Assembly (NCBI GenBank): GCA_050954285.1
Contig: JBPBPL010000016.1
Span: 4,858-68,857 of the forward strand
Source of the DNA: Janthinobacterium lividum
GTDB lineage: Bacteria; Bacteroidota; Bacteroidia; Sphingobacteriales; Sphingobacteriaceae
DNA: 64,000 bases
Direction: 5' to 3'
Part shown: in pieces, positions 1 to 64,000 of the stretch
How positions within the stretch are numbered: the first letter of the stretch is position 1
How the letters are laid out: each line of letters begins with the position of its first letter
Made by a program: the position numbers and the translations under genes
The notes under the pieces: generated by a model
What the model was told of the DNA's origin: nothing
What the model saw: only the letters and a program-made list of their open reading frames with translations
Database searches by the model: none

Positions 1-2664
1 CAAATAGTTAGCTGATCCATCGTGAAAGGTCGGCTGGCTGTTATCAAAACTTAATTGACCAGATAGTGTATAAGTGTCTTTATTTCCATCAGCAAGTTTG
101 CATCTTACTTTGCTGTAATTGGATGTACCTATAGAAACAGAGTTATCCCCTTTCTCATAAGCATAATTTCCTGTGCTGAAATTTGTTGGCTGCGTTATAA
201 CACTCCATATGCTATTTCCAGTAAAGTTAGTTGCGTTGACAGGCAAAGCGTTTAGAAGGTTTGCTGTATCGACTATTGGTGTTACCGGAGCACTTACACT
301 TAATGGCAAAGACATTTCTTTAACAGAAGACAGATTACTAACTTTTATCAAATGTATGCCTGCGTGTTTGCTTTCATCACAATACACATAATATAAATCA
401 CTACCAACTTTCGCGAGCTGCGTTTTGAAAGAATTACCGGCCCAATAACTTGTATTTTGCGTATAGCTAACCCGGACATTGTCTGTTCCGAACTGGCCGA
501 TGAACAGGCCATCTTCGTTAAAGTGATTGGTGTAAGTTGTTTCCGTGAACCTGCCCAGCTCGCAGTTGACATGCCAAAAAATATTTGCCCCGTTAATATC
601 TGCCCGGCATTGATTGGACTGGCCAGAATAGTCAAACCAGCCATTGCGTGAAAACTCACCACCGTAACTTTCCGGCAAGCTCTTGCTGGCCAGCCATTCC
701 CATTTGTTATCACCTGTTTTGATAGAACCTAAATGATAACCTTTGCCAGTTGTAACCCCATTGAACACCGGACCATAAAATTGATCAAAAAAGAAATACC
801 GGTTAGGGTTTGTTGAGGCCCCAAAAGTGTTATTGATGTAGAAAACCGGCTGACCGGGGTTTGTTGCAAAAGCAGGCGTAGTTACAATGGTAGTATAGGT
901 ACCCCAGACAGGCGTTTGCGAACCGTCAGCGTTAGAAGTAAAACCCGTCAGGTTTGCTTTTCGGATGACGCTAAGACCGGAATTGTCAAAATCGCGTGCC
1001 CATAAACTGCCGTCTTGTTCCAGCACCTGATTATTGAGATTAATACCGGTAAAGAGAATAGCTCCGGTAGGCAGCAAGTCGTACAATTTTCCACCGCCAA
1101 TACCATATTGATGGTTATTATTTAGCGTTACAACCTGATCAAACTGACCGTAAGTATCTAGATCGGTTGTTGAAAACCAGTTATATCTAAGCTCCCAGCT
1201 ATGGTTGATATCAGTCGTAACCTTACTAAAATCTACCTGATATTCCAAAGCATCGGCAAACATGGATGCAGGGTTGTTCGGGTCTATATTAACACTGCGG
1301 CAAAACGGTACGTAGGAGATTTTCTCTATAAATGTCCGGCCAGTATTATAATGCATCAAGCGGTAGTTTCCCGGATCGAACACCCAAAAAGAACCATCGG
1401 GCTGATAGGTAATGGCCGCATTTCGAGTTACCGGTGAATTGTCCCCACGTTTGTTATGGAACAGAAACCTATAGTCGGTTACGGCTGGATTAGTTGCATT
1501 ACCACCAGCTGAACCTAAAACAACACCGCTTGGCGCACCCGTGCTCGCATTGTAAAATTTAATCTGGTGGCTTGATCGGTCTGTTACAGCAAGCTCACCA
1601 CCATTTGAAATGGCTATTGCATCGCTTTGAACAGGTAAACTCATTCCGGTTATTATTACAGAGCCATCTGAGCTTGTAACATACTGTGTTACCTGATTAT
1701 TTAAACTAATCCATAAATAATTCTGATAAAGGGCAATGCTTGCAGCACGAAAAGATAATTTGTTTTTTTTAATCAGAGAAATTTTATTGGTTATACTATA
1801 AACTTCGATAGTAGAATCTGATCTCCCAACGAAAATATAACTGTCATTTAAGGCAATGCAATCAATATTATTATTACTTACACCGAATACAGAGTTGTAC
1901 AATCTACCATCAATTCCGATCCTCGCTTTAGTAGTACCTGCTGGAAATATAACTTCGCTGTCATCGCTAATATTTGTGGCAAAGAGAAAGTTCGGGGCAG
2001 GATAATCATGGACACTACCAGAATAAGGGTCTGCACCACCCCAAAACACCATTGTGCTATTTTTTGCAACACAGTTCACGGCCATAGTTTGAGAGCCTTC
2101 TAAAACATTATAAGCTGCGCCCAAATCGCTTAACGGTATTTTCTGGTGCTTTTCATCACGTTCTGCATACCCTTCTGCCAAGTATAGATTATTTGCTGTA
2201 CATGCAATACCAAAAAAACCATTTCCGGGATTAATCTGGTTATTAATATGACTGTCCGAACTGTTGCCAATCACACCCAACCAGTCATACTGCACATTAT
2301 TGAAAAGGGCCTTCACTGTATAGGTGCCATATGGTGCAATCGTAATGCCATCATCTAAATATCCATCCCATTGCCCAACATAGCATCCTGCATCATATTT
2401 TACACCACTCCACAGGGTGCGGACTAAATTACCATCTGCATTATATACACCGGCAGAAGTGTTTACAGAACTAGTTAGTTCAAAATTGAAGATACCATTG
2501 ATCGTACTTGCAGCGGTGTCAGAATTTGCATTTAACGTATTGTTATTGATAATAATTGTTGCTTTTGAGGTAACATTATAACAACAATCAATTTTTTTAA
2601 CCTGCTGGGCATCTAATTTGGGAGAAATAATTAACAATATAAATATGTAATGAAATATTCTCAT
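1..2664 (-). CDS. large secreted hypothetical protein; 3' end lies outside the window (888 codons visible)
   Basis: Absent from the ORF track because there is no stop in the window. I checked every in-frame triplet from 1 to 2664 and found no TTA/CTA/TCA (minus-strand stops). The ATG at 2664-2662 is preceded by an in-frame stop at 2665-2667. The N-terminus MRIFHYIFILLIISPKLDAQQ is signal-peptide-like. Track ORFs within 173-2072 are short and out of frame. Confidence 0.75.
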   Translation of the reverse strand, partial: MRIFHYIFILLIISPKLDAQQVKKIDCCYNVTSKATIIINNNTLNANSDTAASTINGIFNFELTSSVNTSAGVYNADGNLVRTLWSGVKYDAGCYVGQWDGYLDDGITIAPYGTYTVKALFNNVQYDWLGVIGNSSDSHINNQINPGNGFFGIACTANNLYLAEGYAERDEKHQKIPLSDLGAAYNVLEGSQTMAVNCVAKNSTMVFWGGADPYSGSVHDYPAPNFLFATNISDDSEVIFPAGTTKARIGIDGRLYNSVFGVSNNNIDCIALNDSYIFVGRSDSTIEVYSITNKISLIKKNKLSFRAASIALYQNYLWISLNNQVTQYVTSSDGSVIITGMSLPVQSDAIAISNGGELAVTDRSSHQIKFYNASTGAPSGVVLGSAGGNATNPAVTDYRFLFHNKRGDNSPVTRNAAITYQPDGSFWVFDPGNYRLMHYNTGRTFIEKISYVPFCRSVNIDPNNPASMFADALEYQVDFSKVTTDINHSWELRYNWFSTTDLDTYGQFDQVVTLNNNHQYGIGGGKLYDLLPTGAILFTGINLNNQVLEQDGSLWARDFDNSGLSVIRKANLTGFTSNADGSQTPVWGTYTTIVTTPAFATNPGQPVFYINNTFGASTNPNRYFFFDQFYGPVFNGVTTGKGYHLGSIKTGDNKWEWLASKSLPESYGGEFSRNGWFDYSGQSNQCRADINGANIFWHVNCELGRFTETTYTNHFNEDGLFIGQFGTDNVRVSYTQNTSYWAGNSFKTQLAKVGSDLYYVYCDESKHAGIHLIKVSNLSSVKEMSLPLSVSAPVTPIVDTANLLNALPVNATNFTGNSIWSVITQPTNFSTGNYAYEKGDNSVSIGTSNYSKVRCKLADGNKDTYTLSGQLSFDNSQPTFHDGSANYL

Positions 2665-2929
2665 CTAATAATATTAAACCAAAAAAATAAATCTAGTTGA
2701 ATTTTATATAATATTTAGCAAGAAAACAAATAATTTCGTAAAACTTAATTGTTTTTGTTGCAAAATTGATTTATTAATTACTTTATATATACCATCCTTG
2801 TAACGACTAATTTGCTCAAAAAGTTATTCAGTATAAAGAATTATCATAGCAAAAGGGCTTACAGGCAAATAATATATTCTTCAAAAAATACTTTTTAAGG
2901 AGCGTTATTTAATTGCATTAAAATTAAAA

Positions 2930-3024
2930 ATGCTTCTTTTATGCCTGTAAATTTTGTTTTTGAAAATTGATGCTTACATAAAAAAGCACAGTAAATTTTA
3001 AAATTCAAGTGATAAAAGAAGCAT
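2930..3024. repeat. 95-bp composite element bounded by inverted family-A motif copies
   Basis: ATGCTTCTTTTATGCCTGTAAATTT at 2930 (+) and GATAAAAGAAGCAT at 3011-3024 (-). Homologous along its length to 57763-57857. Confidence 0.9.
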
Positions 3025-3277
3025 TGAAGAAATCATAAATAAAATTTAAATGTGCTTTTAATTGTACAAAAGTTAGTTAAACCAATAGCTAGGCATAATG
3101 AGTATATAAATGCGAAATGTTAATATATAAATAGGATCTGCTTGTAAAAACAGATTGTCTTCATAAAATCTTTTTGACCCAAGCTTTCGTACTTATTTAA
3201 ACTAAAACTCATTTAATTAAAAACAAATATTATTTAGCTGTGTATATTTCGCATTAACTATTTAAAACCAATATATT

Positions 3278-3751
3278 ATGAAAACCAAATTATTATTTTC
3301 TACTGTTTTAGCTTCATTTTTATTTTTTTTGGGTGTGAAAGCAATTGATTCTCACTCGGCCAAAAAAGTTTATTCCAAAATTACTGCTGATGATAAAAGT
3401 GCGCTGATTGCCGAAGTGACCCGCAACATCGAATACGATTTTGCTAAAGCTTCTGTTAGAAAAAACTATTATGACAACCTGAATAAGCTGGCAAAAGTAG
3501 TGATTGATGATGATTATGTAATATCTCTTCGCGGACATGCAGATTCTATTGGTCAGTACAAACCGAACTGGGTATTGTCAGAAAAAAGAGCCGTAGAAGT
3601 AAAAGACTACTTGATTTCAAAAGGCGTTAAGAAAGACCGGATTGTAGCTATACCTTACGGAAGTACAATACCCATTGCAACAAATAAAACTGCTGAAGGC
3701 AGACAAAAAAATAGGAGAGTAGAAATTAAATTAAAGGAAATCAGCAAGTAA
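3278..3751 (+). CDS. OmpA-family (OmpA C-terminal-like, peptidoglycan-associating) protein
   Basis: Signal peptide MKTKLLFSTVLASFLFFLGVKA. C-terminal LRGHADSIG...SEKRAVEVKDYL...GRQKNRRVEIK is the classic OmpA_C motif set. Confidence 0.85.
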   Translation: MKTKLLFSTVLASFLFFLGVKAIDSHSAKKVYSKITADDKSALIAEVTRNIEYDFAKASVRKNYYDNLNKLAKVVIDDDYVISLRGHADSIGQYKPNWVLSEKRAVEVKDYLISKGVKKDRIVAIPYGSTIPIATNKTAEGRQKNRRVEIKLKEISK

Positions 3752-3792
3752 ACCTCATTTGCTGAGTCAATTAAATTTTTATAAGAACTCTA

Positions 3793-3806
3793 ATGCTTCT
3801 TTTATC
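3793..3806 (+). repeat. family-A dispersed motif copy
   Basis: ATGCTTCTTTTATCGTATTAAAATG, 42 nt after the OmpA-like stop. Confidence 0.9.
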
Positions 3807-4082
3807 GTATTAAAATGTGTTTACCTTAATAAAATAGTTTGATCAATAAAAGCAACAACATATAATTTTCGGTTTTATGTTGAAGGCAAAACCGGGTTTG
3901 TCCATTTGTAATTAAATTTAATTATTTTGAATTTTTGTTAAATGAACTCCTGATATAATAAAAATTTATCAGGAGTTCTTATATCGAACGATAAAAATTT
4001 TAATATAATCATCTATTTCTTATCAAATTTTTAAACTATTTTTGTATATTGTTTTTGCTATAAAACCTTTAAAATTCTTAAA

Positions 4083-4871
4083 ATGAAGTTAAATTTTAGC
4101 CTTGTCTTCTTGTTTCTGCTTTATCAGTTAACACTTTCTTCCTGTGTTGATGTCAAAAAAACAATCTATTTTGCTAATCAAAAAGATACAACAATCAATT
4201 CAAAAAATGAGGCTCCGTTAACTTACATTCAACCAAATGATCTGTTAAGTATAGCAGTAAGTAGTTTGAATCCTGCTGCAACAGCAATTTTCAATACGCC
4301 AAATAATTCTTACGTTAGTTCTTCTTCTGCTTCGGGCGTAAACTTGCAATCTCCTGGTTATCTTGTGAATACAGATGGTAACATCCAGTTTGCGGTTATC
4401 GGTAATATTAAAGTTACCGGCTTGACTACTACACAATTAAAAGATCAAATTACAAAGGAATTGCTGGACAGAAAATTATTAATTGATCCGGTGGTAGTGG
4501 TAAGGCAGTTAAATTTTAAAGTAAGTGTATTGGGCGAAGTTGCTCATCCAACGGTATTAAATGTTCCAAGTGAGAAAATATCACTTCTGGAAGCTTTAGG
4601 TTTGGCTGGCGACATAACCGTTTATGGTAGGAAAGATGATGTTTTAGTGATCAGAGAGGAAAACGGAAAAAAGACGTTTAAGCGTTTAAATCTGAATTCC
4701 AGTCAACTTTTTTATTCGCCTTATTATTACCTTAAATCCAATGATATTGTATATGTTGAAGCAAATAAAGCTAGGATAACAAGTTCAGGCCAGACGGTAA
4801 TTATATTACCAATCATTCTGAGTGGATTGTCTTTTATTGCAATTATTGTTTCTAATATAATAAGAAGATAA
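4083..4871 (+). CDS. wza: polysaccharide export protein (Wza-like, Poly_export + SLBB)
   Basis: Lipoprotein-like N-terminus (LTLSSC). Has a PNDLLSI segment, the SLBB-like VSVLGEVAHP...LLEALGLAGDIT, and a C-terminal TM segment. Sits directly upstream of the Wzc-like gene. Confidence 0.85.
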   Translation: MKLNFSLVFLFLLYQLTLSSCVDVKKTIYFANQKDTTINSKNEAPLTYIQPNDLLSIAVSSLNPAATAIFNTPNNSYVSSSSASGVNLQSPGYLVNTDGNIQFAVIGNIKVTGLTTTQLKDQITKELLDRKLLIDPVVVVRQLNFKVSVLGEVAHPTVLNVPSEKISLLEALGLAGDITVYGRKDDVLVIREENGKKTFKRLNLNSSQLFYSPYYYLKSNDIVYVEANKARITSSGQTVIILPIILSGLSFIAIIVSNIIRR

Positions 4872-4881
4872 TTTAATAACA

Positions 4882-7209
4882 ATGAATAGAAAAATCTCCG
4901 AAAATAAGGATTCTAATTTCAGCAGTAGTTTCATATTTAGATACCTACCTTATTGGCCTTTGTTTTTACTTTTAACAGTGCTTGCAATGGCTGGTGCTTG
5001 GTTTTATTTAAAAATGGCAGTTCCTATTTACGAAACCAATGCAAGAATTTTAATTAAAGATGAAAAAAAAGGTTCTGAAGATTCAAAAACACTCGAGTCT
5101 TTGGATTTAATCTCTCCTAAAAAAATCATTGATAATGAAATGGAGGTAATTCAATCCAAAACATTGTTAAATGAAGTTGTTAAAAATCTTAATTTATATG
5201 CACCTGTTACCGAAGAGAAAAGATTTAATAGTATTTCTGCTTATGCAAGTTCTCCAATAATAGTAGTTACAGATACAAATAATATAAAGCAAGTTGCAAA
5301 AGTTTATTTTACAACGGATAGCAATCACGTAAAAATTGGTAACAACTCTTATTTGATTAATGAATGGGTTAATACTCCTTTTGGCAGGATAAAATTTAAG
5401 TCGAACAAATACCATTCTGTTTTAGAGCCTGATAAAAAGCTTTATTTTTCCATTATCGATCCTAAACAAGTTGTTTCCTCATTGTCTTCCAGGGTTAAAG
5501 TAACTGCTGCCAATAAGTTGTCAAGTATTATTAATATTAGTTTTACAGATGAAAATCCTACCAGGGGAGAAGATATTGTAAATGAATTGATTAAAGTTTA
5601 TAATGAATCTATCATTGATGATAAAAATACCCTGGCAAGTAATACTTCCAAATTTATAGAAGAAAGACTTGCACAGGTAGGAGATGACCTTGTTAAAATA
5701 GAACACAAGCAACAGGCATACAAAGCAAATAAAGGTGCAGTGGATGTGGATACACAAGGCAAATTGTTTTTAGAAAATGTAAGTAGTAATGATCAAAAAG
5801 TTAGCGAAGTCAATACTAAACTTTCTGTTTTAAATCAGGTAGAAAATTCTGTCCGATCCAAAGATTTGTCTGGTGGCATTGTGCCTTCTATGGCAGGAGT
5901 AGATGATCCAAGTTTAACTCAGATGGTAAAAAACTTATATGAGTTAGAGATTCAAGCTGAAAGTTTAAGGAAAACGACCGGGGAGAATAATCCAGTGATA
6001 ATCTCATATACTGACCAAATAAAAAAAATCAGACCACAGATTCTTGAGAATGTTAGGAACCAAAGGCAAAGTTTAGAAGCAAGTAAAAAAAACCTTTCTG
6101 CTACCAATACTTCTTATAGTTCTGTTTTGCAGGAAATGCCGGAAACGCAAAGGCAATTGGTTGATATTAATCGGGAACAGACTGAAAAAAGTAATTTATA
6201 TACTTTTCTATTAAACAAAAAAGAAGAAACAGAGCTATCTTATGTTTCCAATGTTTTTGGTAATAAAGTGATTGATCGTGCAGAATCGGGAGAAAACCCG
6301 GTTAGTCCTAAAAAGAGATTTGTTTATTTAAGTGCTATTTTAATGGCCTTAATCTCCGGTTTTGGAGTGGTTGTTGGGAAGGAAACATTGAGAAGCAAAG
6401 TAATGTTCCAAAAAGAAATTGAAGATTTAACTCAGCTTCCTGTAATTGGAGAAATCACTGCCGAAAAATCTAAAAATTCGATTGTGATTGGTAATAACCA
6501 AAAAACTTTAATCGCTGAACAGTTCCGAAAATTAAGAACAACACTGAACTATTTAGGAATTGGAGCTAAACAAAAGCGGATTTTAATTACATCAGCAATA
6601 TCTGGGGAAGGAAAAAGCTTTGTTGCAGCAAATTTAGCTGTCAGTCTTGCATTAACCGGTAAAAAAGTAGTATTGTTGGATTTTGATTTGAACAATCCTT
6701 CATTGGCTAATAAGCTTAATATTGATTCTGATCATTTAGGAATTACAGAATTTTTGCAAGGAACAGCAAGTCCTGATAAAATTATTCGCTCAACTGAAAT
6801 TGATGAAAATCTTTCGTTTATCTCTACCGGAAAACTTCCTAAAAATCCTTCAGAATTAATTATGAATGGTAAAGCGGAAGATTTGCTTAATTATTTGGAT
6901 GGGATATTTGATTATATTGTGATTGATATTGCGCCGGTTGGACCGGTTTCGGATGCATATATTGTATCTCCATTTTGTGATGCTACGCTTTATATCGTAA
7001 GACATGGTTATACACCAAAAGTATTTATTGAAAGAATTGACGAAAATAACCGGTTAAACAAACTTACCAATGCTGCAATAGTATTTAATGGCGTATCAAG
7101 CAGAGGAATTGGAAGTAAATACGGTTATGGATATGGGTACGGCTATGGGTATGGATATACTTATGAGGATAAAAAAAGCAATAAATTTTTAACAAGTTCT
7201 AAAAAGTAA
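4882..7209 (+). CDS. wzc: chain-length determinant / tyrosine autokinase (Wzc/GumC-like BY-kinase)
   Basis: Two TM segments flank a long coiled periplasmic region. Walker A is SAISGEGKSFVAANLA. The C-terminal tyrosine cluster YGYGYGYGYGYTY lies at 7120-7158. Confidence 0.9.
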   Translation: MNRKISENKDSNFSSSFIFRYLPYWPLFLLLTVLAMAGAWFYLKMAVPIYETNARILIKDEKKGSEDSKTLESLDLISPKKIIDNEMEVIQSKTLLNEVVKNLNLYAPVTEEKRFNSISAYASSPIIVVTDTNNIKQVAKVYFTTDSNHVKIGNNSYLINEWVNTPFGRIKFKSNKYHSVLEPDKKLYFSIIDPKQVVSSLSSRVKVTAANKLSSIINISFTDENPTRGEDIVNELIKVYNESIIDDKNTLASNTSKFIEERLAQVGDDLVKIEHKQQAYKANKGAVDVDTQGKLFLENVSSNDQKVSEVNTKLSVLNQVENSVRSKDLSGGIVPSMAGVDDPSLTQMVKNLYELEIQAESLRKTTGENNPVIISYTDQIKKIRPQILENVRNQRQSLEASKKNLSATNTSYSSVLQEMPETQRQLVDINREQTEKSNLYTFLLNKKEETELSYVSNVFGNKVIDRAESGENPVSPKKRFVYLSAILMALISGFGVVVGKETLRSKVMFQKEIEDLTQLPVIGEITAEKSKNSIVIGNNQKTLIAEQFRKLRTTLNYLGIGAKQKRILITSAISGEGKSFVAANLAVSLALTGKKVVLLDFDLNNPSLANKLNIDSDHLGITEFLQGTASPDKIIRSTEIDENLSFISTGKLPKNPSELIMNGKAEDLLNYLDGIFDYIVIDIAPVGPVSDAYIVSPFCDATLYIVRHGYTPKVFIERIDENNRLNKLTNAAIVFNGVSSRGIGSKYGYGYGYGYGYGYTYEDKKSNKFLTSSKK

Positions 7210-7254
7210 ATAGGATTTAGCTTTATCTAGTAATCTGTTCTTTAAAATTTAGGT

Positions 7255-7268
7255 TATAAAAGAAGTAT
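7255..7268 (-). repeat. family-A dispersed motif copy
   Basis: Reverse complement reads ATACTTCTTTTATAACCTAAATTTTAAAG. Lies 46 nt after the wzc stop. Confidence 0.9.
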
Positions 7269-7868
7269 AACGTTTTGAATTTATTATAAATCCAGCTTAG
7301 AATTATTTTTCGATTGATACAAGTATATGCTTCATCTGTTTAAGGAAAATTGGCAATATCTGCTCTAATTTTTAGTTAATATTAACCTGCATAAATAAAG
7401 TAGATATTATATATCAACTCATAACAATCCAGAATAACTATTTCGTTTAGTAAAAGTAATTGGATGGCGTTTTATATATATAGTGATAAGATACCCCTTC
7501 TTTAAAAATTTCACATTTAGAAGCACTATATAATGATATCAAATCTGTAAAGCAGGTTTTCAAAATAGTCAACCATAGGTTCAATAGAGTCTGATTTAAC
7601 TGATATAAAAGAAATACAAAAGTCTTATATCTATTATTGTTCATATATGATTTATATAGTTAAAAAATCATCTAGCGTACATCGAAATATTAGCAGATGC
7701 AGATTTTACTGATGTTTATATATCGAAAGCACTTTTGCACGAAAATTTTATTTATCGAAAGATTTTATTTTTTTTATTTTATAGATTCTAATTGTTTATA
7801 TAACCGTATAAGAGCTTAAATTATAATATACTTTTATACTTAAATTTGTTGAGTTTTAATTTTTGTTC

Positions 7869-9428
7869 ATGAATAAAAAAGTTTTAAGGTGGAATTTTGT
7901 CTTTCAATATGGTTATGTTTTAACCAATATTTTTAATTCAATCATTTTACTTCCGCTTTATGTTAAACATATTGATGCTGCAACTTTAGGGATTTGGTTG
8001 GCAACTGGAAATGTGTTAAACTGGATTACCCTGACTGATCCCGGAGTTGGAGACGTTTTGCAACAAAAAATCGCAGAACTTAAAGGTAAAAAATTAAATA
8101 AAGAAGTTGGTTTAACCATTGGAGCTGGTTTATTTGCGTCAGCTATAATTTTAATTTTTTCTATTCTAGTTGGTTTTGTTTTTTACTTTCTTTTAGGCAC
8201 CATAATCAATAAGGATGTGTCTATTTATCCGCATTTACAAACAGCCCTAATGCTTTCGATTATTGCTATTGGTATGTCTTTGGTATCATTTAGTATGTCT
8301 GGCATTAATCAAGGTTTACAAAATTCTGCTGATGTTGCTATTGCTACTATTCTGGCAAACGTCTTGTTTCTTATTACAAATGTTATTCTGTTGTACAAAG
8401 GTTTTGGGGTCATATCTATTGCTTTTTCTAATTTAACAAGGTCTGTTTTTATCAATATTTACAACTTTGTTTCTATGATGAAAGTCATGAAGTTTGAGCA
8501 ACTCAAAATGGAATTTGATTTTGCATTTTTCAAAAAGTTTATCAAAATATTTTCTTTCACCTCTATCTCCCGGATCATAACCGGTTTATCCGGAAGCATT
8601 GATATGATTATGCTTGCCCGTTTTATACCTCCTGGTATGATCACTGTTTATGAAATTAACAAGCGGCCAATTAACATGACTGCAGGTTTAATTGGCCGTC
8701 ATTCTGTAGCATTAATGCCCTTAATTTCGCATGGTAAGGGTACAGGTAATGAAGAAAGCGTGATTAAATTTATTGGCAGTCAGTTCAAAATTTACTCGTA
8801 TGCCGTTTTATTCGCAGCATTAATGTTCTGGCTTACTTACCGAAATCTGATTTCTGCCTGGACAGGTAGTTCCAAGTTCGCCGGTGATACTATTTTATAC
8901 TTTTTGATTGCCAACTTCTTTTTAGGTTTAATAGGATATTTCATGTCTAACATGTGTTATGCTTTGGGAGACATAAAAATGAACAGCTTAATTAACATGG
9001 TAAAAGGAGCATTGCTGGGTGTAACCATGTATTTTGTTGCTCAAAAATATGGTATCATAGGCACCCTTTGTGTGTTTCTATTTATTGGTTCATTTACAGA
9101 TATTTTTTATTTTTCATACCGGCTTTTTAAACTTGGATTTTTAAAAGCTGCTGTGGTTAAAAATATTTTTGGTATCTGGACGATCATTGTACCGTTAAGT
9201 TTGCTAGCAGGTTGGGGATGTAATTTATTAACAAGCCATCTGTTTGCCGCAAATGTTTACTTGTTAAAGTTGTTAGTTAGTGGTTCTGTTTTTACAGTTT
9301 TCTTTGCAATAGTTGTGTTATTGTTTGATAAAGAAATGCGGAATACTATAAAAGATTTAAAAGATAAATTTTTAACTGGTCCTTTTTTCAAGCTGAAAAG
9401 AACTGAATCGTCTATTGAACAAATTTGA
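7869..9428 (+). CDS. wzx: polysaccharide flippase (Wzx, MOP superfamily)
   Basis: About 12-14 hydrophobic segments across roughly 520 aa, in an EPS locus. The track starts at TTG 7863; the ATG at 7869 (MNKKVLRW...) is more likely. Confidence 0.75.
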   Translation: MNKKVLRWNFVFQYGYVLTNIFNSIILLPLYVKHIDAATLGIWLATGNVLNWITLTDPGVGDVLQQKIAELKGKKLNKEVGLTIGAGLFASAIILIFSILVGFVFYFLLGTIINKDVSIYPHLQTALMLSIIAIGMSLVSFSMSGINQGLQNSADVAIATILANVLFLITNVILLYKGFGVISIAFSNLTRSVFINIYNFVSMMKVMKFEQLKMEFDFAFFKKFIKIFSFTSISRIITGLSGSIDMIMLARFIPPGMITVYEINKRPINMTAGLIGRHSVALMPLISHGKGTGNEESVIKFIGSQFKIYSYAVLFAALMFWLTYRNLISAWTGSSKFAGDTILYFLIANFFLGLIGYFMSNMCYALGDIKMNSLINMVKGALLGVTMYFVAQKYGIIGTLCVFLFIGSFTDIFYFSYRLFKLGFLKAAVVKNIFGIWTIIVPLSLLAGWGCNLLTSHLFAANVYLLKLLVSGSVFTVFFAIVVLLFDKEMRNTIKDLKDKFLTGPFFKLKRTESSIEQI

Positions 9429-9458
9429 TAAGAACCAGTATTATTCATTTTTATATAT

Positions 9459-10259
9459 ATGCCAAAATTGGTTTTATTACTTCGGATCAAAGACGGGATA
9501 TTTTTCGTTCAGGAATGGCTGAACAATGTAGAAAAATTGGTTGACGAAATTGTTGTGGTGGATAATGGGTCTACTGATGGTACTTTTGAGCTATTACAAG
9601 CGCACCCAAAAGTGGTTGATATTGACCGGACAGAAGGTTTCAACGAAGGCCGAGATAAAAATCTGGTTTATGCCATGGCCAGGAAACGAAATCCGGATTG
9701 GTGCCTTTGGATTGATGTTGATGAAATTTTTGAGCCAGAATTAACCAGAGCAGATTTCGACCGGTTAATGCTTAGAAAAGCAGTTAACAAGTATCGATTC
9801 AGGCGTTTTCATTTTATTGATCGGGAACACTTTGCAGGTTCGCCTGCCAGGCTACATTATTCTGCAGGGCATGATCGTGTGCTTTGGCGTGAATCTCCAA
9901 CAGGTTATTTTGAAGATTTCATTATTGATTCACCAATGGTGAAAGGTATAAACGGCATACAGATCAACACAGATTTCAGGATAAAACACTTAGGTTATAT
10001 TAACAAAGCCATTGTAGATCGAAAAGCAGATATTTATCGTGCCATCATTCCTGAAAAAGAAGAGACTTTTCAGGAAATGTATTTGCAAAATGAAAAAAAG
10101 ATAAAATGGGTCGATAAAAGAAGTAGTCCGGAAGTACGCAAACTCAATTGGTATTTATCTTATCTCCGACTGAAAACCTTACTGCCCAGAATTTTTAACA
10201 AAGTTTTTGGTATGGTAAAAAAAGCATTTATCAAAATTGGTCAGCCTCAAACAGTATAA
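9459..10259 (+). CDS. family 2 glycosyltransferase
   Basis: VVVDNGSTDGT nucleotide-sugar binding motif and a WIDVDE DxD-like motif. Confidence 0.8.
   Translation: MPKLVLLLRIKDGIFFVQEWLNNVEKLVDEIVVVDNGSTDGTFELLQAHPKVVDIDRTEGFNEGRDKNLVYAMARKRNPDWCLWIDVDEIFEPELTRADFDRLMLRKAVNKYRFRRFHFIDREHFAGSPARLHYSAGHDRVLWRESPTGYFEDFIIDSPMVKGINGIQINTDFRIKHLGYINKAIVDRKADIYRAIIPEKEETFQEMYLQNEKKIKWVDKRSSPEVRKLNWYLSYLRLKTLLPRIFNKVFGMVKKAFIKIGQPQTV
10113..10126 (-). repeat. family-A motif copy (13/14) inside the GT2 CDS
   Basis: GATAAAAGAAGTAG, read as V-D-K-R-S-S. Confidence 0.75.
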
Positions 10260-10264
10260 GTACG

Positions 10265-11602
10265 ATGAATACAGTTATCAAAGTTTTTAATTATAGATTT
10301 ACTGTAAAAGAATTTTTGATTCTGTTTTTTGGGTATTTGTTCATGGAGCAAATATTTTCCTGGTTATTTGCACCAACTTCTGCCATTATTCAACCCTATC
10401 AAAAAGCTTTTGGTTTCGTGATATATGCTTATATGCTTGTCAACATCAAACAATATAAGCCAAATGAACAGCTGTTTCTGGGCATATTTGCATTGATTTT
10501 ACTTCGGCTGGTATTAGAATCTTTATACGTTTACAATACCTTTTTCCAGCAGCTTACTATGTATTACGTGCTGTTTCCAGCCGTATATACAGTTTTCATC
10601 AAAAATCTTTGCCGCACTTACGATTTTGATTTGCTGGAATTTATGGCAAAGTTCTATTTATACACCTATATTATTTTTATGTCCATTTATGGCCGTGGCT
10701 TTTCTTTCAGTTTAGAAGGTTTGGATCTGGAGGATTTAGGTGTGTTTTCCGGGGATGGCCGTATCATCCACGCCACCTCTATTTTTATGATGGTGCTGCC
10801 ATTTTTATGGTATCTTAATAAATTTATCAAATCGAAGAAAGGAAAAGATGTTATCCCACTGGCATTCTGTTTCGTAGTGATTTTAATTCACCAGCACCGG
10901 TCAGTTTGGAGCAGTTGTATTATAGCAATGTTTATTTATTTGGGTATTAGTATGCGGGTAAATAAAGAAAACATTCCGCGGATTTGGGGTTTGGCTGTAG
11001 GCGGAGTAATCGCTTTGTTTTTTACCTATTTCTTTGTCTCAACTATGTTCCCGGAATTAACTGATTTCCTTGGAGAACGTTTTAGCGAAATATTTGATCC
11101 TAATCAGCAGGAGAGTACTGGTCGTTTCAGGATTGAGCAGCGTGAAGTTTACGGAACTTTATTTCTGGATCGGCCTATTTTTGGATGGACATTTGAAGGC
11201 TTTGAAATGCCTAACCCATTGGTCGATTGGTGGCCAGAAAAAACTGGTCAGCATTTTCATGAAGGCTTTATGGAAGTCCTTTTTTATCATGGCATTGTTG
11301 GTTTGCTGTTTAAATATTCATTCCTGTTTTATATCGGATTTCGGGCTTTCAGCAGAAAACTTTCCGAAGAAACAGTTATTTTAATGGCATTCTGCCTGTC
11401 CGGTTTATTATTTTCATTAAGTTATGTTCCGCAAACTGTTTTTTGGGGACATGTAGGTTTGTGCTTGTATTACTTAGAAAAAGATGATCTGAAACAGCAT
11501 GACGAAGAAGATTTACCGGAAGAAGAATTTGAGCAAGAACATAGACCATTACCAAAGCAGATTTTTAAGAGCAGAAAAGTTCTTGAATTGGATGCACATT
11601 AA
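10265..11602 (+). CDS. O-antigen polymerase/ligase-like membrane protein (Wzy-like)
   Basis: About 10 TM segments with a large late loop, a typical Wzy/O-antigen-ligase topology. The acidic C-terminal tail is unusual. Located in the EPS locus. Confidence 0.65.
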   Translation: MNTVIKVFNYRFTVKEFLILFFGYLFMEQIFSWLFAPTSAIIQPYQKAFGFVIYAYMLVNIKQYKPNEQLFLGIFALILLRLVLESLYVYNTFFQQLTMYYVLFPAVYTVFIKNLCRTYDFDLLEFMAKFYLYTYIIFMSIYGRGFSFSLEGLDLEDLGVFSGDGRIIHATSIFMMVLPFLWYLNKFIKSKKGKDVIPLAFCFVVILIHQHRSVWSSCIIAMFIYLGISMRVNKENIPRIWGLAVGGVIALFFTYFFVSTMFPELTDFLGERFSEIFDPNQQESTGRFRIEQREVYGTLFLDRPIFGWTFEGFEMPNPLVDWWPEKTGQHFHEGFMEVLFYHGIVGLLFKYSFLFYIGFRAFSRKLSEETVILMAFCLSGLLFSLSYVPQTVFWGHVGLCLYYLEKDDLKQHDEEDLPEEEFEQEHRPLPKQIFKSRKVLELDAH

Positions 11603-11614
11603 TACAAATTTTGT

Positions 11615-12673
11615 ATGAATTATATATGTACCTGGCTTTGTGCTGATAAAAAAGGTGAAGAAAGCGTGTTTTTCCAAACCGGCGAACTTTCATCCTCCCA
11701 AAAACATCAGAATATTTACTGGCGTTGCATCCTATTGTTTTACGTTACCAGCAAGCGTTTTAATAAACAGGAAAAGCACTTGTTATTTACCAACGTTAAA
11801 CAGTTGCCTAATGTAGATGGAAAATCCGTAGCAAATGTGTTGCATGAATTGGATGTAGAAGTAATTTATACAGATTTTAAATATAAAACACCCAGTAATT
11901 ATTTTGGTTCATTTCAGAATCAGTTTTACGAATTTTCCATACTGGAACATATCGCTCAAAATGATCGGAATTTACAAGATAATTATTTAATTGTTGATTC
12001 TGATTGCATTTTCATTAAGCCGATTCAACGGTTGTTTGATGCGGCCGGCCCGCAAGGTTTTATCTCTTTTGAAGATCCGGTTAAGCCAGATTATGTGATC
12101 AATGGTTTAAGCAGAAACGATCTGAAAACGATTTATCAGGAACTACTTGAAACTGAAATACCAGAAATTCCTTCCTACCATTTAGGAGAGTTTTTACTTT
12201 GTAGCGTTGAGAATATCCGAAAAATTTATGCTGATTTTGAAATCCTCTGGCCTCAATTACTGGAAAGAAACGAAAAAGGTTTGATGAAATTTAATGAAGA
12301 AGCGCATACTTTAAGTTATTTGTATTTCAAAAACGGATTTCGGGCAAGCACTGATACTTCTTTTATGAGGAGAATTTGGACGAATCCCGTTTTTTATCGC
12401 GAAATAAGAAGCTCTGATAGAAATTTGATTATCTGGCATTTGCCTGCCGAGAAAATATTTGGTATCTATACTTTGTACAATTTGTTTTTTCATAAATTAA
12501 CCAATTACGGTTTCCAAATTCCCAATCAGCAGTTTGTTAGTATTGTAGAAAAAGCAGTTAGTGTTCCGCGTTTATCTTTCAGGATGCGATTAAAATATTA
12601 TGCAGTTAGCTATTTTAAAGCTTTGAAAAAAAGATTTAAAAAAGTACCTCTTGTCAAAAGACTTTCTAAATAA
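11615..12673 (+). CDS. hypothetical EPS-locus protein, possible GT-A-fold transferase
   Basis: Long ORF co-oriented with the locus. LIVDSDCIF is a DxD-like motif. I recognise no specific family. Confidence 0.55.
   Translation: MNYICTWLCADKKGEESVFFQTGELSSSQKHQNIYWRCILLFYVTSKRFNKQEKHLLFTNVKQLPNVDGKSVANVLHELDVEVIYTDFKYKTPSNYFGSFQNQFYEFSILEHIAQNDRNLQDNYLIVDSDCIFIKPIQRLFDAAGPQGFISFEDPVKPDYVINGLSRNDLKTIYQELLETEIPEIPSYHLGEFLLCSVENIRKIYADFEILWPQLLERNEKGLMKFNEEAHTLSYLYFKNGFRASTDTSFMRRIWTNPVFYREIRSSDRNLIIWHLPAEKIFGIYTLYNLFFHKLTNYGFQIPNQQFVSIVEKAVSVPRLSFRMRLKYYAVSYFKALKKRFKKVPLVKRLSK
12354..12367 (+). repeat. family-A motif copy inside a CDS
   Basis: ATACTTCTTTTATGAGGAGAATTTGG, read as D-T-S-F-M-R-R-I-W. 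Confidence 0.85.
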
Positions 12674-12691
12674 AGCATCATCAACCTGAAT

Positions 12692-13549
12692 ATGACGATT
12701 GCCGTATTGCTTACCACTTTCAACCGAAAACAGAAAACATTGGCCTGTTTGCAAAACTTGTATAATCAGGCTTTGCCGGAAGATGTACATTTGAAAATTT
12801 TTCTGACGGATGATAATTCAGCTGATGGAACGGCTGATGCTGTAGCAACTGCATTTCCTGAAGTTACTGTTTATCATGGAAATGGCTCCTTATTTTGGGC
12901 CGGAGGGATGCGCAATACTTGGCAAAAAGCTTTAATTACTAATGCTGATTATTATCTGTTGCTGAATGATGATACTTTGTTAACTCATACCGCTATTGCT
13001 TCCCTTTTAAAATGTAGTAACTATGTTAAAAGTAAAGGATCAAAACCGGCAATTTGTGTTGGAAGCACAGCTGATGACGAAACCGGAAAAATCTCTTACG
13101 GAGGTAGAAAATTGCATAATAAAAACAGTTGGAGAGAAGGTTCTTTCGTATTCAGTGAAACAGAATTTGTAAATTGTGATGTGGCAAATGCAAATATTTT
13201 ATTGGTTCCGGCAGCAGTAGTAAACAATTTAGGGATATTATCTACTGCTTTTACTCACGGTTTGGCCGATTACGATTATACGATAAAAGCAAAAAAAGCA
13301 GGCTATGGCTTGGTTGTAGCACCTGGCTTTTTAGGCACTTGTATTGATGATCATGGCAACAACTGGAAATCGGCCAATACAACTTTACAAGAACGAGTTG
13401 CCTATCTCAAAAGTCCTAAAGGATTAGCTTATCACGAATATTTAGGTTTCATAAAAGAGCATTTTCCAAAATCATATCCGGCTGCTTTTACCAAACTCTG
13501 GTTAAAAACTTTGTTTCCGGCGATCTGGGACAAATTCAAAAATAAATAA
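12692..13549 (+). CDS. family 2 glycosyltransferase (rhamnosyltransferase-like)
   Basis: TIAVLLTTFNRK...LTDDNSADGT...LLLNDDT motifs. The stop overlaps the next start (TAATG at 13547-13551). Confidence 0.8.
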   Translation: MTIAVLLTTFNRKQKTLACLQNLYNQALPEDVHLKIFLTDDNSADGTADAVATAFPEVTVYHGNGSLFWAGGMRNTWQKALITNADYYLLLNDDTLLTHTAIASLLKCSNYVKSKGSKPAICVGSTADDETGKISYGGRKLHNKNSWREGSFVFSETEFVNCDVANANILLVPAAVVNNLGILSTAFTHGLADYDYTIKAKKAGYGLVVAPGFLGTCIDDHGNNWKSANTTLQERVAYLKSPKGLAYHEYLGFIKEHFPKSYPAAFTKLWLKTLFPAIWDKFKNK

Positions 13550-14466
13550 TGGAAAAAACGATTATAGGAGTTTTTTGCTACAAACGGGCTGCAAAGTTAG
13601 AGGCTTCTATGGAAGCTCTGTTGAAAAATCCGGAATGTGCCGATATGGATATTATTTTTTTTGCTGATGGATATAAAGGCGAAAAAGATAAACAAGGTGT
13701 GCTGGAAACGCGAGCATACATTGATTCGCTAACCGGGTTTAAAAATGTTTACAAACATTATCGAGATAAAAATTTCAGCACCGGCCCAAATTTTCATACT
13801 GGCTTAACTTATCTTTCCAATAATTACGATCGCTTTATTATCGTGGAAGACGATTTGGTGGTTACACCAAATTATATCAAATATTTATTGGATGCGTTGA
13901 ATTTCTACAAAAATGAAAAATCGGTTTTTTGTGTAACTGGCTTTGCTTTTCCGTTGAACATCGGAAGTTATCCTTATGATACGATCATTGCCAACCGCTT
14001 TTGTTCATATGGCTGGGGAAGCTGGTCGGATCGGGTCAAACATGTGGTTTGGGACAAAGCCGGTTTACAAAAAATATTAGATACTTCGCCTGGTTTTAAA
14101 AATCGTTTAAACAAAGAGGGTATGGATTTGTACCGAATGGTGAAAAAGGAAATTGATGGTACCATTTCCACTTGGGATATACAAATGCAGGTTCATGTTT
14201 CCGAAAACCAGTTTAAAGTAGTTTATCCAATCATCTCTAAAGGTACTAATATTGGTTTCGATCAGGAATCTACCAATACTTTTGGAATTGATTATTTGCA
14301 AACGCCACAAGATCCAGGCACAAACAGAAATTTTAAATTTTGCCCGGTTAATGTAATCGAACTTTCTTTACAAAAGCAGCTTAAAAAGCCATACAGTTTA
14401 CCCGTTTTGGCAAAAAGAAAGATCATGAATGATTTAATAAAACTTGGATCGAAATTTAAAAAATAA
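13549..14466 (+). CDS. putative GT-A-fold glycosyltransferase (GNT-I-like EDD motif)
   Basis: IGVFCYKR...FIIVEDDLVV pattern. Translationally coupled to the upstream GT2 gene. Confidence 0.6.
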   Translation: MEKTIIGVFCYKRAAKLEASMEALLKNPECADMDIIFFADGYKGEKDKQGVLETRAYIDSLTGFKNVYKHYRDKNFSTGPNFHTGLTYLSNNYDRFIIVEDDLVVTPNYIKYLLDALNFYKNEKSVFCVTGFAFPLNIGSYPYDTIIANRFCSYGWGSWSDRVKHVVWDKAGLQKILDTSPGFKNRLNKEGMDLYRMVKKEIDGTISTWDIQMQVHVSENQFKVVYPIISKGTNIGFDQESTNTFGIDYLQTPQDPGTNRNFKFCPVNVIELSLQKQLKKPYSLPVLAKRKIMNDLIKLGSKFKK

Positions 14467-14473
14467 TTGATTG

Positions 14474-14517
14474 ATACTTCTTTTATCACACAAAATTTAG
14501 GTTGATAAAAGAAGTAC
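14474..14517. repeat. head-to-head pair of family-A copies forming a 14-bp perfect hairpin
   Basis: TACTTCTTTTATCA (14475-14488) pairs with TGATAAAAGAAGTA (14503-14516), with a 14-nt loop CACAAAATTTAGGT. Located between the 14466 stop and the 14547 start. Confidence 0.92.
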
Positions 14518-14546
14518 CAATCATACAAAATACGCATCAACCATAG

Positions 14547-15812
14547 ATGAAAAAAGCAATTGTAATTGGATCCGGAATATCTGGTTTAAGCATATCCAGC
14601 ATGTTATCAGATCGATATGAAGTTCAGATTTTAGAACGGGCAGATAAAGCTGGTGGCTTAATTAAATGCGACCGGATTGATGGAAATCTTTTTCATCGGG
14701 TTGGTGGCCACGTTTTTAATAGTAAAGATCAGGCTGTTTTAGATTGGTTCTGGAAACACTTTAATCGCGATGAAGAATTTTTAAAAGCGGTAAGAAATGC
14801 TAAAATTCTGCTTGGCGGAAAACTGATTGGTTACCCGCTGGAAAATTATTTATACCAGTTGCCAGAATATGAAACCCGCGCAATTGTGGATGAATTGATC
14901 CAAATGTTGGCTAATAAAAAAGACCAAACCGCTAAATATGATAATTTCCGGGATTTTCTGATTGGTAATTTTGGAGAGAACTTATACCGGCTTTATTTTG
15001 GTCCATATAATTCTAAAATCTGGCATACAGATATCAGCAAAGTTCCATTGGAATGGCTGGATGGTAAGCTGCCAATGCCGCAAATCAAAGAAGTAATTAT
15101 TAGTAACATTGTAAAAAAAGAAGAAAGTACGATGGTACATGCTTCTTTTTATTACCCAAAAGTTGATGGTTCTCAGTTTATTGTTAACCGGCTTTCTGAA
15201 AATCAGAATATCCAATTATCATTTACAGTTTCCAATATCTCTGTTGATCCATCTGGTGGTTTATTATCTATCAATAAAGGGAGTATTATAACTGATTTGA
15301 TTGTGTATTGTGGGGATGTAAGACAATTGCATAACATCATTCAAATTGAGGATCTTAAATTGAAAGCTGCACTTGAAAACGTAGTTGAACTTGCATCTAA
15401 TGGAACATCTAATGTGTTGTGCGAAACAGATGAAAATGATATTTCTTGGTTGTATTTGCCTGAGGATCAATTTAAAGCACACCGTATTATATATACCGGC
15501 AACTTTAGCGAAACAAATAATGAAGGAAGCAGTAGAAAAACTTGTGTAGTAGAATTTTCGGGGAAACAGGATCAAGAAATGATGCTGGAAGAATTGAAAA
15601 AACTGCCCGGAAACTTAACCCCTTTGGCTTTTAATTATGAGCCAAATTCGTATATCATTCAACACAAAGAAACCAGAGATAAAATTAATAGCTTAAAACA
15701 GCATCTTGCTAAATATAATATTTACTTGTTGGGCAGATTTGCAGAATGGGAATATTATAACATGGATAAAGCCATAGAATCAGCAATGGAATTGAGTAAG
15801 AATCTGGCTTGA
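14547..15812 (+). CDS. FAD/NAD(P)-binding oxidoreductase (amine-oxidase / UDP-galactopyranose-mutase-like)
   Basis: N-terminal Rossmann motif KKAIVIGSGISGLS...LERADKAGG. Located in the EPS locus. Confidence 0.75.
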   Translation: MKKAIVIGSGISGLSISSMLSDRYEVQILERADKAGGLIKCDRIDGNLFHRVGGHVFNSKDQAVLDWFWKHFNRDEEFLKAVRNAKILLGGKLIGYPLENYLYQLPEYETRAIVDELIQMLANKKDQTAKYDNFRDFLIGNFGENLYRLYFGPYNSKIWHTDISKVPLEWLDGKLPMPQIKEVIISNIVKKEESTMVHASFYYPKVDGSQFIVNRLSENQNIQLSFTVSNISVDPSGGLLSINKGSIITDLIVYCGDVRQLHNIIQIEDLKLKAALENVVELASNGTSNVLCETDENDISWLYLPEDQFKAHRIIYTGNFSETNNEGSSRKTCVVEFSGKQDQEMMLEELKKLPGNLTPLAFNYEPNSYIIQHKETRDKINSLKQHLAKYNIYLLGRFAEWEYYNMDKAIESAMELSKNLA

Positions 15813-15829
15813 TTATAAGGTAAATAAAT

Positions 15830-16978
15830 TTGAAAGTTTTAGTAATTCATACAAGTTACAAGTATCGTGGAGGTGAAGATACTGTTGTGGCTGAAGAAAT
15901 AAAATTACTTCGGCATGCAGGAATGCATGTAGAATTATTAGAATTTAACAATGATGAAAACGCCTTATTAAAACTTTTGCAATTACCTTTTAATGTCCAA
16001 TCATATTATAAAACAAAACAAAAGTTAACAGATTTTAGGCCGGATATTGTTCATATTCATAATCTTCATTTTGGAGGATCACCATCTGTAATTTATGCTA
16101 TTAAAAGAAGTAATACACCATTTGTAACTACGTTGCACAATTTTAGGTTGCTATGTCCTTCGGGTATCCTTTTTAACAACGGAAAACTTTTTCTAGATTC
16201 TTTATATCAAAGTTTTCCTTGGAAAGCAGTGGAACTTGGAGTCTATAAAGATTCTAAATTAATTACTTTCTGGGTAGCTTTATCCATGTACATTCACAAC
16301 AAATTAGGTACTTGGAAAAATTGTAACAAGTATATTGTTTTGAGTGAACATGCCCGAAAATTATTTTTAAATTCAAAGTTGAACTTATCTCAGAACCAGA
16401 TGGTTGTAAAACCAAATTTTTGTTCTGTTCCGGTGTTGCAACCACAAAAGCGAGAAAATCATTTTTTGTATATAGGCAGGCTTTCGGAAGAAAAAGGAAT
16501 CATGCTTCTTTTATCGGTCTTTTCTTCGTGTACTTACAAGGTAAAAATTGCTGGGGATGGTCCGCTGAAAAATGAAGTTATTCAATATGCTGCTAAATAT
16601 CCAAATATAGAATTTATAGGTATTGTAAATAAAGCTGAAGTATTTATTTTATTGCAAAGTTGTTCTGCGCTGCTTTTTCCTTCAGTTTGGTTTGAAGGCA
16701 TGCCTTTAACAATTATAGAAGCTTTTGCCTGTGGCACACCTGTTATTTCATCCAAACTTGGTGCTATGGAAACCATGATTACACCTGAATATAATGGTTT
16801 GCATTTTGAAGCGAATGATAAGGTTGACTTTAGGCAAAAATTAGATCAATGGATACAGCTCAGCGAAGAGGAGAAGAATCGTTATCGTGAAAATGCGCTG
16901 AATTCATTTATTTCTAATTATACAAGTAGTAGAAACTTAGTGCTATTAGTGGATATCTATAATACCGTAATCGCTTAG
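15830..16978 (+). CDS. family 4 (GT-B) glycosyltransferase
   Basis: TTG start. C-terminal EGMPLTIIEAFACGTPVI (EX7E-type GT1/GT4 motif). Confidence 0.8.
   Translation: MKVLVIHTSYKYRGGEDTVVAEEIKLLRHAGMHVELLEFNNDENALLKLLQLPFNVQSYYKTKQKLTDFRPDIVHIHNLHFGGSPSVIYAIKRSNTPFVTTLHNFRLLCPSGILFNNGKLFLDSLYQSFPWKAVELGVYKDSKLITFWVALSMYIHNKLGTWKNCNKYIVLSEHARKLFLNSKLNLSQNQMVVKPNFCSVPVLQPQKRENHFLYIGRLSEEKGIMLLLSVFSSCTYKVKIAGDGPLKNEVIQYAAKYPNIEFIGIVNKAEVFILLQSCSALLFPSVWFEGMPLTIIEAFACGTPVISSKLGAMETMITPEYNGLHFEANDKVDFRQKLDQWIQLSEEEKNRYRENALNSFISNYTSSRNLVLLVDIYNTVIA
16502..16515 (+). repeat. family-A motif copy inside the GT4 CDS
   Basis: ATGCTTCTTTTATC, read as M-L-L-L-S. Confidence 0.85.
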
Positions 16979-17018
16979 AAGAATACTGTTTATTTATTTA
17001 TTTTTCTTATTTTTAAAA

Positions 17019-17990
17019 ATGGAAGGCAAAGTTGCACTCATATTTGTTTTTAATCACAAATATGATCGAAATATAGATATTTTAGAAAATTTATATAAAG
17101 ACCGTTTTTCTAATATCTACCATTTGGTACCATTTTACGAGGGAAACAAAGAAAATGTTATACCAGTTTACGAGAGTTCTCAACATTTTCAAGGGTATCT
17201 TGCTCAAGGATATAAAAAATATTTCAAGGAAGAATATGAGCATTATTTTTTTATTGGTGACGATCTGATTCTTAATCCGGCTATCAACGAAAATAATTAC
17301 CATGAATATTTTCATCTTTCTAAGGATGCGAGTTATATTCCGGAAATTTATTCATTACACAATTTGACTAACAATGATACTTTGCGTTTTTTACCGGTAA
17401 AAAGTATTACTGGCAAAACACGCTGGCATTGGTGTAAGATTAAGGAATTGGTAGATAATTACGAACACAAAGCGTATGGAGTAGAAAATTCGGATGAAAT
17501 GCCATCTTATCTTCAAGCTACAGAAATTATTAAAAAACACGGTTATGAAGTGCAACCGGTTTCTTATCAGGATTTGCATGGCGATGTTTTTCCTCTCACA
17601 TCTGCAACTGTAAAATACGCAACTCATTTAAGTTCATATTTCAAAAAAATTCAACTAACTTATCCTGTCGTTGGTTCTTATTCTGACATTGTAATTGTTT
17701 CTAAGGCAGCTATTAAAAGATTTTGTCATTATTGCGGAGTGTTTGCAACCAATAAACTTTTTGTAGAATTTGCTATTCCAACTTCATTATTATTGGCCTC
17801 GGAAAAAGTAATTACAGAAAAAGAAATTGGCAAACGAGGGAAAATATACTGGTTATATACTAAACCAGAAATTGATAGATATGAAGAAGATATGAAACCT
17901 TATCATCAAAATTTAATTGAGTTGATGCAAAATTTTCCACACGATAAATTATACATCCATCCAATTAAATTATCTAAATGGAAGGTGTGA
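17019..17990 (+). CDS. hypothetical EPS-locus protein, possible novel transferase
   Basis: 323-aa ORF and the last plus-strand gene of the locus. FFIGDDLILNP is DxD-like. I recognise no family. Confidence 0.55.
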   Translation: MEGKVALIFVFNHKYDRNIDILENLYKDRFSNIYHLVPFYEGNKENVIPVYESSQHFQGYLAQGYKKYFKEEYEHYFFIGDDLILNPAINENNYHEYFHLSKDASYIPEIYSLHNLTNNDTLRFLPVKSITGKTRWHWCKIKELVDNYEHKAYGVENSDEMPSYLQATEIIKKHGYEVQPVSYQDLHGDVFPLTSATVKYATHLSSYFKKIQLTYPVVGSYSDIVIVSKAAIKRFCHYCGVFATNKLFVEFAIPTSLLLASEKVITEKEIGKRGKIYWLYTKPEIDRYEEDMKPYHQNLIELMQNFPHDKLYIHPIKLSKWKV

Positions 17991-18004
17991 AATAAAAATT
18001 TCCG

Positions 18005-18733
18005 TTAATCGTATTTGAGTTTATATTTAAGCAACGTATATAAAAAAACAGGACCATAATACAAGTAACGTTTCCACATACGTTGTGGTTCATTAATTAA
18101 TCGGCCGAACCATTCAAAGCCAGCATTAATCCAAAAATTACTTGGCCGATTCATTGTACCGGCATAAAAATCAAAAACTGCACCAATAGAACCAATTAAT
18201 TTTGTGTCTAATTGTTCGTGATGTGCTACCGCCCATTTTTCTTGTTTTGGAGCAGTCATTCCAACAAATAAAACATCTGGTTTAAATTGATTCACTGCAT
18301 CAATCATCTTGTCATTGTCAGATTTAGAAAATACAGGTTTAAAAGGCGGTGAATAACAACCTACTCTTATGTTTGGATATTCTACTGCTAACTTATCTTT
18401 TATTTTTTTTAAGGTTTTGTCGGAAGAACCTAAGTAAAAACAACTCCCATATTCTTTATTTAACTTGTTAAGTAAATGAACATGAAGGTTAGAACCAGAA
18501 ATTTTCTTTATTTTTTCGCCTGTTTGTAGTCTAACAGCAGCAACAATTCCAACACCATCAGGTAACAATACATCCGATTCTAACAATGCCTTTTTAAATT
18601 CGGCATCTTTTTCTGCCAGACAAAAGGAGTACTGGTTAATTGTATTAACAACTAACTTAGGCAAGTTAGGTAAATCATCTAATGATTTTGAAAACAAATC
18701 ATATCCCGCATAATTACTTAAAAGCTGGTCCAT
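18005..18733 (-). CDS. WecB/TagA/CpsF-family glycosyltransferase (GT26)
   Basis: LPDGVGIV...FVGMTAPKQEKW...GAVFDFYAG motifs typical of TagA/WecG. Confidence 0.85.
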   Translation of the reverse strand: MDQLLSNYAGYDLFSKSLDDLPNLPKLVVNTINQYSFCLAEKDAEFKKALLESDVLLPDGVGIVAAVRLQTGEKIKKISGSNLHVHLLNKLNKEYGSCFYLGSSDKTLKKIKDKLAVEYPNIRVGCYSPPFKPVFSKSDNDKMIDAVNQFKPDVLFVGMTAPKQEKWAVAHHEQLDTKLIGSIGAVFDFYAGTMNRPSNFWINAGFEWFGRLINEPQRMWKRYLYYGPVFLYTLLKYKLKYD

Positions 18734-18887
18734 TTTAGTAAATTCTATCCTATCTAATTTTTTGTCTTGTACAACCTATTTACGTTGTACGTTTGAATTT
18801 AGATTCAGAAGAAATCTATAATCATAATGTTTTAAAAAATATTAATTGAAGAAATCTGTATTTTAAACCATCCAAAAAGTAAATTAC

Positions 18888-19838
18888 TTACTCAGCTGGC
18901 GGTTTTGGTATATTTTTCATTTGAAAGCGGGGTTTGTAAGCTGGTTTTACAACTTCTGTTTTTGGCTGATCAGCTTCTGTATCCCTAATATCTGCTACTG
19001 TTTTTACCGGTTCTTTTTTGATACTCTGCCTATTGAATGTAGGTTTAAAAGCAGGTTTTTCTGGTTCCGGTTCTTCGGCCAATAGTGGTTCTCCACTTTT
19101 TTCTTCATCCATTTCAACAACAATTTTTGGAATGTTTTTAGGGTTGAAGCGCGGTTTAAAAGCTGGCTTATCTACTAACTCTTTTATCTCATCGGTAACA
19201 GATTGATCGGTTTCTTGCGGTGTGTCAAAATTCTCAGGAACTGGTTTTAAAGGTGATAACTCATCATCAGATGCTGTTTTTACCGGTTCTTTTTTGATTT
19301 GCTGCATGTTGAACCTGGGTTTAAAAGCAGGTTTAGCAAATGGTTCAATTATAGGTTCAGCTTTCTCGTTTATGGATTCGGTAATAGGTTCTTCTGTTGT
19401 TTTTGGAGCCATTTTCGGATTGAAACGTGGTTTAAAAACCGTAGTTTCAAGACCTGTTTCGCGGATAACTTGTTCTGCTTCTGCTAAAGAAATATCCTTT
19501 TCTGGTATGTTCTGCTCTGATAATTGCACCAGATTATCTTCTTTAAATTTGGGCCTGTCGTTGTCTGTATCCAGGTTTTGAGCAGCAGCAACAGCAATTC
19601 CCTGCACAGCCATATTAGAAATATCTTCTGCTTGTACTGGATGTGGTTTTATAATTATTGACAGCGGATAGGTTCGGCGTAAATAATTGAAGTGGTATTT
19701 TTTGGTATGATCAAAACTTTTTTCGCCCATTAAAGGGTAGTGCTGACTAAATTCTGCAAACAAACCTGGTTCTGTTATTTTTAACTGTGCCAGGTTTATT
19801 TTTTTTTTCTGGAAAAACTCTTCAAAAGTTAGCATCAT
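18888..19838 (-). CDS. hypothetical protein with five KPAFKPRFN-type basic repeats
   Basis: A globular N-terminal region of about 70 aa, then acidic/Pro-rich linkers carrying FKPRFNPK, KPAFKPRFNMQQIKKEPVKT, KPAFKPRFNPKNIPK, KPAFKPTFNRQSIKKEPVKT and KPAYKPRFQMKNIPK. Confidence 0.7.
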   Translation of the reverse strand: MMLTFEEFFQKKKINLAQLKITEPGLFAEFSQHYPLMGEKSFDHTKKYHFNYLRRTYPLSIIIKPHPVQAEDISNMAVQGIAVAAAQNLDTDNDRPKFKEDNLVQLSEQNIPEKDISLAEAEQVIRETGLETTVFKPRFNPKMAPKTTEEPITESINEKAEPIIEPFAKPAFKPRFNMQQIKKEPVKTASDDELSPLKPVPENFDTPQETDQSVTDEIKELVDKPAFKPRFNPKNIPKIVVEMDEEKSGEPLLAEEPEPEKPAFKPTFNRQSIKKEPVKTVADIRDTEADQPKTEVVKPAYKPRFQMKNIPKPPAE

Positions 19839-19862
19839 AATTTATTTAAACAGCTGATGGAT

Positions 19863-19876
19863 ATACTGTTTTAATC
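19863..19876 (+). repeat. family-B variant motif copy (13/14)
   Basis: ATACTGTTTTAATCACCTCAAATTTAC, between the repeat-protein start and the yebC stop. Confidence 0.7.
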
Positions 19877-19885
19877 ACCTCAAAT

Positions 19886-20611
19886 TTACTCAGCCATGTT
19901 ATGATAAACAGCCTGTACATCATCGTCTTCTTCCAGTTTGTCAATCAGTTTCATCACATCGGCAACCTGTTCTTCTGTTACGTCATGGTACGATTGTGCA
20001 ATGCGTTCCAATTTGGCACTTTTAGTTTCAATACCTTGTTCTTCCAGTGCTTTCTGCATTTTGCCAAAATCTTCATAAGCGGTGTGAATAACGGCAATAT
20101 CGTTTCCTTCTTCATCTGTTTCCACAAATAAATCTTCCAGTCCGGCATCAATCAATTCCAGTTCCAAATCATCCAGATCAACGTTTTTCGGCTCAAATGT
20201 AAAAACAGATTTACGGCTGAAAATAAAATCTAGGGAACCTGTTTTGCCCAGCGAACCATTGGTTTTGGTGAAGTAACTGCGCACATTGGCCACTGTTCTG
20301 TTGGTATTATCGGTAGCGGTTTCTACTAAAACAGCAACACCATGCGGCGCATAACCTTCGTAAACAATCTCTTCGTAGTTGGTTTCATCTTTGCTGGTTG
20401 CCCGCTTAATGGCCGCTTCCACACGGTCTTTCGGCATGTTTACCGCTTTGGCATTTTGCATAGCCGTGCGCAACCTGGAATTGGTATCCGGACTGCCACC
20501 CCCAGCTTTCACCGCCATCACAATTTCCTTGCCCAAACGCGTAAATTGTACGGCCATTTTGGCCCATCTTTTAAATTTCCGCTCTTTACGAAATTCAAAT
20601 GCTCTTCCCAT
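19886..20611 (-). CDS. yebC: YebC/PmpR-family transcriptional regulator
   Basis: MGRAFEFRKERKFKRWAKMA...GGSPDTNSRLR is the hallmark YebC N-terminus. Confidence 0.95.
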   Translation of the reverse strand: MGRAFEFRKERKFKRWAKMAVQFTRLGKEIVMAVKAGGGSPDTNSRLRTAMQNAKAVNMPKDRVEAAIKRATSKDETNYEEIVYEGYAPHGVAVLVETATDNTNRTVANVRSYFTKTNGSLGKTGSLDFIFSRKSVFTFEPKNVDLDDLELELIDAGLEDLFVETDEEGNDIAVIHTAYEDFGKMQKALEEQGIETKSAKLERIAQSYHDVTEEQVADVMKLIDKLEEDDDVQAVYHNMAE

Positions 20612-20723
20612 TTATATTTTATTGTTGAGGATTAATAGTTTATAGATCATGGTTGATAGATTTCCGCGATCTGCAGCAAAGTTAAAAATTTGTGCTGAAC
20701 GGTTTTAATTTGAATAAATGCTG

Positions 20724-20737
20724 ATGCTTCTTTTATC
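20724..20737 (+). repeat. family-A motif copy, yebC/asd divergent intergenic region
   Basis: ATGCTTCTTTTATCGACTAAAAATTGG. Confidence 0.92.
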
Positions 20738-20829
20738 GACTAAAAATTGGTGTTTCCGTTGATTTGGCCTACACAAAAGCAAAATCTTTTGCATATTTGG
20801 CTAATTAAAATCCATTTATAGTTAAACAA

Positions 20830-21843
20830 ATGAAAGTAGCAGTAGTAGGCGCCACCGGTTTGGTGGGAACGAAAATGTTGCAGGTTCTGGCAGAACGCAA
20901 CTTCCCCGTAACAGAATTAATTCCTGTAGCATCAGAAAAAAGTATTGGTAAGGAAGTTGAGTTTAAGGGAAAGCAGTACAAAGTAGTTTCAGCAGAAACC
21001 GCGATCAGCCAGAAACCGGATATTGCATTATTTTCTGCCGGCGGAAGCACTTCATTGCAGCAGGCGCCGCTTTTTGCAGCAGCCGGAATCACCGTAATTG
21101 ATAATTCATCAGCATGGCGCATGGATCCAACTAAAAAACTGGTTGTTCCCGAAGTTAATGCTGACGTTTTAACTGCAGAAGATAAAATCATTGCGAATCC
21201 CAATTGCTCAACCATACAAATGGTTGTGGCATTAAAACCGTTGCACGATGCTTACAAAATTAAGCGTGTGGTGGTTTCTACTTATCAATCTGTAACCGGA
21301 ACTGGCGTAAAAGCAGTGGAGCAGTTGATGAACGAGCGCAAAGGGATTGACGGCCCAATGGCTTATCCATATAAAATCGATTTAAACGTGTTGCCTCAAA
21401 TTGATGTTTTTACAGAGAATGGCTATACCAAAGAGGAGATGAAAATGATCCTGGAAACCCAAAAAATCATGGGCGACGATAGTATCAAAGTTACCGCAAC
21501 TACAGTTCGGATTCCGGTTATGGGCGGTCACTCAGAATCTGTAAATATTGAGTTTGAAAAGGATTTTGATTTATCCGAAGTAAAAGAATTATTGGAAAAA
21601 GCGCCAGGCGTTGTTGTGGTGGATGATGTTGCGAATCTGAAATATCCGATGCCGCTGGATGCACATGAAAAAGATGACGTTTTTGTAGGAAGAATCCGCA
21701 GAGATGAAAGTCAGGACAATACGCTTAATTGCTGGATCGTTTCTGATAATTTGCGGAAAGGTGCAGCAACAAATGCCATCCAGATTGCAGAATATTTAAT
21801 GGCAAACCATTTAATTGGCGAGCCACAAGAAATAGAAGGATAA
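20830..21843 (+). CDS. asd: aspartate-semialdehyde dehydrogenase
   Basis: MKVAVVGATGLVG... and the NPNCSTIQMV active-site Cys motif. Length and organisation are typical. Confidence 0.95.
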   Translation: MKVAVVGATGLVGTKMLQVLAERNFPVTELIPVASEKSIGKEVEFKGKQYKVVSAETAISQKPDIALFSAGGSTSLQQAPLFAAAGITVIDNSSAWRMDPTKKLVVPEVNADVLTAEDKIIANPNCSTIQMVVALKPLHDAYKIKRVVVSTYQSVTGTGVKAVEQLMNERKGIDGPMAYPYKIDLNVLPQIDVFTENGYTKEEMKMILETQKIMGDDSIKVTATTVRIPVMGGHSESVNIEFEKDFDLSEVKELLEKAPGVVVVDDVANLKYPMPLDAHEKDDVFVGRIRRDESQDNTLNCWIVSDNLRKGAATNAIQIAEYLMANHLIGEPQEIEG

Positions 21844-21852
21844 AAACAGTAT
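21839..21852 (-). repeat. family-B variant motif copy overlapping the asd stop codon
   Basis: GATAAAAACAGTAT. Reverse complement reads ATACTGTTTTTATC. Confidence 0.85.
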
Positions 21853-21864
21853 GCAAAATTGCAA

Positions 21865-21896
21865 AGGGCGATAAGATAATCTTGTCGCCCTTTTTA
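21865..21896 (+). terminator. rho-independent terminator after asd
   Basis: AGGGCGATAAG-ATAAT-CTTGTCGCCCT (one G-U pair) followed by TTTTT. Confidence 0.75.
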
Positions 21897-21912
21897 CGTC
21901 AATAAAAACAGC

Positions 21913-22806
21913 ATGATCGCTATCACGCATCAAATTTTCCTGGAAGTTGCCGCGCATTTAAGTTTTTCTAAAGCTTCCAAAGCTTTGTTTATCAGTCAGC
22001 CTGCGGTAAGCAAGCAGATTAAAATATTGGAAGATCAGTACAAATTGGCTTTATTTGAACGCAAAGGCAACTCCATTTTAATTACCGAAGCCGGACAAAA
22101 GCTTTACCAGTATTTGCTGGAAGCGCGTGAAATAGAGAAGAAAATCGAGTTTGATCTGTTAACCCTAAGTAAAGGAGCGGATGCTTCCGCTTTTTTAAAA
22201 TTAGGTGCAAGCACAACTATTGCCCTGTACGTTTTGCCTTCAATTCTATCCGGTTTTCAGGAAAAATTTCCCAATATCGATATCCAATTGGTCAACCGAA
22301 ATTCTGAAAACGTAATGAATGCTTTGTTGAATCATGAAATTGATGTTGGTATTATTGAGGTGGAAAATAAACTGACCACCGTTTCTTACCAGCATTTTAT
22401 GAATGATGAAGTCATTGCTGTTTGTTCTAAAAAAAGTTCTCTGGCCGGAAAAAGCTTAGCGATAGAAGAATTAAAAGCTGTTCCACTGGCTTTACGCGAA
22501 CGTGGTTCGGGAACATTACACGCACTTTTGCACGAACTTGCAAATCATCATATCAAACCATCAGATTTAAAAGTTAAAATTCGATTAGGCGGAACAGAAG
22601 CACTGAAAAACTTTTTACTGGCCGATGAATGCCTTGGGTTTTTGCCTCGTCCTTCTATTTCGCGTGAATTAAATTCGGGAGAACTGGTAGAAGTTCCGGT
22701 TGTCGGTTTACAAATTAAACGCGAGTTCTATTTTATCCGCAGAAAAGGAAGCGAAGAATATGGTTTAACAAAGCAATTTATTCGTTATTGCAAACAATCA
22801 TTATAA
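21913..22806 (+). CDS. LysR-family transcriptional regulator
   Basis: N-terminal wHTH LSFSKASKALFISQPAVSKQIKILE followed by a LysR substrate-binding domain. Confidence 0.9.
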   Translation: MIAITHQIFLEVAAHLSFSKASKALFISQPAVSKQIKILEDQYKLALFERKGNSILITEAGQKLYQYLLEAREIEKKIEFDLLTLSKGADASAFLKLGASTTIALYVLPSILSGFQEKFPNIDIQLVNRNSENVMNALLNHEIDVGIIEVENKLTTVSYQHFMNDEVIAVCSKKSSLAGKSLAIEELKAVPLALRERGSGTLHALLHELANHHIKPSDLKVKIRLGGTEALKNFLLADECLGFLPRPSISRELNSGELVEVPVVGLQIKREFYFIRRKGSEEYGLTKQFIRYCKQSL

Positions 22807-22871
22807 CTTTTAATTATAGCTCATGCAATAATTATATATGCTTGGTAATAATGCGGCAGCTATTTTTGTAG

Positions 22872-24056
22872 ATGCAAACAACACTTCAAAGCATTTCCCT
22901 TGCTACTAATTTAATTTGCTCTAACTGTAAATTAAGTTACGATATACATCAGCTTCATACTTTTTCTCCCTGCTGCACCAAACCTTTTTTGGTAGAATAT
23001 GATCTTTCTGCTGCTCCGGAAAAAGAGGAATTAAAAGATCGCCGCCAGGATATGTGGCGTTATCAGGAATTCTTACCTGTTTTCGAACCAGAAAATATCG
23101 TTTCTTTAGGAGAAGGATTTACGCCGACCCGTTTTTTTGAAACTTTTGAAAACGTAAAATTTTATCTAAAAGACGAAAGCTATAATCCTTCCGGCTCTTT
23201 TAAAGCGCGTGGAATTGGCATGGCGGTTTCTAAAGCAAAAGAATTTGGAATTACACATTGCATCGTACCAACTGCTGGAAATGCGGGTGGCGCACTCGCC
23301 GTTTTTTGTGCAAAAGCCGGCATTAAAGCAACCGTAGTAATGCCAAGCCATACGCCAGCAATTTTTATTCAGGAATGCGAATTGCACGGTGCAGAAGTAG
23401 TTTTAATCGATGGTTTGATTAGCGATTGCGGAAAAAAAGTAGCCGAAATTAAACAGCAAACCGGTGCTTACGATATTTCTACCTTAAAAGAACCTTATCG
23501 CATTGAAGGTAAAAAAACGATGGGTTATGAAATTGCAGAACATTTTAACTGGCAGCTTCCTGATGTTATTATTTACCCAACCGGCGGCGGAACGGGTTTA
23601 ATTGGTATTTGGAAAGCTTTTCAGGAAATGCAGCAAATGGGCTGGATTAACTGCGCTTTGCCAAGAATGGTTGCCGTACAATCTGAAGCTTGCCAGCCAG
23701 TTGTTAAAACGTATGCTTCTTTTACCGGACAAAAAAACGAGTATGATCTTCCCGGAGCTTCTGTAGCAAATGGTTTGGCCGTTCCTTTTCCTTTCGGAAT
23801 GGATTTGATGATGGAAGTTTTAACAGCATCCAACGGAACAGCAGTTGCGGTGAGCGAAGAAGATATTATCAACACAACCAAAAAAGCTGCCCGCGAAAAA
23901 GGCGTTTTGCTGGCACCGGAAGGTGCTGCCGTGTGGAAAGCAGCTCAGGATTTAATTAAAACAGGCTGGATTGCAGCAAATGAAAAAGTGCTGATTTTAA
24001 ATACCGGAACTGGTTATAAATACCTTGATAATATTATTGAGCGCCCAAAAAGCTAA
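22872..24056 (+). CDS. threonine-synthase-like PLP-dependent enzyme with N-terminal Cys-rich ribbon
   Basis: SGSFKARG PLP-lysine motif, a GGGTGLIG glycine loop, and an N-terminal CSNC...CC segment. Confidence 0.8.
   Translation: MQTTLQSISLATNLICSNCKLSYDIHQLHTFSPCCTKPFLVEYDLSAAPEKEELKDRRQDMWRYQEFLPVFEPENIVSLGEGFTPTRFFETFENVKFYLKDESYNPSGSFKARGIGMAVSKAKEFGITHCIVPTAGNAGGALAVFCAKAGIKATVVMPSHTPAIFIQECELHGAEVVLIDGLISDCGKKVAEIKQQTGAYDISTLKEPYRIEGKKTMGYEIAEHFNWQLPDVIIYPTGGGTGLIGIWKAFQEMQQMGWINCALPRMVAVQSEACQPVVKTYASFTGQKNEYDLPGASVANGLAVPFPFGMDLMMEVLTASNGTAVAVSEEDIINTTKKAAREKGVLLAPEGAAVWKAAQDLIKTGWIAANEKVLILNTGTGYKYLDNIIERPKS
23713..23726 (+). repeat. family-A motif copy inside the ThrC-like CDS
   Basis: ATGCTTCTTTTACCGGACAAAAAAAC, read as Y-A-S-F-T-G-Q-K-N. 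Confidence 0.9.
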
Positions 24057-24146
24057 ATTTAATAATATCTAAAACTAACTTTTTGGCCAACTGTATTTAT
24101 TTTAATCAATTTAAAAAAAGCTGATTTTAATTTAAAATAAAAAGTT

Positions 24147-24731
24147 ATGGCTGATTTAAGTAATAAAAAAGTAGCAATATTAACCGAAGAAGGTTTTGAG
24201 CAAGTAGAATTAACAAGCCCGCAGCAGGCACTGAAAGATGCTGGTGCAACAGTGCACGTAATCTCTCCCGAAGGCGGCGAAATTAAAGCCTGGGACAAAA
24301 CAGATTGGGGAATTACCATTACCGCCGATAAAAAACTGACCGATGTGAGTCCCGATGATTACGATGCTTTGGTATTGCCAGGCGGCGTTTTAAACCCGGA
24401 TAAATTGCGTCAGGATAAAGATGCGGTAGCTTTTGTTTCTGCGTTTTTAGATGAAGGAAAACCGGTTGCAGCGATTTGCCACGGGCCGCAAACGCTGATT
24501 GAAACCGGCATGATTAGCGGCAGAACAATGACCTCTTATCCATCTCTACAAACGGATTTAAAAAATGCCGGTGTAAATTGGGTTGACGAGGAAGTGGTAA
24601 CCGATCAGGGTTTGATAACCAGCCGTACACCGGATGATTTGCCTGCTTTCAACAAAAAAATGATTGAGGAAATTTTAGAAGGCCAGCACGATGTGCCGGA
24701 AGTGCACCATTCTCCGGGACAGGAAATCTAA
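24147..24731 (+). CDS. DJ-1/PfpI-family protein (type 1 glutamine amidotransferase-like)
   Basis: VAAICHGPQ nucleophile elbow and VLPGG motif. Confidence 0.9.
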   Translation: MADLSNKKVAILTEEGFEQVELTSPQQALKDAGATVHVISPEGGEIKAWDKTDWGITITADKKLTDVSPDDYDALVLPGGVLNPDKLRQDKDAVAFVSAFLDEGKPVAAICHGPQTLIETGMISGRTMTSYPSLQTDLKNAGVNWVDEEVVTDQGLITSRTPDDLPAFNKKMIEEILEGQHDVPEVHHSPGQEI

Positions 24732-24740
24732 AAAAACATT

Positions 24741-24754
24741 GATAAAAACAGTAT
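24741..24754 (-). repeat. family-B variant motif copy after the DJ-1/PfpI stop
   Basis: Reverse complement reads ATACTGTTTTTATCAATGTTTTTTTAG. The extension is shared with the 47249 copy. Confidence 0.88.
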
Positions 24755-24760
24755 TAAAAA

Positions 24761-24790
24761 AGCAGGATCAATAACGGTTCTGCTTTTTTG
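24761..24790 (+). terminator. rho-independent terminator after the DJ-1/PfpI gene
   Basis: AGCAGGATC-AATAAC-GGTTCTGCT (9 bp with two wobble pairs) followed by TTTTTT. Confidence 0.65.
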
Positions 24791-24809
24791 TTGCTCTATA
24801 TTTGCTTCA

Positions 24810-26288
24810 ATGTCGAACCCTAAAAAAGCAATTGTTATCGGTACCGGAATTGCCGGAATTGCAACTTCCATCCGTTTGGCATTAAAAGGTTTTTCGGTAG
24901 AGGTTTTTGAAGCAAATAATTATCCCGGCGGAAAACTCGCAGAGATTAATCAGGATGGTTATCGGTTTGATGCCGGCCCGAGTTTGTTCACGATGCCGCA
25001 ATATGTGGATGAATTGTTTCGGCTGGCCGGAGAAAAACCAAATGCTTCTTTTACCTACCAAAAATTGGATTTAGTTTGCCGTTACTTTTATGAAGACGGA
25101 ACCTGCCTTGACGCTTTTAACAACGAAAATATTTTTGCGGAAGAAATTAGCCGAAAAACAAACGATCAGCCGGAAACGATCAAAAAATATCTTCAAAACA
25201 GCAAGCGCATTTACCAGATTACCAATCATGTTTTTCTGGAAAAATCATTGCACCGGCTCAAAACTTATTTAAACTGGCAAACGCTGAAATCAGTTTTAAG
25301 ATTACGGCAAATTGATGCATTCCGCTCGATGCACCGCGCCAACAATACTTTTTTTACCGACGAAAAAATGGTGCAATATGCGGATCGGTTTGCTACTTAT
25401 AATGGTTCCAATCCTTACAAAGCTCCGGCAACGCTCAACGTTATTCCGCATTTGGAACAGCATTTTGGTGCTTATTTTCCGGATGGCGGCATGTATCAGA
25501 TTACGCTTTCTTTGATTGCTTTGGCCGAAAGATTGGGCGTAAAATTCAATTATAATTCTCCGGTAAAAAAAATCATTATCGAAAAAAGGCAGGTAAAAGG
25601 AGTATTAGTGAAAGGTGAAACGGTTGCGGCTGATATCGTTATTTCTAATTCGGATGTTTATTTTACTTATAAAAAGCTGCTTTCAGATCATCCAAAATTG
25701 TTGCCAAAACGAATTTTAAAACAGGAACGGAGCAGTTCCGCCTTGATTTTTTATTGGGGAATTAATAAAACTTTTCCGCAGCTGGATTTGCATAATATTT
25801 TTTTCAGCGGAGATTATCAACAAGAGTTTGAGCATATCTGGCAGCAAAAAAACATCAGTAATGATCCTACTGTTTATCTTAACATCAGTTCTAAATACGA
25901 AGTGAAAGATGCTCCTGAAGGTTGCGAAAACTGGTTTACGATGATTAATGTTCCGGCAAACCAGGGCCAGAATTGGGATAAATTGATTGCAGAAGCACGG
26001 GAAAATATCATCAAAAAACTCTCCAAAGCTTTGGGCGAAGACATTAGCAAATTAATTGTTTGCGAAAGTATTTTGGATCCGCGCAGCATCGAAAGCAAAA
26101 CCTCATCTTATCAGGGTTCTTTGTACGGAACAAGTTCTAACAATCAGTTTGCAGCATTTTTACGGCATTCCAACAAATCTTCTAAAGTTAAAAATTTGTT
26201 TTTTTGTGGTGGAAGCGTGCATCCGGGCGGCGGTATTCCGTTGGCTTTGTTGTCAGCCAAAATTGTGAGCGACTGGGTTTCTGCCTAA
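24810..26288 (+). CDS. phytoene desaturase-family FAD-dependent oxidoreductase (CrtI/CrtD-like)
   Basis: N-terminal AIVIGTGIAGIA...FEANNYPGGK dinucleotide fold and C-terminal FFCGGSVHPGGGIP motif. Confidence 0.85.
   Translation: MSNPKKAIVIGTGIAGIATSIRLALKGFSVEVFEANNYPGGKLAEINQDGYRFDAGPSLFTMPQYVDELFRLAGEKPNASFTYQKLDLVCRYFYEDGTCLDAFNNENIFAEEISRKTNDQPETIKKYLQNSKRIYQITNHVFLEKSLHRLKTYLNWQTLKSVLRLRQIDAFRSMHRANNTFFTDEKMVQYADRFATYNGSNPYKAPATLNVIPHLEQHFGAYFPDGGMYQITLSLIALAERLGVKFNYNSPVKKIIIEKRQVKGVLVKGETVAADIVISNSDVYFTYKKLLSDHPKLLPKRILKQERSSSALIFYWGINKTFPQLDLHNIFFSGDYQQEFEHIWQQKNISNDPTVYLNISSKYEVKDAPEGCENWFTMINVPANQGQNWDKLIAEARENIIKKLSKALGEDISKLIVCESILDPRSIESKTSSYQGSLYGTSSNNQFAAFLRHSNKSSKVKNLFFCGGSVHPGGGIPLALLSAKIVSDWVSA
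25042..25055 (+). repeat. family-A motif copy inside the CrtI-like CDS
   Basis: ATGCTTCTTTTACCTACCAAAAATTGG, read as N-A-S-F-T-Y-Q-K-L. Confidence 0.92.
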
Positions 26289-26385
26289 ATAATTCTGCTT
26301 ATTCGTAGGATTTGGAATCGATTAGATCGAAAATTGCATTTCAAAAATTACCTTTATCGTTTGAGTTTGTAATTTTATTATCCAA

Positions 26386-27732
26386 ATGAAACCTTACCAA
26401 TGGCATATTTTATGGCGAATACTGCTTTTGCCGCTTACTTTTGGCACGGCGGCTTACGTAGGTTTTCATTTCGGTTTTCATTATGCAATACTGTTTTTAC
26501 CGGTGTTTTTTTGGCAACTGAGTGATCTGTATTTTTTTCAGCATAAAACCCACAAAGAGTTGCAGCAATTTGTAGAAGCGATCCATTACCGCGATTTTTC
26601 GCGTCATTTTGATGCCAAAAATACTTCGGCCAATTTGCAGGTGCTGCGCCAGGGTTTTAACGAGATCAACTCGACTTTTAAAACGATTTCGCGGGAGAAG
26701 GAAACGCAATATCAATACCTGCAAAAAATACTGGAACTGGTGGGCACGGGCATTATTTCTTACGAAGCATTGACTGGTAATGTGCAGTGGATGAACGAGT
26801 CGCTGAAAAATATGCTGCATTTGCCGTATCTCAAAACCATTCATTCTCTGGAAAAACGAGATGAAGAATTATATCACGAAATCATCAATTTAAAAAGCAG
26901 CGAAACTAAAATTGCCACTGCTCGAACCGAAAAAACAACTTTCAAAATGCTGCTTTCGGCTACAGCTTTTCAAACGGAAGGAAAAGTTTTCCGGCTGATT
27001 GCTTTTCAGAATGTGGATGAGGCTTTGGATGAAACCGAATCCCGAGCGTGGCAAAAACTGCTTGGCGTGATGACGCATGAAATTATGAATTCTATCGCGC
27101 CGATTTCTTCTTTGGCGCATACTTTAAAAAACCGTTTGCAGGAAGCCAATGCTTCTTTTAGCACCCAAAAATCCGAACCGGCTTTGCTGGAAGATTTGGA
27201 ACTGGGCATTGATACCATTCAGCGTAGGAGCGAAGGGCTGCTTAAATTTGCCGAAACTTATCGTAACCTCAATAAAATCACCACTTTAAATGTTGAAAAA
27301 ATTTTTGTGCGGGATTTGTTCGAGAGCCTGAATACTTTGCTGGAACCAACTTTAAATCAGAAAAATATTGAGCTGGACATCATCCTGAAAGATCCGGCCA
27401 TAACGATTGAAGTTGACCCGAATTTGATGGAACAGGTGCTGATCAACTTACTGGTCAACGCGATTGAAGCGGTGAAAGATCAGCCCGAACCACAAATCGT
27501 TTTGTCGGCTTCGGTATTAAAGGATAAAAAAACAGTGCTAAAAATAGCAGACAACGGCACAGGCATGTCCGAAGATGTGCAGGAACAAATATTCGTTCCG
27601 TTTTTCAGTACCAAAAAAACAGGTAGCGGTATCGGTTTGAGTTTATGCAAGCAGATTATGCTGCTGCATAAAGCGCATATTTCGGTACAATCGGTGGAAG
27701 GGGAAGGGACGGCGTTTTTGCTGGTGTTTTAG
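26386..27732 (+). CDS. sensor histidine kinase
   Basis: Two N-terminal TM segments, H-box GVMTHEIMNSIAPI, N-box LLVNAIEA, G-boxes DNGTGM and GSGIGLSL. Confidence 0.9.
   Translation: MKPYQWHILWRILLLPLTFGTAAYVGFHFGFHYAILFLPVFFWQLSDLYFFQHKTHKELQQFVEAIHYRDFSRHFDAKNTSANLQVLRQGFNEINSTFKTISREKETQYQYLQKILELVGTGIISYEALTGNVQWMNESLKNMLHLPYLKTIHSLEKRDEELYHEIINLKSSETKIATARTEKTTFKMLLSATAFQTEGKVFRLIAFQNVDEALDETESRAWQKLLGVMTHEIMNSIAPISSLAHTLKNRLQEANASFSTQKSEPALLEDLELGIDTIQRRSEGLLKFAETYRNLNKITTLNVEKIFVRDLFESLNTLLEPTLNQKNIELDIILKDPAITIEVDPNLMEQVLINLLVNAIEAVKDQPEPQIVLSASVLKDKKTVLKIADNGTGMSEDVQEQIFVPFFSTKKTGSGIGLSLCKQIMLLHKAHISVQSVEGEGTAFLLVF
27149..27162 (+). repeat. family-A motif copy inside the histidine kinase CDS
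   Basis: ATGCTTCTTTTAGCACCCAAAAATCC, read as N-A-S-F-S-T-Q-K-S. Confidence 0.88.
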
Positions 27733-27774
27733 TTCAATTAATGTTTGTACTTTTAAGGATAAATAGATCAGAAA

Positions 27775-28341
27775 TTGCCAAATCTTTATATCATTTCGGG
27801 TTGTAACGGTGCTGGCAGAACAACCGCATCTTTCACTATTTTGCCTGAAATGTTCGATTGCAAAGAGTTTGTAAATGCAGATGAAATTGCCAAAGGTATT
27901 TCACCTTTCCAGCCTGAAAAAGTTTCTTTTTTAGCCGGAAGAATTATGCTGGAAAGGATAAATGAACTTTTAGAACAAAACGTAGATTTTGCAATTGAAA
28001 CCACTTTAACTACGCTTTCTTATCAGAAAACGATTGAATTGGCAAAGCGAAAAGGTTACCATATTACCTTATTGTTTTTTTGGCTGAATGACGTAAATTT
28101 AGCTGTTGAAAGAGTGAAAATGAGAGTTGCAGAAGGTGGCCATCATATTCCGGAAGAAGTAATTGTTCGGCGTTATTATAAAGGAATTTACAATCTTCAT
28201 ACTACTTTTATAGGATTGAGTGATTACTGGACTGTATTAGATAATTCCCATAAACTAAATACACTAGTTGCGGAAGGTATAACTACTACTGAAATTATTA
28301 TTTATGATGCAGAAATATGGAAAATAATAAAATCGAAGTGA
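27775..28341 (+). CDS. zeta-toxin / COG4185-like P-loop kinase-fold protein (Walker A Lys replaced by Arg)
   Basis: TTG is the first start after the in-frame stop at 27760-27762. The P-loop is ISGCNGAGRTT. Size and layout fit the zeta/AAA_33-like family. Confidence 0.7.
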   Translation: MPNLYIISGCNGAGRTTASFTILPEMFDCKEFVNADEIAKGISPFQPEKVSFLAGRIMLERINELLEQNVDFAIETTLTTLSYQKTIELAKRKGYHITLLFFWLNDVNLAVERVKMRVAEGGHHIPEEVIVRRYYKGIYNLHTTFIGLSDYWTVLDNSHKLNTLVAEGITTTEIIIYDAEIWKIIKSK

Positions 28342-28508
28342 AACGATTAATTGATCCAGCTATAGTTGAATTGAAGGAAAAGATAAAAATTGGTTTAGAA
28401 TTATCTTTCAAAAACCTCGTAAAACATAAATGTCAAACCGGTGGTACTTTTGTTTTTTCTGAAAACGGTGTGATTAGAAAAATTAAAGCTGAAGATATAA
28501 CAGAATAA
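28317..28508 (+). CDS. small hypothetical protein (63 aa), overlaps the 3' end of the P-loop gene by 25 nt
   Basis: ATG lies inside the upstream gene's last codons, a coupling geometry. I recognise no family. Confidence 0.45.
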   Translation: MENNKIEVKRLIDPAIVELKEKIKIGLELSFKNLVKHKCQTGGTFVFSENGVIRKIKAEDITE

Positions 28509-28544
28509 TAATAAAACAATGTTTATTAAATAGAGGAAAGCCTT

Positions 28545-29222
28545 ATGCCGAAGGAACCAGATAATATTCAACATTATGAATTACTTAAAATCATATTAGA
28601 TTTTATTGGAACAGTTATTTGGCCTATTATAATTGTCATCCTTGTTTCTTTGTTTAAAACTCAAATTCGCGAATTCTTTACAAGAGCAAAAAAATTAGAA
28701 CTTCCGGGAGGGTTTTCAGTTGAAATTGAAAATGATATTCAACAAGCAAAAGAATTAGCAACTGAAATTAAAACAGATAGGAAACCTGAAATTGAAAAAT
28801 TTATAAAAGAAAAAGGAGTACGATTCCAAAGTGATGCTAATATGAAAATGCTTCAATTAGGATTAACTCCCTCACCTAGTGGCCTTGATTTAAATTATTA
28901 TAAATCTATAAGTGAAACAGATCCAAGATTGGCTATTGTTGGATTGAGGTCAGACTTGGAAATTATGCTTAGAAATCTTGCAAAAGGATTTAGTATATCA
29001 ATTAAAGAGAAAGATTCTGCAGCAAAAATTGTCTCACTATTATATGAAAATGGTGCAATTACGTCTAAACAATTTGAATTTATGAATACTTTATTTCGGA
29101 TTGGAAATGCTGCAGCTCATGGCATTCAAATCTCTCGCGAGCAAACAATTGAAGTTTTAGAAATTGCTGAAGTTTTAGTCAAAGATTATATCGCTTGGCT
29201 CTACTGGGGATTTCGAAAATAA
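28545..29222 (+). CDS. membrane-anchored DUF4145-like (HEPN-type Rx6H) protein
   Basis: N-terminal TM segment LLKIILDFIGTVIWPIIIVILVSLF. The C-terminal LRSDLE...LFRIGNAAAHG matches the DUF4145 signature, with R185-x6-H192 at 29097-29120. Confidence 0.65.
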   Translation: MPKEPDNIQHYELLKIILDFIGTVIWPIIIVILVSLFKTQIREFFTRAKKLELPGGFSVEIENDIQQAKELATEIKTDRKPEIEKFIKEKGVRFQSDANMKMLQLGLTPSPSGLDLNYYKSISETDPRLAIVGLRSDLEIMLRNLAKGFSISIKEKDSAAKIVSLLYENGAITSKQFEFMNTLFRIGNAAAHGIQISREQTIEVLEIAEVLVKDYIAWLYWGFRK

Positions 29223-29246
29223 ACAAATGGTTTACAGAAAATACAA

Positions 29247-29277
29247 AAAAGGAGCTTCCCTTCGGAAACTCCTTTTA
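29247..29277. terminator. bidirectional terminator between the convergent 28545 ORF and clpB
   Basis: AAAAAA-GGAGCTTCC-CTTC-GGAAACTCC-TTTT, with an A-run and a T-run flanking the stem. Confidence 0.7.
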
Positions 29278-29284
29278 AAATCAC

Positions 29285-29298
29285 ATACTTCTTTTACC
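29285..29298 (+). repeat. family-A motif copy between the convergent 28545 ORF and clpB
   Basis: ATACTTCTTTTACCACCTATTTTTCAG. Confidence 0.88.
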
Positions 29299-29313
29299 AC
29301 CTATTTTTCAGTA

Positions 29314-31905
29314 TCAGGAATTCAGAAACACAAAATTGTGATCAAACTCATCCAATTTAATATGACTGTCTTTATTGATTTTGCCAGCCAGAATTTGTTT
29401 CGATAGTTCGTTGAGCACTCTTTTTTGAACAACCCGTTTTAGCGGACGGGCACCAAATTGCGGATCGTAACCCAATTGTCCCAGCCAATCCAAAGCGGCA
29501 TCAGTTGCTTCAATAGAAATACCCATTTCGGCTAAGGTATCCTGCAATTGTTTAAATTGCAGTTTTACAATGGCACCAATTTCGTTCCGGCTAAGCGGTT
29601 GGAACATGATGATTTCATCAATCCGGTTTAAAAATTCCGGGCGGATGGTTTTACGCAGCAACTCAAACAATTCATTTTTGGTTTTGGCCACAACTTCGTC
29701 ATGGTTTTCGTCATTCAGGTAATTAAAATTTTCCTGAATCACGTTGGAACCAATATTGGAAGTCATGATGATGATCGTGTTTTTAAAATTCACCACACGG
29801 CCTTTGTTATCCGTTAAACGGCCATCATCCAAAACCTGCAACAAAATATTAAACACATCCGGATGCGCTTTTTCAATTTCATCCAGCAAAACCACACTGT
29901 ATGGTTTCCTGCGAACAGCTTCCGTTAATTGTCCGCCTTCATCATAACCAACGTAGCCCGGAGGCGCGCCAATTAATCTGGAAACCGCGTGGCGTTCCTG
30001 GTATTCGCTCATATCAATCCGAACCAAAGCGGCTTCATCATTAAACAGATATTCTGCCAAAGCTTTAGCCAGTTCGGTTTTACCTACGCCAGTTGTTCCC
30101 AAGAAAATAAAAGAGCCAATTGGCTTTCGCGGATCCTGTAAACCAGCACGACTGCGGCGGATGGCATCTGAAATGGCTTCAATCGCTTCTTCCTGACCAG
30201 CAACGCGTTTGTGCAGTTCATCTTCCAGGTTCAGCAATTTTTCACGCTCACTCTGGATCATTTTGGAAACCGGAATACCCGTCCAACGGGCAACCACACC
30301 CGCAATGTCATCCGCCGTAACTTCTTCTTTCAGCATCCGGCCATCGCCCTGCTCGTCTTCAATCTGCTTTTTTAGCTTTTCAACTTCCGCTTCAGTTTCC
30401 TTGATCTTGCCATAACGTAGTTCGGCAACTTTTCCGTAATCACCTGCACGTTCAGCCTGGTCAGCTTCGAGTTTGAAGTTTTCAATCTGCTCAATTTTAG
30501 TGTTGACGTTATCGACCAGATCTTTTTCGCCCTGCCATTTGGCACGGACAGAATCGCGTTCGTTGGAAAGATTGGCAATTTCCTCACTCAGTTCTTTCAC
30601 CCGTTTCTCATCGTTTTCACGCTTGATTGCTTCCCGTTCAATTTCGAGTTGCATGATCCGGCGTTCCAGTTCATCCACCACTTCCGGAACAGAATCCATT
30701 TCCAAACGCAGTTTAGAAGCGGCCTCGTCCATTAAATCGATGGCTTTATCGGGCAGAAAACGATCAGCAATATACCGTTGCGACATTTCTACCGAAGCAA
30801 TAATCGCCTCGTCTTTAATGCGGACTTTATGGTGTGTTTCATATTTTTCTTTGATGCCGCGGAGAATGGAAATTGCATCAGCCGTGTTTGGCTCATCAAC
30901 GGTTACTTTTTGAAAACGGCGTTCCAGTGCTTTGTCTTTCTCAAAATATTTCTGGTATTCGTTCAAAGTTGTGGCTCCGATGGCTCTTAATTCGCCGCGG
31001 GCCAAAGCTGGTTTTAAGATGTTTGCTGCATCCATCGCGCCTTCGCCACCGCCGGCACCAACCAATGTGTGAATCTCATCAATAAACATAATGATCTCAC
31101 CATCAGCATCCGTTACTTCTTTTATCACCGCTTTTAGGCGTTCTTCAAATTCGCCTTTATATTTCGCGCCGGCAATCAGTGCGCCCATATCCAGCGAATA
31201 AACAGTTTTTGATTTCAGGTTTTCCGGCACATCGCCTTTGATAATCCGGAAAGCAATTCCTTCGGCAATAGCCGTTTTACCAACGCCTGGTTCGCCGACT
31301 AAAATTGGGTTGTTTTTAGTACGGCGTGATAAAATCTGGATCACCCGGCGAATTTCTTCATCGCGGCCAATCACCGGATCCAGCTTGCCGGATTCTGCAT
31401 ATTCATTTAAATTCCGGGCATATTTATTCAACGAATTATAAGTTGCTTCTGCATTCTGATCGGTTACTTTACTGTTTCCGCGGAGTTCTAGAATCGCTTT
31501 TTTTAGATCTTTTTCTGTCGCGCCGAAATCTTTAAGTAAACCGGCAGTTTTATCTTTTCCGGATAAAATAGCCAATAACAGGTGTTCTACCGATACAAAT
31601 TCATCTTTAAATTCTTTTATATAACTCAACGCTTTTTGCAAAGTTGAGTTGGCATCAGAGGATAGATAAACGTTGCTGCCGCTTACTTTTGGGTACGAAG
31701 CAATCTGTTCATCCAGCGAAGTATTGAGGCGGTTTATATTAATGTTGAGTTTTTTGAGTAAATAGTTGACAACGTTTTCATCCACCAGCAACATTCCTTT
31801 CAGCAAATGCGCATTTTCAATCGCCTGCTGTTGGTTTCCAGTCGTAATTTCAGAGGCTTTCTGAATCGCTTCCTGGGCTTTTATGGTATAGTTGTTTAAG
31901 TTCAT
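29314..31905 (-). CDS. clpB: ATP-dependent chaperone ClpB
   Basis: Two AAA+ modules (GEPGVGKTA and GTTGVGKTE), a middle coiled-coil, and the full 863-aa architecture. Confidence 0.97.
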
Positions 31906-32019
31906 ATGGATAAGAATAACAAATCCATGACCAATGTTTTTTTATAAAGGAAATTTGAAAATCCGTCAGGTATTTTTATTTTCAGATGACAAAAAGTCAG
32001 TTGTATTGAGTTGAGCTTG

Positions 32020-32033
32020 ATGCTTCTTTTACC
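32020..32033 (+). repeat. family-A motif copy, clpB upstream region
   Basis: ATGCTTCTTTTACCATACAAAAATTGG. Confidence 0.92.
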
Positions 32034-32086
32034 ATACAAAAATTGGTAGAATGTATTGCTGAAAAGAATTTCAAAAGTTAAGGCCG

Positions 32087-32100
32087 ATGCTTCTTTTATC
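32087..32100 (+). repeat. family-A motif copy abutting the RecD-like stop codon
   Basis: ATGCTTCTTTTATCACCTAAAAATTG. The A/T-tract extension encodes the last codons and stop (32103-32105) of the minus-strand helicase gene. Confidence 0.92.
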
Positions 32101-32102
32101 AC

Positions 32103-33536
32103 CTAAAAATTGTCAGGCAGTTTATCCTGATAAAATTTCTCACTAAAATTAATCAGAAATAGTTCCTTCGAAGCGCGTGTACAAGCGGTGTAAAACCAAC
32201 GCAAAAAATCAGTGTTCAGCATTTCCTCCGTCAGATAACCCTGATCTACAAAAACCGCGTCCCACTGGCCGCCCTGCGCTTTGTGGCAGGTTACGGCATA
32301 TGCAAATTTGATCTGCAAAGCATTAAAATACGGGTTGGCTTTCAATTCTTCCATTTTTTTTTGGCGACTGGCAATGTGCTCGTAATCTTTCATTACTTCT
32401 TCATAAAAACGCTGGCTTTCCGCTTGGGATAAACTTGGTGTTTCTGTATATAAAGTGTTCAGCATTACCGTACAATCCAGCGTCAAACCTTCCGCATAAT
32501 CAGTAAATTCCAGCTGCACATCGGCAAACTGAAAGCCGTACATTTCGCGGATGTTGCGTACTCTTTTTATTTGCCCGATATCTCCGTTGGCAATAAAATC
32601 GGTGCTGTTTTCTTCCTGATCCTTCATCCAGAAATAATTATTGCGCACCACCATTACAAAATCGCCGCCGGTTAATTCTTCTTCCCGATACAAAATCCGG
32701 GCGCGCACCTGCTGGTTGTAGGTATTGGCGTTTTTGTTGGAGCGGCAGATGAGCAGCGTGTTTTCCATGCCGTATTTATTGTAAGCATAGTTTAAACCTT
32801 CTTCCAGCTTTTCGCCGGTCATGCGGTAAATATCTTTAAAACCTTTGGTAATGATTTGCGGATATTCGGCTTCATCTTTTCGGATCAGGTTCCGCATCGC
32901 CGTTACATTTTCCAGAATACCCGAATTTTTTTCCTGCCGCATCACTTCAGTCAGTTCGTAACTGAAAATCCGCAGATGAAAAAAATCCTTTAAAATTTTT
33001 GGTTCCAGTGCGATGCTTTGTTCCGAACCAACAGGCGGCAACTGCGCCGTATCGCCAATCAGCAGCAGCTTGCAGTTGCGGGAATTGTAAACGTATTCGA
33101 TCAAATCGTGCAGCAAACTGTTCCCATTTCCGCCGCTTTCCCCGGAAATCATCGAAGCCTCATCCACAATAAACAACGTGTTTTCATGGAGATTATCCGC
33201 TGTGGAAAAATTCATATCCGGCGTTACGGCACTCTTTTTACGGTATATTTTTTTGTGTATGGTAAAGGCTTTCCGGCCCGAATAACTGCTCATTACCTTG
33301 GCCGCGCGGCCGGTTGGAGCCATCAAAAAAGATTGGAAATTATAGTTTCTGAGCAGTTTTACCAGCGCAGCCAGCACGGTGGTTTTTCCGGTTCCGGCAT
33401 AACCTTTCAAAACGAAACAGGTATCTTCATCGGTGCTGATCAAAAACTGGTGCAGCAAACCAAAAAGTTCCATCTGCTGTAAAGTGGGCGTATGCGGAAA
33501 AACTTTGCGGATCAGGTCTTCGTTCATCATCTTCAA
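32103..33536 (-). CDS. RecD-like (SF1) ATP-dependent DNA helicase
   Basis: Walker A GYAGTGKTT, Walker B LFIVDEASM, C-terminal VTCHKAQGGQWD (UvrD_C_2-like). Confidence 0.85.
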   Translation of the reverse strand: MKMMNEDLIRKVFPHTPTLQQMELFGLLHQFLISTDEDTCFVLKGYAGTGKTTVLAALVKLLRNYNFQSFLMAPTGRAAKVMSSYSGRKAFTIHKKIYRKKSAVTPDMNFSTADNLHENTLFIVDEASMISGESGGNGNSLLHDLIEYVYNSRNCKLLLIGDTAQLPPVGSEQSIALEPKILKDFFHLRIFSYELTEVMRQEKNSGILENVTAMRNLIRKDEAEYPQIITKGFKDIYRMTGEKLEEGLNYAYNKYGMENTLLICRSNKNANTYNQQVRARILYREEELTGGDFVMVVRNNYFWMKDQEENSTDFIANGDIGQIKRVRNIREMYGFQFADVQLEFTDYAEGLTLDCTVMLNTLYTETPSLSQAESQRFYEEVMKDYEHIASRQKKMEELKANPYFNALQIKFAYAVTCHKAQGGQWDAVFVDQGYLTEEMLNTDFLRWFYTACTRASKELFLINFSEKFYQDKLPDNF

Positions 33537-33593
33537 AAATCACTATAAAAACGCTTAAAGTCTATTGGCAAAATTTTTTACTTTTGCTTACCA

Positions 33594-34385
33594 ATGCATT
33601 TTGTCCCGATAAACTATTCCGATCCTGGTTTTAACCCTGCTTTTACGGCTGATTTTGAGTTGCTTATCCTGCTAAATCGGGATACTTTCAGTTATGCTGT
33701 CCGTCATCCTGCAACGCAAAAACTGGTTCATGTATCAAGCGGAAACCCATTAAACGAACTTTTTGAACCTTCTGCCCATACAGAAGTGCTTTGTTCATCT
33801 TATCAAAAGATCATAATAGCTGTAGAAACCCAAAGTTTCTGTTTGATTCCGGATGCTGTTTTTACACCTGAAAATCTATTGGATTTTGCTGCTTTTTTAT
33901 CGGTAAAAGAAGCAGATGTAATTTTGACGGATCAGATAGAAAGCGGCCAAAACACAGTTATTTTTACTTTTCCGGAAGAATTAGTGCGTAAATTAGAAAC
34001 AAAGTTCCAGGCAACCAAATTCAAATTTGCACCAAAAAGCTGGATCAAAACAGTAATTGATGCAAACCTTACCGGTCAGAATTTATATTTATTGATAGAA
34101 GATAACCAGTTGCAAGTGTTGTTTCCGGATCAAGAAAATATTCGTTTTTACAACCAGTTTTCCTGTTCAACAACCGATGAACTGGTTTATTACACAGCAT
34201 TAGTGGCTGATCAGTTAAAATTAAAATCGGAAGAAACCAGTCTGGTTATTTGCGGCAGAATAGAAGCAGGAAGTGAGCAACAGTTACGTTTAAAAGAGTT
34301 TTTTAAAGAGGTTACTTTATTTACTACGCCAAACTTTAAACAGCGTAATCAGCACCAAGTGGTTCAATTTTTAAATTTAAACTGA
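33594..34385 (+). CDS. DUF3822-like hypothetical protein
   Basis: 263-aa ORF upstream of and coupled to rsmD (TGATG overlap at 34383-34387). The family assignment is from memory and is tentative. Confidence 0.6.
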   Translation: MHFVPINYSDPGFNPAFTADFELLILLNRDTFSYAVRHPATQKLVHVSSGNPLNELFEPSAHTEVLCSSYQKIIIAVETQSFCLIPDAVFTPENLLDFAAFLSVKEADVILTDQIESGQNTVIFTFPEELVRKLETKFQATKFKFAPKSWIKTVIDANLTGQNLYLLIEDNQLQVLFPDQENIRFYNQFSCSTTDELVYYTALVADQLKLKSEETSLVICGRIEAGSEQQLRLKEFFKEVTLFTTPNFKQRNQHQVVQFLNLN

Positions 34386-34951
34386 TGCGGATTATAGGAG
34401 GACGGTTAAAAGGATTGCGTTTAAATCCGCCAAGCAATTTGCCGGTACGGCCAACAACGGATTTGGCTAAGGAAGCTTTGTTCAATATTTTGAACAATTT
34501 GCTGGATTTTGAAGGTTTAAAAGTATTGGATTTGTTTAGCGGAACCGGTAATATTGCGATGGAATTTGCTTCTCGAAACGCAGAAAAAGTAACCGCCATA
34601 GATCGGGCAGCGCAATGTATTTTCTATTTGAAAGATATGGCTGCCAAACATAAGCTGCCGGAAATTACAACATTTAAAGCCGATGTCTTTAAATTTCTGG
34701 AGCTGGAAACCGATCAATACGATTTGATTTTTGCTGATCCGCCGTACGATCTTGATAAAATCCCGCAAATACCTAATGCTGTTTTTACCCGTAATTTGTT
34801 GGTGCCCGATGGTTTGCTGATAGTGGAACATCCGTCGTACCAGAACCTGAGCAATCAACCTAATTTCAGCGAAAAACGAATTTATGGCAATACGGCTTTT
34901 TCATTTTTCAGGAGTTCGATTTCAGTAGCAAACAACAGTCAGGACAAATAG
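34385..34951 (+). CDS. rsmD: 16S rRNA (guanine966-N2)-methyltransferase RsmD
   Basis: MRIIGG..KG..L......RPTTD, LDLFSGTGN and IFADPPY motifs. Confidence 0.85.
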   Translation: MRIIGGRLKGLRLNPPSNLPVRPTTDLAKEALFNILNNLLDFEGLKVLDLFSGTGNIAMEFASRNAEKVTAIDRAAQCIFYLKDMAAKHKLPEITTFKADVFKFLELETDQYDLIFADPPYDLDKIPQIPNAVFTRNLLVPDGLLIVEHPSYQNLSNQPNFSEKRIYGNTAFSFFRSSISVANNSQDK

Positions 34952-34969
34952 ATTTAATACTTTTAATAC

Positions 34970-35431
34970 ATGAAAACTGCTCTTTTTCCAGGTTCGTTTG
35001 ATCCGGTTACCAAGGCACACGTGGATATTTTAAAACGTTCTATTAGTTTGTTTGATAAGGTTTTTATCGGCATTGGATTAAATAGCACCAAAGCACCATT
35101 TATCAGTTCAGAAAAACGGGTGCAAATGCTGAAAGCGGTTTTTGCAGACGAACCACGGATAGAAGTAGTTGCGTATGAAGGCTTAACTGTAGAATTTTGT
35201 AAGCAGATAGGAGCGGGTTACATGATTCGCGGGATTCGTACTGTTTCTGATTTTGAATATGAAAAAGCCATTGCCCAAATGAACCATGCGCTGGAACCCG
35301 AAATCGAGAGCATTTTTATTGTGAGCAAACCGGGCTATTCCTCCATCAGTTCTACAATTGTGCGTGAAATTTTGAAATATAACGGCGATGTGAGTCAGTT
35401 TATTCCAAAAGAAGCTTTGCCATTTCTTTAA
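34970..35431 (+). CDS. coaD: phosphopantetheine adenylyltransferase
   Basis: ALFPGSFDPVTKAHVDI (H/TxGH-type) and ISSTIVREI motifs. Confidence 0.95.
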   Translation: MKTALFPGSFDPVTKAHVDILKRSISLFDKVFIGIGLNSTKAPFISSEKRVQMLKAVFADEPRIEVVAYEGLTVEFCKQIGAGYMIRGIRTVSDFEYEKAIAQMNHALEPEIESIFIVSKPGYSSISSTIVREILKYNGDVSQFIPKEALPFL

Positions 35432-36066
35432 ACAATTCCCTGTTTATCAGTAAGCAAACCCATGTTTTCTAAAACATCGATGATAGATGGATAGGTATTT
35501 TTTGTTAATACACTAAATTTTTCTTTAGCAAACCAGCAAGCTTTTGTGATACCTTCTTCTTTTTGCGGTTTTAGTTTATCCTGTCCTTCAGCTTTCATGC
35601 GGTACCAATGCGTTTTTTTTAAAGCCAATTCCTGATTGCGCATTGGGTAAACATGATAGGTTTTACAAATTTTGCGACCAACTTTTTTTACGCGGATGCC
35701 GCATTCTTCTTCCACTTCGCGTACGGCTGCCTTCCGGGTTTTTTCGCCTGCTTCGATTTTTCCTTTGGGTAAATCCCAAATGCCATTTCTAAAAATTACC
35801 AAACATTCCTTGCGTTCATTTCGAACCAAACCACCGGCGGCTTCAATAAGCTTAATGCTTTTAGAAAACTTTTTTAAAGTTGATTTTGCGTTTTTGCACA
35901 AAAACACAAATTGCTTGTACGCAGATTTTGCAATGAGATTATAAATCAACTTTAAATCAGTATTTTCCGAACTGATATCCTCGTAGTTCTCGAGTCCTTC
36001 CGGCAAAGCTTCCGCAATAATTAGCTGCTTTTCGTCGAAATAAATATTATAAGTGCTATTTTGCAT
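35428..36066 (-). CDS. NUDIX hydrolase with N-terminal extension
   Basis: Nudix box GKIEAGEKTRKAAVREVEEECGI. Converges on coaD with a 4-nt overlap. Confidence 0.85.
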   Translation of the reverse strand: MQNSTYNIYFDEKQLIIAEALPEGLENYEDISSENTDLKLIYNLIAKSAYKQFVFLCKNAKSTLKKFSKSIKLIEAAGGLVRNERKECLVIFRNGIWDLPKGKIEAGEKTRKAAVREVEEECGIRVKKVGRKICKTYHVYPMRNQELALKKTHWYRMKAEGQDKLKPQKEEGITKACWFAKEKFSVLTKNTYPSIIDVLENMGLLTDKQGIV

Positions 36067-36136
36067 GTGATTACAAATAAGGTTTATCGGCGGATTTTAA
36101 TTCATTTCCTTTAAAAATGGTTGCAAACTTTTAGGG

Positions 36137-36150
36137 CATAAAAGAAGTAT
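36137..36150 (-). repeat. family-A motif copy upstream of the NUDIX gene
   Basis: Reverse complement reads ATACTTCTTTTATGCCCTAAAAGTTTG. Confidence 0.88.
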
Positions 36151-36225
36151 CCATCTTCAAAACCGATTGCTAAATAACGGAATTATCTTTACCGTTAAAA
36201 AAAATACTGAACATCTGTAAAACAA

Positions 36226-36268
36226 AAAAGGTTTGCTTTGCCAGAAAATTCCGACAAAAACAAACCTT
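36226..36268 (-). terminator. possible terminator after the small ORF 36292-36462
   Basis: On the minus strand AAGGTTTG...CAAACCTT forms an interrupted stem, followed by TTTTTGTTTT. Confidence 0.4.
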
Positions 36269-36291
36269 CAATTCGGCAAATAAAATTGATA

Positions 36292-36462
36292 TTACATCAG
36301 CATAGGCAAGGCACTAAATATTGTACTGTAATTTTCTATTGCGATTTCGAGTTCCATTTTCATTTTGAAAGTATCGCGGTGTTCTGCTTCTGCTGAGGCA
36401 AGTAAGCAGTTTTTTTCTTCTATATCTACACTTAATTTTTTTAACAGGTTTTGAATTTCCAT
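36292..36462 (-). CDS. possible small protein (56 aa), below the ORF-track length cutoff
   Basis: ATG 36462-36460 to TAA 36294-36292 encodes MEIQNLLKKLSVDIEEKNCLLASAEAEHRDTFKMKMELEIAIENYSTIFSALPMLM. A hairpin plus T-run follows on the same strand. Confidence 0.3.
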   Translation of the reverse strand: MEIQNLLKKLSVDIEEKNCLLASAEAEHRDTFKMKMELEIAIENYSTIFSALPMLM

Positions 36463-36748
36463 CACAAATGATTATTGATTATGCCTTGTACGGTATGAAT
36501 ATTATTAAGGTTGTGTTTTTTTATTTTTTTTAGAAAACGATGGATGTGCTGTTTTTAATGTAATATTTATATAATACCAGGCAAGAACTTTATCTTTGCC
36601 AAGCTGTAGAACGCAATTTTTAAAGCCAGAAACGGTAATTCATTAAATGATTATGATTATATCTTCCAAGCAGAAACAACTTTTGTCAGTAGAAATTGCT
36701 GATACCCAATTCACGAAATGTTTTTCTTTTCAATCTATCAACTAGTTT

Positions 36749-37390
36749 ATGTTTGATAAATTGGAAGTTGAGCAGCAGGTTGCGGAGTTTTTACTACAGA
36801 TTAAAGCCATTAAACTGGAACCCAACAAGCCTTTTACCTGGGCTTCGGGCTGGAAATCGCCTATTTATTGTGATAACCGTTTAACGCTTTCGCACCCTAC
36901 CATCCGTACCTATATCCGCCAGCAATTAGTAGCCCTGATTCAGGAAGAATTTGGTGCTGTAAGTTGCATCGCCGGTGTAGCAACAGCTGGCATACCACAG
37001 GGCGTTTTGGTGGCGCAGGAGCTGGGAATGCCATTTTTATATGTACGTGCCAAACCAAAAGAGCATGGAACCGGCAACCTGGTGGAAGGTGAACTGCACC
37101 GCGGCCAGCGTATTGTGGTAGTGGAAGACTTAATTTCTACCGGTAAAAGCAGCATACAAGCCGTGGAAGCCTTGCGTGCAGCTGGCGGTGATGTGGCCGG
37201 ATTGGCAGCTATTTTTACTTATGGCTTGGATGAAGCCACACAGAATTTTAAAGATGCGCGCTGCCGGTTTGCCACTTTATCCAACTATGCAGCTTTGATA
37301 AAATATGCAGCTGGCCATCAATATATCAATGAAAACCAGATTGAAGTTTTACAGCAATGGCGGGCTAATCCATCGGTTTGGGGCAAATAA
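36749..37390 (+). CDS. pyrE: orotate phosphoribosyltransferase
   Basis: FTWASGWKSPIYCDNR and the PRPP loop VVVEDLISTGKS. Confidence 0.93.
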   Translation: MFDKLEVEQQVAEFLLQIKAIKLEPNKPFTWASGWKSPIYCDNRLTLSHPTIRTYIRQQLVALIQEEFGAVSCIAGVATAGIPQGVLVAQELGMPFLYVRAKPKEHGTGNLVEGELHRGQRIVVVEDLISTGKSSIQAVEALRAAGGDVAGLAAIFTYGLDEATQNFKDARCRFATLSNYAALIKYAAGHQYINENQIEVLQQWRANPSVWGK

Positions 37391-37409
37391 GCACTGAATA
37401 ATTTTTGTT

Positions 37410-37802
37410 ATGACTGTTATTGAAAGCAACGTTCTTGTTGATGCACCTGTTGCATCGGTTTATAATTTTTTGGCTGATTTGAATAATCACCAGCAACTGA
37501 TGCCGGAAAACATCATTGGCTGGACATCTACTAAAGACCAAGCACGTTTTCAGATCCAAAATATGGCAAAACTGGTTTTGCAGGTTACAAGCCGAAATTC
37601 AGCCGAAATTTTGATCAATGCCATCGAGAATCCGCCTTTTCCATTGGAGTTAAAATGGTCGATAAAAGAAGCATCAGCCCAAACAGCCGTCAACTTTACC
37701 ATCTCTGCCGATATGAATATGATGATGAAAATGCTGGCTAAAACGCCACTGCAAAAACTGGCTGACCATGAAACGGAACGTTTAAAGACGTTAGTTAAAT
37801 AA
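37410..37802 (+). CDS. SRPBCC-superfamily (polyketide cyclase/START-like) protein
   Basis: 130 aa, beginning IESNVLVDAPVASVYNFLADLNNHQQLMP in the typical SRPBCC style. Confidence 0.6.
   Translation: MTVIESNVLVDAPVASVYNFLADLNNHQQLMPENIIGWTSTKDQARFQIQNMAKLVLQVTSRNSAEILINAIENPPFPLELKWSIKEASAQTAVNFTISADMNMMMKMLAKTPLQKLADHETERLKTLVK
37661..37674 (-). repeat. family-A motif copy inside the SRPBCC CDS
   Basis: GATAAAAGAAGCAT, read as S-I-K-E-A-S. Confidence 0.88.
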
Positions 37803-37917
37803 TCGATTTTTTTGCTACTCATTTCCCAAAAAAGGTTGTAAAACCAATGTCAGTTTTGCCTTTTTCGTTTATCATAAACTGCTTTTGTGCGTATATTGAT
37901 TAACACTATCAATCTAT

Positions 37918-38595
37918 ATGAAATTTAATTCAAAAATGTATAATCTTATATTTGCTTCCATATTATTTGCAGCATGCGGACAAGCATCTTCTAATAATTT
38001 AACTACTGCTGACGGTCCAGGAAAAGATGCAGTGCGAAAAATTTCTGTTACTGCACCAAAAGGTAAAGCTGTTGCTGCTTTTGCAGAGGGCTGTTTTTGG
38101 TGTTCCGAAGAAATATTTGAAGATGTAGCCGGTGTAGATTCCGTAATTTCAGGTTATTCGGGTGGCCGTACTCAAAACCCAACTTACGAAAAAGTAAGTA
38201 CCGGCACTACCGGTTATGCAGAATCAGTGCTGGTTTATTATGATCCGAAAAAGATTTCTTATCCCGAATTGCTAAAAGTTTTTTATGCTTCGCATGATGC
38301 TACAACGGTAAACGGACAAGGGCCGGATATGGGCACGCAATATCGTTCTGTAATATTTTATGCTGATCCAACTGAAAAATCATTGGCAGAAACAGCTAAA
38401 ACCAATGCTTTAAAATCAGGTATGTTTCAGCGGGCAATCGTAACCGAAATTTCTCCTTTAAAAGAGTTTTATCGTGCCGAAGAATATCACCAGAATTATG
38501 CAAAACATAACGGGGATAATCCCTACATTCAAAATGTATCGGAACAACGTTTTGAAAAATTTAAGAAAACATACAAAGGCAAACTGAAACAATAA
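37918..38595 (+). CDS. msrA: peptide-methionine (S)-S-oxide reductase MsrA, lipoprotein-type signal
   Basis: GCFWCSE active site and GYSGG motif. N-terminal lipobox-like ILFAAC. Confidence 0.93.
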   Translation: MKFNSKMYNLIFASILFAACGQASSNNLTTADGPGKDAVRKISVTAPKGKAVAAFAEGCFWCSEEIFEDVAGVDSVISGYSGGRTQNPTYEKVSTGTTGYAESVLVYYDPKKISYPELLKVFYASHDATTVNGQGPDMGTQYRSVIFYADPTEKSLAETAKTNALKSGMFQRAIVTEISPLKEFYRAEEYHQNYAKHNGDNPYIQNVSEQRFEKFKKTYKGKLKQ

Positions 38596-38596
38596 C

Positions 38597-38992
38597 ATGA
38601 ATTTCCATACGCGCAAATGGGTTAAACCGGAAGATCTAAACCCGAACGGAACCTTGTTTGGTGGTAGTTTGCTGATGTGGATTGATGAAGAAGCTGCCAT
38701 TTACGCCATTTGCCAGCTGGATAATCCGCATGTGGTAACCAAATTTATGTCGGAAATTAACTTTGTAAGTTCTGCCCGGCAAGGTGATATTATCGAATTA
38801 GGAGTGAGAGCTACCAGTTTCGGCCGAACTTCGATCACGCTCTGTTGCGAAGTGCGGAACAAAGTGACCCGCAAAAGCTTGCTCACAATAGATAAAATTG
38901 TTTTTGTAAATGTAGATCGTGATGGCAACCCGCAACCACACGGAAAAACACACATTACCAGTTCAGACGAGAAGTTTAAGAATATCGAATAA
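38597..38992 (+). CDS. acyl-CoA thioesterase (hotdog fold)
   Basis: NPNGTLFGGSLLMWIDEEAAI... pattern of the YciA/Acot-type hotdog fold. Confidence 0.8.
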   Translation: MNFHTRKWVKPEDLNPNGTLFGGSLLMWIDEEAAIYAICQLDNPHVVTKFMSEINFVSSARQGDIIELGVRATSFGRTSITLCCEVRNKVTRKSLLTIDKIVFVNVDRDGNPQPHGKTHITSSDEKFKNIE

Positions 38993-38999
38993 TCCCATT

Positions 39000-39031
39000 G
39001 ATACTGTTTTTATGCCGATAAAAACAGTATC
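39000..39031. repeat. head-to-head family-B pair forming a 14-bp perfect hairpin with a 4-nt loop
   Basis: GATACTGTTTTTAT-GCCG-ATAAAAACAGTATC, 8 nt after the thioesterase stop. Confidence 0.92.
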
Positions 39032-39094
39032 AAATTTTTCTTTTCCTGAAACATAATTTTGGCTTAGAAGTTAACAAAGCAAACGTAATTTCTA

Positions 39095-40072
39095 ATGCTG
39101 ACTGCACATCCCATTCAAAAAATAGTTGTTTTCCGCGCCTTGCAATTGGGCGATTTGCTATGTTCGATACCTGCTTTTCGCGCTTTACGCACCACTTATC
39201 CCGAAGCAAAGATTACTTTGATTGGGTTGCCCTGGGCAGAAAGTTTGTTAACTCGTTTTCCGGATTATTTTGATGCTTTCATCGCTTTTCCGGGCTATCC
39301 GGGATTACCGGAGCAAGAGATCAATCCGCAGAAAATAACTGGTTTTTTACAAGAAATACAGACTCAGAATTTTGATCTGGCACTGCAGATGCAAGGAAAT
39401 GGCTCCATTGTTAATCCATTGGTGGAGCTTTTTGGTGCTTTTTATACAGCTGGTTTTTATCGGGAAGAAGATTATCGCCCAAGTCCGCTATTTTTAAAAT
39501 ACCCGAAAGGTATCCCCGAAATTGAGCGCCATTTATTGCTGATGAACCATTTAGGTATTCCTTCTGTCGGTCCGGAACTGGAATTTCCGCTGAATAGTTA
39601 TGATTATGATGCTTTTGATCAGCTGAACCTGCAAATCATCCCGCAGAAATATATTTGTATTCATCCTGGTTCCCGCAGTTTGGACCGGCAGTGGCCGCCG
39701 GAGTATTTTGCTCAGCTTGCAGATTACTGTCAGGAGCAAGGTTTTGATGTAGTTATCACTGGTACAAAAGATGAAGAACATTTGGCAGCAGAAATGATGC
39801 AACACATGCAGCACGAAGCTTATAATATGGTAGGCAAAACTACTTTGGGCGCAGTTGCAGTTTTAATAAAAGATGCTTTTGCCCTGATTTCCAATTGCAC
39901 CGGCGTATCACATATTGCTGTCGCTTTCGGTACGCCAAGTGTAATCATCAGCTTACATGGAGAACCAGAGCGATGGTCGCCATTAAATCAAACCAAGCAC
40001 CGCACTATTGATTGGACCAGAACACCAAAATTTGAACTGGTAATGGAGCAATTGGTAGAAGTGGTAGTATGA
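39095..40072 (+). CDS. family 9 glycosyltransferase (heptosyltransferase-like)
   Basis: KIVVFRALQLGDLLCSIPAFRALR at the N-terminus, and a C-terminal NCTGVSHIAVAFGTPSV motif. Confidence 0.8.
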   Translation: MLTAHPIQKIVVFRALQLGDLLCSIPAFRALRTTYPEAKITLIGLPWAESLLTRFPDYFDAFIAFPGYPGLPEQEINPQKITGFLQEIQTQNFDLALQMQGNGSIVNPLVELFGAFYTAGFYREEDYRPSPLFLKYPKGIPEIERHLLLMNHLGIPSVGPELEFPLNSYDYDAFDQLNLQIIPQKYICIHPGSRSLDRQWPPEYFAQLADYCQEQGFDVVITGTKDEEHLAAEMMQHMQHEAYNMVGKTTLGAVAVLIKDAFALISNCTGVSHIAVAFGTPSVIISLHGEPERWSPLNQTKHRTIDWTRTPKFELVMEQLVEVVV

Positions 40073-40095
40073 AAAGATCTGGCTAAGTTTTACCT

Positions 40096-40109
40096 GATAA
40101 AAGAAGTAT
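40096..40109 (-). repeat. family-A motif copy after the GT9 stop
   Basis: Reverse complement reads ATACTTCTTTTATCAGGTAAAACTTAG. Confidence 0.9.
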
Positions 40110-40191
40110 AGGCTTTTTAAAAAACGCCGGATACAAAAAGTGGCTAAATGATTATAAATCATTTAGCCACTTTTAATTTAAAACCTCAATA

Positions 40192-40647
40192 TTATTTTTG
40201 AGGTGGAACAGTAGATGTACCTGTACCCGTTGTACCAGCACCGGTTGTACCAGCACCGGTTGTACCAGCACCGGTTGTACCGGTATTAGTCCGAACACCA
40301 GATCCTGTTCTGTTACCCATAGTTCCAGTACCACGAGTGGTTCCAGTACCTCTTGTAGTTCCAGTGCCAGTTGTTCCAGTACCGTGTGTTGTACCAGTTC
40401 CTCTCATTGTTCCTGTACCAGTTGTTCCAGTACCACGCATGGTACCGTTTCCTCTCATCGTACCTGTACCAGTTGTTCCAGTTCTAACAGTACCGTTATT
40501 AGTTGTTCCGGTTCCTGTCTGCGTTCCAACCGTACCAGTTTGTGTTCCAACAGTACCAGTGGTACCTGTTTGAGTGGTTTGAGCCGATGCACTTTGCAAT
40601 CCCCAAACAAACATCCCAAGCATCATTGCTAAACTTATCTTTTTCAT
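40192..40647 (-). CDS. secreted low-complexity Gly/Thr-rich repeat protein
   Basis: Signal peptide MKKISLAMMLGMFVWGLQSASAQ followed by about 125 aa of GTGTT/MRGTGTT/GAGTT repeats. The plus-strand ORFs here are shadow frames of the repeat. Confidence 0.6.
   Translation of the reverse strand: MKKISLAMMLGMFVWGLQSASAQTTQTGTTGTVGTQTGTVGTQTGTGTTNNGTVRTGTTGTGTMRGNGTMRGTGTTGTGTMRGTGTTHGTGTTGTGTTRGTGTTRGTGTMGNRTGSGVRTNTGTTGAGTTGAGTTGAGTTGTGTSTVPPQK
40229..40273. repeat. three perfect tandem 15-bp units (GTTGTACCAGCACCG) inside the Gly/Thr-rich gene
   Basis: Units at 40229-40243, 40244-40258 and 40259-40273, then a partial fourth. They encode (GAGTT)x3 on the minus strand. Confidence 0.9.
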
Positions 40648-40722
40648 AATATTGATTATATTAATTTAAAACCACTGGTGCCTAAGTTTAGTTTTAATTA
40701 TTTCTACTGATTGACTTTGTAA

Positions 40723-41649
40723 TTACAATTTTATGCCCCGCAGAAAATCTTCAATAGTCATCTTTTTTTTACCTTCCAGCTGTGCTTCTTTTATCACTAT
40801 AAAACCATCTGTGCAAGCGAATTTTAAAATGGTTTTTTGATCAGTGATATAATAGCCCGGATCAGTTTCAGTTTCCAGGAGTTCTTTTTCGACCTTAAAA
40901 ATTTTGAAAACTTTATCGTTGAGGTAAGTAAAAGCGGTAGGATACGGACTTAATCCGCGGATAAAATTATAAACCTGGTCCGTAGGCTGCAACCAATCGA
41001 TCAAACAATCATTTTTGAAGATTTTTGGTGCATGTTTCAGTTCGGTAGTTTCATTCTGGTTGATCAATTCCGCTTGAGAAACTTCTTTGTACAGATTATC
41101 AGCAACAATTTTTACCGTTTTCACCAACAGTTCCGCTCCAATTTGCATCAGTTTATCGTGCACATCGCCGGCGTTATCAGTTTCCAGGATGCTTGTTTTA
41201 TCGGTCAAAATAATGTCGCCCGTATCTATTTCCTGCTTCAAAAAAAACGTGGTTACGCCGGTTTCCTTTTCACCATTAATCACTGCCCAATTAATTGGTG
41301 CCGCACCGCGATACTGTGGCAAAAGAGAAGCGTGCAGGTTAATCGTTCCTTTTGGAGGCATGTTCCAAACAATTTCCGGCAACATCCTGAAAGCAACTAC
41401 CAACTGCAAATCAGCTTGCAGACTTTTCAATTCATTTATAAAACCCTCGCTTTTTAGTTTTTCGGGTTGAAGGACTTTGATACTGTTTTTAACCGCATAT
41501 TTTTTTACTGCGGATTCGGAAAGCTGCTGCCCGCGGCCGGAAGGTTTATCCGGAGCAGTGACCACGGCAATAACGTCCATGTCTGCCTTAATTAAAGCAT
41601 CCAGAGAAGCCACGGCAAATTCCGGCGTGCCCATAAAAATTATTTTCAT
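40723..41649 (-). CDS. fmt: methionyl-tRNA formyltransferase
   Basis: MKIIFMGTPEFAV, HASLLPQYRGAAPINWA and a C-terminal Formyl_trans_C domain. Confidence 0.95.
   Translation of the reverse strand: MKIIFMGTPEFAVASLDALIKADMDVIAVVTAPDKPSGRGQQLSESAVKKYAVKNSIKVLQPEKLKSEGFINELKSLQADLQLVVAFRMLPEIVWNMPPKGTINLHASLLPQYRGAAPINWAVINGEKETGVTTFFLKQEIDTGDIILTDKTSILETDNAGDVHDKLMQIGAELLVKTVKIVADNLYKEVSQAELINQNETTELKHAPKIFKNDCLIDWLQPTDQVYNFIRGLSPYPTAFTYLNDKVFKIFKVEKELLETETDPGYYITDQKTILKFACTDGFIVIKEAQLEGKKKMTIEDFLRGIKL
40782..40795 (+). repeat. family-A motif copy (13/14) inside fmt
   Basis: GTGCTTCTTTTATCACTATAAAACC. The minus-strand gene reads V-I-K-E-A-Q. Confidence 0.8.
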
Positions 41650-41655
41650 TCAGGT

Positions 41656-42891
41656 TTATTTATATAAAGTGTATTTCAGTCGCATCGCCTTGTAATCGCT
41701 CAAACCTGGTTCCCAACTTTGGCGGATTTCTTTTTCGCTTGCACCCGCTAAAATTTGTTGCTTAAAAGAAGCATCGCCGGATAAATAATCAATATTTCCA
41801 ATCTGTTTGCTTTGGCTCCGGTCAAAAAATCTGGTTTTATCGGGATAAGCTTTGTACAATTCCATCATCCATTGCAGGTTGAGTTTTCCGTTTCTGCGGA
41901 GTTTAGTTGTGTTATAATTCCGCAGATCCAAGCCAAAACATTGTTCATTTTGATGCAAAGGCGTTTCAGATTTCCCCGCAATACTGACTGGTTTAAATGA
42001 AAAATCATACAATCCTTTCAAATCCGGGCTGCCCAAAACCGTAAAAGGCATATACGTGCCGCGGCCCTGGCTCACGGTTGTGCCTTCAAACAAGCACAAT
42101 GACGGATAAAGCAAAACCGATTGCGCCGAATTGAGGTTAGGTGAAGGATTAACGGGCAACGTGTATTCCATGCCATGTACATAGTTTTTCAGGGTAATAA
42201 TTTTGATGTTACAATGCAAATTGTTGGGCAACCAGCCTTCACCGTTAATCATTTGCGCAAATTCGCCAATGGTCATGCCATGCATAATTGGGATTGGAAA
42301 TCTGCCAATGCCCGATTTCAGTTTCATATCCAGTATCGGTCCGTCCACATAATCATTTGGGTTTGGGCGATCGAGAATGATCAGTTGCTTTCCGTTTTCG
42401 GCACACGCTTCCATCACATCGGCCAAAGTGTTGATGTTGGTATAAAACCGGCAACCGACATCCTGAATATCAAAAATCATTAAATCGATCGAATCCAGGT
42501 CTTTCTTAGAAGGTTTTCTTTTTTGTCCATACAGGGAAATGATCGGGATCCCTGTTTTTGCGTCCACTTCATCCGTCACTTTTGCACCATTACTGGCGTT
42601 TCCCCGAAAACCATGTTCCGGCCCGAATATTTTACTGATATGGATATTCAGTTTAAGCAAACTATCTGCACTCGGAACCAGGTTTTTGCCGATAACGGAA
42701 GTTTGGTTAACACACATCGCCACATTTTTACCTCGTAAAAGAGGCAAATACAATTCGGTTTGATCCGCTCCGGTTTTGATTTTGGAGGATTGCGCAACAC
42801 AAAAATTAGCCGATAAAAGAAGCATCAGGCTCCAAAGCAAAAGCATCTTCCGGTTTTGTGTAAAAGTTGTTATCAAATTCATATCAGCCAT
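41656..42891 (-). CDS. DUF1343-family protein (exo-beta-N-acetylmuramidase NamZ-like), secreted
   Basis: IFGPEHGFRG...DIQDVGCRFYT motifs and a signal peptide. An alternative start is the ATG at 42846. Confidence 0.85.
   Translation of the reverse strand: MADMNLITTFTQNRKMLLLWSLMLLLSANFCVAQSSKIKTGADQTELYLPLLRGKNVAMCVNQTSVIGKNLVPSADSLLKLNIHISKIFGPEHGFRGNASNGAKVTDEVDAKTGIPIISLYGQKRKPSKKDLDSIDLMIFDIQDVGCRFYTNINTLADVMEACAENGKQLIILDRPNPNDYVDGPILDMKLKSGIGRFPIPIMHGMTIGEFAQMINGEGWLPNNLHCNIKIITLKNYVHGMEYTLPVNPSPNLNSAQSVLLYPSLCLFEGTTVSQGRGTYMPFTVLGSPDLKGLYDFSFKPVSIAGKSETPLHQNEQCFGLDLRNYNTTKLRRNGKLNLQWMMELYKAYPDKTRFFDRSQSKQIGNIDYLSGDASFKQQILAGASEKEIRQSWEPGLSDYKAMRLKYTLYK
42812..42825 (-). repeat. family-A motif copy encoding part of the DUF1343 signal peptide
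   Basis: Reverse complement reads ATGCTTCTTTTATCGGCTAATTTTTGTG, translated as M-L-L-L-S-A-N-F-C. Confidence 0.9.
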
Positions 42892-42903
42892 GCTTCTTTT
42901 ATC
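42890..42903 (+). repeat. family-A motif copy overlapping the DUF1343 start codon
   Basis: ATGCTTCTTTTATCGAGTAAAAATTGA. The minus-strand ATG is the complement of 42889-42891. Confidence 0.92.
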
Positions 42904-43023
42904 GAGTAAAAATTGAAGTCGGAAAAACTCAAAATTAGATTATTGTTTTCCTTTTAAAGTATCGTTCCTGCATTTTCGGCCTAAAACTGCATCTTTGCCC
43001 AGTTAATAAACCAGAAACCGAAT

Positions 43024-44244
43024 TTGAACATTGCCACCTTTATTGCCGGCCGCATTTCTTTCCGGAGCAAACGAACGTTTTCTAAAATGATCGTACGCAT
43101 TGCCATCACCGGCATTATGCTGGGTTTGGGCGTGATGATTTTGAGCCTGGCCATTGTGAAAGGTTTCAAGCAGGAAATCCGCGAAAAAGTAAGGGGCTTT
43201 TCGGGTGATATCCAGATTGTGAAATACGATCTGAACGCTTCCTACGAAAATTCTCCCTTTTCGGCTGATCCGGCTTTGGTGAAACAAATTGCTTCTAACC
43301 GAAATTTCTCACATATTGAAGCTTTTGCTACCAAACCAGCCATTATCAAAGCAAATGATGCGATAGAAGGCGTGGTTTTAAAAGGTGTTGATAAAACTTA
43401 CGATTTTACGTTTTTTAAAAAAAGCATGGCTTCGGGCCGCGTTTTGGATTTTTCGAATTCGGCCAAAGCAGAAGGCCAGATCATGATTTCGCAGTTTACG
43501 GCCAACCGTTTGAACCTGAAAGTGGGCAATGATTTCCTGATGTATTTCGTGCAGCAACCGCTCCGGAAACGGAAATTTAAAATTGTAGGTATTTTTAATA
43601 TTGGGGTAGAAGAAGTAGATAAAACTTTTGTGATCGGTTCGCTTCCGCTGATCCGCCACCTGAACAGTTGGAAAGCCGGCGAAGTTGGCGGCTATGAATT
43701 GAAGATTCCTGACTTCAACAAAATGGAAGAATCTACCACCGCACTCAGCAATGTTTTGCCGGTTGATTTGAAGTATTTTACCGTAAAACAATTTTATCCA
43801 ACCATATTTGAATGGCTGGATCTGCTGGATGTAAACACGCAGGTAATCCTGATTTTGATGCTAATTGTAGCGGTCATCAATATGATATCTGCCCTGCTGA
43901 TCATGATTTTAGAACGTACCAGCATGATCGGAATGCTCAAGGCTTTAGGAGCTACCAACTGGAGCATTCAGCAAATGTTCCTGCTCAATGCGCTTTATCT
44001 GATTGCTGCGGGTTTATTGCTAGGTAATTTATTTGGCATCGGAATCAGTTTTTTTCAGAATCAAACCCATTTTTTTAAGCTTGATCAGGCTTCTTATTAC
44101 ATGAATTTTGTACCGATCCAGCTCAACTTATCAGATATTTTGCTGCTTAATCTGGGCACGCTGGTAGTTTGCGTTTTGGTGCTTTTAATTCCTTCTATGC
44201 TGGTAAGTTCTATTTCTCCTGTTAAAGCGATTCGTTTTAAATAG
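43024..44244 (+). CDS. FtsX-like ABC transporter permease (LolC/E-like)
   Basis: TTG start. One TM segment, a large periplasmic MacB-like domain, then three C-terminal TM segments with LERTSMIGMLKALGA. Confidence 0.85.
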   Translation: MNIATFIAGRISFRSKRTFSKMIVRIAITGIMLGLGVMILSLAIVKGFKQEIREKVRGFSGDIQIVKYDLNASYENSPFSADPALVKQIASNRNFSHIEAFATKPAIIKANDAIEGVVLKGVDKTYDFTFFKKSMASGRVLDFSNSAKAEGQIMISQFTANRLNLKVGNDFLMYFVQQPLRKRKFKIVGIFNIGVEEVDKTFVIGSLPLIRHLNSWKAGEVGGYELKIPDFNKMEESTTALSNVLPVDLKYFTVKQFYPTIFEWLDLLDVNTQVILILMLIVAVINMISALLIMILERTSMIGMLKALGATNWSIQQMFLLNALYLIAAGLLLGNLFGIGISFFQNQTHFFKLDQASYYMNFVPIQLNLSDILLLNLGTLVVCVLVLLIPSMLVSSISPVKAIRFK

Positions 44245-44272
44245 CAATTCGGTTTTATTACTGAAAATTAGA

Positions 44273-44286
44273 ATGCTTCTTTTATC
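44273..44286 (+). repeat. family-A motif copy after the FtsX-like permease stop
   Basis: ATGCTTCTTTTATCGGTATAAAATTAGG. Confidence 0.92.
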
Positions 44287-44415
44287 GGTATAAAATTAGG
44301 GTAACATCAGTATTTTGTCAGACACATTAATTTCTGTCAGAATGTAGTAACTTGTCCTTTTACTATTTGGGTTTCCGTTTGATGTTGATAGATTTGGCTG
44401 TTACAACATACAACT

Positions 44416-45534
44416 ATGAGCACAACAGAAAATATTGCCGGACTGGATACCTTGTTCCGTCCGTTCAAACTAAAATCTTTAAACCTGAAAAACCGGATCG
44501 TGATGGCACCGATGACGCGCTCGTTTTCGCCAAATGGTATTCCGGGAGATAATGTAGCCGATTATTACCGCCGCCGGGCAGAAGGTGAAGCCGGATTGAT
44601 CTTATCTGAAGGAACTGTGATTGATCGTGTGGCTTCTTCCAACGATCCCAATATTCCGCATTTTTATGGAACAGCTGCTTTAAATGGCTGGAAAAAAGTG
44701 ATCGACGACGTACATGCGGCCGGTGGTGCAATGGCTCCGCAGATCTGGCACATGGGCGTGATGCCGCAACAGGGTGATTGGTTGCCGTCAACTCCATTTG
44801 AAGGACCTACCGGTTACGTAGCCGAAGGGAAAAAAGGCGGCGTGGCCATGAGCGAAAACGACATTGCTGATACCATTGCTGCCTATGCCAGCGCTGCTGC
44901 CGATGCCAAACGTTTGGGTTTTGATTCGGTAGAATTGCATGGAGCACATGGTTATTTGATCGACCAGTTTTTTTGGGATGCTTTTAACGAACGTACCGAT
45001 AATTTCGGTGGAAAAACGATTGTAGAACGAAGTCGTTTTGCAGTAGAAGTGGTTAAAGCGGTACGTGCTGCCGTGGGTGAGGATTTTGCGATCATCATCC
45101 GTTTATCACAATGGAAACAACAAAATTTAAATGTGAAATTAGCGGCCACACCGGATGAAATGGCTGCCTGGCTAAACCCAATGGCTGATGCTGGCGTGGA
45201 TATTTTCCATTGCTCACAACGCCGTTTCTGGGAACCGGAATTTGATGGTTCTGAGCTGAACTTTGCAGGCTGGGCCAAAAAGCTGACTGGTAAAGCAACC
45301 ATTACGGTAGGTTCTGTTGGCCTTTCTGGTGAGTTTATGGCTTCTTTTCAGGGAGAATCTTCTCAGCCTAAATCTATTGATGAACTGGTAAACCGCATGG
45401 AAAAAGGTGAATTTGATTTAGTAGCCGTTGGCCGTGCCTTATTGGCCGATCCAAACTGGATTAAAAAAGTAACCGAAGGCAGAACCGCCGACTTGCAAGG
45501 TTTCACTAAAGAAGCTTTAGCAACGCTGCACTAA
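44416..45534 (+). CDS. NADH:flavin oxidoreductase (Old Yellow Enzyme family)
   Basis: LKNRIVMAPMTR, VELHGAHGYLIDQF and GRALLADP motifs. Confidence 0.9.
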   Translation: MSTTENIAGLDTLFRPFKLKSLNLKNRIVMAPMTRSFSPNGIPGDNVADYYRRRAEGEAGLILSEGTVIDRVASSNDPNIPHFYGTAALNGWKKVIDDVHAAGGAMAPQIWHMGVMPQQGDWLPSTPFEGPTGYVAEGKKGGVAMSENDIADTIAAYASAAADAKRLGFDSVELHGAHGYLIDQFFWDAFNERTDNFGGKTIVERSRFAVEVVKAVRAAVGEDFAIIIRLSQWKQQNLNVKLAATPDEMAAWLNPMADAGVDIFHCSQRRFWEPEFDGSELNFAGWAKKLTGKATITVGSVGLSGEFMASFQGESSQPKSIDELVNRMEKGEFDLVAVGRALLADPNWIKKVTEGRTADLQGFTKEALATLH

Positions 45535-45550
45535 TTTTTTACCAAGCAGC

Positions 45551-45564
45551 ATACTTCTTTTATC
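45551..45564 (+). repeat. family-A motif copy after the OYE stop
   Basis: ATACTTCTTTTATCATACATTTTTAAGG, immediately 5' of the terminator hairpin. Confidence 0.9.
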
Positions 45565-45577
45565 ATACATTTTTAAG

Positions 45578-45602
45578 GCCGGATTAATTCCGGCTTTTTT
45601 GT
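45578..45602 (+). terminator. rho-independent terminator after the OYE gene
   Basis: GCCGGA-TTAAT-TCCGGC followed by TTTTTTG. Confidence 0.75.
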
Positions 45603-45680
45603 TTCCTTTAGTCGGCATATGTCGTATCTAATTCAAAATTAATAGCTTACTTTACCTAACCAATTATTTTTAAGTCCTTT

Positions 45681-48050
45681 ATGATGAGATACCATAAGCC
45701 GTTATCCTTGTTTTTTTTCCTGCCGATGATTTCTTTGGCACAAACAAATAAAAATCCTGTGCCGCAACTCGGAAAAAATACGGTAAAAGAAGTAGTTGCA
45801 GCCATGACGCTGCCTGAAAAAGCACGTTTGGTTGTGGGCATGGGTTTTAAAATGCCGGGGATGCCTCCACCCAAAAAAGGCGATACAACCAGCATGGATA
45901 TTGGCGGTTTCAAGTTGCCGCCTTCCGATCCAGATGCTTACAATATACCCGAAAAAGTGCCTGGTGCAGCTGGCCGACTGCATGGTATTGCGCGGTTAGG
46001 CATTCCTAGTATCACCGTTTCTGACGGCCCGGCGGGTTTACGCATTGAAGCGATCCGAAATAATGACAGCTCCAAAACGTATTATGCAACTGCTTTTCCG
46101 GTTGGTACGTTGCTGGCTTCGTCCTGGGATATTGATCTGGTAAAAAGAGTAGGCGTTGCTTTTGGCAGCGAAGTGCGCGATTATGGCGTAGATATTTTGC
46201 TGGCTCCGGCTTTGAATATTCATCGAAATCCACTGGGTGGACGAAATTTTGAATATTACTCTGAAGATCCATTGGTAGCAGGTAAAATTACGGCAGCTAT
46301 TGTGCAGGGAATCCAATCCAATGGCGTAGGAACTTCGATCAAACATTTTGCAGCAAACAATCAGGAAAGCAACAGGACCGGCGTAAATTCTGTGGTGAGC
46401 GAAAGAACCATGCGGGAAATTTATCTGAAAGGATTTGAGATCGCTGTAAAAGAATCTGATCCCTGGACAGTGATGTCATCTTACAATAAAATAAACGGAA
46501 CTTACACTTCCGAAAGGCCGGATTTGCTCACTACCATTCTGAAAAAAGAATGGGGCTTTAAAGGTTTTGTGATGACGGACTGGTTTGGCGGCAATAACCC
46601 TGTAGCACAAATGGCTGCCGGAAATGATTTGATCATGCCGGGAAGCCCGAAACAATCCGATTTGATAGTTGCAGCTGTAAAAAGTGGTAAACTCAGCATC
46701 AAACAACTCGACGAAAATGTAGAACGGATTTTGAATATCATTCTGAAATCCCCTACGTTCCGTAAATATCCGTATAATGATAAACCGGATTTGCGTGCCG
46801 ATGCACAGGTTTCCCGTTCGGCAGCCGCAGAAGGGATGATTTTGCTGAAAAACGCTGGTCAGGCGCTTCCAATCCAAAAAGGAAAAAAAGTAGCTGTTTT
46901 TGGCAATACTTCTTATGATATTATTGCAGGAGGAACCGGCAGTGGGGATGTAAATAAAGCGTACACCATTTCTTTGCTGCAAGGTTTGAGCAATGCTGGT
47001 TATCAGGTAGATAGAAGTATTGAAAACAGTTACAAAGCTTATCTGGTGGATGCCAAAGCGAAACGCCCAAAGCCAAAAAGCTTTTTTGAACCGTTGGCCG
47101 TGATTTCAGAACTGGAAAATAACCAGAACGTTGGTTCTGGTGCCGCAAATGATGAAGCCGCAATCATCACCATTGGCAGAAATGCCGGCGAAGGCGCAGA
47201 CCGGAAATTGGACAATGATTATTATTTGTCTGATGCCGAAAAAACATTGATAAAAACAGTATCGGCCGCGTTTCATGCGGTAAACAAAAAGGTAATTGTG
47301 GTGCTGAATATTGGCGGCGTAACCGATGTCAGCAGCTGGCGCGATCAGGTAGACGGCATTTTATTAGCTTGGCAGCCCGGAATTGAAGCTGGAAACGCAA
47401 TTGCTGATGTTTTATCCGGAAACGTAAACCCATCCGGAAAGCTGGCTACCACTTTCCCGATGAGTTACCAGGATGTGCCTTCTGCCAAAAACTTTCCGGG
47501 CACGCCTGCGGATAAACCGTTAAAAGTGGTTTATGAAGAAGGGATTTACGTTGGCTATCGTTATTACAACACTTTCAGCGTAAAACCAGCTTATGATTTT
47601 GGTTATGGTTTATCTTATACTACGTTCAATTACAGTAACTTAAAGCTGAGTAATGCTTCTTTTACCGATCATATTTCGGCATCTATTACCATCACCAACA
47701 GCGGAAAAGTGGCCGGGAAAGAAGTGGTACAACTTTACTTAACTGCGCCTGCCAAAATGATGGACAAACCGTCGGAAGAGTTAAAAGCATTTGCCAAAAC
47801 CCGATTACTGCAACCGGGCGAATCTCAAACGTTAAGTTTCAATATAAAAGCCTTGGATCTGGCTTCTTACGACACCAAAACTTCTTCCTGGGTTGCAGAA
47901 GCTGGAAATTATAACCTGAAAATTGGCGCTTCGTCTGTTAATATTAAGCAAACTGCAAGTTTTAATCTGCCTAAACAAATAGTGGCTGAAAAAGATACTA
48001 AAGCTTTAACGCCACAGGAAAACCTGACTGAAATGAAGAATAGTAAATAA
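45681..48050 (+). CDS. bglX: glycoside hydrolase family 3 beta-glucosidase
   Basis: KHFAANNQE and GFVMTDW (nucleophile Asp) motifs, a fibronectin-III-like C-terminus, and a signal peptide. Confidence 0.93.
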   Translation: MMRYHKPLSLFFFLPMISLAQTNKNPVPQLGKNTVKEVVAAMTLPEKARLVVGMGFKMPGMPPPKKGDTTSMDIGGFKLPPSDPDAYNIPEKVPGAAGRLHGIARLGIPSITVSDGPAGLRIEAIRNNDSSKTYYATAFPVGTLLASSWDIDLVKRVGVAFGSEVRDYGVDILLAPALNIHRNPLGGRNFEYYSEDPLVAGKITAAIVQGIQSNGVGTSIKHFAANNQESNRTGVNSVVSERTMREIYLKGFEIAVKESDPWTVMSSYNKINGTYTSERPDLLTTILKKEWGFKGFVMTDWFGGNNPVAQMAAGNDLIMPGSPKQSDLIVAAVKSGKLSIKQLDENVERILNIILKSPTFRKYPYNDKPDLRADAQVSRSAAAEGMILLKNAGQALPIQKGKKVAVFGNTSYDIIAGGTGSGDVNKAYTISLLQGLSNAGYQVDRSIENSYKAYLVDAKAKRPKPKSFFEPLAVISELENNQNVGSGAANDEAAIITIGRNAGEGADRKLDNDYYLSDAEKTLIKTVSAAFHAVNKKVIVVLNIGGVTDVSSWRDQVDGILLAWQPGIEAGNAIADVLSGNVNPSGKLATTFPMSYQDVPSAKNFPGTPADKPLKVVYEEGIYVGYRYYNTFSVKPAYDFGYGLSYTTFNYSNLKLSNASFTDHISASITITNSGKVAGKEVVQLYLTAPAKMMDKPSEELKAFAKTRLLQPGESQTLSFNIKALDLASYDTKTSSWVAEAGNYNLKIGASSVNIKQTASFNLPKQIVAEKDTKALTPQENLTEMKNSK
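47249..47262 (-). repeat. family-B variant motif copy inside the GH3 CDS
   Basis: Reverse complement reads ATACTGTTTTTATCAATGTTTTTTCGG. The gene reads L-I-K-T-V-S. Confidence 0.88.
47653..47666 (+). repeat. family-A motif copy inside the GH3 CDS
   Basis: ATGCTTCTTTTACCGATCAT, read as N-A-S-F-T-D-H. Confidence 0.88.
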
Positions 48051-48052
48051 GC

Positions 48053-48066
48053 ATACTTCTTTTATC
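48053..48066 (+). repeat. family-A motif copy 3 nt after the GH3 stop
   Basis: ATACTTCTTTTATCGGCATAAAATCAAG. Near-identical over 26 nt to the copy at 54292. Confidence 0.92.
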
Positions 48067-48079
48067 GGCATAAAATCAA

Positions 48080-48107
48080 GATCGGAACAAAAACTCCGGT
48101 CTTTTTT
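48080..48107 (+). terminator. rho-independent terminator after the GH3 gene
   Basis: GATCGGA-ACAAAAAC-TCCGGTC (one wobble pair) followed by TTTTTT. Confidence 0.6.
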
Positions 48108-48212
48108 ATGCGCAGTTTTTCAACATGAGGAAATATTATTCAGATAAAAATTCTATTTAAAGTTAAAACTGGTCAGGTTTTTGTTTAAAATGAAAAAACA
48201 AAATCTACTAAA

Positions 48213-49076
48213 ATGGAACAAAAACCAAAGGATTTTTCGGGAGAAGAAAAACAGAAGTCTCAACCGGGAATTGAAGAACAGATGGATCCAAAACCAGAAT
48301 ATATCAATGAAAACTATAAAGGTTCGGATAAATTAAAAGGTAAAAAAGCGTTGATTACCGGCGGCGATAGTGGCATTGGCCGTGCAGTTGCCATACATTT
48401 TGCGCGTGAAGGTGCTGATGTAGCCATTGTTTATTTGGGTGAAGATGAGGATGCAGAGAAAACCAAAAAATTAATTGAAGCAGAAGGCCGTAAAGCGTTG
48501 CTGATAAAAGGTGATGTTGCTGATCCGGAAACCAGTGTAAAAGCGGTACAGCAAACCGTTGATGCTTTTGGCGGATTGAATATTTTGGTGAACAATGCCG
48601 GGCAGCAATATCCGCAGAAAGATATTTCCGGCATCAGTAATGAGCAGTTGGAAAAAGTTTTCAAGACCAATATTTTCGCCCATTTTTACTTTGCAAAAGA
48701 AGCATTAAAGCATTTGCAGGAAGGCGATTGCATCATCAATACCACTTCGGTTACGGCTTATCGGTCGTCGCCCAGTTTACTGGATTATTCTTCTACTAAA
48801 GGCGCGATCGTATCTTTCACCCGCTCATTAGGAACGAATCTGGCAGAGAAAAAAATTCGCGTAAACGGCGTTGCGCCAGGTCCGATCTGGACGCCTTTGA
48901 TTGTTTCAACTTTTGATGAAGAAAAAATAGAAAGTTTTGGTAAAGACGTACCGCTTGGTCGTGCAGGCCAGCCATCGGAAGTTGCACCGGCATATATTTT
49001 TCTGGCTTCGCAGGATGCATCTTACATTACCGGACAAGTTATTCATGTAAATGGTGGGGAAATAGTAAACGGCTAA
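48213..49076 (+). CDS. SDR-family oxidoreductase (YhxC/YdaD general-stress type)
   Basis: ITGGDSGIGRA cofactor motif, NNAG, and a YSSTK catalytic Tyr/Lys. Confidence 0.92.
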   Translation: MEQKPKDFSGEEKQKSQPGIEEQMDPKPEYINENYKGSDKLKGKKALITGGDSGIGRAVAIHFAREGADVAIVYLGEDEDAEKTKKLIEAEGRKALLIKGDVADPETSVKAVQQTVDAFGGLNILVNNAGQQYPQKDISGISNEQLEKVFKTNIFAHFYFAKEALKHLQEGDCIINTTSVTAYRSSPSLLDYSSTKGAIVSFTRSLGTNLAEKKIRVNGVAPGPIWTPLIVSTFDEEKIESFGKDVPLGRAGQPSEVAPAYIFLASQDASYITGQVIHVNGGEIVNG

Positions 49077-49103
49077 ACGGTTTAAACATTTTTAACTTTA
49101 CTG

Positions 49104-49131
49104 GCCGGAATAATTTATTCCGGCTTTTTTT
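49104..49131 (+). terminator. rho-independent terminator after the SDR gene
   Basis: GCCGGAATA-ATT-TATTCCGGC (9-bp perfect stem) followed by TTTTTTT. Confidence 0.85.
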
Positions 49132-49143
49132 GTTTTTACCCTG

Positions 49144-49157
49144 ATGCTTCTTTTACC
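49144..49157 (+). repeat. family-A motif copy supplying the ORF start codon
   Basis: ATGCTTCTTTTACCAGATAAAAATCC, translated as M-L-L-L-P-D-K-N-P. Confidence 0.9.
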
Positions 49158-49869
49158 AGATAAAAATCCGCTTTTTAATCACGACATAGTTCTGCTACTG
49201 GAAAAAGAAATTGCTGCGCTGGAAGCGGAATTAATTGCGCTGGAAACCGAAATCAATATTTTTCAGGCCCAGATCCGTTCTGCTTTATCGCCCCAGATTC
49301 TGCGTATTCAGGAATTGACAATCATTTATAAAAATCAAAAGCAGCTAAAAAAAATAAAGCGTTTAGAGCAGAAAAAGCGCGGGAAGAATTATCAAGAACC
49401 GGTTGGTTTGAAGGCGAATAATGCTTCTTTTATCGCACAAAATTTGGTTTCTGCAGATGAGCAGCAGGAATTGAAACGGTTGTATAAAGAAGCGATTGTA
49501 CAAGTTCATCCCGATAAGTTTGTGGATGCGGATGAAGCTTTAAACGAGCGGGCAACAGCGGTAACCAGTCAACTGATTGAAGTTTACAAAAGAGGAGATC
49601 TGGAAGAACTGAACCGTTTGCACGAACATATTATTAGTGGAAACGCGCTGACTTATCTGCCAGATCAGCCGGAAACGGTGAATGATCCGCAGGCGATGAT
49701 GCTGTTTTTACAGGATAAAAAACGTAAACTGCAAAAGCTGCTGCTGGAAATTAAAACTTCGGCTATTTATGAATTGTGGCTGAACCGGAAAGATATTCCG
49801 ACTTTGATTTCGGAATTGAAAATTGAGTTTGAGGAACGGATATTAATTTTGGTAAAACGAACCCAATAG
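49144..49869 (+). CDS. J-domain-like protein with N-terminal coiled coil
   Basis: LKRLYKEAIVQVHPDKF contains the HPD tripeptide. The start ATG is the first triplet of a dispersed-motif copy. Confidence 0.6.
   Translation: MLLLPDKNPLFNHDIVLLLEKEIAALEAELIALETEINIFQAQIRSALSPQILRIQELTIIYKNQKQLKKIKRLEQKKRGKNYQEPVGLKANNASFIAQNLVSADEQQELKRLYKEAIVQVHPDKFVDADEALNERATAVTSQLIEVYKRGDLEELNRLHEHIISGNALTYLPDQPETVNDPQAMMLFLQDKKRKLQKLLLEIKTSAIYELWLNRKDIPTLISELKIEFEERILILVKRTQ
49421..49434 (+). repeat. family-A motif copy inside the J-domain-like CDS
   Basis: ATGCTTCTTTTATCGCACAAAATTTGG, read as N-A-S-F-I-A-Q-N-L. Confidence 0.92.
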
Positions 49870-49925
49870 CAGCCACACAAATTTTGGCTGCTTCTGTTGA
49901 ATCCTCAGTTTTAACAACGCATTTC

Positions 49926-50690
49926 ATGGATATGATCACCAATACTGATTTTCAAAAGGAAGAAATCAACCCAAAAGAAACCCTGATTTTTCTACATTAT
50001 TTTGGCGGATCAGCGCAAAGCTGGCAATGGCTTGTTCCGCTTCTGCAAGAAGATTATAACTGTATTGCGCTGAGTTTGCCAGGTTTTGGTGAAGAACCAG
50101 CGTTGGATGAACCTTCGATTGCAGGCTTTACTTCTTTTATCATGCAAAAACTGGATTCAATGAATGTGGAATCTTATGTGTTGGTCGGCCATTCCATGAG
50201 TGGGAAAATTGCGGTAGATATGGCGGCCAATGATCCAAACTTTAGCATCAAACAATTGATTTTGGTTGCACCTTCTCCGCCAACTGTTGAACAGATTTCT
50301 GAAAAAAGCAAGCAGCAGATGCTTAATCATCCAAACCGGGAGCAAGCGGAAAAAACGGTGGAAAGTATCACTCTGAAACCCATTATGGAAGAACAGCGGG
50401 AACTGATCATCAAAAATAACCTGGAAGCGGACGATAAAACCTGGAAATGGTGGGTTTTGGAAGGTTCCAGTCATTCTATCGCCAATGATGATGAACATTT
50501 GTTTTTGCCGATTACGGTGCTTGCTTCGGAAGATGACCCGGCAATCAGTTTTGAAAGTGTTTTGGAAGAAAGTTTGCCACATCTGCCTGATGCTAAATTA
50601 GTTACGATAAAAGGAGTAGGACATCTGAGCCCGATAGAAGCACCGGAATGGCTGGCAGCGCAAATTCGGCAGGCCATTATCAAAGAGTAA
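49926..50690 (+). CDS. alpha/beta hydrolase
   Basis: GHSMSG nucleophile elbow and a C-terminal GVGHLSPIE histidine. The track begins at TTG 49884; the ATG at 49926 (MDMITN...) is more plausible. Confidence 0.8.
   Translation: MDMITNTDFQKEEINPKETLIFLHYFGGSAQSWQWLVPLLQEDYNCIALSLPGFGEEPALDEPSIAGFTSFIMQKLDSMNVESYVLVGHSMSGKIAVDMAANDPNFSIKQLILVAPSPPTVEQISEKSKQQMLNHPNREQAEKTVESITLKPIMEEQRELIIKNNLEADDKTWKWWVLEGSSHSIANDDEHLFLPITVLASEDDPAISFESVLEESLPHLPDAKLVTIKGVGHLSPIEAPEWLAAQIRQAIIKE
50128..50141 (+). repeat. family-A motif copy (13/14) inside the hydrolase CDS
   Basis: TTACTTCTTTTATCATGCAAAAACTGG, read as F-T-S-F-I-M-Q-K-L. Confidence 0.85.
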
Positions 50691-50765
50691 TTAGCAGCAT
50701 AAAAGGATTAGTTTATGCTGAAATGCGACAAGAAATTGAAAACACACGTTCTTTACTTTGGACAG

Positions 50766-51728
50766 ATGAAAACCAAGATTTTATTTACGGCGCTGCTGGT
50801 TATTAGCGATTTGCTGTCCAATGCGCAGTTTGTGAAACAGCATGGCAAATTGCAGGTTGTGGGCACGCAATTGCAGGACGCTCATGGCCAGCCCATCGTT
50901 TTACGCGGAATGAGTTATGGCTGGCACAACTTCTGGCCACAATATTACAATGCAGGAACGGTAAACTGGTTGCATCAGGATTGGAATTGTACGGTTTTGC
51001 GCGCGGCAATGGGCGTGGATCCGGCTAAAGGTTATATGGAAGACCCGGAAGGTTCTAAAGCAATAATCGAAAAAGTAGTTGATGCGGCGATCAAAGAAGG
51101 GATTTATGTACTGATCGATTTCCACAGCCATCATGTGCATCTCCAGGAAGCCAAAACATTTTTTACGGAGATGGCCAAAAAATATGGCAAGCAACCGAAT
51201 GTGATTTATGAGATTTTTAATGAGCCAGATGATCATACCAACTGGCCGGAAGTAAAAGCCTATGCACAGGAGGTAGTTGCTACCATTCGTGCGATCGATC
51301 CGGATAATGTGATTTTGATCGGAAATCCACACTGGGATCAGGATGTAAACGTTGCTGCGGATGATCCGCTCGCCAATGTAAGCAACGTAATGTACACCTG
51401 CCATTTTTACGCCGCTACGCACAAACAATCTTTACGGGATCGTTGCGATTATGCGTTAAAAAAAGGTTTGCCAATTTTTATTTCAGAATCAGCAGGAATG
51501 GAAGCAAGCGGCAACGGACCAATTAATATGCCTGAATGGCAAAATTGGATTGATTGGTGTGAAAACCATAAAATCAGCTGGATTACGTGGTCGGTTTCTG
51601 ATAAAGATGAAACCTGCTCCGTGCTGAAAGCCGGTGCTAATGCAACAGGCAGTTGGAAAGAAAGTGATTTAAAAGAATCAGGTATCAAAAGCCGTGAATT
51701 TTTGAAAAAGTACAACACCCGGCAATAG
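50766..51728 (+). CDS. glycoside hydrolase family 5 endoglucanase (cellulase)
   Basis: VIYEIFNEPD (acid/base Glu) and PIFISESAG (nucleophile Glu). The ATG at 50766 gives the signal peptide MKTKILFTALLVISDLLSNAQ; the track start is 50715. Confidence 0.9.
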   Translation: MKTKILFTALLVISDLLSNAQFVKQHGKLQVVGTQLQDAHGQPIVLRGMSYGWHNFWPQYYNAGTVNWLHQDWNCTVLRAAMGVDPAKGYMEDPEGSKAIIEKVVDAAIKEGIYVLIDFHSHHVHLQEAKTFFTEMAKKYGKQPNVIYEIFNEPDDHTNWPEVKAYAQEVVATIRAIDPDNVILIGNPHWDQDVNVAADDPLANVSNVMYTCHFYAATHKQSLRDRCDYALKKGLPIFISESAGMEASGNGPINMPEWQNWIDWCENHKISWITWSVSDKDETCSVLKAGANATGSWKESDLKESGIKSREFLKKYNTRQ

Positions 51729-51760
51729 TCACTAAATTTAAATTGTCCTGAAGATTAGCT

Positions 51761-52537
51761 ATGCGCGGTAAATTGTTTGAGTTTGAAGATCAAAGCTGGT
51801 TCCCAAATACTATCCGTTCCGGGATGACGGATTTTTTGCGGTATCTAATTAAACTGTTGAATGTATATCAACCCATTGCGCCACTTTTAATTGAAGTACT
51901 GAGCAAAACCAATCAACATCATATTGTTGATTTGGGTTCGGGCGGAGGCGGGGCCATCGAGCAAATTCACCAAAACCTAACCAAATTATCAGCCAAAAAA
52001 ATCACGATCACTTTAACTGATAAATTTCCAAATCCGGCTGCTTGGCAATACATCGAGCAAAAAACAAACCATATGATTGGTTTTTATGCTGATCCGGTGG
52101 ATGCTAATCAAGTTCCGGATACTTTAAAAGGTGTGCGGACTTTGTTTTCGGCAGCTCATCATTTTGAACCGGCGCAGTTAACCAAAATTTTAGAAGCTGC
52201 CGTTGTTCAAAGAGCAGGAATAGGTTTGTTTGATGGCGGCAGCAAAAGCTGGTGGATGCTATTAGGCGCCATTTTGTTTCAACCACTGATATTTTTTGTT
52301 TTTACGCCTTTTATTCGCCCCTTCAAAATCTCCCGGATACTGCTCACTTATCTCGTTCCGGTTATTCCCTTTTGTACGGTTTGGGATGGTTGTGTATCGA
52401 TTTCGAGGTTATATCGGCCAAAAGAATTATTGCAATTAGCAGAATCTTTATCTGCAAAAAATTATATCTGGAAGGCTGGACGCGTAAAAAATAAGCTGGG
52501 TTTGCAAGTTGCTTATTTAATTGGTTATCCTATTTAA
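51761..52537 (+). CDS. class I SAM-dependent methyltransferase-like protein with C-terminal TM segments
   Basis: VDLGSGGGGAI motif I. Two hydrophobic segments lie near the C-terminus. Confidence 0.6.
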   Translation: MRGKLFEFEDQSWFPNTIRSGMTDFLRYLIKLLNVYQPIAPLLIEVLSKTNQHHIVDLGSGGGGAIEQIHQNLTKLSAKKITITLTDKFPNPAAWQYIEQKTNHMIGFYADPVDANQVPDTLKGVRTLFSAAHHFEPAQLTKILEAAVVQRAGIGLFDGGSKSWWMLLGAILFQPLIFFVFTPFIRPFKISRILLTYLVPVIPFCTVWDGCVSISRLYRPKELLQLAESLSAKNYIWKAGRVKNKLGLQVAYLIGYPI

Positions 52538-52554
52538 CTCAATAAATTTAGGGC

Positions 52555-52568
52555 GATAAAAGAAGTAT
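52555..52568 (-). repeat. family-A motif copy after the methyltransferase-like stop
   Basis: Reverse complement reads ATACTTCTTTTATCGCCCTAAATTTATTG. Confidence 0.9.
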
Positions 52569-52598
52569 CAGTAAATTTTGCTTACAAAAATAGTACAC

Positions 52599-53195
52599 AT
52601 GATTTTCGATTTTTCTACTGATTATATTTTAGAAGATGAAGCTGCTATACTTCGTCCGCTAACGCAAGATGATTACAAGCTGTTGCTTCCATTTGCTTTG
52701 CAAGAAACCAACATCTGGAAATATTCTTTGATACCTGCAGCCGGGGCAGAAAACTTGAAAAGATACATTGAATCTGCTTTAATTGCACGAAAAGAAAAAC
52801 GGGAATACGCATTTATCGTATTCGATAAAAAGCAACAAAAATATGCCGGCTGTACGCGTTTTTATGATATTCAGCTTCAAAATAAAACCCTGCAACTGGG
52901 CTATACCTGGTACGGAAAAGATTTTCAGGGAACCGGTTTAAACAAACATTGCAAGTTTTTACTACTTGATTTTGCTTTTGAAAAAATGGAAATGGAACGG
53001 GTAGAATTTCGCGCAGATAACAACAATAAAAGAAGTATTGCCGCTATGCAAAGCATCGGCTGCACAATAGAGGGCGTGTTGCGAAAGCATTTGCCTTTGC
53101 CGGATGGCAACCGCCGGGATAGTATAGTTCTGAGTATTTTAAAAGATGAATGGATAGCCGGTTTAAAAGCAAATCTTCAGCAAAAGCTAACGTAG
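52599..53195 (+). CDS. GNAT-family N-acetyltransferase (RimJ/RimL-like)
   Basis: ILRPLTQDD...FQGTGLNKHCKFLLLDFAFE...RVEFRADNNNKRS pattern. The track start is TTG 52578; the ATG at 52599 is more likely. Confidence 0.85.
   Translation: MIFDFSTDYILEDEAAILRPLTQDDYKLLLPFALQETNIWKYSLIPAAGAENLKRYIESALIARKEKREYAFIVFDKKQQKYAGCTRFYDIQLQNKTLQLGYTWYGKDFQGTGLNKHCKFLLLDFAFEKMEMERVEFRADNNNKRSIAAMQSIGCTIEGVLRKHLPLPDGNRRDSIVLSILKDEWIAGLKANLQQKLT
53025..53038 (-). repeat. family-A core only (13/14, no extension) inside the GNAT CDS
   Basis: AATAAAAGAAGTAT, read as N-K-R-S-I. Confidence 0.6.
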
Positions 53196-53213
53196 ATGGA
53201 GGTAAATAAGTAT

Positions 53214-53227
53214 ATACTGTTTTTATC
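53214..53227 (+). repeat. family-B variant motif copy after the GNAT stop
   Basis: ATACTGTTTTTATCAGTCTAAATATCAGG. Confidence 0.88.
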
Positions 53228-53298
53228 AGTCTAAATATCAGGATGGCATTTTGTTGTCAAAATCCCAACTTTTTTACCTGTAAAATTGTATTATCAGT

Positions 53299-53778
53299 AT
53301 GAATGCGATAACGGTGATTATTGAAAGTCCAAAAGGTGCGGGCCACAAGTATGATTATGAACCTGAATTAAATTGTTTCAAACTAAAAAAAATCTTACCC
53401 GCCGGACTCGTTTTTCCGTTTGATTTTGGTTTTATTGTAAAAACAAAAGGCGAAGACGATGATCCGCTGGATGTATTGGTGATTTCAGAAATTCAAACTT
53501 TCCCCGGATGCTGCATGGATTGCCGGATTATTGGCGTAATCAAAGCCAACCAAACCGAGCGCGATGGCAAAACGCTGCGTAATGATCGGTTTTTGGCTGT
53601 GCCCGAAGTTTCTCAGTTGTATAAAGATGTGCACGAAATACATCAAATACCAAAAGGAATGATTGATCAGATCGAAAACTTTTTTATAAATTATAATAAT
53701 CAGGCCGGTAAGAAATTTGAAATATTAGGCAGAGAAACTGCTGCAGCAGCTTTTAAAATGATTGACATTAAAGCCTGA
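53299..53778 (+). CDS. ppa: inorganic pyrophosphatase (family I, divergent)
   Basis: ESPKGAGHKYDYE, FDFGFI, DDDPLDVLV and DRFLAVP correspond to the family I motif set. Confidence 0.8.
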   Translation: MNAITVIIESPKGAGHKYDYEPELNCFKLKKILPAGLVFPFDFGFIVKTKGEDDDPLDVLVISEIQTFPGCCMDCRIIGVIKANQTERDGKTLRNDRFLAVPEVSQLYKDVHEIHQIPKGMIDQIENFFINYNNQAGKKFEILGRETAAAAFKMIDIKA

Positions 53779-53782
53779 TTAA

Positions 53783-54307
53783 ATGATATTTACAGAAAAC
53801 CCGGTTATTGTTACCCTCAAAATTAACGCAGAAGCTGCTGCTTATTTTACTGATTTGCGCAAGCAATATTTTCCTGCCGAACGCAATTATCTGGATGCGC
53901 ATTTAACGCTGTTTCATCATTTACCGGGCACTGAGCACTCTTTATTTGAGTTGGTAAAAACAGTATGTGCGCAGCAAAAACTACTATTGCTGCAAGTTGC
54001 ACAAGTAGTTAGCATTGGTGCAGGGGTTGCTTTTAAAATAGAATGCGAAGAGCTTAAAAAAATGCACAAAAATTTGCAGCAACAATGGCAGCAATGGCTT
54101 ACACCTCAAGATAAACAAGCACTTTGGCCGCATATTACGATTCAGAATAAAGTTGACCGTACAACAGCTTTAAAAACGCAACAACAATTGAGCACGAGCT
54201 TTCAACCTTTCGAAATTCAGGGTTTGGGATTATCATTTTGGGAATACCTTGGTGGCCCCTGGAAGTTACTGGAAACGGTTGATTTTATGCCGATAAAAGA
54301 AGTATAA
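53783..54307 (+). CDS. 2H phosphoesterase / 2'-5' RNA ligase-like protein
   Basis: Two HxT-type motifs, HLTLF and HITIQ. Confidence 0.7.
   Translation: MIFTENPVIVTLKINAEAAAYFTDLRKQYFPAERNYLDAHLTLFHHLPGTEHSLFELVKTVCAQQKLLLLQVAQVVSIGAGVAFKIECEELKKMHKNLQQQWQQWLTPQDKQALWPHITIQNKVDRTTALKTQQQLSTSFQPFEIQGLGLSFWEYLGGPWKLLETVDFMPIKEV
54292..54305 (-). repeat. family-A motif copy covering the last codons and stop of the 2H-phosphoesterase gene
   Basis: Reverse complement reads ATACTTCTTTTATCGGCATAAAATCAACC. The gene reads P-I-K-E-V-stop. Confidence 0.92.
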
Positions 54308-54329
54308 GCAAAAAATCAACCTTAACCGT

Positions 54330-54671
54330 TTATTTTTTCAAAGGATCATGTCCCCAGTTTTTTAAAGAATATAACCAGTCTGTATGACTGATATCGCCCT
54401 TCGGTTTTTGCGCGCTGTGCCGGCTGATGTAGGAAATAACTTTATGGATGTGATGATAATCATCCTCACTCAAATCATCTTTTTTGCTTTTCAGGATAGC
54501 AATAATGTGTTTTGCAGATTTTCTTCCGATAGATTCGCCATCGCCGCTATCCTGTCCAACTTCTTTTGATTCATCTTTTTTCAACCAGCTTTCAATTTCT
54601 GAAGCCGACATGTTGACCAAATCCTGAAATTTATCGTATGCTTCTTTCTTGTTTTCTTCTGAGTATATCAT
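54330..54671 (-). CDS. DUF3140-like protein
   Basis: FQDLVNMSASEIESWLKKDESKEVGQ...GRKSAKHIIAILKSKK... pattern. The family assignment is from memory. Confidence 0.6.
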   Translation of the reverse strand: MIYSEENKKEAYDKFQDLVNMSASEIESWLKKDESKEVGQDSGDGESIGRKSAKHIIAILKSKKDDLSEDDYHHIHKVISYISRHSAQKPKGDISHTDWLYSLKNWGHDPLKK

Positions 54672-54746
54672 AAAAACCTGTTTCCTAACTTAACCATAAG
54701 CGAACAGGAAAGTTTAAGCAGATTTTATTTACCCTAAAATCAGTTT

Positions 54747-57464
54747 CTATTGTACTTTGTATCGGTAATTCATCCGGCCAATATTGCCGTCTTTATCAAT
54801 TCCTTCGGCAATTACGCGATAATTTCCTTTGCCATCAGCATTGTAAAACTCAAAAGAAGCGTTACCTTTTTCATCTGTTAGCACGCGCGGATTCCAGTAA
54901 ATGGTGCTCCGGTAATCTAAGCCTTGCATCGTGCTGCGGGTAACTTCGTATTTGGGCGAATAAAAAACACGGCTGCTGGTATAGCCTTTCGGCACAAAAG
55001 TAACCTTGCCCGGGTTCGGGATCAGATCCTGAATATCTTTCATCGATACTTTTTTATGCTCTACTTTTTTCATATTTACCACCAGTACGCCATTAGTGCC
55101 ATAAGTACGGTTGATGCCGCTTAAATCATCTTTTAAAAATACTTCAATAGATTCGATTTCAGCTGATTGCAAACTATTTAAGTAAGAAATATCTACCGGC
55201 ATTCCACCTACAAAAGCCTGAACCGGCGTTTTGTTGCCAGCCTGGTAATCCCGGCGCACGTACAGGTTATTATCTACATAAGTTAACCCGAACAAGCTGC
55301 CTTGCAAGCAAGTTAAAAACATGGCACAATCCATCAGCCTGTTTCCAGGGATCAATTGATCGGGGATCATACTCAAACCGGTTAAAGCCGGGTAATCTAC
55401 GTGGCTCGGTTTTTTCACCTCAACTACGCCCTTAATAGTTACCTCTTTAAGCGTGCGGCCATTAAAATATTGCTTTTTACCATTTTGCAGATAAACGTTC
55501 AGCGTACTATCTATATTCAGCACCTCATCCGGCTGCTCCGGATTTTTGTTGACAGCCTGCGCAGCGGTTCCGCTAAGCGTAATCATCATATTTCTATTTC
55601 CTGTACTTCCACCGGCAGTCAGAATTACTTTAGATGAATCCCGAACCAGCACTTTTGGAAAGGTAAAAATACCGTTGGTATTGGTTACCACCTGGGTAGA
55701 AAAATTATGATCAGGCACCTGTAATTTTACCACACCACGTGACAGCGGCAAACCGGAAAGATCCCGTAAAGTACCGCTGATATCGATACCAGCCTCCGGG
55801 TAAAAAGTAATTTCCGGTGAAGTGCCAGCGAGGATGGCCTGGTAATTAAACCTGCGGTACCCTTGTGTCAGCATGAGCACATCCAGTTCGGCAGCAGTTT
55901 GTTCATGTGGGTTTTTGAAGTAATAATTGGGTTTTTCGATATACCCTTTTAGTTCGGAAGTGAGCAAAAGATTAGTCATGATGGTTGTTTCTGCATTTTC
56001 ATCAAATGGAACCTTACTCTCATCAATTACCGCAACCGATAAGTTGGCTTCCGACGGCACCGCTTTATTTTTAGCTGTTACGTTGATTTTGACTTTTTCG
56101 CGGGTAACGTATGCTGTTTTTACCGAACTTAAATTGATACCCAACTGATCGTTGTGCTGAATGAAGACAATGCGTTCTGAAACCGGATGCCCATCCGCAG
56201 AGAACAACGTTAGTTGCACAATCCCCGTTGGGAATTTACTTTTCGGAATCGAAGCACTGTAAACTAAAGCCTGTAAAGGTGTTTTTGCTGCATAACAAAT
56301 AATGCCGCTGCTGCGTGCAATAATGTAAAAAGATTTGTTCTGGTATTTTTTTAGAAAAGTATCATTGGTGGAAATTCTCAAGAATAAATTATTCTCATCC
56401 GTATTATTTATTCCCATACTGATGCCTTCGCTCATTGCTTTTGGCAGGTTAAGGGTTGATTTTGAGCCATCTGCAAAAGTCAAATTTGCCCGGTAGGTTT
56501 TACCAGCTTCGGGTATCAGTGCAAAAGTGCCCATTCCTAAACTGGAACCTGATAAATCTGCCACTGTTTTGCCATCATTATCAACCACCGTACCTTTTGC
56601 ACTAATGCCTAAACCATTGCCAGCTAAAGCTTTAAAAGCAATTTTTGTACTGATGCCGGTAATCAGATCACCGCCTTCCGGGAAAAATTGAACATCAGGC
56701 GTGGCCGTTGCCGTACGTAAAAAAAATGTGTTGGTAGTTGTTTTTTTATCATTGGTAATAACCGTAAATAAAGTTCCGGTAGCAAGTGCTGTACCTGGTT
56801 TTGTATTGATATTGATTGGTAAAAAACCATTTTGATCGGTTGTGCCTTTGCCTTTTGCTACGGTTTCATAATCCACTTCTACATGCCAGCTTACTTTTTT
56901 GTTGGCATAAGGTGTGCCGTTTCCATCTTTATAATAAATGCCGGCGTTGGCTTTGGCGGGATTATCTTTTGCAGCACCTGAAAATGCTATTTTGGTGAGT
57001 ACTGTATTCTCCACTAAATCGCCAATAGCAATATTTTTATTAAAGAAATAATCCGGATCGTAGTTGCGCATATAGTTGGTATAAGCGCGGATATGATAAT
57101 TGCCCTGTTTGTAAACCAAGGGCTGCAAAGTAATATCGGCAGAAGCAATGCTGTTGACAACAGGCAATTTCAGGCTTTCTATCAATGAATCCCGGTTGGT
57201 ATAAACATCTATATAAACAATTTTGCTTAGTAAGGATGGCTCGTGCAAACCGGCAGTAAGGTAGGCTTTGAACCAAATGGTATCGCCAACCGCATAATAA
57301 GGCTTATCAAAGTGAAGGTAAACTTTTTCGACTGGATGATCTTCTGTAAACTTGGCCGTTTTGGCAATAATAGTGTTTAAACTAACGGTATCCTGAGCAA
57401 AAAGGGTAGAACTGAAAACGGCAAATAAAAAAAGTGTACAGTATAAAAACCTGGCCAAGCGCAT
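54747..57464 (-). CDS. large secreted protein (MG2/carboxypeptidase-regulatory-like N-terminal domains, Plug-like region near the C-terminus)
   Basis: Signal peptide ending FAQ. KVYLHFDKPYYAVGDTIWFKAY is MG2-like. IESIEVFLKD...YGTNGVLVVNMKK is Plug-like. Confidence 0.75.
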   Translation of the reverse strand: MRLARFLYCTLFLFAVFSSTLFAQDTVSLNTIIAKTAKFTEDHPVEKVYLHFDKPYYAVGDTIWFKAYLTAGLHEPSLLSKIVYIDVYTNRDSLIESLKLPVVNSIASADITLQPLVYKQGNYHIRAYTNYMRNYDPDYFFNKNIAIGDLVENTVLTKIAFSGAAKDNPAKANAGIYYKDGNGTPYANKKVSWHVEVDYETVAKGKGTTDQNGFLPININTKPGTALATGTLFTVITNDKKTTTNTFFLRTATATPDVQFFPEGGDLITGISTKIAFKALAGNGLGISAKGTVVDNDGKTVADLSGSSLGMGTFALIPEAGKTYRANLTFADGSKSTLNLPKAMSEGISMGINNTDENNLFLRISTNDTFLKKYQNKSFYIIARSSGIICYAAKTPLQALVYSASIPKSKFPTGIVQLTLFSADGHPVSERIVFIQHNDQLGINLSSVKTAYVTREKVKINVTAKNKAVPSEANLSVAVIDESKVPFDENAETTIMTNLLLTSELKGYIEKPNYYFKNPHEQTAAELDVLMLTQGYRRFNYQAILAGTSPEITFYPEAGIDISGTLRDLSGLPLSRGVVKLQVPDHNFSTQVVTNTNGIFTFPKVLVRDSSKVILTAGGSTGNRNMMITLSGTAAQAVNKNPEQPDEVLNIDSTLNVYLQNGKKQYFNGRTLKEVTIKGVVEVKKPSHVDYPALTGLSMIPDQLIPGNRLMDCAMFLTCLQGSLFGLTYVDNNLYVRRDYQAGNKTPVQAFVGGMPVDISYLNSLQSAEIESIEVFLKDDLSGINRTYGTNGVLVVNMKKVEHKKVSMKDIQDLIPNPGKVTFVPKGYTSSRVFYSPKYEVTRSTMQGLDYRSTIYWNPRVLTDEKGNASFEFYNADGKGNYRVIAEGIDKDGNIGRMNYRYKVQ
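56111..56124 (+). repeat. family-B variant motif copy inside the large secreted-protein CDS
   Basis: ATGCTGTTTTTACCGAACTTAAATTGATACC. The gene reads V-K-T-A-Y. Confidence 0.8.
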
Positions 57465-57560
57465 ATATAAAAATGTTTTTTAAAGAAGGCTAAATATAAC
57501 TATTAACGCCGGGCATGGGCAAAAGCGTGTTTATTTTAACACTTTTTTACATTTGGGCTA

Positions 57561-57631
57561 ATGCTGTTTTTAACGCATAAAAAAAACGACGGACAATTTA
57601 GCCGTCGTTTTTTAGTAGATAAAAGAAGTAT
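57561..57631. repeat. 71-bp long imperfect palindrome: family-B copy (+), GC stem-loop, family-A copy (-)
   Basis: Left arm is ATGCTGTTTTTAACGCATAAAAAAAACGACGG. The right arm's reverse complement is ATACTTCTTTTATCTACTAAAAAACGACGG. Confidence 0.9.
57586..57613. terminator. bidirectional terminator; serves the minus-strand GH-A-like gene
   Basis: AAAAAAA-ACGACGG-ACAATTTAG-CCGTCGT-TTTTT, embedded in the 71-bp palindrome. Confidence 0.75.
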
Positions 57632-57762
57632 TGTATTCGGTTACTGATAAACAAAAATTTATTTTGTCAAATATTTGTTGAGCCAGATCAATAAAGATAT
57701 TTAACCATTAATTATTTTTAAAGTAAAGCTAAAGCCTGCTTAATTTCCATCAAAAAATGCTT

Positions 57763-57857
57763 ATACTTCTTTTATACCTGTAAATTTCGGTTTGTAACCG
57801 ATACCATTAGAAAAAAGTACAATACCTTTCACAATTTTAGGTCGATAAAAGAAGCAT
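57763..57857. repeat. 95-bp composite element bounded by inverted family-A copies
   Basis: ATACTTCTTTTATACCTGTAAATTT at 57763 (+) and GATAAAAGAAGCAT at 57844-57857 (-). Same length and shared internal blocks (GAT.C...A.AAAAAAG.ACA) as 2930-3024. Confidence 0.9.
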
Positions 57858-57910
57858 CAAAAAAATCCTGAATGAGATTTAAACAGACTTTGCTCTTTAA
57901 TTAATTACAA

Positions 57911-59089
57911 TCAGGAAAAACTGTACAATTCATCCGGAACCATGGCTGCCTGTACTTTTGCCTGTCCGTTAATCAAGGCTTGTGCATAATCTTCCTGTAA
58001 AATTCGCTGCGGAATTTCTCCCGGTTGCGGCTCGGCGTCCCATAAACCAGAGTGATGCCAGTAATCCAGATGATCCCAATCCGGCCGGTCAACAATCGGG
58101 TAGATGCAAACACCCCACATCGGCAGCTTTCTTTGTGCCATAATTACGCATTCATCAGCAATATAATCAATCCAAAGCGGCCGGTCTTCCAGCGGATGAC
58201 TGGTTTCCGTTAGCACAAAAGGTTTATTGTAGCGGCGATAAGCTTCTTCCATCAACAAATGCAGCGGTTTGAAACGGAAATCGAGCGGCTGATCAATCCA
58301 TTTTAAATACTGATGCGTGGTGCTTACCCATTCATTGTTGTAATAATGATTGAAGCCTAAAATATCCAGGTAGTCCGGAGAACCGCCCAGTTCCGGACAG
58401 ATTTTACCGGTCAGAATATCAACCGATTGATACTGATCTAAATGTGCCTTGGCTGCATCAATCACTTCTTTATCCGTAGCATTCAGCGGTGGCACCACGT
58501 TAATCAGTGGTTCGGTTGTCATGATTTTTACATTTGGATCTACCTCGCGCATCGCTACAATGCCTTCAATATAAGCACGCATCAGCGCATATTTTACTTC
58601 CCAGCCCATGCGATGGCAGTATGGCGAAGTTCCGGCTGCATCGCCGCCTAGCCAGGAAATAAAGCTTACTTCGTTTATCGGGGTAATTATCAAGGTATCA
58701 TCCGGCGAAATGCTGCGGTAAAAAGTAACAAACGCACGGCAAACGGCTGCAAAACGACGGGCAAACATGGGGTGCAAAGGCGTTAAATCATCAGGGAAAC
58801 CAAAATGACAAATGTCCCAAAGCTGTTGTATGCCATTGGCTTTTCCAATGCGGATCATGTGCTCTACCGTTTCCCAGTTGTATTGATAAGGACGCGTTTC
58901 TACCTGGCTCCAGCGGATGCCTTCGCGTACGGTTTTAATTTGATAAGGAGCTAAATCCTGATAATCGCTGTCAATTATCTGCAAATGACCGGTTGTGGTT
59001 AATAAATCAACGCGGTTGCCAAAAGCATTTTGCTGGTCGGTGCATTCGTAGCCAGCCATCCAGTAGGAGTGAAAAGGAGTTTTAAACAT
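57911..59089 (-). CDS. clan GH-A TIM-barrel glycoside-hydrolase-like protein (GH1-like)
   Basis: ITPINEVSF (candidate acid/base NE) and FVLTETSHP (candidate nucleophile TE). No signal peptide. Confidence 0.65.
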   Translation of the reverse strand: MFKTPFHSYWMAGYECTDQQNAFGNRVDLLTTTGHLQIIDSDYQDLAPYQIKTVREGIRWSQVETRPYQYNWETVEHMIRIGKANGIQQLWDICHFGFPDDLTPLHPMFARRFAAVCRAFVTFYRSISPDDTLIITPINEVSFISWLGGDAAGTSPYCHRMGWEVKYALMRAYIEGIVAMREVDPNVKIMTTEPLINVVPPLNATDKEVIDAAKAHLDQYQSVDILTGKICPELGGSPDYLDILGFNHYYNNEWVSTTHQYLKWIDQPLDFRFKPLHLLMEEAYRRYNKPFVLTETSHPLEDRPLWIDYIADECVIMAQRKLPMWGVCIYPIVDRPDWDHLDYWHHSGLWDAEPQPGEIPQRILQEDYAQALINGQAKVQAAMVPDELYSFS

Positions 59090-59161
59090 GTAATGATAAT
59101 CGATAAATAAAAACTAACCGAAAGATAGCTTAAATGTTGAGAAATTTAATTTGCCGGTTGG

Positions 59162-59959
59162 TTAAGCTTCTGGTAGGTAGATTTTTCCACTAAGATAAGT
59201 AACCGCTTTGCCAGCTATTTTTACACGGTTGCCGCTATTTTCGCACCAGATCTCTCCTTTGCGGGCAGAGAGCTGGTAAGCGTGCATACTGTTTTTATCC
59301 AACCTTTTTGCCCAATAAGGAATAAGTGTGCAATGTGCAGAACCCGTAACCGGATCTTCGGGAACACTGCAAGACGGCGCAAAAAAGCGGGAAACGAAAT
59401 CAACTTCTTCGCCGGGAGCAGTTACAATAATGCCGATCACATCTATTTTACCGAGCAAAGCAAAATCCGGTTTCAGGTTGATGATAGCTGCTTCGGATTC
59501 ATAAACCACAAAATAATCACGGGATTTCTGGATGATAGAAGGCGTTGCATTTCCGCCCAAAGCTTCCAGCAAAATATCCGGTACGGCACAAGGTTGGGGT
59601 GGGCGCGAAGGGAAGTCCAACGTGTAAAGATCACCGGATTTGGAAACTACGAGTGTACCGGCAACCTTGGTTTTAAAGTTTATGCTTTCGCCCACATAAT
59701 TTAATTCTGTATAAAGAATATGTGCCGATGCTAAAGTTGCATGTCCGCACAAGTCAATTTCGAGTTCTGGTGTAAACCATCTCAGCATAAAACCATCGCC
59801 ATCAGGAACGAAGAATGCTGTTTCTGCCAGGTTATTTTCTAAAGCAATTTGCTGCATGATTTCATCAGGCAGCCATTCTGTTAGCGGACAAACAGCAGCC
59901 GGGTTTCCGCTAAAAAGCCGATCGGTAAAAGCATCGGCCTGATAAATTTGTATATTCAT
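59162..59959 (-). CDS. PhzF-family isomerase
   Basis: YQADAFTDRLFSGNPAAV, DLCGHATLA and TGSAHC motifs. Confidence 0.9.
   Translation of the reverse strand: MNIQIYQADAFTDRLFSGNPAAVCPLTEWLPDEIMQQIALENNLAETAFFVPDGDGFMLRWFTPELEIDLCGHATLASAHILYTELNYVGESINFKTKVAGTLVVSKSGDLYTLDFPSRPPQPCAVPDILLEALGGNATPSIIQKSRDYFVVYESEAAIINLKPDFALLGKIDVIGIIVTAPGEEVDFVSRFFAPSCSVPEDPVTGSAHCTLIPYWAKRLDKNSMHAYQLSARKGEIWCENSGNRVKIAGKAVTYLSGKIYLPEA
59285..59298 (+). repeat. family-B variant motif copy inside the PhzF CDS
   Basis: ATACTGTTTTTATCCAACCTTTTTG. The gene reads L-D-K-N-S-M. Confidence 0.85.
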
Positions 59960-59965
59960 TCTGGA

Positions 59966-60619
59966 TTATATAAGGTGATTAATGTAGCCATAAGTTATCA
60001 GTTCTTCTGCGTTATGAATAGCATTTGTATAGCCATTATTCAAAAGCACTATCCGATCACTGATTTCTAAAATGCTGTTATACTGATGATCAGTTACAAT
60101 AATACCTTTATGCAGGGAACGCAAACGTAAAATATTTTTAAATTCTTCTGCTTGGATAGGAGAAAGATGAATGAATGGCTCATCCAGTAAAATGTATTCT
60201 GCTTTCGTATATAAAATCAGTAAAGTTTCTATTTGCCGAAGTTCTCCGCCTGATAATTGATCCGGTTTTTTTTGTCGGTACTTTTGGTAAATCGGATATT
60301 CTTGAAACTCATTCCATAAACTCGGATCAATTAACATTTCTGCCAACTTGGATATAATCATTGAGTTGGGTAGATAATGATGCTGAGGCAAATAAGCAAT
60401 TTTATTATTCAGATAACCTTTCGTAATTATCTTATCATTTATGCTGATATGTTTGCCTGTTGGTTCAAGCGTTCCAAAAATAATTTTTAACAAACTTGAT
60501 TTTCCGCAACCATTTCTACCCAGCAAACCTACAATTTCGTTGGGCTTGCAATCCAGGTAAATTCCTTGCAAAACTTTTTGTCCATTGTAACTTAATTCTA
60601 CACTATCAACTTTTAGCAT
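59966..60619 (-). CDS. ABC transporter ATP-binding protein
   Basis: Walker A GRNGCGKSS, signature LSGGELRQ, Walker B ILLDEP. The ATG at 60619 is preferred over the track's TTG at 60640. Confidence 0.85.
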   Translation of the reverse strand: MLKVDSVELSYNGQKVLQGIYLDCKPNEIVGLLGRNGCGKSSLLKIIFGTLEPTGKHISINDKIITKGYLNNKIAYLPQHHYLPNSMIISKLAEMLIDPSLWNEFQEYPIYQKYRQKKPDQLSGGELRQIETLLILYTKAEYILLDEPFIHLSPIQAEEFKNILRLRSLHKGIIVTDHQYNSILEISDRIVLLNNGYTNAIHNAEELITYGYINHLI

Positions 60620-60629
60620 CTCGCAACTT

Positions 60630-60929
60630 TCAACGTGCAAAATATAAACTTACAGCTATTGCATACAAAAAAACATCTGCTGTAAAAACGTATAAGTACA
60701 TCTTCCAAATTGCGTACCCTGCATTGAGGTAATAGTAATTTGTTTTGTTGGAAAAATAGTGTTGGAAGTAAACCGATGAGGCGTATCCAATTAATTTGAA
60801 CATCACACTAAAACCAGAGAATCCAAGTCCATATATCAATATTCCTTCAAATCCAGCTATGCTAAATAACAGGTTCCAAATAAATAACGGTCTCCAAAAT
60901 AAGACTATAAGTTTCCAGGTTTTGTGCAT
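60630..60929 (-). CDS. small membrane protein (3 predicted TM segments)
   Basis: 99-aa hydrophobic ORF ending 11 nt upstream of the ABC ATPase start. Confidence 0.5.
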   Translation of the reverse strand: MHKTWKLIVLFWRPLFIWNLLFSIAGFEGILIYGLGFSGFSVMFKLIGYASSVYFQHYFSNKTNYYYLNAGYAIWKMYLYVFTADVFLYAIAVSLYFAR

Positions 60930-60937
60930 TGATTAAA

Positions 60938-61693
60938 TTAAGCATACTTAAATAAACCCAACTGCATACTGTTTTTATCGCCCATATTTTGGGTTCGAAT
61001 TTGGTTGACCAGCAAATGTGCTTTGCGCGTAGGATCGGGAATGCGGTAACCGGTGATGCATTGTTTGATGATGGCTAAGCTTTGTTCCAGATTGATGCGG
61101 TGGCCGGGAGAAATGAAAACGGGATTTACTTTGTTTTTGGTACGCAATGCTGCACCGATTACTTCATCGCGGTCGTAAATTAAACTTTCTGAACCAGCTT
61201 TTTCCGGCAAAGGTTCAAACTTTCCGGTGAGTAAACTTTTGGCACAACCCATTGTCGGGCTGTCTGTTATCAAGCCAAAATGTGTAGCAATGCCCATACG
61301 CCGTGGGTGCGCAATTCCTTGTCCGTCCAAAACCATTAAATCCGGTTTTATTTTGAGCTGGTTCCAGGCTTTTAGCAACGAAGGAATTTCGCGGAAAGAA
61401 AGCAAGCCAGGAATATATGGAAAGGTTGTTTTGCTAATGATGGTTGATTTTTCAATTTCCTGCAAATCCGGAAAACTCAAAACAATGATGCCGGCATAAA
61501 CCGTTTCTTCATATTTATTAAAAGAAATATCGGCATCGGCGATGGTTTGGATTGGTTTTGAAAGCGGCTCGATGCTGATTTGGGTACGCAATTGTTTCTG
61601 CAGTTCAATTGCCTGAGCAGGAGAAAGTTGTTCGTATTCTTCAACAGAAATTTGTGGCATAAAAGAAGCATTTCGATTTAAGCCAGTATCCAT
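60938..61693 (-). CDS. nfi: endonuclease V (deoxyinosine 3' endonuclease)
   Basis: ADADISF..., SFREIPSLL and VLDGQGIAHPRRMGIATHFG motifs. Confidence 0.9.
   Translation of the reverse strand: MDTGLNRNASFMPQISVEEYEQLSPAQAIELQKQLRTQISIEPLSKPIQTIADADISFNKYEETVYAGIIVLSFPDLQEIEKSTIISKTTFPYIPGLLSFREIPSLLKAWNQLKIKPDLMVLDGQGIAHPRRMGIATHFGLITDSPTMGCAKSLLTGKFEPLPEKAGSESLIYDRDEVIGAALRTKNKVNPVFISPGHRINLEQSLAIIKQCITGYRIPDPTRKAHLLVNQIRTQNMGDKNSMQLGLFKYA
60966..60979 (+). repeat. family-B variant motif copy inside nfi
   Basis: ATACTGTTTTTATCGCCCATATTTTGG. The gene reads G-D-K-N-S-M. Confidence 0.85.
61658..61671 (-). repeat. family-A motif copy inside nfi
   Basis: Reverse complement reads ATGCTTCTTTTATGCCACAAATTTC. 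The gene reads N-A-S-F-M-P-Q-I. Confidence 0.88.
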
Positions 61694-61768
61694 AAATTTT
61701 TAAAAATGTTTCAGTTCAAATCAAACCAAATCTTTTTAAATACTGATGAATTCAGTTTACAATCAAAA

Positions 61769-62341
61769 CTATAAATGCGTATTGCTTCTGAAAAGTTTGA
61801 TGGAAATAGCCAGCAGGATAATACCGAAAGCTTTTCGCAAAACGCTTAACCCGGTTTTGCCCAATAATCTTTCCAGCACTTGCACGTTTTTCAATACCAG
61901 ATAGACAAAAATGGTATTCAAGGTAATTCCAACTAAAATATTTTGCGTCTGATATTCTGATTTTAGAGAAAGCAAGGTCGTCATGGTTCCGGCGCCGGCA
62001 ATTAAAGGAAAAGCCAACGGAACGATAGAAGCGGTAGAAGAAATTTCCTCTTCCTTAAATAATCTGATGCCTAAAATTAATTCCACAGCGATCACAAAAA
62101 TAACCAGCGAACCGGCGATGGCAAAAGAAGCAACATCCAGATTGATAATGGCCAGGAGCTGATCTCCTACAAAAAGAAAAATGATCATCAGCACCAAAAC
62201 GGTTAAAGCTGCTTTTTCAGATTCAATTTTTCCAGCTTTTTGTCGTAAATCAATGATGATCGGGATGGTGCCTATAATATCAATGATGGCAAAAAGAATC
62301 ATGGTGACAGAGAGGATTTCTCTAGGATTGAATGTTAGCAT
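61769..62341 (-). CDS. MarC-family membrane protein
   Basis: Six TM segments in 190 aa. The IFAIIDIIGTIPII opening is typical of UPF0056/MarC. Confidence 0.85.
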   Translation of the reverse strand: MLTFNPREILSVTMILFAIIDIIGTIPIIIDLRQKAGKIESEKAALTVLVLMIIFLFVGDQLLAIINLDVASFAIAGSLVIFVIAVELILGIRLFKEEEISSTASIVPLAFPLIAGAGTMTTLLSLKSEYQTQNILVGITLNTIFVYLVLKNVQVLERLLGKTGLSVLRKAFGIILLAISIKLFRSNTHL

Positions 62342-63513
62342 GGTTTTATCGGATTACTTTTTTCCTGTGATCTTAAAAGAAAGGTATATAAAAAACCAGC
62401 CAGAATTAAAAATGCGGATAAAAAGAAAACATAATGCACAGAAAAACCGGAGATCAAACCTGCACTGATCGGACCTAAAATTTGCCCAATGGAAGCATAC
62501 GACTGGTTGATACCCAAAGTTTCTCCTTGTTCACTTTGATCAACCCGGTCAGCAATAATGGAATTTAACATCGGGTTTCGCACACCATTAAACAAGCCGT
62601 AACCGCACATGCATGCCGCAAAGAAAATTAGTTTGGTAGCAAAACCGGAAAGCAGCATTGCCGCAAAACAAAAAACAAGTGATAAAAGAAGTATTAGTGT
62701 TCGGGAAGAAATCAGTTTGGTAATATATGGAACAGCCAGCTGCATAAGAATGCCGGAAATACCAAAGCCGGCAAAGAAAACGCCAATTTGAAAAGGCGTA
62801 ATTTTCAAAACATCTGCTGTGAAAGTCTGGAAACCGATAATCATGGTGAACTGCGCCATTGTCAATAAAAAGCCGATAAAAATAGCACTGCCTACAACTG
62901 GTTTTTTTAGTACGGTGACCAGAGATTTGAAGCTGAATTTACTCTCGTTCTTACGTTCGTGTTCGGGATTGGTTTCCTGTAAAAAAAAGTAGGTACATAA
63001 TACGCCGATCAAAGCTATTCCTGCCGAAAAGTAAAACGGTGCCTGCAAACTTACTTTACTTAAAACGCCACCGATAGCAGGCCCGATAACAAAACCAAAG
63101 CCAAAAGCCGAACCGATGATGCCAAAGTTTTTGGCGCGGTCTTCCGGCGTTGAACTATCTGAAACCATTGCTTGTGCTACAGAAATGTTTCCGCCGGTAA
63201 TGCCGTCTAAAATCCTGGCAGCAAAAAGCATAATTAAACTCCGTGCTTCTGCAAAAAGGACAAAAGAAATGCAGGTACCAATTAGGCTGATAATTAATAT
63301 TGGTTTGCGACCATACTTATCCGACAGCGAGCCTAAGACCGGTGTGGCAAAAAACTGGGCGATGGAAAATGATGCGGTTAATAAACCTAAAGTTTGCTCG
63401 GTGATGCCAAACTGCTTGCCGTAAGGATAAATCAGCGGAACGATTATGCCAAAACCTAAAGAGTTGATTACGCATATAAAAACCAGCACCCATAAGTTTT
63501 TATTATTTTTCAT
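62335..63513 (-). CDS. MFS transporter (TetA/DHA1-like)
   Basis: Twelve TM segments and the GSLSDKYGRKP motif A. Overlaps the MarC gene by 7 nt. Confidence 0.9.
   Translation of the reverse strand: MKNNKNLWVLVFICVINSLGFGIIVPLIYPYGKQFGITEQTLGLLTASFSIAQFFATPVLGSLSDKYGRKPILIISLIGTCISFVLFAEARSLIMLFAARILDGITGGNISVAQAMVSDSSTPEDRAKNFGIIGSAFGFGFVIGPAIGGVLSKVSLQAPFYFSAGIALIGVLCTYFFLQETNPEHERKNESKFSFKSLVTVLKKPVVGSAIFIGFLLTMAQFTMIIGFQTFTADVLKITPFQIGVFFAGFGISGILMQLAVPYITKLISSRTLILLLSLVFCFAAMLLSGFATKLIFFAACMCGYGLFNGVRNPMLNSIIADRVDQSEQGETLGINQSYASIGQILGPISAGLISGFSVHYVFFLSAFLILAGFLYTFLLRSQEKSNPIKPC
62681..62694 (-). repeat. family-A motif copy inside the MFS CDS
   Basis: Reverse complement reads ATACTTCTTTTATCACTTGTTTTTTG. 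The gene reads I-L-L-L-S-L-V-F. Confidence 0.88.
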
Positions 63514-63552
63514 CGGATATAATTAACAGCTAAAGAAAGTATTAAAACCAAA

Positions 63553-63580
63553 AAAGGTTCTGCCTGGCAGAACCTTTTTA
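63553..63580. terminator. bidirectional terminator after the amino-acid permease (minus strand)
   Basis: AAAAAGGTTCTGCC-T-GGCAGAACCTTTTT. Confidence 0.75.
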
Positions 63581-63603
63581 CACAAAGTATTTTTAATTGT
63601 GTT

Positions 63604-64000
63604 TTACAACTTTGGTTTCAAAGGATCGATTTCGGGTACAACAATACCTTTATTTTGTAATACAGAATGTTTTTTACTGTAACTAAAATATATTACAAAG
63701 CCTACCAGCAACCAAACGATTAATCGTAGCCAGTTGGTCCAGCCTAAGCCTAGAATCATCAAACCACAAACAACAGCGCCCAGAATAGGAACAAACGGAA
63801 CCAATGGGGTTTTAAACTCGCGTTTTAAATCAGGATCGGTTTTACGCAGTACAATCACCGCAATACATACCAAAATAAAAGCGAACAAAGTACCAATACT
63901 GGTCATATCACCCACAATATCTCCCGGAACAAACGCTGCAAACAAGCCAACTAAAATCAAAATAAACCAGCTTGCCTTATAAGGTGTTTTATATTTGGGA
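63604..64000 (-). CDS. amino-acid permease (APC family), C-terminal part; 5' end lies outside the window
   Basis: The frame stays open to position 64000 (...PKYKTPYKASWFILILVGLF...). C-terminal TM segments and the FKTPLVPFVPILG motif are present. Confidence 0.75.
   Translation of the reverse strand, partial: PKYKTPYKASWFILILVGLFAAFVPGDIVGDMTSIGTLFAFILVCIAVIVLRKTDPDLKREFKTPLVPFVPILGAVVCGLMILGLGWTNWLRLIVWLLVGFVIYFSYSKKHSVLQNKGIVVPEIDPLKPKL

Follow-up and report, generated by a model that had tools for sequence, protein, structure and literature searches.

A motif at about one copy per kilobase in the Mucilaginibacter arboris clade: a possible uptake-signal-like sequence with an associated MITE-like element

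The window, a 64,000-nucleotide stretch of DNA from a bacterium in the Mucilaginibacter arboris clade, contains a short motif in great excess. Our best reading of this motif is tentative, at slightly less than even confidence: it may be an uptake-signal-like sequence that molecular drive has spread, alongside a MITE-like element bearing two copies. To our knowledge, DNA-uptake signals of the Haemophilus or Neisseria type are not known in Bacteroidota.

In the 64 kb, ATRCTTCTTTTAYC (the TC form) has 25 exact matches, where dinucleotide shuffles give an expectation of 0.01. Allowing at most one mismatch yields 46 matches against 0.20 expected, and the maximum in any shuffle was 2. A sister form, ATRCTGTTTTTAYC (the GT form), adds 23 matches at up to one mismatch, and the pooled forms give 66 distinct copies, or 1.03 per kb. 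The initial annotation had listed 37 core copies, and our match tables recover every one (22/22 plus-strand and 15/15 minus-strand coordinates). They also hold nine further one-mismatch copies, at 8999, 10214, 25345, 25592, 31113, 33902, 37142, 41189 and 45782. The degenerate copies noted at 15139, 41761 and 48692 for their retained flank are genuine, with two mismatches or one indel.

The unit is bipartite and about 28 nt long, consisting of a non-palindromic 14-nt core with the consensus ATRCT(TC/GT)TTTTAYC, about five variable bases and then a strict A/T tract. An extension 3' of the core, previously written as YAAAAWTTKG, is real, but its wording needs changing: counting from the core start, positions 20-22 are W, with no specific base, in 66/66 copies. 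Among the same 66, G is common at position 27. The tract is nearly always A in intergenic copies (TAAAAATTGG) and either A-rich or T-rich in genes. Beyond about 28 nt the copies do not align, and one isolated unit forms no hairpin. TC and GT cores occur side by side in every genome, while TT or GC is almost absent. Most likely, these 28 or so base pairs act as a signal in double-stranded DNA, with roughly one helical turn between the W3-5 tract and the T tract of the core.

Enrichment extends beyond the window. In 11 other genomes of the M. arboris clade, the motif occurs on both strands at 0.8-1.2 per kb, with match blocks distributed along a complete chromosome of 3.7 Mb and over many contigs. 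The motif is restricted to one clade: in three sister species, with ClpB at 87-88% identity, TC copies are absent and no further word is over-represented. The proposed lack of strand polarity holds as well, with 482 plus and 443 minus copies, unrelated to GC skew. Of the copies within genes, 183 point in the gene's own direction and 178 are antisense.

Copies lie in both coding and non-coding DNA, as had been stated; in the window, 38/66 are within ORFs and the remainder are intergenic. The in-gene copies are as follows (mm, mismatch; bases in brackets are those at positions 6-7).
8999..9012, -, 1 mm (CC), ORF 7863-9428
10113..10126, -, TC, 1 mm, ORF 9459-10259
10214..10227, -, 1 mm (TT), ORF 9459-10259
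12354..12367, +, TC, 1 mm, ORF 11615-12673
16502..16515, +, TC exact, ORF 15830-16978, reads MLLLS
18995..19008, +, GT, 1 mm, ORF 18888-19838 (-), within the gene's internal repeat
19271..19284, +, GT exact, ORF 18888-19838 (-), second copy of the internal repeat with 18995
23713..23726, +, TC exact, thrC, reads YASFT
25042..25055, +, TC exact, amine-oxidase-family ORF 24810-26288, reads NASFT; kept in L001, L012
25345..25358, +, 1 mm (TT), ORF 24810-26288; kept in L001, L012
25592..25605, -, 1 mm (CC), ORF 24810-26288; identical in L001, L012
26488..26501, +, GT exact, histidine-kinase ORF 26386-27732
27149..27162, +, TC, 1 mm, ORF 26386-27732, reads NASFS
31113..31126, +, TC, 1 mm, clpB antisense, product of codon choice
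33853..33866, +, GT, 1 mm, DUF3822 gene; PDAVFTPEN in the ingroup, HDDLYQDNK or PESIYNDAQ in outgroups
33902..33915, -, TC, 1 mm, DUF3822 gene; FLSVKEAD in the ingroup, YLDTQAGD or FLNVQTDE in outgroups
34776..34789, +, GT exact, rsmD-like gene; PNAVFT in the ingroup, PKIVAA or PKLVFE in outgroups
37142..37155, -, 1 mm (GC), phosphoribosyltransferase gene; protein motif STGKSS kept in the outgroup too
37661..37674, -, TC exact, ORF 37410-37802
40782..40795, +, TC, 1 mm, formyltransferase gene antisense; identical in L001
41189..41202, +, 1 mm (TG), formyltransferase gene antisense; identical in L001
41480..41493, +, GT, 1 mm, formyltransferase gene; identical in L001
42812..42825, -, TC exact, near namZ 5' end, reads MLLLS
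42890..42903, +, TC exact, annotated namZ start
45782..45795, -, TC, 1 mm, GH3 gene
47249..47262, -, GT exact, GH3 gene
47653..47666, +, TC exact, GH3 gene, reads NASFT
49421..49434, +, TC exact, ORF 49144-49869, reads NASFI
49699..49712, +, GT, 1 mm, ORF 49144-49869
50128..50141, +, TC, 1 mm, ORF 49884-50690
53025..53038, -, TC, 1 mm, ORF 52578-53195
53953..53966, -, GT exact, ORF 53783-54307
54292..54305, -, TC exact, ORF 53783-54307, extends into its stop codon, reads PIKEV*
56111..56124, +, GT exact, ORF 54747-57464 antisense
59286..59299, +, GT exact, ORF 59162-59959 antisense
60966..60979, +, GT exact, ORF 60938-61693 antisense
61658..61671, -, TC, 1 mm, ORF 60938-61693; identical in L107
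62681..62694, -, TC exact, ORF 62335-63513; identical in L107

The in-gene copies come from point substitutions, both synonymous and amino-acid-changing. In clpB, the peptide at 31113 is the same in ingroup and outgroup, and it is encoded as GTG ATA AAA GAA GTA in the ingroup only (GTT ATT AAA GAA GTT in M. xinganensis). The ingroup peptides of the DUF3822 and rsmD-like genes are altered to suit the motif, without any indel. In-gene copies did not arise by insertion; they are collinear with motif-free orthologues.

Codon choice is tuned to the motif. Synonymous-codon shuffles that preserve every protein and the codon usage, a comparison suggested in the initial annotation, retain 3.6 copies (0.54 exact), whereas 38 (18 exact) are observed; about 90% of in-gene copies are thus lost on shuffling. 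Orthologous in-gene cores are 96% identical, compared with 82% for coding DNA overall. The two reading frames that would yield a stop codon or Cys-Phe-Phe-Tyr have almost no copies.

Density is about 9-fold higher between genes than in ORFs (4.4 versus 0.47 per kb), and it is highest between convergent genes. The suggested proximity to stop codons is borne out: most intergenic copies sit shortly past a stop, 147 of the copies at a distance of 0-20 nt. The other copies in the window, apart from those in composite elements and a half-element, are as follows.
3793..3806, +, TC exact, intergenic, 41 nt past stop codon
7255..7268, -, TC, 1 mm, intergenic, 31 nt past stop codon
14474..14517, convergent compact TC pair (14474 +, 14504 -), 7 nt past stop codon
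19863..19876, +, GT, 1 mm, intergenic
20724..20737, +, TC exact, intergenic; full extension GACTAAAAATTGG
21839..21852, -, GT exact, overlaps asd stop codon
21901..21914, -, GT, 1 mm, intergenic; with 21839 flanks a terminator-like hairpin
24741..24754, -, GT exact, intergenic, adjoins a terminator-like hairpin
29285..29298, +, TC exact, intergenic, between two convergent stops; same-site copy in L001
32020..32033, +, TC exact, intergenic
32087..32100, +, TC exact, helicase gene stop codon; kept in L001, L002
39001..39030, overlapping palindromic GT pair (39001 +, 39017 -), 9 nt past stop codon
40096..40109, -, TC exact, intergenic, 9 nt past stop codon
44273..44286, +, TC exact, 28 nt past stop codon
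45551..45564, +, TC exact, 16 nt past stop, ahead of terminator hairpin 45575-45597
48053..48066, +, TC exact, 2 nt past stop, upstream of terminator 48078-48103
49144..49157, +, TC exact, directly past terminator 49103-49125; supplies the first start (ATG) of ORF 49144-49869
52555..52568, -, TC exact, 3 nt past stop codon within a 40-nt spacer
53214..53227, +, GT exact, intergenic, directly past stop codon
57561..57631, GT (57561 +) and TC (57618 -) flanking a GC-rich terminator hairpin; 57618 copy kept in L130

Inverted pairs had been thought to double as terminators, and compact inverted pairs do give terminator-like hairpins. The pair at 39001..39030 looks like a terminator, as it folds into a 16-bp hairpin with a T run after it.

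A considerable share of the intergenic copies serve as the arms of inverted doublets of about 95 nt, with a sharp spacing of 70-82 nt. These doublets are housed in composite elements of about 160 nt that have an outer inverted repeat. The initial annotation overlooked both levels of organization. The window has two composite elements and one half-element.
2899..3058, composite element 1, outer inverted repeat GGAGCGTTATTTAATT ... AAATTTAAATGTGCTT
2930-2943 + and 3011-3024 -, doublet arms of element 1, long hairpin (z = -3.4)
36137..36150, -, TC, 1 mm, intergenic half-element; full doublet at the same site in L119
57731..57892, composite element 2, outer inverted repeat AAGCCTGCTTAATTT ... AGATTTAAACAGACTT
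57763-57776 + and 57844-57857 -, doublet arms of element 2

Composite elements have paralogous interiors and differ in presence or absence through indels; element 2 is missing from the orthologous spacer of L130, where a plain terminator stands. It had been proposed as an alternative that the motif represents half-sites of a REP/MITE family. Because of the composite structure and the indel polymorphism, which like the sharp spacing, outer inverted repeat and paralogous interiors are traits of mobile repeats and not of substitution-based drive, this explanation is partly right for the intergenic doublet subset. It does not work for the copies located in genes, which make up 39%. The composite is most likely a separate element, MITE-like and intergenic, with a length of about 160 nt and two inverted TC-form copies.

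For the motif as a whole, we return to the uptake-signal-like reading. Most likely, DNA from relatives would be imported or integrated through a step with sequence bias, and the motif would be the substrate that this step prefers. In the M. arboris clade, a DNA receptor at the cell surface or in the periplasm might bind the core, with the A/T tract easing bending, such that motif-bearing fragments would be imported and recombined more often than motif-less ones. Mutations that make or improve a copy would then be over-transmitted, which is molecular drive rather than per-site selection. Copies would accumulate where they are tolerated, i.e., in 3' untranslated stretches past stops and in the four in-gene frames with acceptable peptides. 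The MITE-like element would add to the intergenic count, turning over through insertion and deletion.

On this hypothesis, the motif would be functionally analogous to the USS of Pasteurellaceae and the DUS of Neisseriaceae. It resembles the Haemophilus and Neisseria signals in its density of about 1 per kb and in having been written into protein genes by point mutation. Density, strands, clade limits, substitution origin, codon tuning, conservation, placement at gene 3' ends and the hairpin-forming compact inverted pairs are all as the USS/DUS-like proposal predicts, although that proposal did not account for the doublets and composite elements. Several points count against uptake. Two discrete core forms are atypical of known single-genome USS or DUS, many intergenic copies belong to the doublets with their mobile-repeat traits, and the intergenic excess in H. 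influenzae is weaker than the roughly 9-fold excess here.

Also against uptake, though with little weight because the sample is small, about 1.1 Mb of loci screened crudely by motif revealed no ComEC-like or prepilin-like ORF, and the literature searched has no report of competence or natural transformation in Sphingobacteriaceae. As context in favour, a preference for self DNA in competitive uptake is on record elsewhere in Bacteroidota, for Riemerella columbina, with no signal sequence identified (PMC7965970). Likely foreign DNA in the window, a low-GC polysaccharide cluster, has 1 exact in-ORF copy versus 17 in the remaining window, a depletion that is only a trend (P ~0.06 by our Poisson estimate).

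The 64-kb window has 25 exact copies of the 14-nt word ATRCTTCTTTTAYC, where shuffles that preserve dinucleotides predict 0.01. When up to one mismatch is allowed, there are 46 copies, compared with an expectation of 0.20 and a shuffle maximum of 2. All 37 copies reported in the initial annotation reappear, coordinate by coordinate, in our exact and one-mismatch tables, and nine further one-mismatch copies are added in the window. Three of the degenerate copies that it had proposed (15139, 41761 and 48692) proved genuine, with two mismatches or one indel and with the flank kept. A k-mer census yielded a second word of similar shape, ATRCTGTTTTTAYC, with 23 copies in the window at no more than one mismatch. 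At core positions 6-7, the bases in the window are TC in 25 copies and GT in 12, with TT, CC, TG and GC nearly absent. Because these positions are nearly always TC or GT, we treat the copies as two discrete core forms, the TC form and the GT form, and not as one core with a degenerate position. Together, the two forms account for 66 copies in the window, i.e., 1.03 per kb.

In a logo of the copies, the core is invariant, position 15 is a purine, and the next four bases are unconstrained. All 66 copies in the window have A or T at positions 20-22; A/T also predominates at positions 23-24, and position 27 is often G. This A/T-rich tract sits about one helical turn from the T tract of the core. 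Intergenic copies have the consensus TAAAAATTGG; in genes, A-rich and T-rich tracts are about equally frequent, which indicates that A/T richness is required, and not particular bases. Flanks beyond approximately 28 nt cannot be aligned between copies, and a longer repeat surrounding every copy was therefore rejected. A single consensus unit is non-palindromic and folds at 0 to -2 kcal/mol, inside the shuffle range, so it does not form a hairpin.

Several known types of element were considered and set aside. The motif contains no tRNA and has no Rfam match at gathering thresholds. As a promoter, its extension is only loosely like the Bacteroidota -7 box TAnnTTTG, and there is no properly spaced -33 TTTG; a promoter is also ruled out by the copies that lie in both orientations inside genes, and a scan for sigma-70-like promoters gave matches that did not exceed the shuffle level. 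A repeat at the protein level was rejected, since the copies occupy four reading frames and both strands.

For the ClpB encoded in the window, identity is 93-97% to Mucilaginibacter and Sphingobacteriaceae MAG proteins, 95% to the M. arboris protein and 87-88% to those of other Mucilaginibacter species. The motif is found where ClpB is at least 93% identical, and is absent where ClpB is 87-88% identical (M. hurinus, M. xinganensis and strain HMF5004). Syntenic loci from three genomes of the motif-bearing M. arboris clade, which we call the ingroup, contain 26 to 34 copies per 22.6 kb. In the syntenic loci of the three outgroups (M. xinganensis, M. hurinus and HMF5004), there are zero copies of the TC form and 0 to 2 copies of the GT form, none of them with an A/T tract, and no over-represented word other than the motif was found in these three loci. 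Two outgroup loci, L117 (at 1279) and L118 (at 16470), each have one exact ATACTGTTTTTATC without an A/T tract, and these two are probably chance occurrences in A/T-rich DNA. A low-level ancestral GT form was rejected on the same ground, namely that exact outgroup copies lacking the tract look like chance; the GT form may nonetheless have existed at a low ancestral level.

We also scanned the core with an AAAA flank against 185,579 species genomes. Among the matches listed, almost all match blocks came from eleven genomes of one clade, and the others were single chance matches. The eleven genomes include M. arboris HMF7410, several lichen-derived MAGs, two MAGs labelled Janthinobacterium lividum and a complete 3.7-Mb MAG chromosome, which was matched at seven widely separated positions; elsewhere the match blocks are distributed among many contigs. 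Each of the eleven has 0.8-1.2 copies per kb and both core forms, with the A/T tract in 92-100% of copies. Given this density and the motif-free outgroups, the enrichment is genome-wide, clade-wide and sharply bounded. The initial annotation had suggested that enrichment limited to the window would count against a genome signature; the same density is found across all eleven clade genomes. The motif was also considered as phage or plasmid cargo, and this was rejected: in viral contigs the scan found isolated chance matches only, apart from one contig with three weak matches that had no A/T tract and no similarity to the clade.

The copies inside genes are informative regarding how the motif arises. 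In approximately 900 kb of clade DNA, 361 of 925 copies (39%) lie within ORFs of at least 100 aa, and 38 copies lie in ORFs of the window. We estimate from the window shuffles that in-ORF copies are present at roughly 70 times the chance level. The motif-bearing housekeeping genes include thrC, clpB, fmt, namZ, a GH3 gene and a histidine kinase gene. With regard to reading frame, copies are read as NASF/NAVF (118), as antisense xKEA (122), as MLLL (56) or as antisense DKRS (52), and two frames are avoided, i.e., the frame with a stop codon (4 copies) and that encoding Cys-Phe-Phe-Tyr (9 copies). Codon alignments with three motif-free outgroups have no indel at any site, and the differences consist of synonymous and replacement changes. 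In clpB, the same 10-residue peptide is found everywhere, and the ingroup reads GTG ATA AAA GAA GTA where M. xinganensis reads GTT ATT AAA GAA GTT. The DUF3822 and rsmD-like genes are less constrained, and there the peptides of the ingroup are themselves altered: FLSVKEAD versus the outgroup YLDTQAGD or FLNVQTDE in the former, and PNAVFT versus PKIVAA or PKLVFE in the latter. Between species, orthologous cores inside genes share 96% identity, compared with 82% for coding DNA, and their differences are mostly at the degenerate R and Y positions.

We shuffled synonymous codons within each ORF of the window, such that every protein and its codon usage were preserved. After shuffling, 3.6 copies at no more than one mismatch and 0.54 exact copies were left, where 38 and 18, respectively, are observed. 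This loss of copies indicates a constraint on the DNA itself, on either strand, across unrelated housekeeping genes.

Some individual in-gene copies deserve mention. Two GT-form copies at 18995 and 19271 are 276 nt apart, share an identical 3' flank of about 60 nt and lie in an unannotated ORF (18888-19838, minus strand, 316 aa); since both belong to one internal repeat of this ORF, they are duplicates and not independent copies. The ATG within the motif is the first start codon of ORF 49144-49869, and it also occurs at or near the start of namZ (42812 and 42890). Some annotated N-termini reading MLLLS... may be spurious products of the motif; alternatively, the motif could serve as a source of start codons. 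At 4083-18733 lies a polysaccharide-synthesis cluster of low GC content (0.30-0.35), whose genes include one of the Wzz/GNVR tyrosine-kinase-like type at 4882-7209 and one for a WecB/TagA glycosyltransferase at 18005-18733. The cluster has 1 exact in-ORF copy, and the rest of the window has 17. There is a trend here toward depletion of the motif in a locus often exchanged horizontally.

The strands are used in similar numbers in the clade sample, with 482 plus and 443 minus copies. The ratio of plus to minus is 57:43 in blocks of positive GC skew and 53:47 in blocks of negative skew (Spearman rho 0.14, P = 0.15, for strand versus skew). As the strand bias is not linked to skew, a polar word of the Chi or KOPS type was excluded. 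Of the 361 copies within genes, 183 run in the direction of the gene and 178 run against it.

Intergenic DNA makes up 14% of the 900-kb sample and holds 61% of the copies, corresponding to 4.4 per kb versus 0.47 per kb in ORFs. Intergenic copies are densest between convergent genes, at 6.1 per kb, and sparsest between divergent genes, at 3.3 per kb, and the fullest position is 0-20 nt past a stop codon, with 147 copies. Compact inverted pairs recur in fixed registers of 16, 30 and 12 nt. Examples in the window of copies associated with terminators or hairpins are as follows.

45551: single copy between a stop codon and a GC-rich terminator hairpin
48053: single copy between a stop codon and a GC-rich terminator hairpin
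49144: single copy directly 3' of a terminator
57561/57618: pair of copies bracketing a terminator
39001-39030: compact inverted pair forming a 16-bp hairpin, followed by a T run

One spacer, at 36067-36748 between phosphoribosyltransferase and NUDIX genes, is 680-940 nt long in the ingroup, where it contains a conserved ORF of some 56 aa and, after this ORF, a hairpin resembling a terminator. The two genes abut in M. hurinus, and the spacer is absent there.

A subset of intergenic copies has a more elaborate architecture. Adjacent convergent copies have a sharp spacing peak at 70-82 nt (approximately 60 of 118 pairs), and we distinguished 64 inverted pairs of 76-113 nt, which we call doublets. 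Doublet arms have the long form of the unit, ATGCTTCTTTTAYC-NCC-TAAAAATTGGTG, nearly all with the TC core and almost always with an A tract. The GT form, which constitutes a quarter to a third of all copies, is hardly present in doublets (3 of 127 arms). Doublet interiors are about 35 nt long and mostly unrelated, but there are paralogous ones: among 2016 interior pairs, 29 scored above all 2000 shuffles, and some of these pairs come from a single genome. Roughly half of the doublets are further bordered, on one side or both, by an outer inverted repeat, GCCTGTTTAAAT, approximately 31 nt beyond the core. A doublet with its outer repeat forms a composite element of about 160 nt; by itself, the outer repeat has no enrichment in the window. 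The window contains two composites.

2899-3058: composite element
57731-57892: composite element

The presence or absence of composites was resolved at two orthologous spacers in syntenic loci; the 8-kb blocks had too few orthologous pairs. At one spacer, a composite is present in L001, a locus fetched from another genome, and absent from the window and from the corresponding loci L002 and L119. Half-elements also occur: at another site, the window and L001 retain a single arm, and the doublet is complete in L119. Another locus, L130, has a plain terminator in place of the composite at 57731-57892. As to target-site duplications, ATTAG is found on both sides of one element, CTTA(A/C) flanks another, and others have none. 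A parent transposon was sought and rejected: there is no consistent target duplication, and in 900 kb no gene is bracketed by two full arms within 4 kb. An RNA family in the composite was likewise rejected, as an E-value scan gave nothing credible.

Given their indel behaviour at orthologous spacers, the composites resemble a small element that is mobile, or at least duplicates, and that brings two motif copies with it. The composites, and only these, have the terminal inverted repeats and presence or absence by indel that are expected of MITEs, and they are best described as MITE-like, with the signal either carried along or captured. As in REP/REPIN elements, inverted doublets with fixed spacing are found, though for a subset of the intergenic TC-form copies only; copies are not confined to extragenic DNA, and the unit is not an imperfect hairpin-forming palindrome.

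A 1-kb "intergenic" stretch in locus L131 (complete chromosome OZ241747.1, 11171-12209) contains an uncalled ORF with an HNH-nuclease-like motif (..LDHIIPVKLGGGGCWLNNYQLLCHNCHVQKT..), and one doublet and one single copy of the motif adjoin it. Two ingroup genomes have insertions of HigB/HTH toxin-antitoxin modules, at differing places (L002, 4767-5563; L119, 12722-13326), and in L002 a doublet lies directly beside the module.

To our knowledge, the only established process that favours one DNA word throughout a genome is biased uptake coupled with homologous recombination, as in Pasteurellaceae and Neisseriaceae. Since the motif is a single favoured word found genome-wide, on either strand and in one lineage, and no other such process is established, we propose that it may be an uptake-signal sequence like those of these two families, a reading to which we assign close to, but not quite, an even chance. 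At the level of sequence, the USS/DUS-like interpretation in the initial annotation is supported: there is about one copy per kb genome-wide, in both orientations, with substitution as the origin of copies in genes and with restriction to one clade. That interpretation would also have to include the composite element, which had been overlooked.

The motif is like known uptake signals in its density, its non-palindromic core flanked by an A/T tract, its length of about 30 bp, its use of reading frames, its preference for gene 3' ends, its inverted pairs and its clade limits. Two features fit poorly with a simple USS picture, i.e., the two discrete core forms in every genome and the fixed architecture of doublets. 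The USS of Pasteurellaceae, whose core in H. influenzae is AAGTGCGGT with A/T-rich flanks, is similarly present at about 1 per kb on both strands, and has a non-palindromic core with helically spaced A/T tracts over nearly 30 bp, substitution-made gene copies in tolerant frames or regions, occurrence in close relatives only, and inverted pairs at gene ends. The motif differs from the USS in that it belongs to Bacteroidota, in its longer core (14 nt), in having two core forms per genome, in its much stronger intergenic excess and in the location of some copies on a composite repeat of about 160 nt. The DUS of Neisseriaceae (ATGCCGTCTGAA and its dialects) is bound by the minor pilin ComP, and ComP and type IV pili define that system. 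The DUS shares with the motif a 12-14-nt word at about 1 per kb, clade-specific "dialect" behaviour, a strong intergenic bias and inverted pairs that act as terminators; both words begin with ATGC, by coincidence. However, the DUS has no A/T-tract flank, and Neisseria dialects differ among species and do not coexist in one genome.

Sequence-selective uptake is plausible in Bacteroidota, because Riemerella columbina, a member of this phylum, favours its own DNA in uptake competition, although the signal was not identified there (PMC7965970). Literature searches on the motif, on Bacteroidota uptake sequences and on Sphingobacteriaceae competence returned no report, and a crude pattern screen for competence genes, which covered only the approximately 1.1 Mb of fetched loci and so carries little weight, gave no match.

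We considered three alternatives to an uptake signal. In the first, the motif is the site of an abundant chromosomal DNA-binding protein, e.g., a nucleoid protein, a domesticated transposase or a termination/3'-end factor, and is kept by selection with no import of DNA. A strict core with an A/T tract one helical turn away would suit a DNA-bending protein, the copies are concentrated past stop codons and beside terminators, and the 28-nt unit constitutes the inner arms of the composites, as transposase-binding sites would; the bound protein is possibly related to whatever moves the composites. However, selection would have to hold several thousand 14-nt sites per genome, with hundreds of these in genes at the cost of amino acids and rare codons, and the in-gene copies are neutral in orientation to transcription. 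A tiny contribution per site is the classical case for drive over selection, and this reasoning from small per-site benefits is established for the USS. Moreover, nucleoid and segregation sites such as parS, matS, NBS and SBS number in the tens per genome, not about 1 per kb. We consider a binding-protein site unlikely.

The second alternative is some other self-propagating or self-marking mechanism without uptake, such as a Chi-like signal for the protection or recombination of incoming or broken DNA, or a sequence-specific repair bias of the type proposed for the cyanobacterial HIP1 palindrome. Such a mechanism would account for substitution-made, conserved and codon-tuned copies as well as uptake bias does, and also for restriction to one clade. 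HIP1 (GCGATCGC, an 8-nt palindrome with no flank) resembles the motif in its hyper-abundance in and between genes, its maintenance at orthologous sites and in that codon usage is no explanation for it. In contrast to HIP1, the motif is asymmetric, bipartite and much longer. Unlike Chi or KOPS, it has no GC-skew polarity, and its 14 specified bases plus tract far exceed Chi sites, which are 5-8 nt. We know of no repair system with a recognition sequence as long as the motif, and judge mechanisms of this type distinctly improbable.

The third alternative, that one mobile repeat family (REP/REPIN or MITE) explains everything, with composites as full elements and single copies as decayed half-sites, is very improbable and fails as a complete explanation: it would explain the 70-82 nt peak in convergent pairs, the 29 interior pairs above the best of 2000 shuffles, the outer repeat at about half of doublets, and the indel polymorphism and half-elements opposite full doublets at orthologous spacers, but not the 39% of copies in ORFs that are collinear with motif-free orthologues with nothing inserted, the tuning of these copies at synonymous sites and sometimes at the price of amino acids, the near absence of the GT form from doublets (3/127 arms), a unit that is not palindromic and has no REP tag GTAG or CGTC, or the lack of a consistent target-site duplication and of any long element with full arms around a gene in 900 kb. 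Thus, the possibility raised in the initial annotation that every copy might belong to one mobile element does not hold, as the in-gene copies are made by substitution. REP/REPIN elements are extragenic palindromes mobilised by RAYT transposases (IS200/IS605-like), and the neisserial Correia elements are MITEs. With REP/REPIN elements and MITEs the intergenic doublets share sharp spacing, hairpin potential, variable and sometimes paralogous interiors, indel turnover and half-elements. The motif differs from REP/REPIN elements in its non-palindromic unit and in the in-gene copies, made by substitution, and in the 900 kb sampled no RAYT or transposase gene lies between full arms up to 4 kb apart.

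The preferred reading as an uptake signal can be stated more fully. The motif would be the first DNA uptake signal outside Proteobacteria, a 28-bp bipartite signal from one lichen- and bark-associated Mucilaginibacter lineage, with a receptor unrelated to ComP-type pilins and with two accepted cores, and would have been captured by a small mobile element for cell-to-cell spread. We offer this specific version tentatively, as somewhat doubtful in its entirety. The motif itself is undescribed; the kind of system is known, though not in Bacteroidota nor with these features.

As far as we know, sequence-specific DNA uptake has been found in two proteobacterial families only. The origin of uptake signals, their receptors and the question of "drive or selection" have been argued from those two families alone. 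If the uptake reading is correct, the motif would provide an independent case in Bacteroidota, with a sharp phylogenetic boundary and a cultured type strain (M. arboris HMF7410), and the receptor could be searched for by comparing gene content across the motif boundary. It would also permit a test of whether codon choice and protein sequence are remodelled by uptake bias alone, and would open a practical route to genetic work in a group that has no established transformation. Whatever the function, a 14-nt asymmetric word that occurs in hundreds of genes and costs amino-acid changes has few parallels.

The motif is, in addition, a reliable marker of the clade in metagenome bins, and it revealed two apparently mislabelled "Janthinobacterium" MAGs. 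These Janthinobacterium lividum MAGs, JBPBQN01 and JBPBQV01, carry the motif at full density (fetched loci L014, L021, L032, L040, L050, L063, L083-L085, L108 and L112). ClpB entries named "MAG: Janthinobacterium lividum" are 95-98% identical to the ClpB of the window, and the two bins appear to belong to the Mucilaginibacter clade under a wrong label.

Follow-up and report, generated by a model that had tools for sequence, protein, structure and literature searches.

The described systems closest to the element analyzed here are the USS of the Pasteurellaceae (Haemophilus) and the DUS of the Neisseriaceae (Neisseria). Known uptake sequences have 65%, 49%, and 34.5% of their copies in ORFs, at poorly conserved residues (PMC2817400), and inverted repeats in terminators as well as a frame bias have been described for them (10.1101/2025.10.24.684340). 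Our element, a short DNA word, behaves alike: 32-55% of its copies lie in ORFs, it is enriched between genes, and inverted pairs occur near gene ends. The likeness to USS drawn in an initial annotation of this DNA is apt in our judgement. The searchable literature yielded no uptake sequence reported from Bacteroidota; if the word is uptake-like, it would be a kind of signal without report found so far in this phylum.

The window, i.e., the whole stretch of 64,000 nucleotides analyzed, contains 20 exact copies of ATGCTTCTTTTA where 0.02 are expected; in 100 shuffles this number was never reached. The motif observed initially is real and far above chance. The full word comprises 27 nt, ATRCT(TC|GT)TTTTAYCnnnnAAAAWnTnnG. 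A weight matrix derived from 34 exact ATRCTTCTTTTA copies, applied with a threshold score of at least 12 (top shuffle score ~10), yields 49 copies in the window, 27 in ORFs and 22 between them (Table 1). Complete ORFs in ~1 Mb of related DNA hold 149 exact copies vs 0.64 expected. The core is almost invariant, copies with a single mismatch are rare, and two discrete variants of it exist, TC and GT, between which intermediates are few. Such a pair of variants would be unusual for one receptor and counts against an uptake reading.

Table 1. Copies and inverted pairs of the word in the window, with weight-matrix scores.
Position	Strand	Location	Frame, peptide or remark	Score
2930..3024	.	intergenic inverted pair, 95 bp	94 nt between outer 5' ends	
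2930-2956	+	copy of 2930..3024 pair		28.4
2998-3024	-	copy of 2930..3024 pair		30.1
3793..3819	+	intergenic solo	42 nt after OmpA-family gene stop	29.3
7242..7268	-	intergenic solo	33 nt after Wzc-like gene stop	28.2
12354..12380	+	coding, unknown EPS-locus gene 11615-12673(+)	x-A/T-S-F, DTSFMRR	22.6
14474..14517	.	inverted pair, 44 bp	43 nt between outer 5' ends; starts 8 nt after stop codon	
14474-14500	+	copy of 14474..14517 pair		34.8
14491-14517	-	copy of 14474..14517 pair		25.5
16502..16528	+	coding, GT4 glycosyltransferase	M-L-L-L, GIMLLLSVF	28.9
19271..19297	+	coding	variant core ATGCTGTTTTTA	
20724..20750	+	intergenic solo	between divergent genes	36.8
21826..21852	-	asd 3' end	variant core ATACTGTTTTTA	
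21888..21914	-	intergenic	variant core ATGCTGTTTTTA	
23713..23739	+	coding, threonine synthase	ASF, YASFTGQK	29.1
24728..24754	-	DJ-1/PfpI-like gene (24147-24731) 3' end into following spacer	variant core ATACTGTTTTTA	
25042..25068	+	coding, CrtD	ASF, NASFTYQK	32.8
25345..25371	+	coding, CrtD	core ATACTTTTTTTA, NNTFFTDEKM	22.1
25579..25605	-	coding, CrtD, opposite strand	QVKGVL	17.2
26488..26514	+	coding, histidine kinase, membrane segment	variant core, AILFLPVFF	12.3
27149..27175	+	coding, histidine kinase	ASF, NASFSTQK	32.8
29285..29311	+	intergenic solo	3 nt beyond clpB stop; orthologous copy in L001	28.6
32020..32046	+	intergenic	orthologous copy in L001	32.9
32087..32113	+	intergenic	overlaps RecD-like helicase gene 3' end	34.7
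33853..33879	+	DUF3822 gene	variant core, DAVFT (relatives ASLFN or DNVYH)	
33889..33915	-	coding, DUF3822 gene	KEA, SVKEAD (relatives VKRN or VGLN)	17.4
34776..34802	+	RsmD-like methyltransferase	variant core, NAVFT (relatives KIVFD or KIIFE)	
36124..36150	-	intergenic solo		28.0
37129..37155	-	coding, orotate phosphoribosyltransferase	STGKSSI, universally conserved peptide, pre-adapted site	21.1
37648..37674	-	coding, SRPBCC-like gene	SIKEAS (relatives LADA, VIDA or VVDN; no indel)	24.0
39001..39030	.	intergenic overlapping inverted pair	variant cores ATACTGTTTTTAT..ATAAAAACAGTAT; identical in L001	
40083..40109	-	intergenic solo	11 nt after stop codon	31.0
40782..40808	+	coding, fmt(-)	KEA, VIKEAQ	15.7
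41189..41215	+	coding, fmt(-)	TDKTSI	21.6
41480..41506	+	coding, fmt	variant core	
41748..41774	-	coding, NamZ(-)	ASF, DASFKQQ; weaker in L001	26.8
42721..42747	-	coding, NamZ(-)	LYLPLLRGK	13.0
42799..42825	-	coding, NamZ(-) signal peptide	LMLLLSANF	32.5
42890..42916	+	intergenic	abuts NamZ start codon	32.4
44273..44299	+	intergenic solo	29 nt after stop codon	32.7
45551..45577	+	intergenic solo	between stop codon and terminator-like G+C-rich hairpin (45575-45597)	25.2
47236..47262	-	coding, GH3	variant core	
47653..47679	+	coding, GH3 beta-glucosidase	NASFTDH, Fn3-like domain variable loop	31.7
48053..48079	+	intergenic solo	between stop codon and terminator-like G+C-rich hairpin (48078-48103)	30.1
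48679..48705	-	coding, SDR gene	FAKEAL	19.3
49144..49170	+	unknown gene	copy's ATG is the called start codon, MLLLPDKN	32.6
49421..49447	+	coding, unknown gene starting at 49144 copy	NASFIAQN	37.8
49699..49725	+	coding	variant core	
50128..50154	+	coding, alpha/beta hydrolase	FTSFIMQK	18.8
52542..52568	-	intergenic solo	fills 40-nt spacer	33.6
53012..53038	-	coding, GNAT gene	NNKRSI	19.0
53214..53240	+	intergenic	variant core	13.4
53940..53966	-	coding	variant core	
54279..54305	-	overlaps 2H-phosphoesterase stop codon	PIKEV*	30.1
56111..56137	+	coding	variant core, SVKTAY	15.4
57561..57587	+	intergenic	variant core	
57605..57631	-	intergenic solo		26.1
57763..57857	.	intergenic inverted pair, 95 bp	94 nt between outer 5' ends	
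57763-57789	+	copy of 57763..57857 pair		26.8
57831-57857	-	copy of 57763..57857 pair		34.1
59286..59312	+	coding	variant core	
60966..60992	+	endonuclease V(-)	variant core, GDKNSM	21.1
61645..61671	-	coding, endonuclease V(-), near N-terminus	NASFMPQ	30.5
62668..62694	-	coding, MFS transporter(-), membrane helix	LILLLSLVF	25.5

All carriers of the word found to date are uncultured and belong to a single clade of Mucilaginibacter-like Sphingobacteriaceae, to which it is restricted. Its density in this Mucilaginibacter clade is ~0.7-1.3 per kb; it amounts to 0.7-1.3 copies per kb in relatives whose CrtD is 76% identical or more, those at 72-73% or below have none, and the clpB surroundings sampled from 79 other species contained no copy. 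From viral contigs the word is effectively absent (three single matches among 2.9 million). A dialect-like drift is seen in the ratio of ATGC to ATAC between the window (20:14) and L001 (17:0), a syntenic relative of ~81% identity used for the conservation comparison.

The initial annotation had sorted the coding copies by reading frame, and all positions it cited were located in the claimed frames: x-A/T-S-F (12354, 23713, 25042, 27149, 41761, 47653, 49421, 50128, 61658), (V/I/A)-K-E-(A/V) (33902, 37661, 40782, 48692, and 54292, the last overlapping a stop codon), M/I-L-L-L (16502, 42812, 49144, 62681), and x-K-R-S (53025). Three more are in frame but mismatched, namely 15139 (x-A/T-S-F; core position 12, score below threshold), 45782 ((V/I/A)-K-E-(A/V); two mismatches), and 10113 (x-K-R-S; two mismatches). 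Its argument that only a few frames are used is weak, since coding copies occupy four of the five stop-free frames in the window (10 ASF, 6 MLLL, 7 KEA, 4 xKxS, 0 CFFY; TAA frame, 0), and in the ~1 Mb of the same clade no stop-free frame is empty, each of the five being enriched at least 100-fold. CFFY is indeed unused in the window, as stated initially, but this is a small-sample effect: CFFY is the rarest frame by codon usage and accounts for 5 of the 149 exact copies in the ~1 Mb (3.4% vs 3.7% expected). Frame usage on the whole tracks codon compatibility. Relative to transcription there is no bias, neither in the window (16 same, 11 opposite) nor in the ~1 Mb (131 same, 115 opposite). The host genes are, as claimed, unrelated to each other and include threonine synthase, CrtD, a histidine kinase, OPRTase, Fmt, NamZ, a GH3 enzyme, an SDR, an alpha/beta hydrolase, a GNAT protein, endonuclease V, an MFS transporter, and glycosyltransferases. 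The low-GC glycan locus is poor in coding copies (~2 in 14 kb).

That the word is a double-stranded DNA unit, the DNA itself being what is conserved, is strongly supported and bears out the initial proposal. One 27-nt profile is shared by the copies within genes and by both the solo and the paired copies between genes, the coding ones are found in either orientation, and synonymous positions are kept. Third-codon identity to L001 is 89% inside the word and falls to 57-66% (~62%) from 1 nt outside; for the 14-nt core it is 92.3% vs 62.5% (P=1.7e-6), and for third positions ending in A/T only 94% vs 64% (P=3.6e-9). Nearly every site, whether coding or intergenic, has its orthologue in the other of the two species, the window species and L001.

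Coding copies sit in variable loops, signal segments, and membrane segments; checked against relatives and homologues, the host segments are mostly variable, in line with the permissive segments postulated initially. The copy in threonine synthase (23713) lies in a loop gapped in solved homologues, and the same 27-mer occurs in L082. In the alignments with motif-free relatives no indels were found at word sites in 33594-34385, 34385-34951, 36749-37390, 37410-37802, and CrtD, which argues that the copies arose by substitution. Unlike the Rickettsia palindromic elements, to which the initial annotation had likened them, they were not inserted, and that comparison is dropped. Some peptides are conserved without the motif: motif-free Mucilaginibacter and Pedobacter also have F-x-Y-Q-K (CrtD) and STGKSS (OPRTase). 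The recurrent peptide is thus partly ancestral protein rather than wholly imposed by the DNA, and such sites were pre-adapted, requiring few substitutions; in NASFTYQK of CrtD, A-S is derived within the clade and F-x-YQK is ancestral. The deepest clade members lack this CrtD site (REYFNYQK), although the density of the word in their genomes is 0.67-0.88 per kb; sites thus accumulate over time. Point substitutions wrote the word in genes at half-matching sites that tolerate the encoded peptide.

We tentatively read the word as an uptake-sequence-like transmission drive, a possibility that we place somewhat short of an even chance. Some component handling incoming or recombining DNA would recognize it, the best precedent being the sequence-biased DNA-uptake step of natural transformation, and word-bearing fragments would be transmitted preferentially. 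Chance mutations creating or improving copies would then spread via recombination (molecular drive), and purifying selection on proteins would set the places and frames in which copies persist, so that frame usage would follow codon compatibility without any special rule.

That most copies are intergenic, many in inverted pairs of ~94 bp, had been overlooked initially. Their density exceeds that of genic copies 5-fold in the window and ~12-fold in the ~1 Mb, a pattern-selected sample with crude ORF calls; this enrichment is at or above the top end for known uptake sequences and counts against an uptake reading. Most copies are solo and fill non-coding space, often between stop codon and terminator. 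A derivation of solo intergenic copies from decayed pairs was rejected, a weak partner being present in 1%.

About one third of the intergenic copies form inverted pairs, ~79 units of a fixed length of ~94 bp, and one unit falls in an indel between species. One subfamily (n=20; unit ~165 bp) has a conserved interior, conserved outer flanks, and several copies per locus. These units look like the product of duplicative mobility, of which uptake drive alone gives no account. The main rival to the transmission drive is a protein-binding arm of REPIN or MITE type. The pair at 14474..14517 folds to a hairpin (stem ~14 bp, -23.8 kcal/mol). By eye, the interior of the 57763 unit is similar to that of the 2930 unit.

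The 12-mer ATGCTTCTTTTA occurs 20 times in the 64-kb window, where 0.02 copies are expected. Alignment of 34 exact copies of ATRCTTCTTTTA gave the profile ATRCTTCTTTTA-YC-(R)nnn-AAAAW-n-T-nn-G of about 27 nt, referred to as the word in the following, whose 14-nt core is nearly invariant across copies and whose A/T-tract is placed one helical turn away from the core. A weight matrix derived from the aligned copies and applied with a threshold score of at least 12 (shuffled sequence scored about 10 at best) retrieved 49 copies in the window, 28 on the plus strand and 21 on the minus strand. A second core variant, ATRCTGTTTTTA, is represented by 18 exact copies with the identical YC and A/T-run extension. 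Since TT and GC intermediates at core positions 6-7 are rare, the two core variants are discrete.

With gene models taken as longest-ORF calls, 27 of the 49 window copies are located in ORFs, as are 276 of the 865 exact copies from about 1 Mb of related genomes (32-55%). Coding, solo intergenic and paired intergenic copies share the identical 27-nt profile, and their orientation is without bias relative to transcription. The word is not palindromic, and its sole internal pairing, TTTTA with TAAAA, is lost in T-run copies. A hairpin formed by the solo word was considered and rejected, as the stem comprises five A-T pairs only and the downstream run is a T-run in about one fifth of the copies. 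A promoter reading was discarded as well, a sigma-70-type scan being at chance level (42 found, 45 expected); inspection of the word by eye for the Bacteroidota TTTG/TAnnTTTG promoter pattern revealed no instance. Rfam at gathering threshold and ARAGORN reported no RNA genes over the whole window.

The window matches phyllosphere metagenomes, which contain 10-44% of its 31-mers, and ClpB loci from 80 species place it in the Sphingobacteriaceae. Its closest ClpB relative among these species (96% identity) is L001, a complete Mucilaginibacter MAG with 31 word copies in 23 kb. In the other 79 ClpB loci, including Mucilaginibacter at 86% ClpB identity, the word is essentially absent. Contigs whose CrtD is 76-78% identical to that of the window carry the word at 0.67-0.88 copies per kb, whereas contigs with CrtD at 72-73% identity hold no copies. 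A scan of metagenome contigs yielded 120 loci, 114 of which have at least 0.3 copies per kb and together comprise 900 kb with 827 copies. Taxonomy was checked where genes of these loci overlap window genes, and the overlapping loci belong to the same clade (ClpB 97%, CrtD 77% identity). Overall, about 1 Mb of clade DNA carries the word at approximately 0.8-1 copy per kb; this sample was picked by exact pattern, favours consensus-like, mostly intergenic copies and reads the clade genomes as pieces of up to about 23 kb. Its range is restricted to one clade. A search of 2.9 million viral contigs yielded three single hits, and none of the contigs had more than one copy.

K-mer counts in motif-free Mucilaginibacter and Pedobacter loci revealed no analogous enriched word. 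They returned short tandem arrays of the heptamer CAGTTTG in Mucilaginibacter flavus, unrelated to the word (L003:5290-5330 and 7037-7070), and, as a different kind of repeat, five classical REP-like perfect hairpins ATGGTCTGTG-GGGA-CACAGACCAT in Pedobacter jejuensis (L005:2840-2938 and 5764-6578). Within the clade, the third base of the core varies by lineage, the ATGC:ATAC ratio being 17:0 for L001 but 20:14 for the window. Intergenic copies show the A form more often, which looks like dialect drift. Beside clpB, the window encodes a zeta-toxin-like gene and a DUF4145 gene (27775-29222). L001 has an unrelated 5.4-kb segment instead (L001:12667-18108), which carries seven intergenic motif copies and none in ORFs, and the region is therefore a variable islet.

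The 27 ORF copies of the window are hosted by unrelated enzymes and transporters. Named after the encoded peptides, their frames are x-A/T-S-F (10 copies), (V/I)-K-E-A (7), M/I-L-L-L (6) and x-K-x-S (4); neither C-F-F-Y nor the TAA-containing frame occurs. All coding copies listed in the initial annotation were recovered in the frames assigned to them, three of them (15139, 45782 and 10113) with one to two mismatches and thus below the threshold. That annotation had also held that only few frames are used and that C-F-F-Y is never among them. The latter is correct for the window (0 of 27), yet unremarkable, because a codon-usage model expects 2% for this frame, compared to 4% for M/I-L-L-L, 29% for x-A/T-S-F, 56% for (V/I)-K-E-A and 9% for x-K-x-S among the five stop-free frames. 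Neither claim holds in the larger sample. Complete ORFs of about 1 Mb of clade DNA contain 149 exact copies against 0.64 expected, all five stop-free frames are used, each enriched at least 112-fold and up to 811-fold, and C-F-F-Y accounts for 3.4% of the copies where 3.7% are expected. The main departures from the model are an excess of M/I-L-L-L and a deficit of (V/I)-K-E-A. Thus, frame usage reflects compatibility with common codons and residues, as has been reported for the uptake sequences USS and DUS (PMC2817400; 10.1101/2025.10.24.684340).

L001 is syntenic with the window over 21-42 kb at about 81% nucleotide identity. Between the two, identity at third codon positions amounts to 62.5% outside the word, as against 92.3% (P=1.7e-6) for the 14-nt core and 86% for the extension; it is 89% over the 27 nt and 57-66% from the first flanking base outward. 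For A/T-ending third positions alone, the values are 94% inside the word and 64% outside (P=3.6e-9). This comparison is not circular because the L001 sequence had no role in the choice of sites. The unit under constraint is the double-stranded DNA word, which spreads by substitution into any tolerant position. The earlier proposal that the DNA and not the peptide is conserved is hereby borne out, as third-codon identity is high inside the word only and one profile covers all classes of copies.

Nearly all coding and intergenic copies are found at orthologous positions in the window and L001, often with 25-27 of the 27 bases identical. Eight sites were aligned with motif-free orthologues, and no length change was seen at any of them: the peptide IKEA corresponds to LADA, VIDA or VVDN, VKEA to VKRN or VGLN, and D/NAVFT to ASLFN or KIVFD. 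At the CrtD site, the clade has (N/D)ASFTYQK, its deepest members REYFNYQK and other Mucilaginibacter xDYFNYQK. Since FNYQK without A-S is common to the deepest members and the other Mucilaginibacter, F-x-YQK is ancestral and A-S derived, and A-S was gained once the word had already spread in the genomes of the deepest members. In OPRTase, the copy coincides with the STGKSS loop, which is universally conserved, and hardly more than an L-to-I change was required. The question whether such peptides persist in orthologues lacking the word thus receives a divided answer: the A-S and K-E-A core residues differ there, while F-x-YQK and STGKSS are kept in motif-free genera. The sites in threonine synthase and GH3 fall in loops that are gapped or variable among solved homologues, and the LLL-frame copies are accommodated by signal peptides or membrane helices.

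Together, the lack of indels and the variable or pre-adapted character of the sites show that coding copies were made by substitution at pre-adapted, mostly permissive positions and not by in-frame insertion of the Rickettsia type. Rickettsia palindromic elements add residues to the protein through insertion of about 100-150 bp. They are like the word in being in-frame repeats in unrelated genes at permissive positions, but the eight word sites without length change set the two apart, and the parallel drawn in the initial annotation does not hold.

Two observations concern the coding context. Following its third motif site, CrtD has a purine-rich insertion of variable length (window 25594-25640; L084:10790-10930), which is confined to clade members and comprises up to 42 residues of KGEGW/NGE repeats derived from a tandem DNA repeat; it is not a copy of the word, and insertion of an element at this site was rejected. 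The polysaccharide-synthesis locus at 4000-18000 of the window is low in GC (30-35%) and has about 2 coding copies in 14 kb, compared to about 0.6 per kb elsewhere, with normal density of intergenic copies.

Although intergenic DNA accounts for only about 13% of the window, 22 of the 49 copies fall there, which corresponds to a 5-fold enrichment. In the 1-Mb sample, about 70% of the copies are intergenic and approximately 12-fold denser than in ORFs, figures that depend on crude ORF calls and pattern-matched loci. Of the 22 intergenic window copies, 14 follow a stop codon at a distance of up to about 60 nt, and both orientations occur among them. That the solo word acts as the terminator is contradicted by two of these copies (45551 and 48053), which are situated between the stop codon and a separate, terminator-like G+C-rich hairpin.

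Part of the intergenic copies form convergent pairs with a sharp length peak at 91-94 nt between the outer ends and minor classes at 43 and 56-58 nt; 79 inverted-pair units of about 94 bp were found. A partner at the expected distance accompanies 31% of the strong intergenic copies, and 69% have none. As only 1% retain a decayed partner, the solo copies are true singletons. One subfamily of 20 inverted-pair units shows a conserved interior (…TTGGTGTTTGCATCAATTTAAATAAACCAAAACCAAATGCCTGCCA…) and occurs with several copies per locus. Its flanks are conserved, too, and end in inverted AGAGCCTGTTTAAA, resulting in a nested mosaic unit of about 165 bp, whose outer repeat GAGCCTGTTTAAA is not enriched in the window. 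Positions 1-2900 of the window, which end at the inverted-pair unit 2930-3024, contain neither an ORF of more than 121 aa nor an Rfam hit, and may represent a decayed gene or a non-coding stretch.

Inverted pairs of the word in the window and members of the 20-member subfamily in other loci
Feature	Locus	Position	Remark
Inverted pair	window	2930/3024	folds as long hairpin
Inverted pair	window	14474/14517	folds as long hairpin
Inverted pair	window	57763/57857	folds as long hairpin
Subfamily member	L102	572-665	
Subfamily member	L102	3302-3396	
Subfamily member	L201	1425-1518	
Subfamily member	L201	3442-3534	
Subfamily member	L203	1871-1964	
Subfamily member	L203	4064-4158	
Subfamily members	14 further loci		

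Uptake sequences are the standard example of how biased transmission lets a DNA signal mould entire genomes and proteomes, and to our knowledge they occur in two proteobacterial families only. We tentatively favour, at rather less than even confidence, the reading that the word is subject to a molecular drive of this type: the word would be recognised, and fragments bearing it would be taken up preferentially and then recombined into the genome. This reading is preferred because uptake-sequence drive is the only established process that yields the combination of spread by substitution, clade limit, near-invariant core and absence of transcription bias.

The likeness to USS of the Pasteurellaceae and DUS of the Neisseriaceae, together termed DUES, comprises a short word that is hundreds-fold over-represented on both strands at about one copy per kb, confinement to a clade, dialect-like variants, a core followed by an A/T-tract, intergenic enrichment, and inverted pairs near gene ends. 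In USS and DUS as well, one third to one half of the copies are located in ORFs, where they arose by substitution in codon-compatible frames and at poorly conserved residues (PMC2817400, PMC3630211, 10.1101/2025.10.24.684340). The comparison with USS made in the initial annotation is sustained in over-representation, in clade limit (CrtD identity of at least 76% with the word, at most 73% without) and in substitution origin at permissive residues. Inverted repeats of DUES act as terminators; here, pairs of the word fold, whereas solo copies adjoin terminator-like hairpins rather than form them. In contrast to USS and DUS, the word belongs to Bacteroidota, is unrelated in sequence, AT-rich and longer, has the two discrete core variants TC and GT, and occurs to one fourth to one third in fixed-length inverted-pair units of about 94 bp, some of them with conserved interiors. 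It appears to resemble USS and DUS in its working, and is a member of these systems by neither sequence nor taxon.

Other chromosomal words compare less closely. HIP1 of the cyanobacteria (GCGATCGC), an 8-nt palindrome associated with orphan methyltransferases, is distributed phylum-wide. It is likewise a hyper-abundant word in coding and non-coding DNA that spreads via substitution; the word, however, has 27 nt, is non-palindromic, is confined to a clade below genus level and is strongly enriched between genes, and it is no HIP1 member by sequence or taxon. Selection maintains HIP1, and orthologous sites retain it (PMC5861425); it was recently linked to transformation efficiency (10.1101/2024.09.10.611283). 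With Chi and the KOPS/AIMS octamers, the word shares over-representation in the chromosome and being read as DNA. Those words, however, have 5-8 nt and are strongly skewed to the leading strand of replication, compared to a strand ratio of 28:21 for the word in a window whose GC skew is mostly of one sign.

A bolder version of the preferred reading, in which we place somewhat less trust still, would make the word the first self-DNA tag of the uptake-sequence type outside Proteobacteria. A phyllosphere-associated Mucilaginibacter clade, whose carriers of the word are uncultured MAGs or metagenome contigs, would have acquired a sequence-specific preference in DNA uptake or recombination for the 27-nt word. 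This preference would have altered some 3,000 sites in each genome, coding sites included, and seeded inverted-pair modules of about 94 bp; the number of sites follows by extrapolation from a density of about 0.8-1 copy per kb and a relative of 3.7 Mb. We found no report of this word in the literature, where 12-mers matched only chance primer-type sequences, and nothing relevant for Bacteroidota or Mucilaginibacter on either natural transformation or uptake sequences; the scanned genes of the window include no competence machinery with a sequence-specific receptor. If true, the uptake-sequence reading would mean that genome-wide drive of this kind evolves repeatedly, would hint at natural transformation with a sequence-specific DNA receptor in a group whose competence has barely been studied, and would supply a ready tag for making Sphingobacteriaceae that are uncultured or hard to transform more accessible to genetics. 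Under any mechanism, the word is a clean natural case of a non-coding constraint that overrides synonymous drift and alters amino acids in unrelated enzymes, and it serves as a sequence marker for spotting contigs of this clade in metagenomes.

The duplicated inverted-pair units of fixed length are not explained by the drive alone, and a reading of the REPIN or MITE type therefore stays alive, as an unlikely but serious competitor. It takes the word as one arm of a selfish element between genes, of the REP/REPIN or MITE kind, bound and mobilised by a dedicated protein, either a RAYT-type Y1 transposase or another transposase acting in trans, with solo and coding copies persisting via an effect of that protein or of a host factor recruited by the arm. 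The word shares with REP/REPIN-RAYT systems and BIMEs the clade specificity with a sharp limit, typical of REPIN populations, the intergenic position near 3' ends, the inverted doublets of about 100 bp with fixed length, and the mosaic larger units; the subfamily of 20 with its several copies per locus also fits this reading. REPs are extragenic and form stable G+C-rich hairpins; in contrast, 32-55% of the word copies lie in ORFs, by substitution and not insertion, synonymous sites are conserved in solo coding copies, most copies are singletons, and the stem of five A-T pairs makes no stable palindrome. Concerning MITE features, the 94-bp unit has inverted ends and fixed length, and a single case of presence and absence between species was seen, the unit at L001:5229-5323 forming part of an indel of about 156 nt between L001 and the window. 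No target-site duplication was recognisable in the A/T-rich flanks, and no multi-copy ORF family emerged when 864 ORFs from about 1 Mb were compared all against all. Drive and mobile element may also act together, in that a mobile module is built from, or exploits, the favoured word.

The remaining readings are weaker. That the word is the high-affinity site of a clade-specific chromosomal protein (for instance one for nucleoid organisation, condensin loading or global regulation), with ordinary selection for that cellular function maintaining every copy, we regard as improbable. DNA-level conservation confined to 27 nt, an A/T-tract at a distance that could give bendability, independence of transcription and the dispersed distribution are in accordance with such a protein. 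However, thousands of near-invariant cores of 12-14 nt are unlike the degenerate sites of nucleoid proteins and regulators, individual selection on about 3,000 sites, some of them amino-acid-changing, is hard to sustain, copies follow stop codons and do not sit at promoters, and the inverted-pair units are left unexplained.

Two further readings are very improbable. A sequence-context-specific bias of mutation or repair, comparable to very-short-patch repair, which enriches oligomers, agrees with substitution in coding and non-coding DNA and with an effect limited to one clade; a specificity over 27 nt with two discrete core variants, however, far exceeds any known repair bias, and inverted-pair units are not accounted for. 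Such a bias would also mark phage DNA, yet no viral contig has more than one copy, a weak argument as the phages of the clade may be unsampled. An equally slight chance is given to a function in RNA, as a 3'-UTR stability, termination or sRNA-pairing element. The copies downstream of stop codons and upstream of terminator-like hairpins are probably transcribed and inverted pairs fold, but both orientations occur after and inside genes, Rfam gave no match and the mini-hairpin is not maintained. No RNA-seq run was found to contain the sequence. Selection on the peptides (NASF..QK, IKEA, LLLS) with secondary DNA similarity is refuted, despite the conservation of F-x-YQK and STGKSS in motif-free genera, by the use of five frames and both strands, the largely non-coding location, the conserved synonymous positions, the differing core residues and the unrelated host proteins.

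Apart from the word, two ORFs on the minus strand of the window have a conspicuous composition. The ORF at 18888-19838 encodes 5-6 KPAFKPRFN peptide repeats with acidic spacers and has no family match. The ORF at 40192-40647 encodes a secreted low-complexity protein that consists of nearly all G and T residues (GTGT, TTGTG and MRG repeats).
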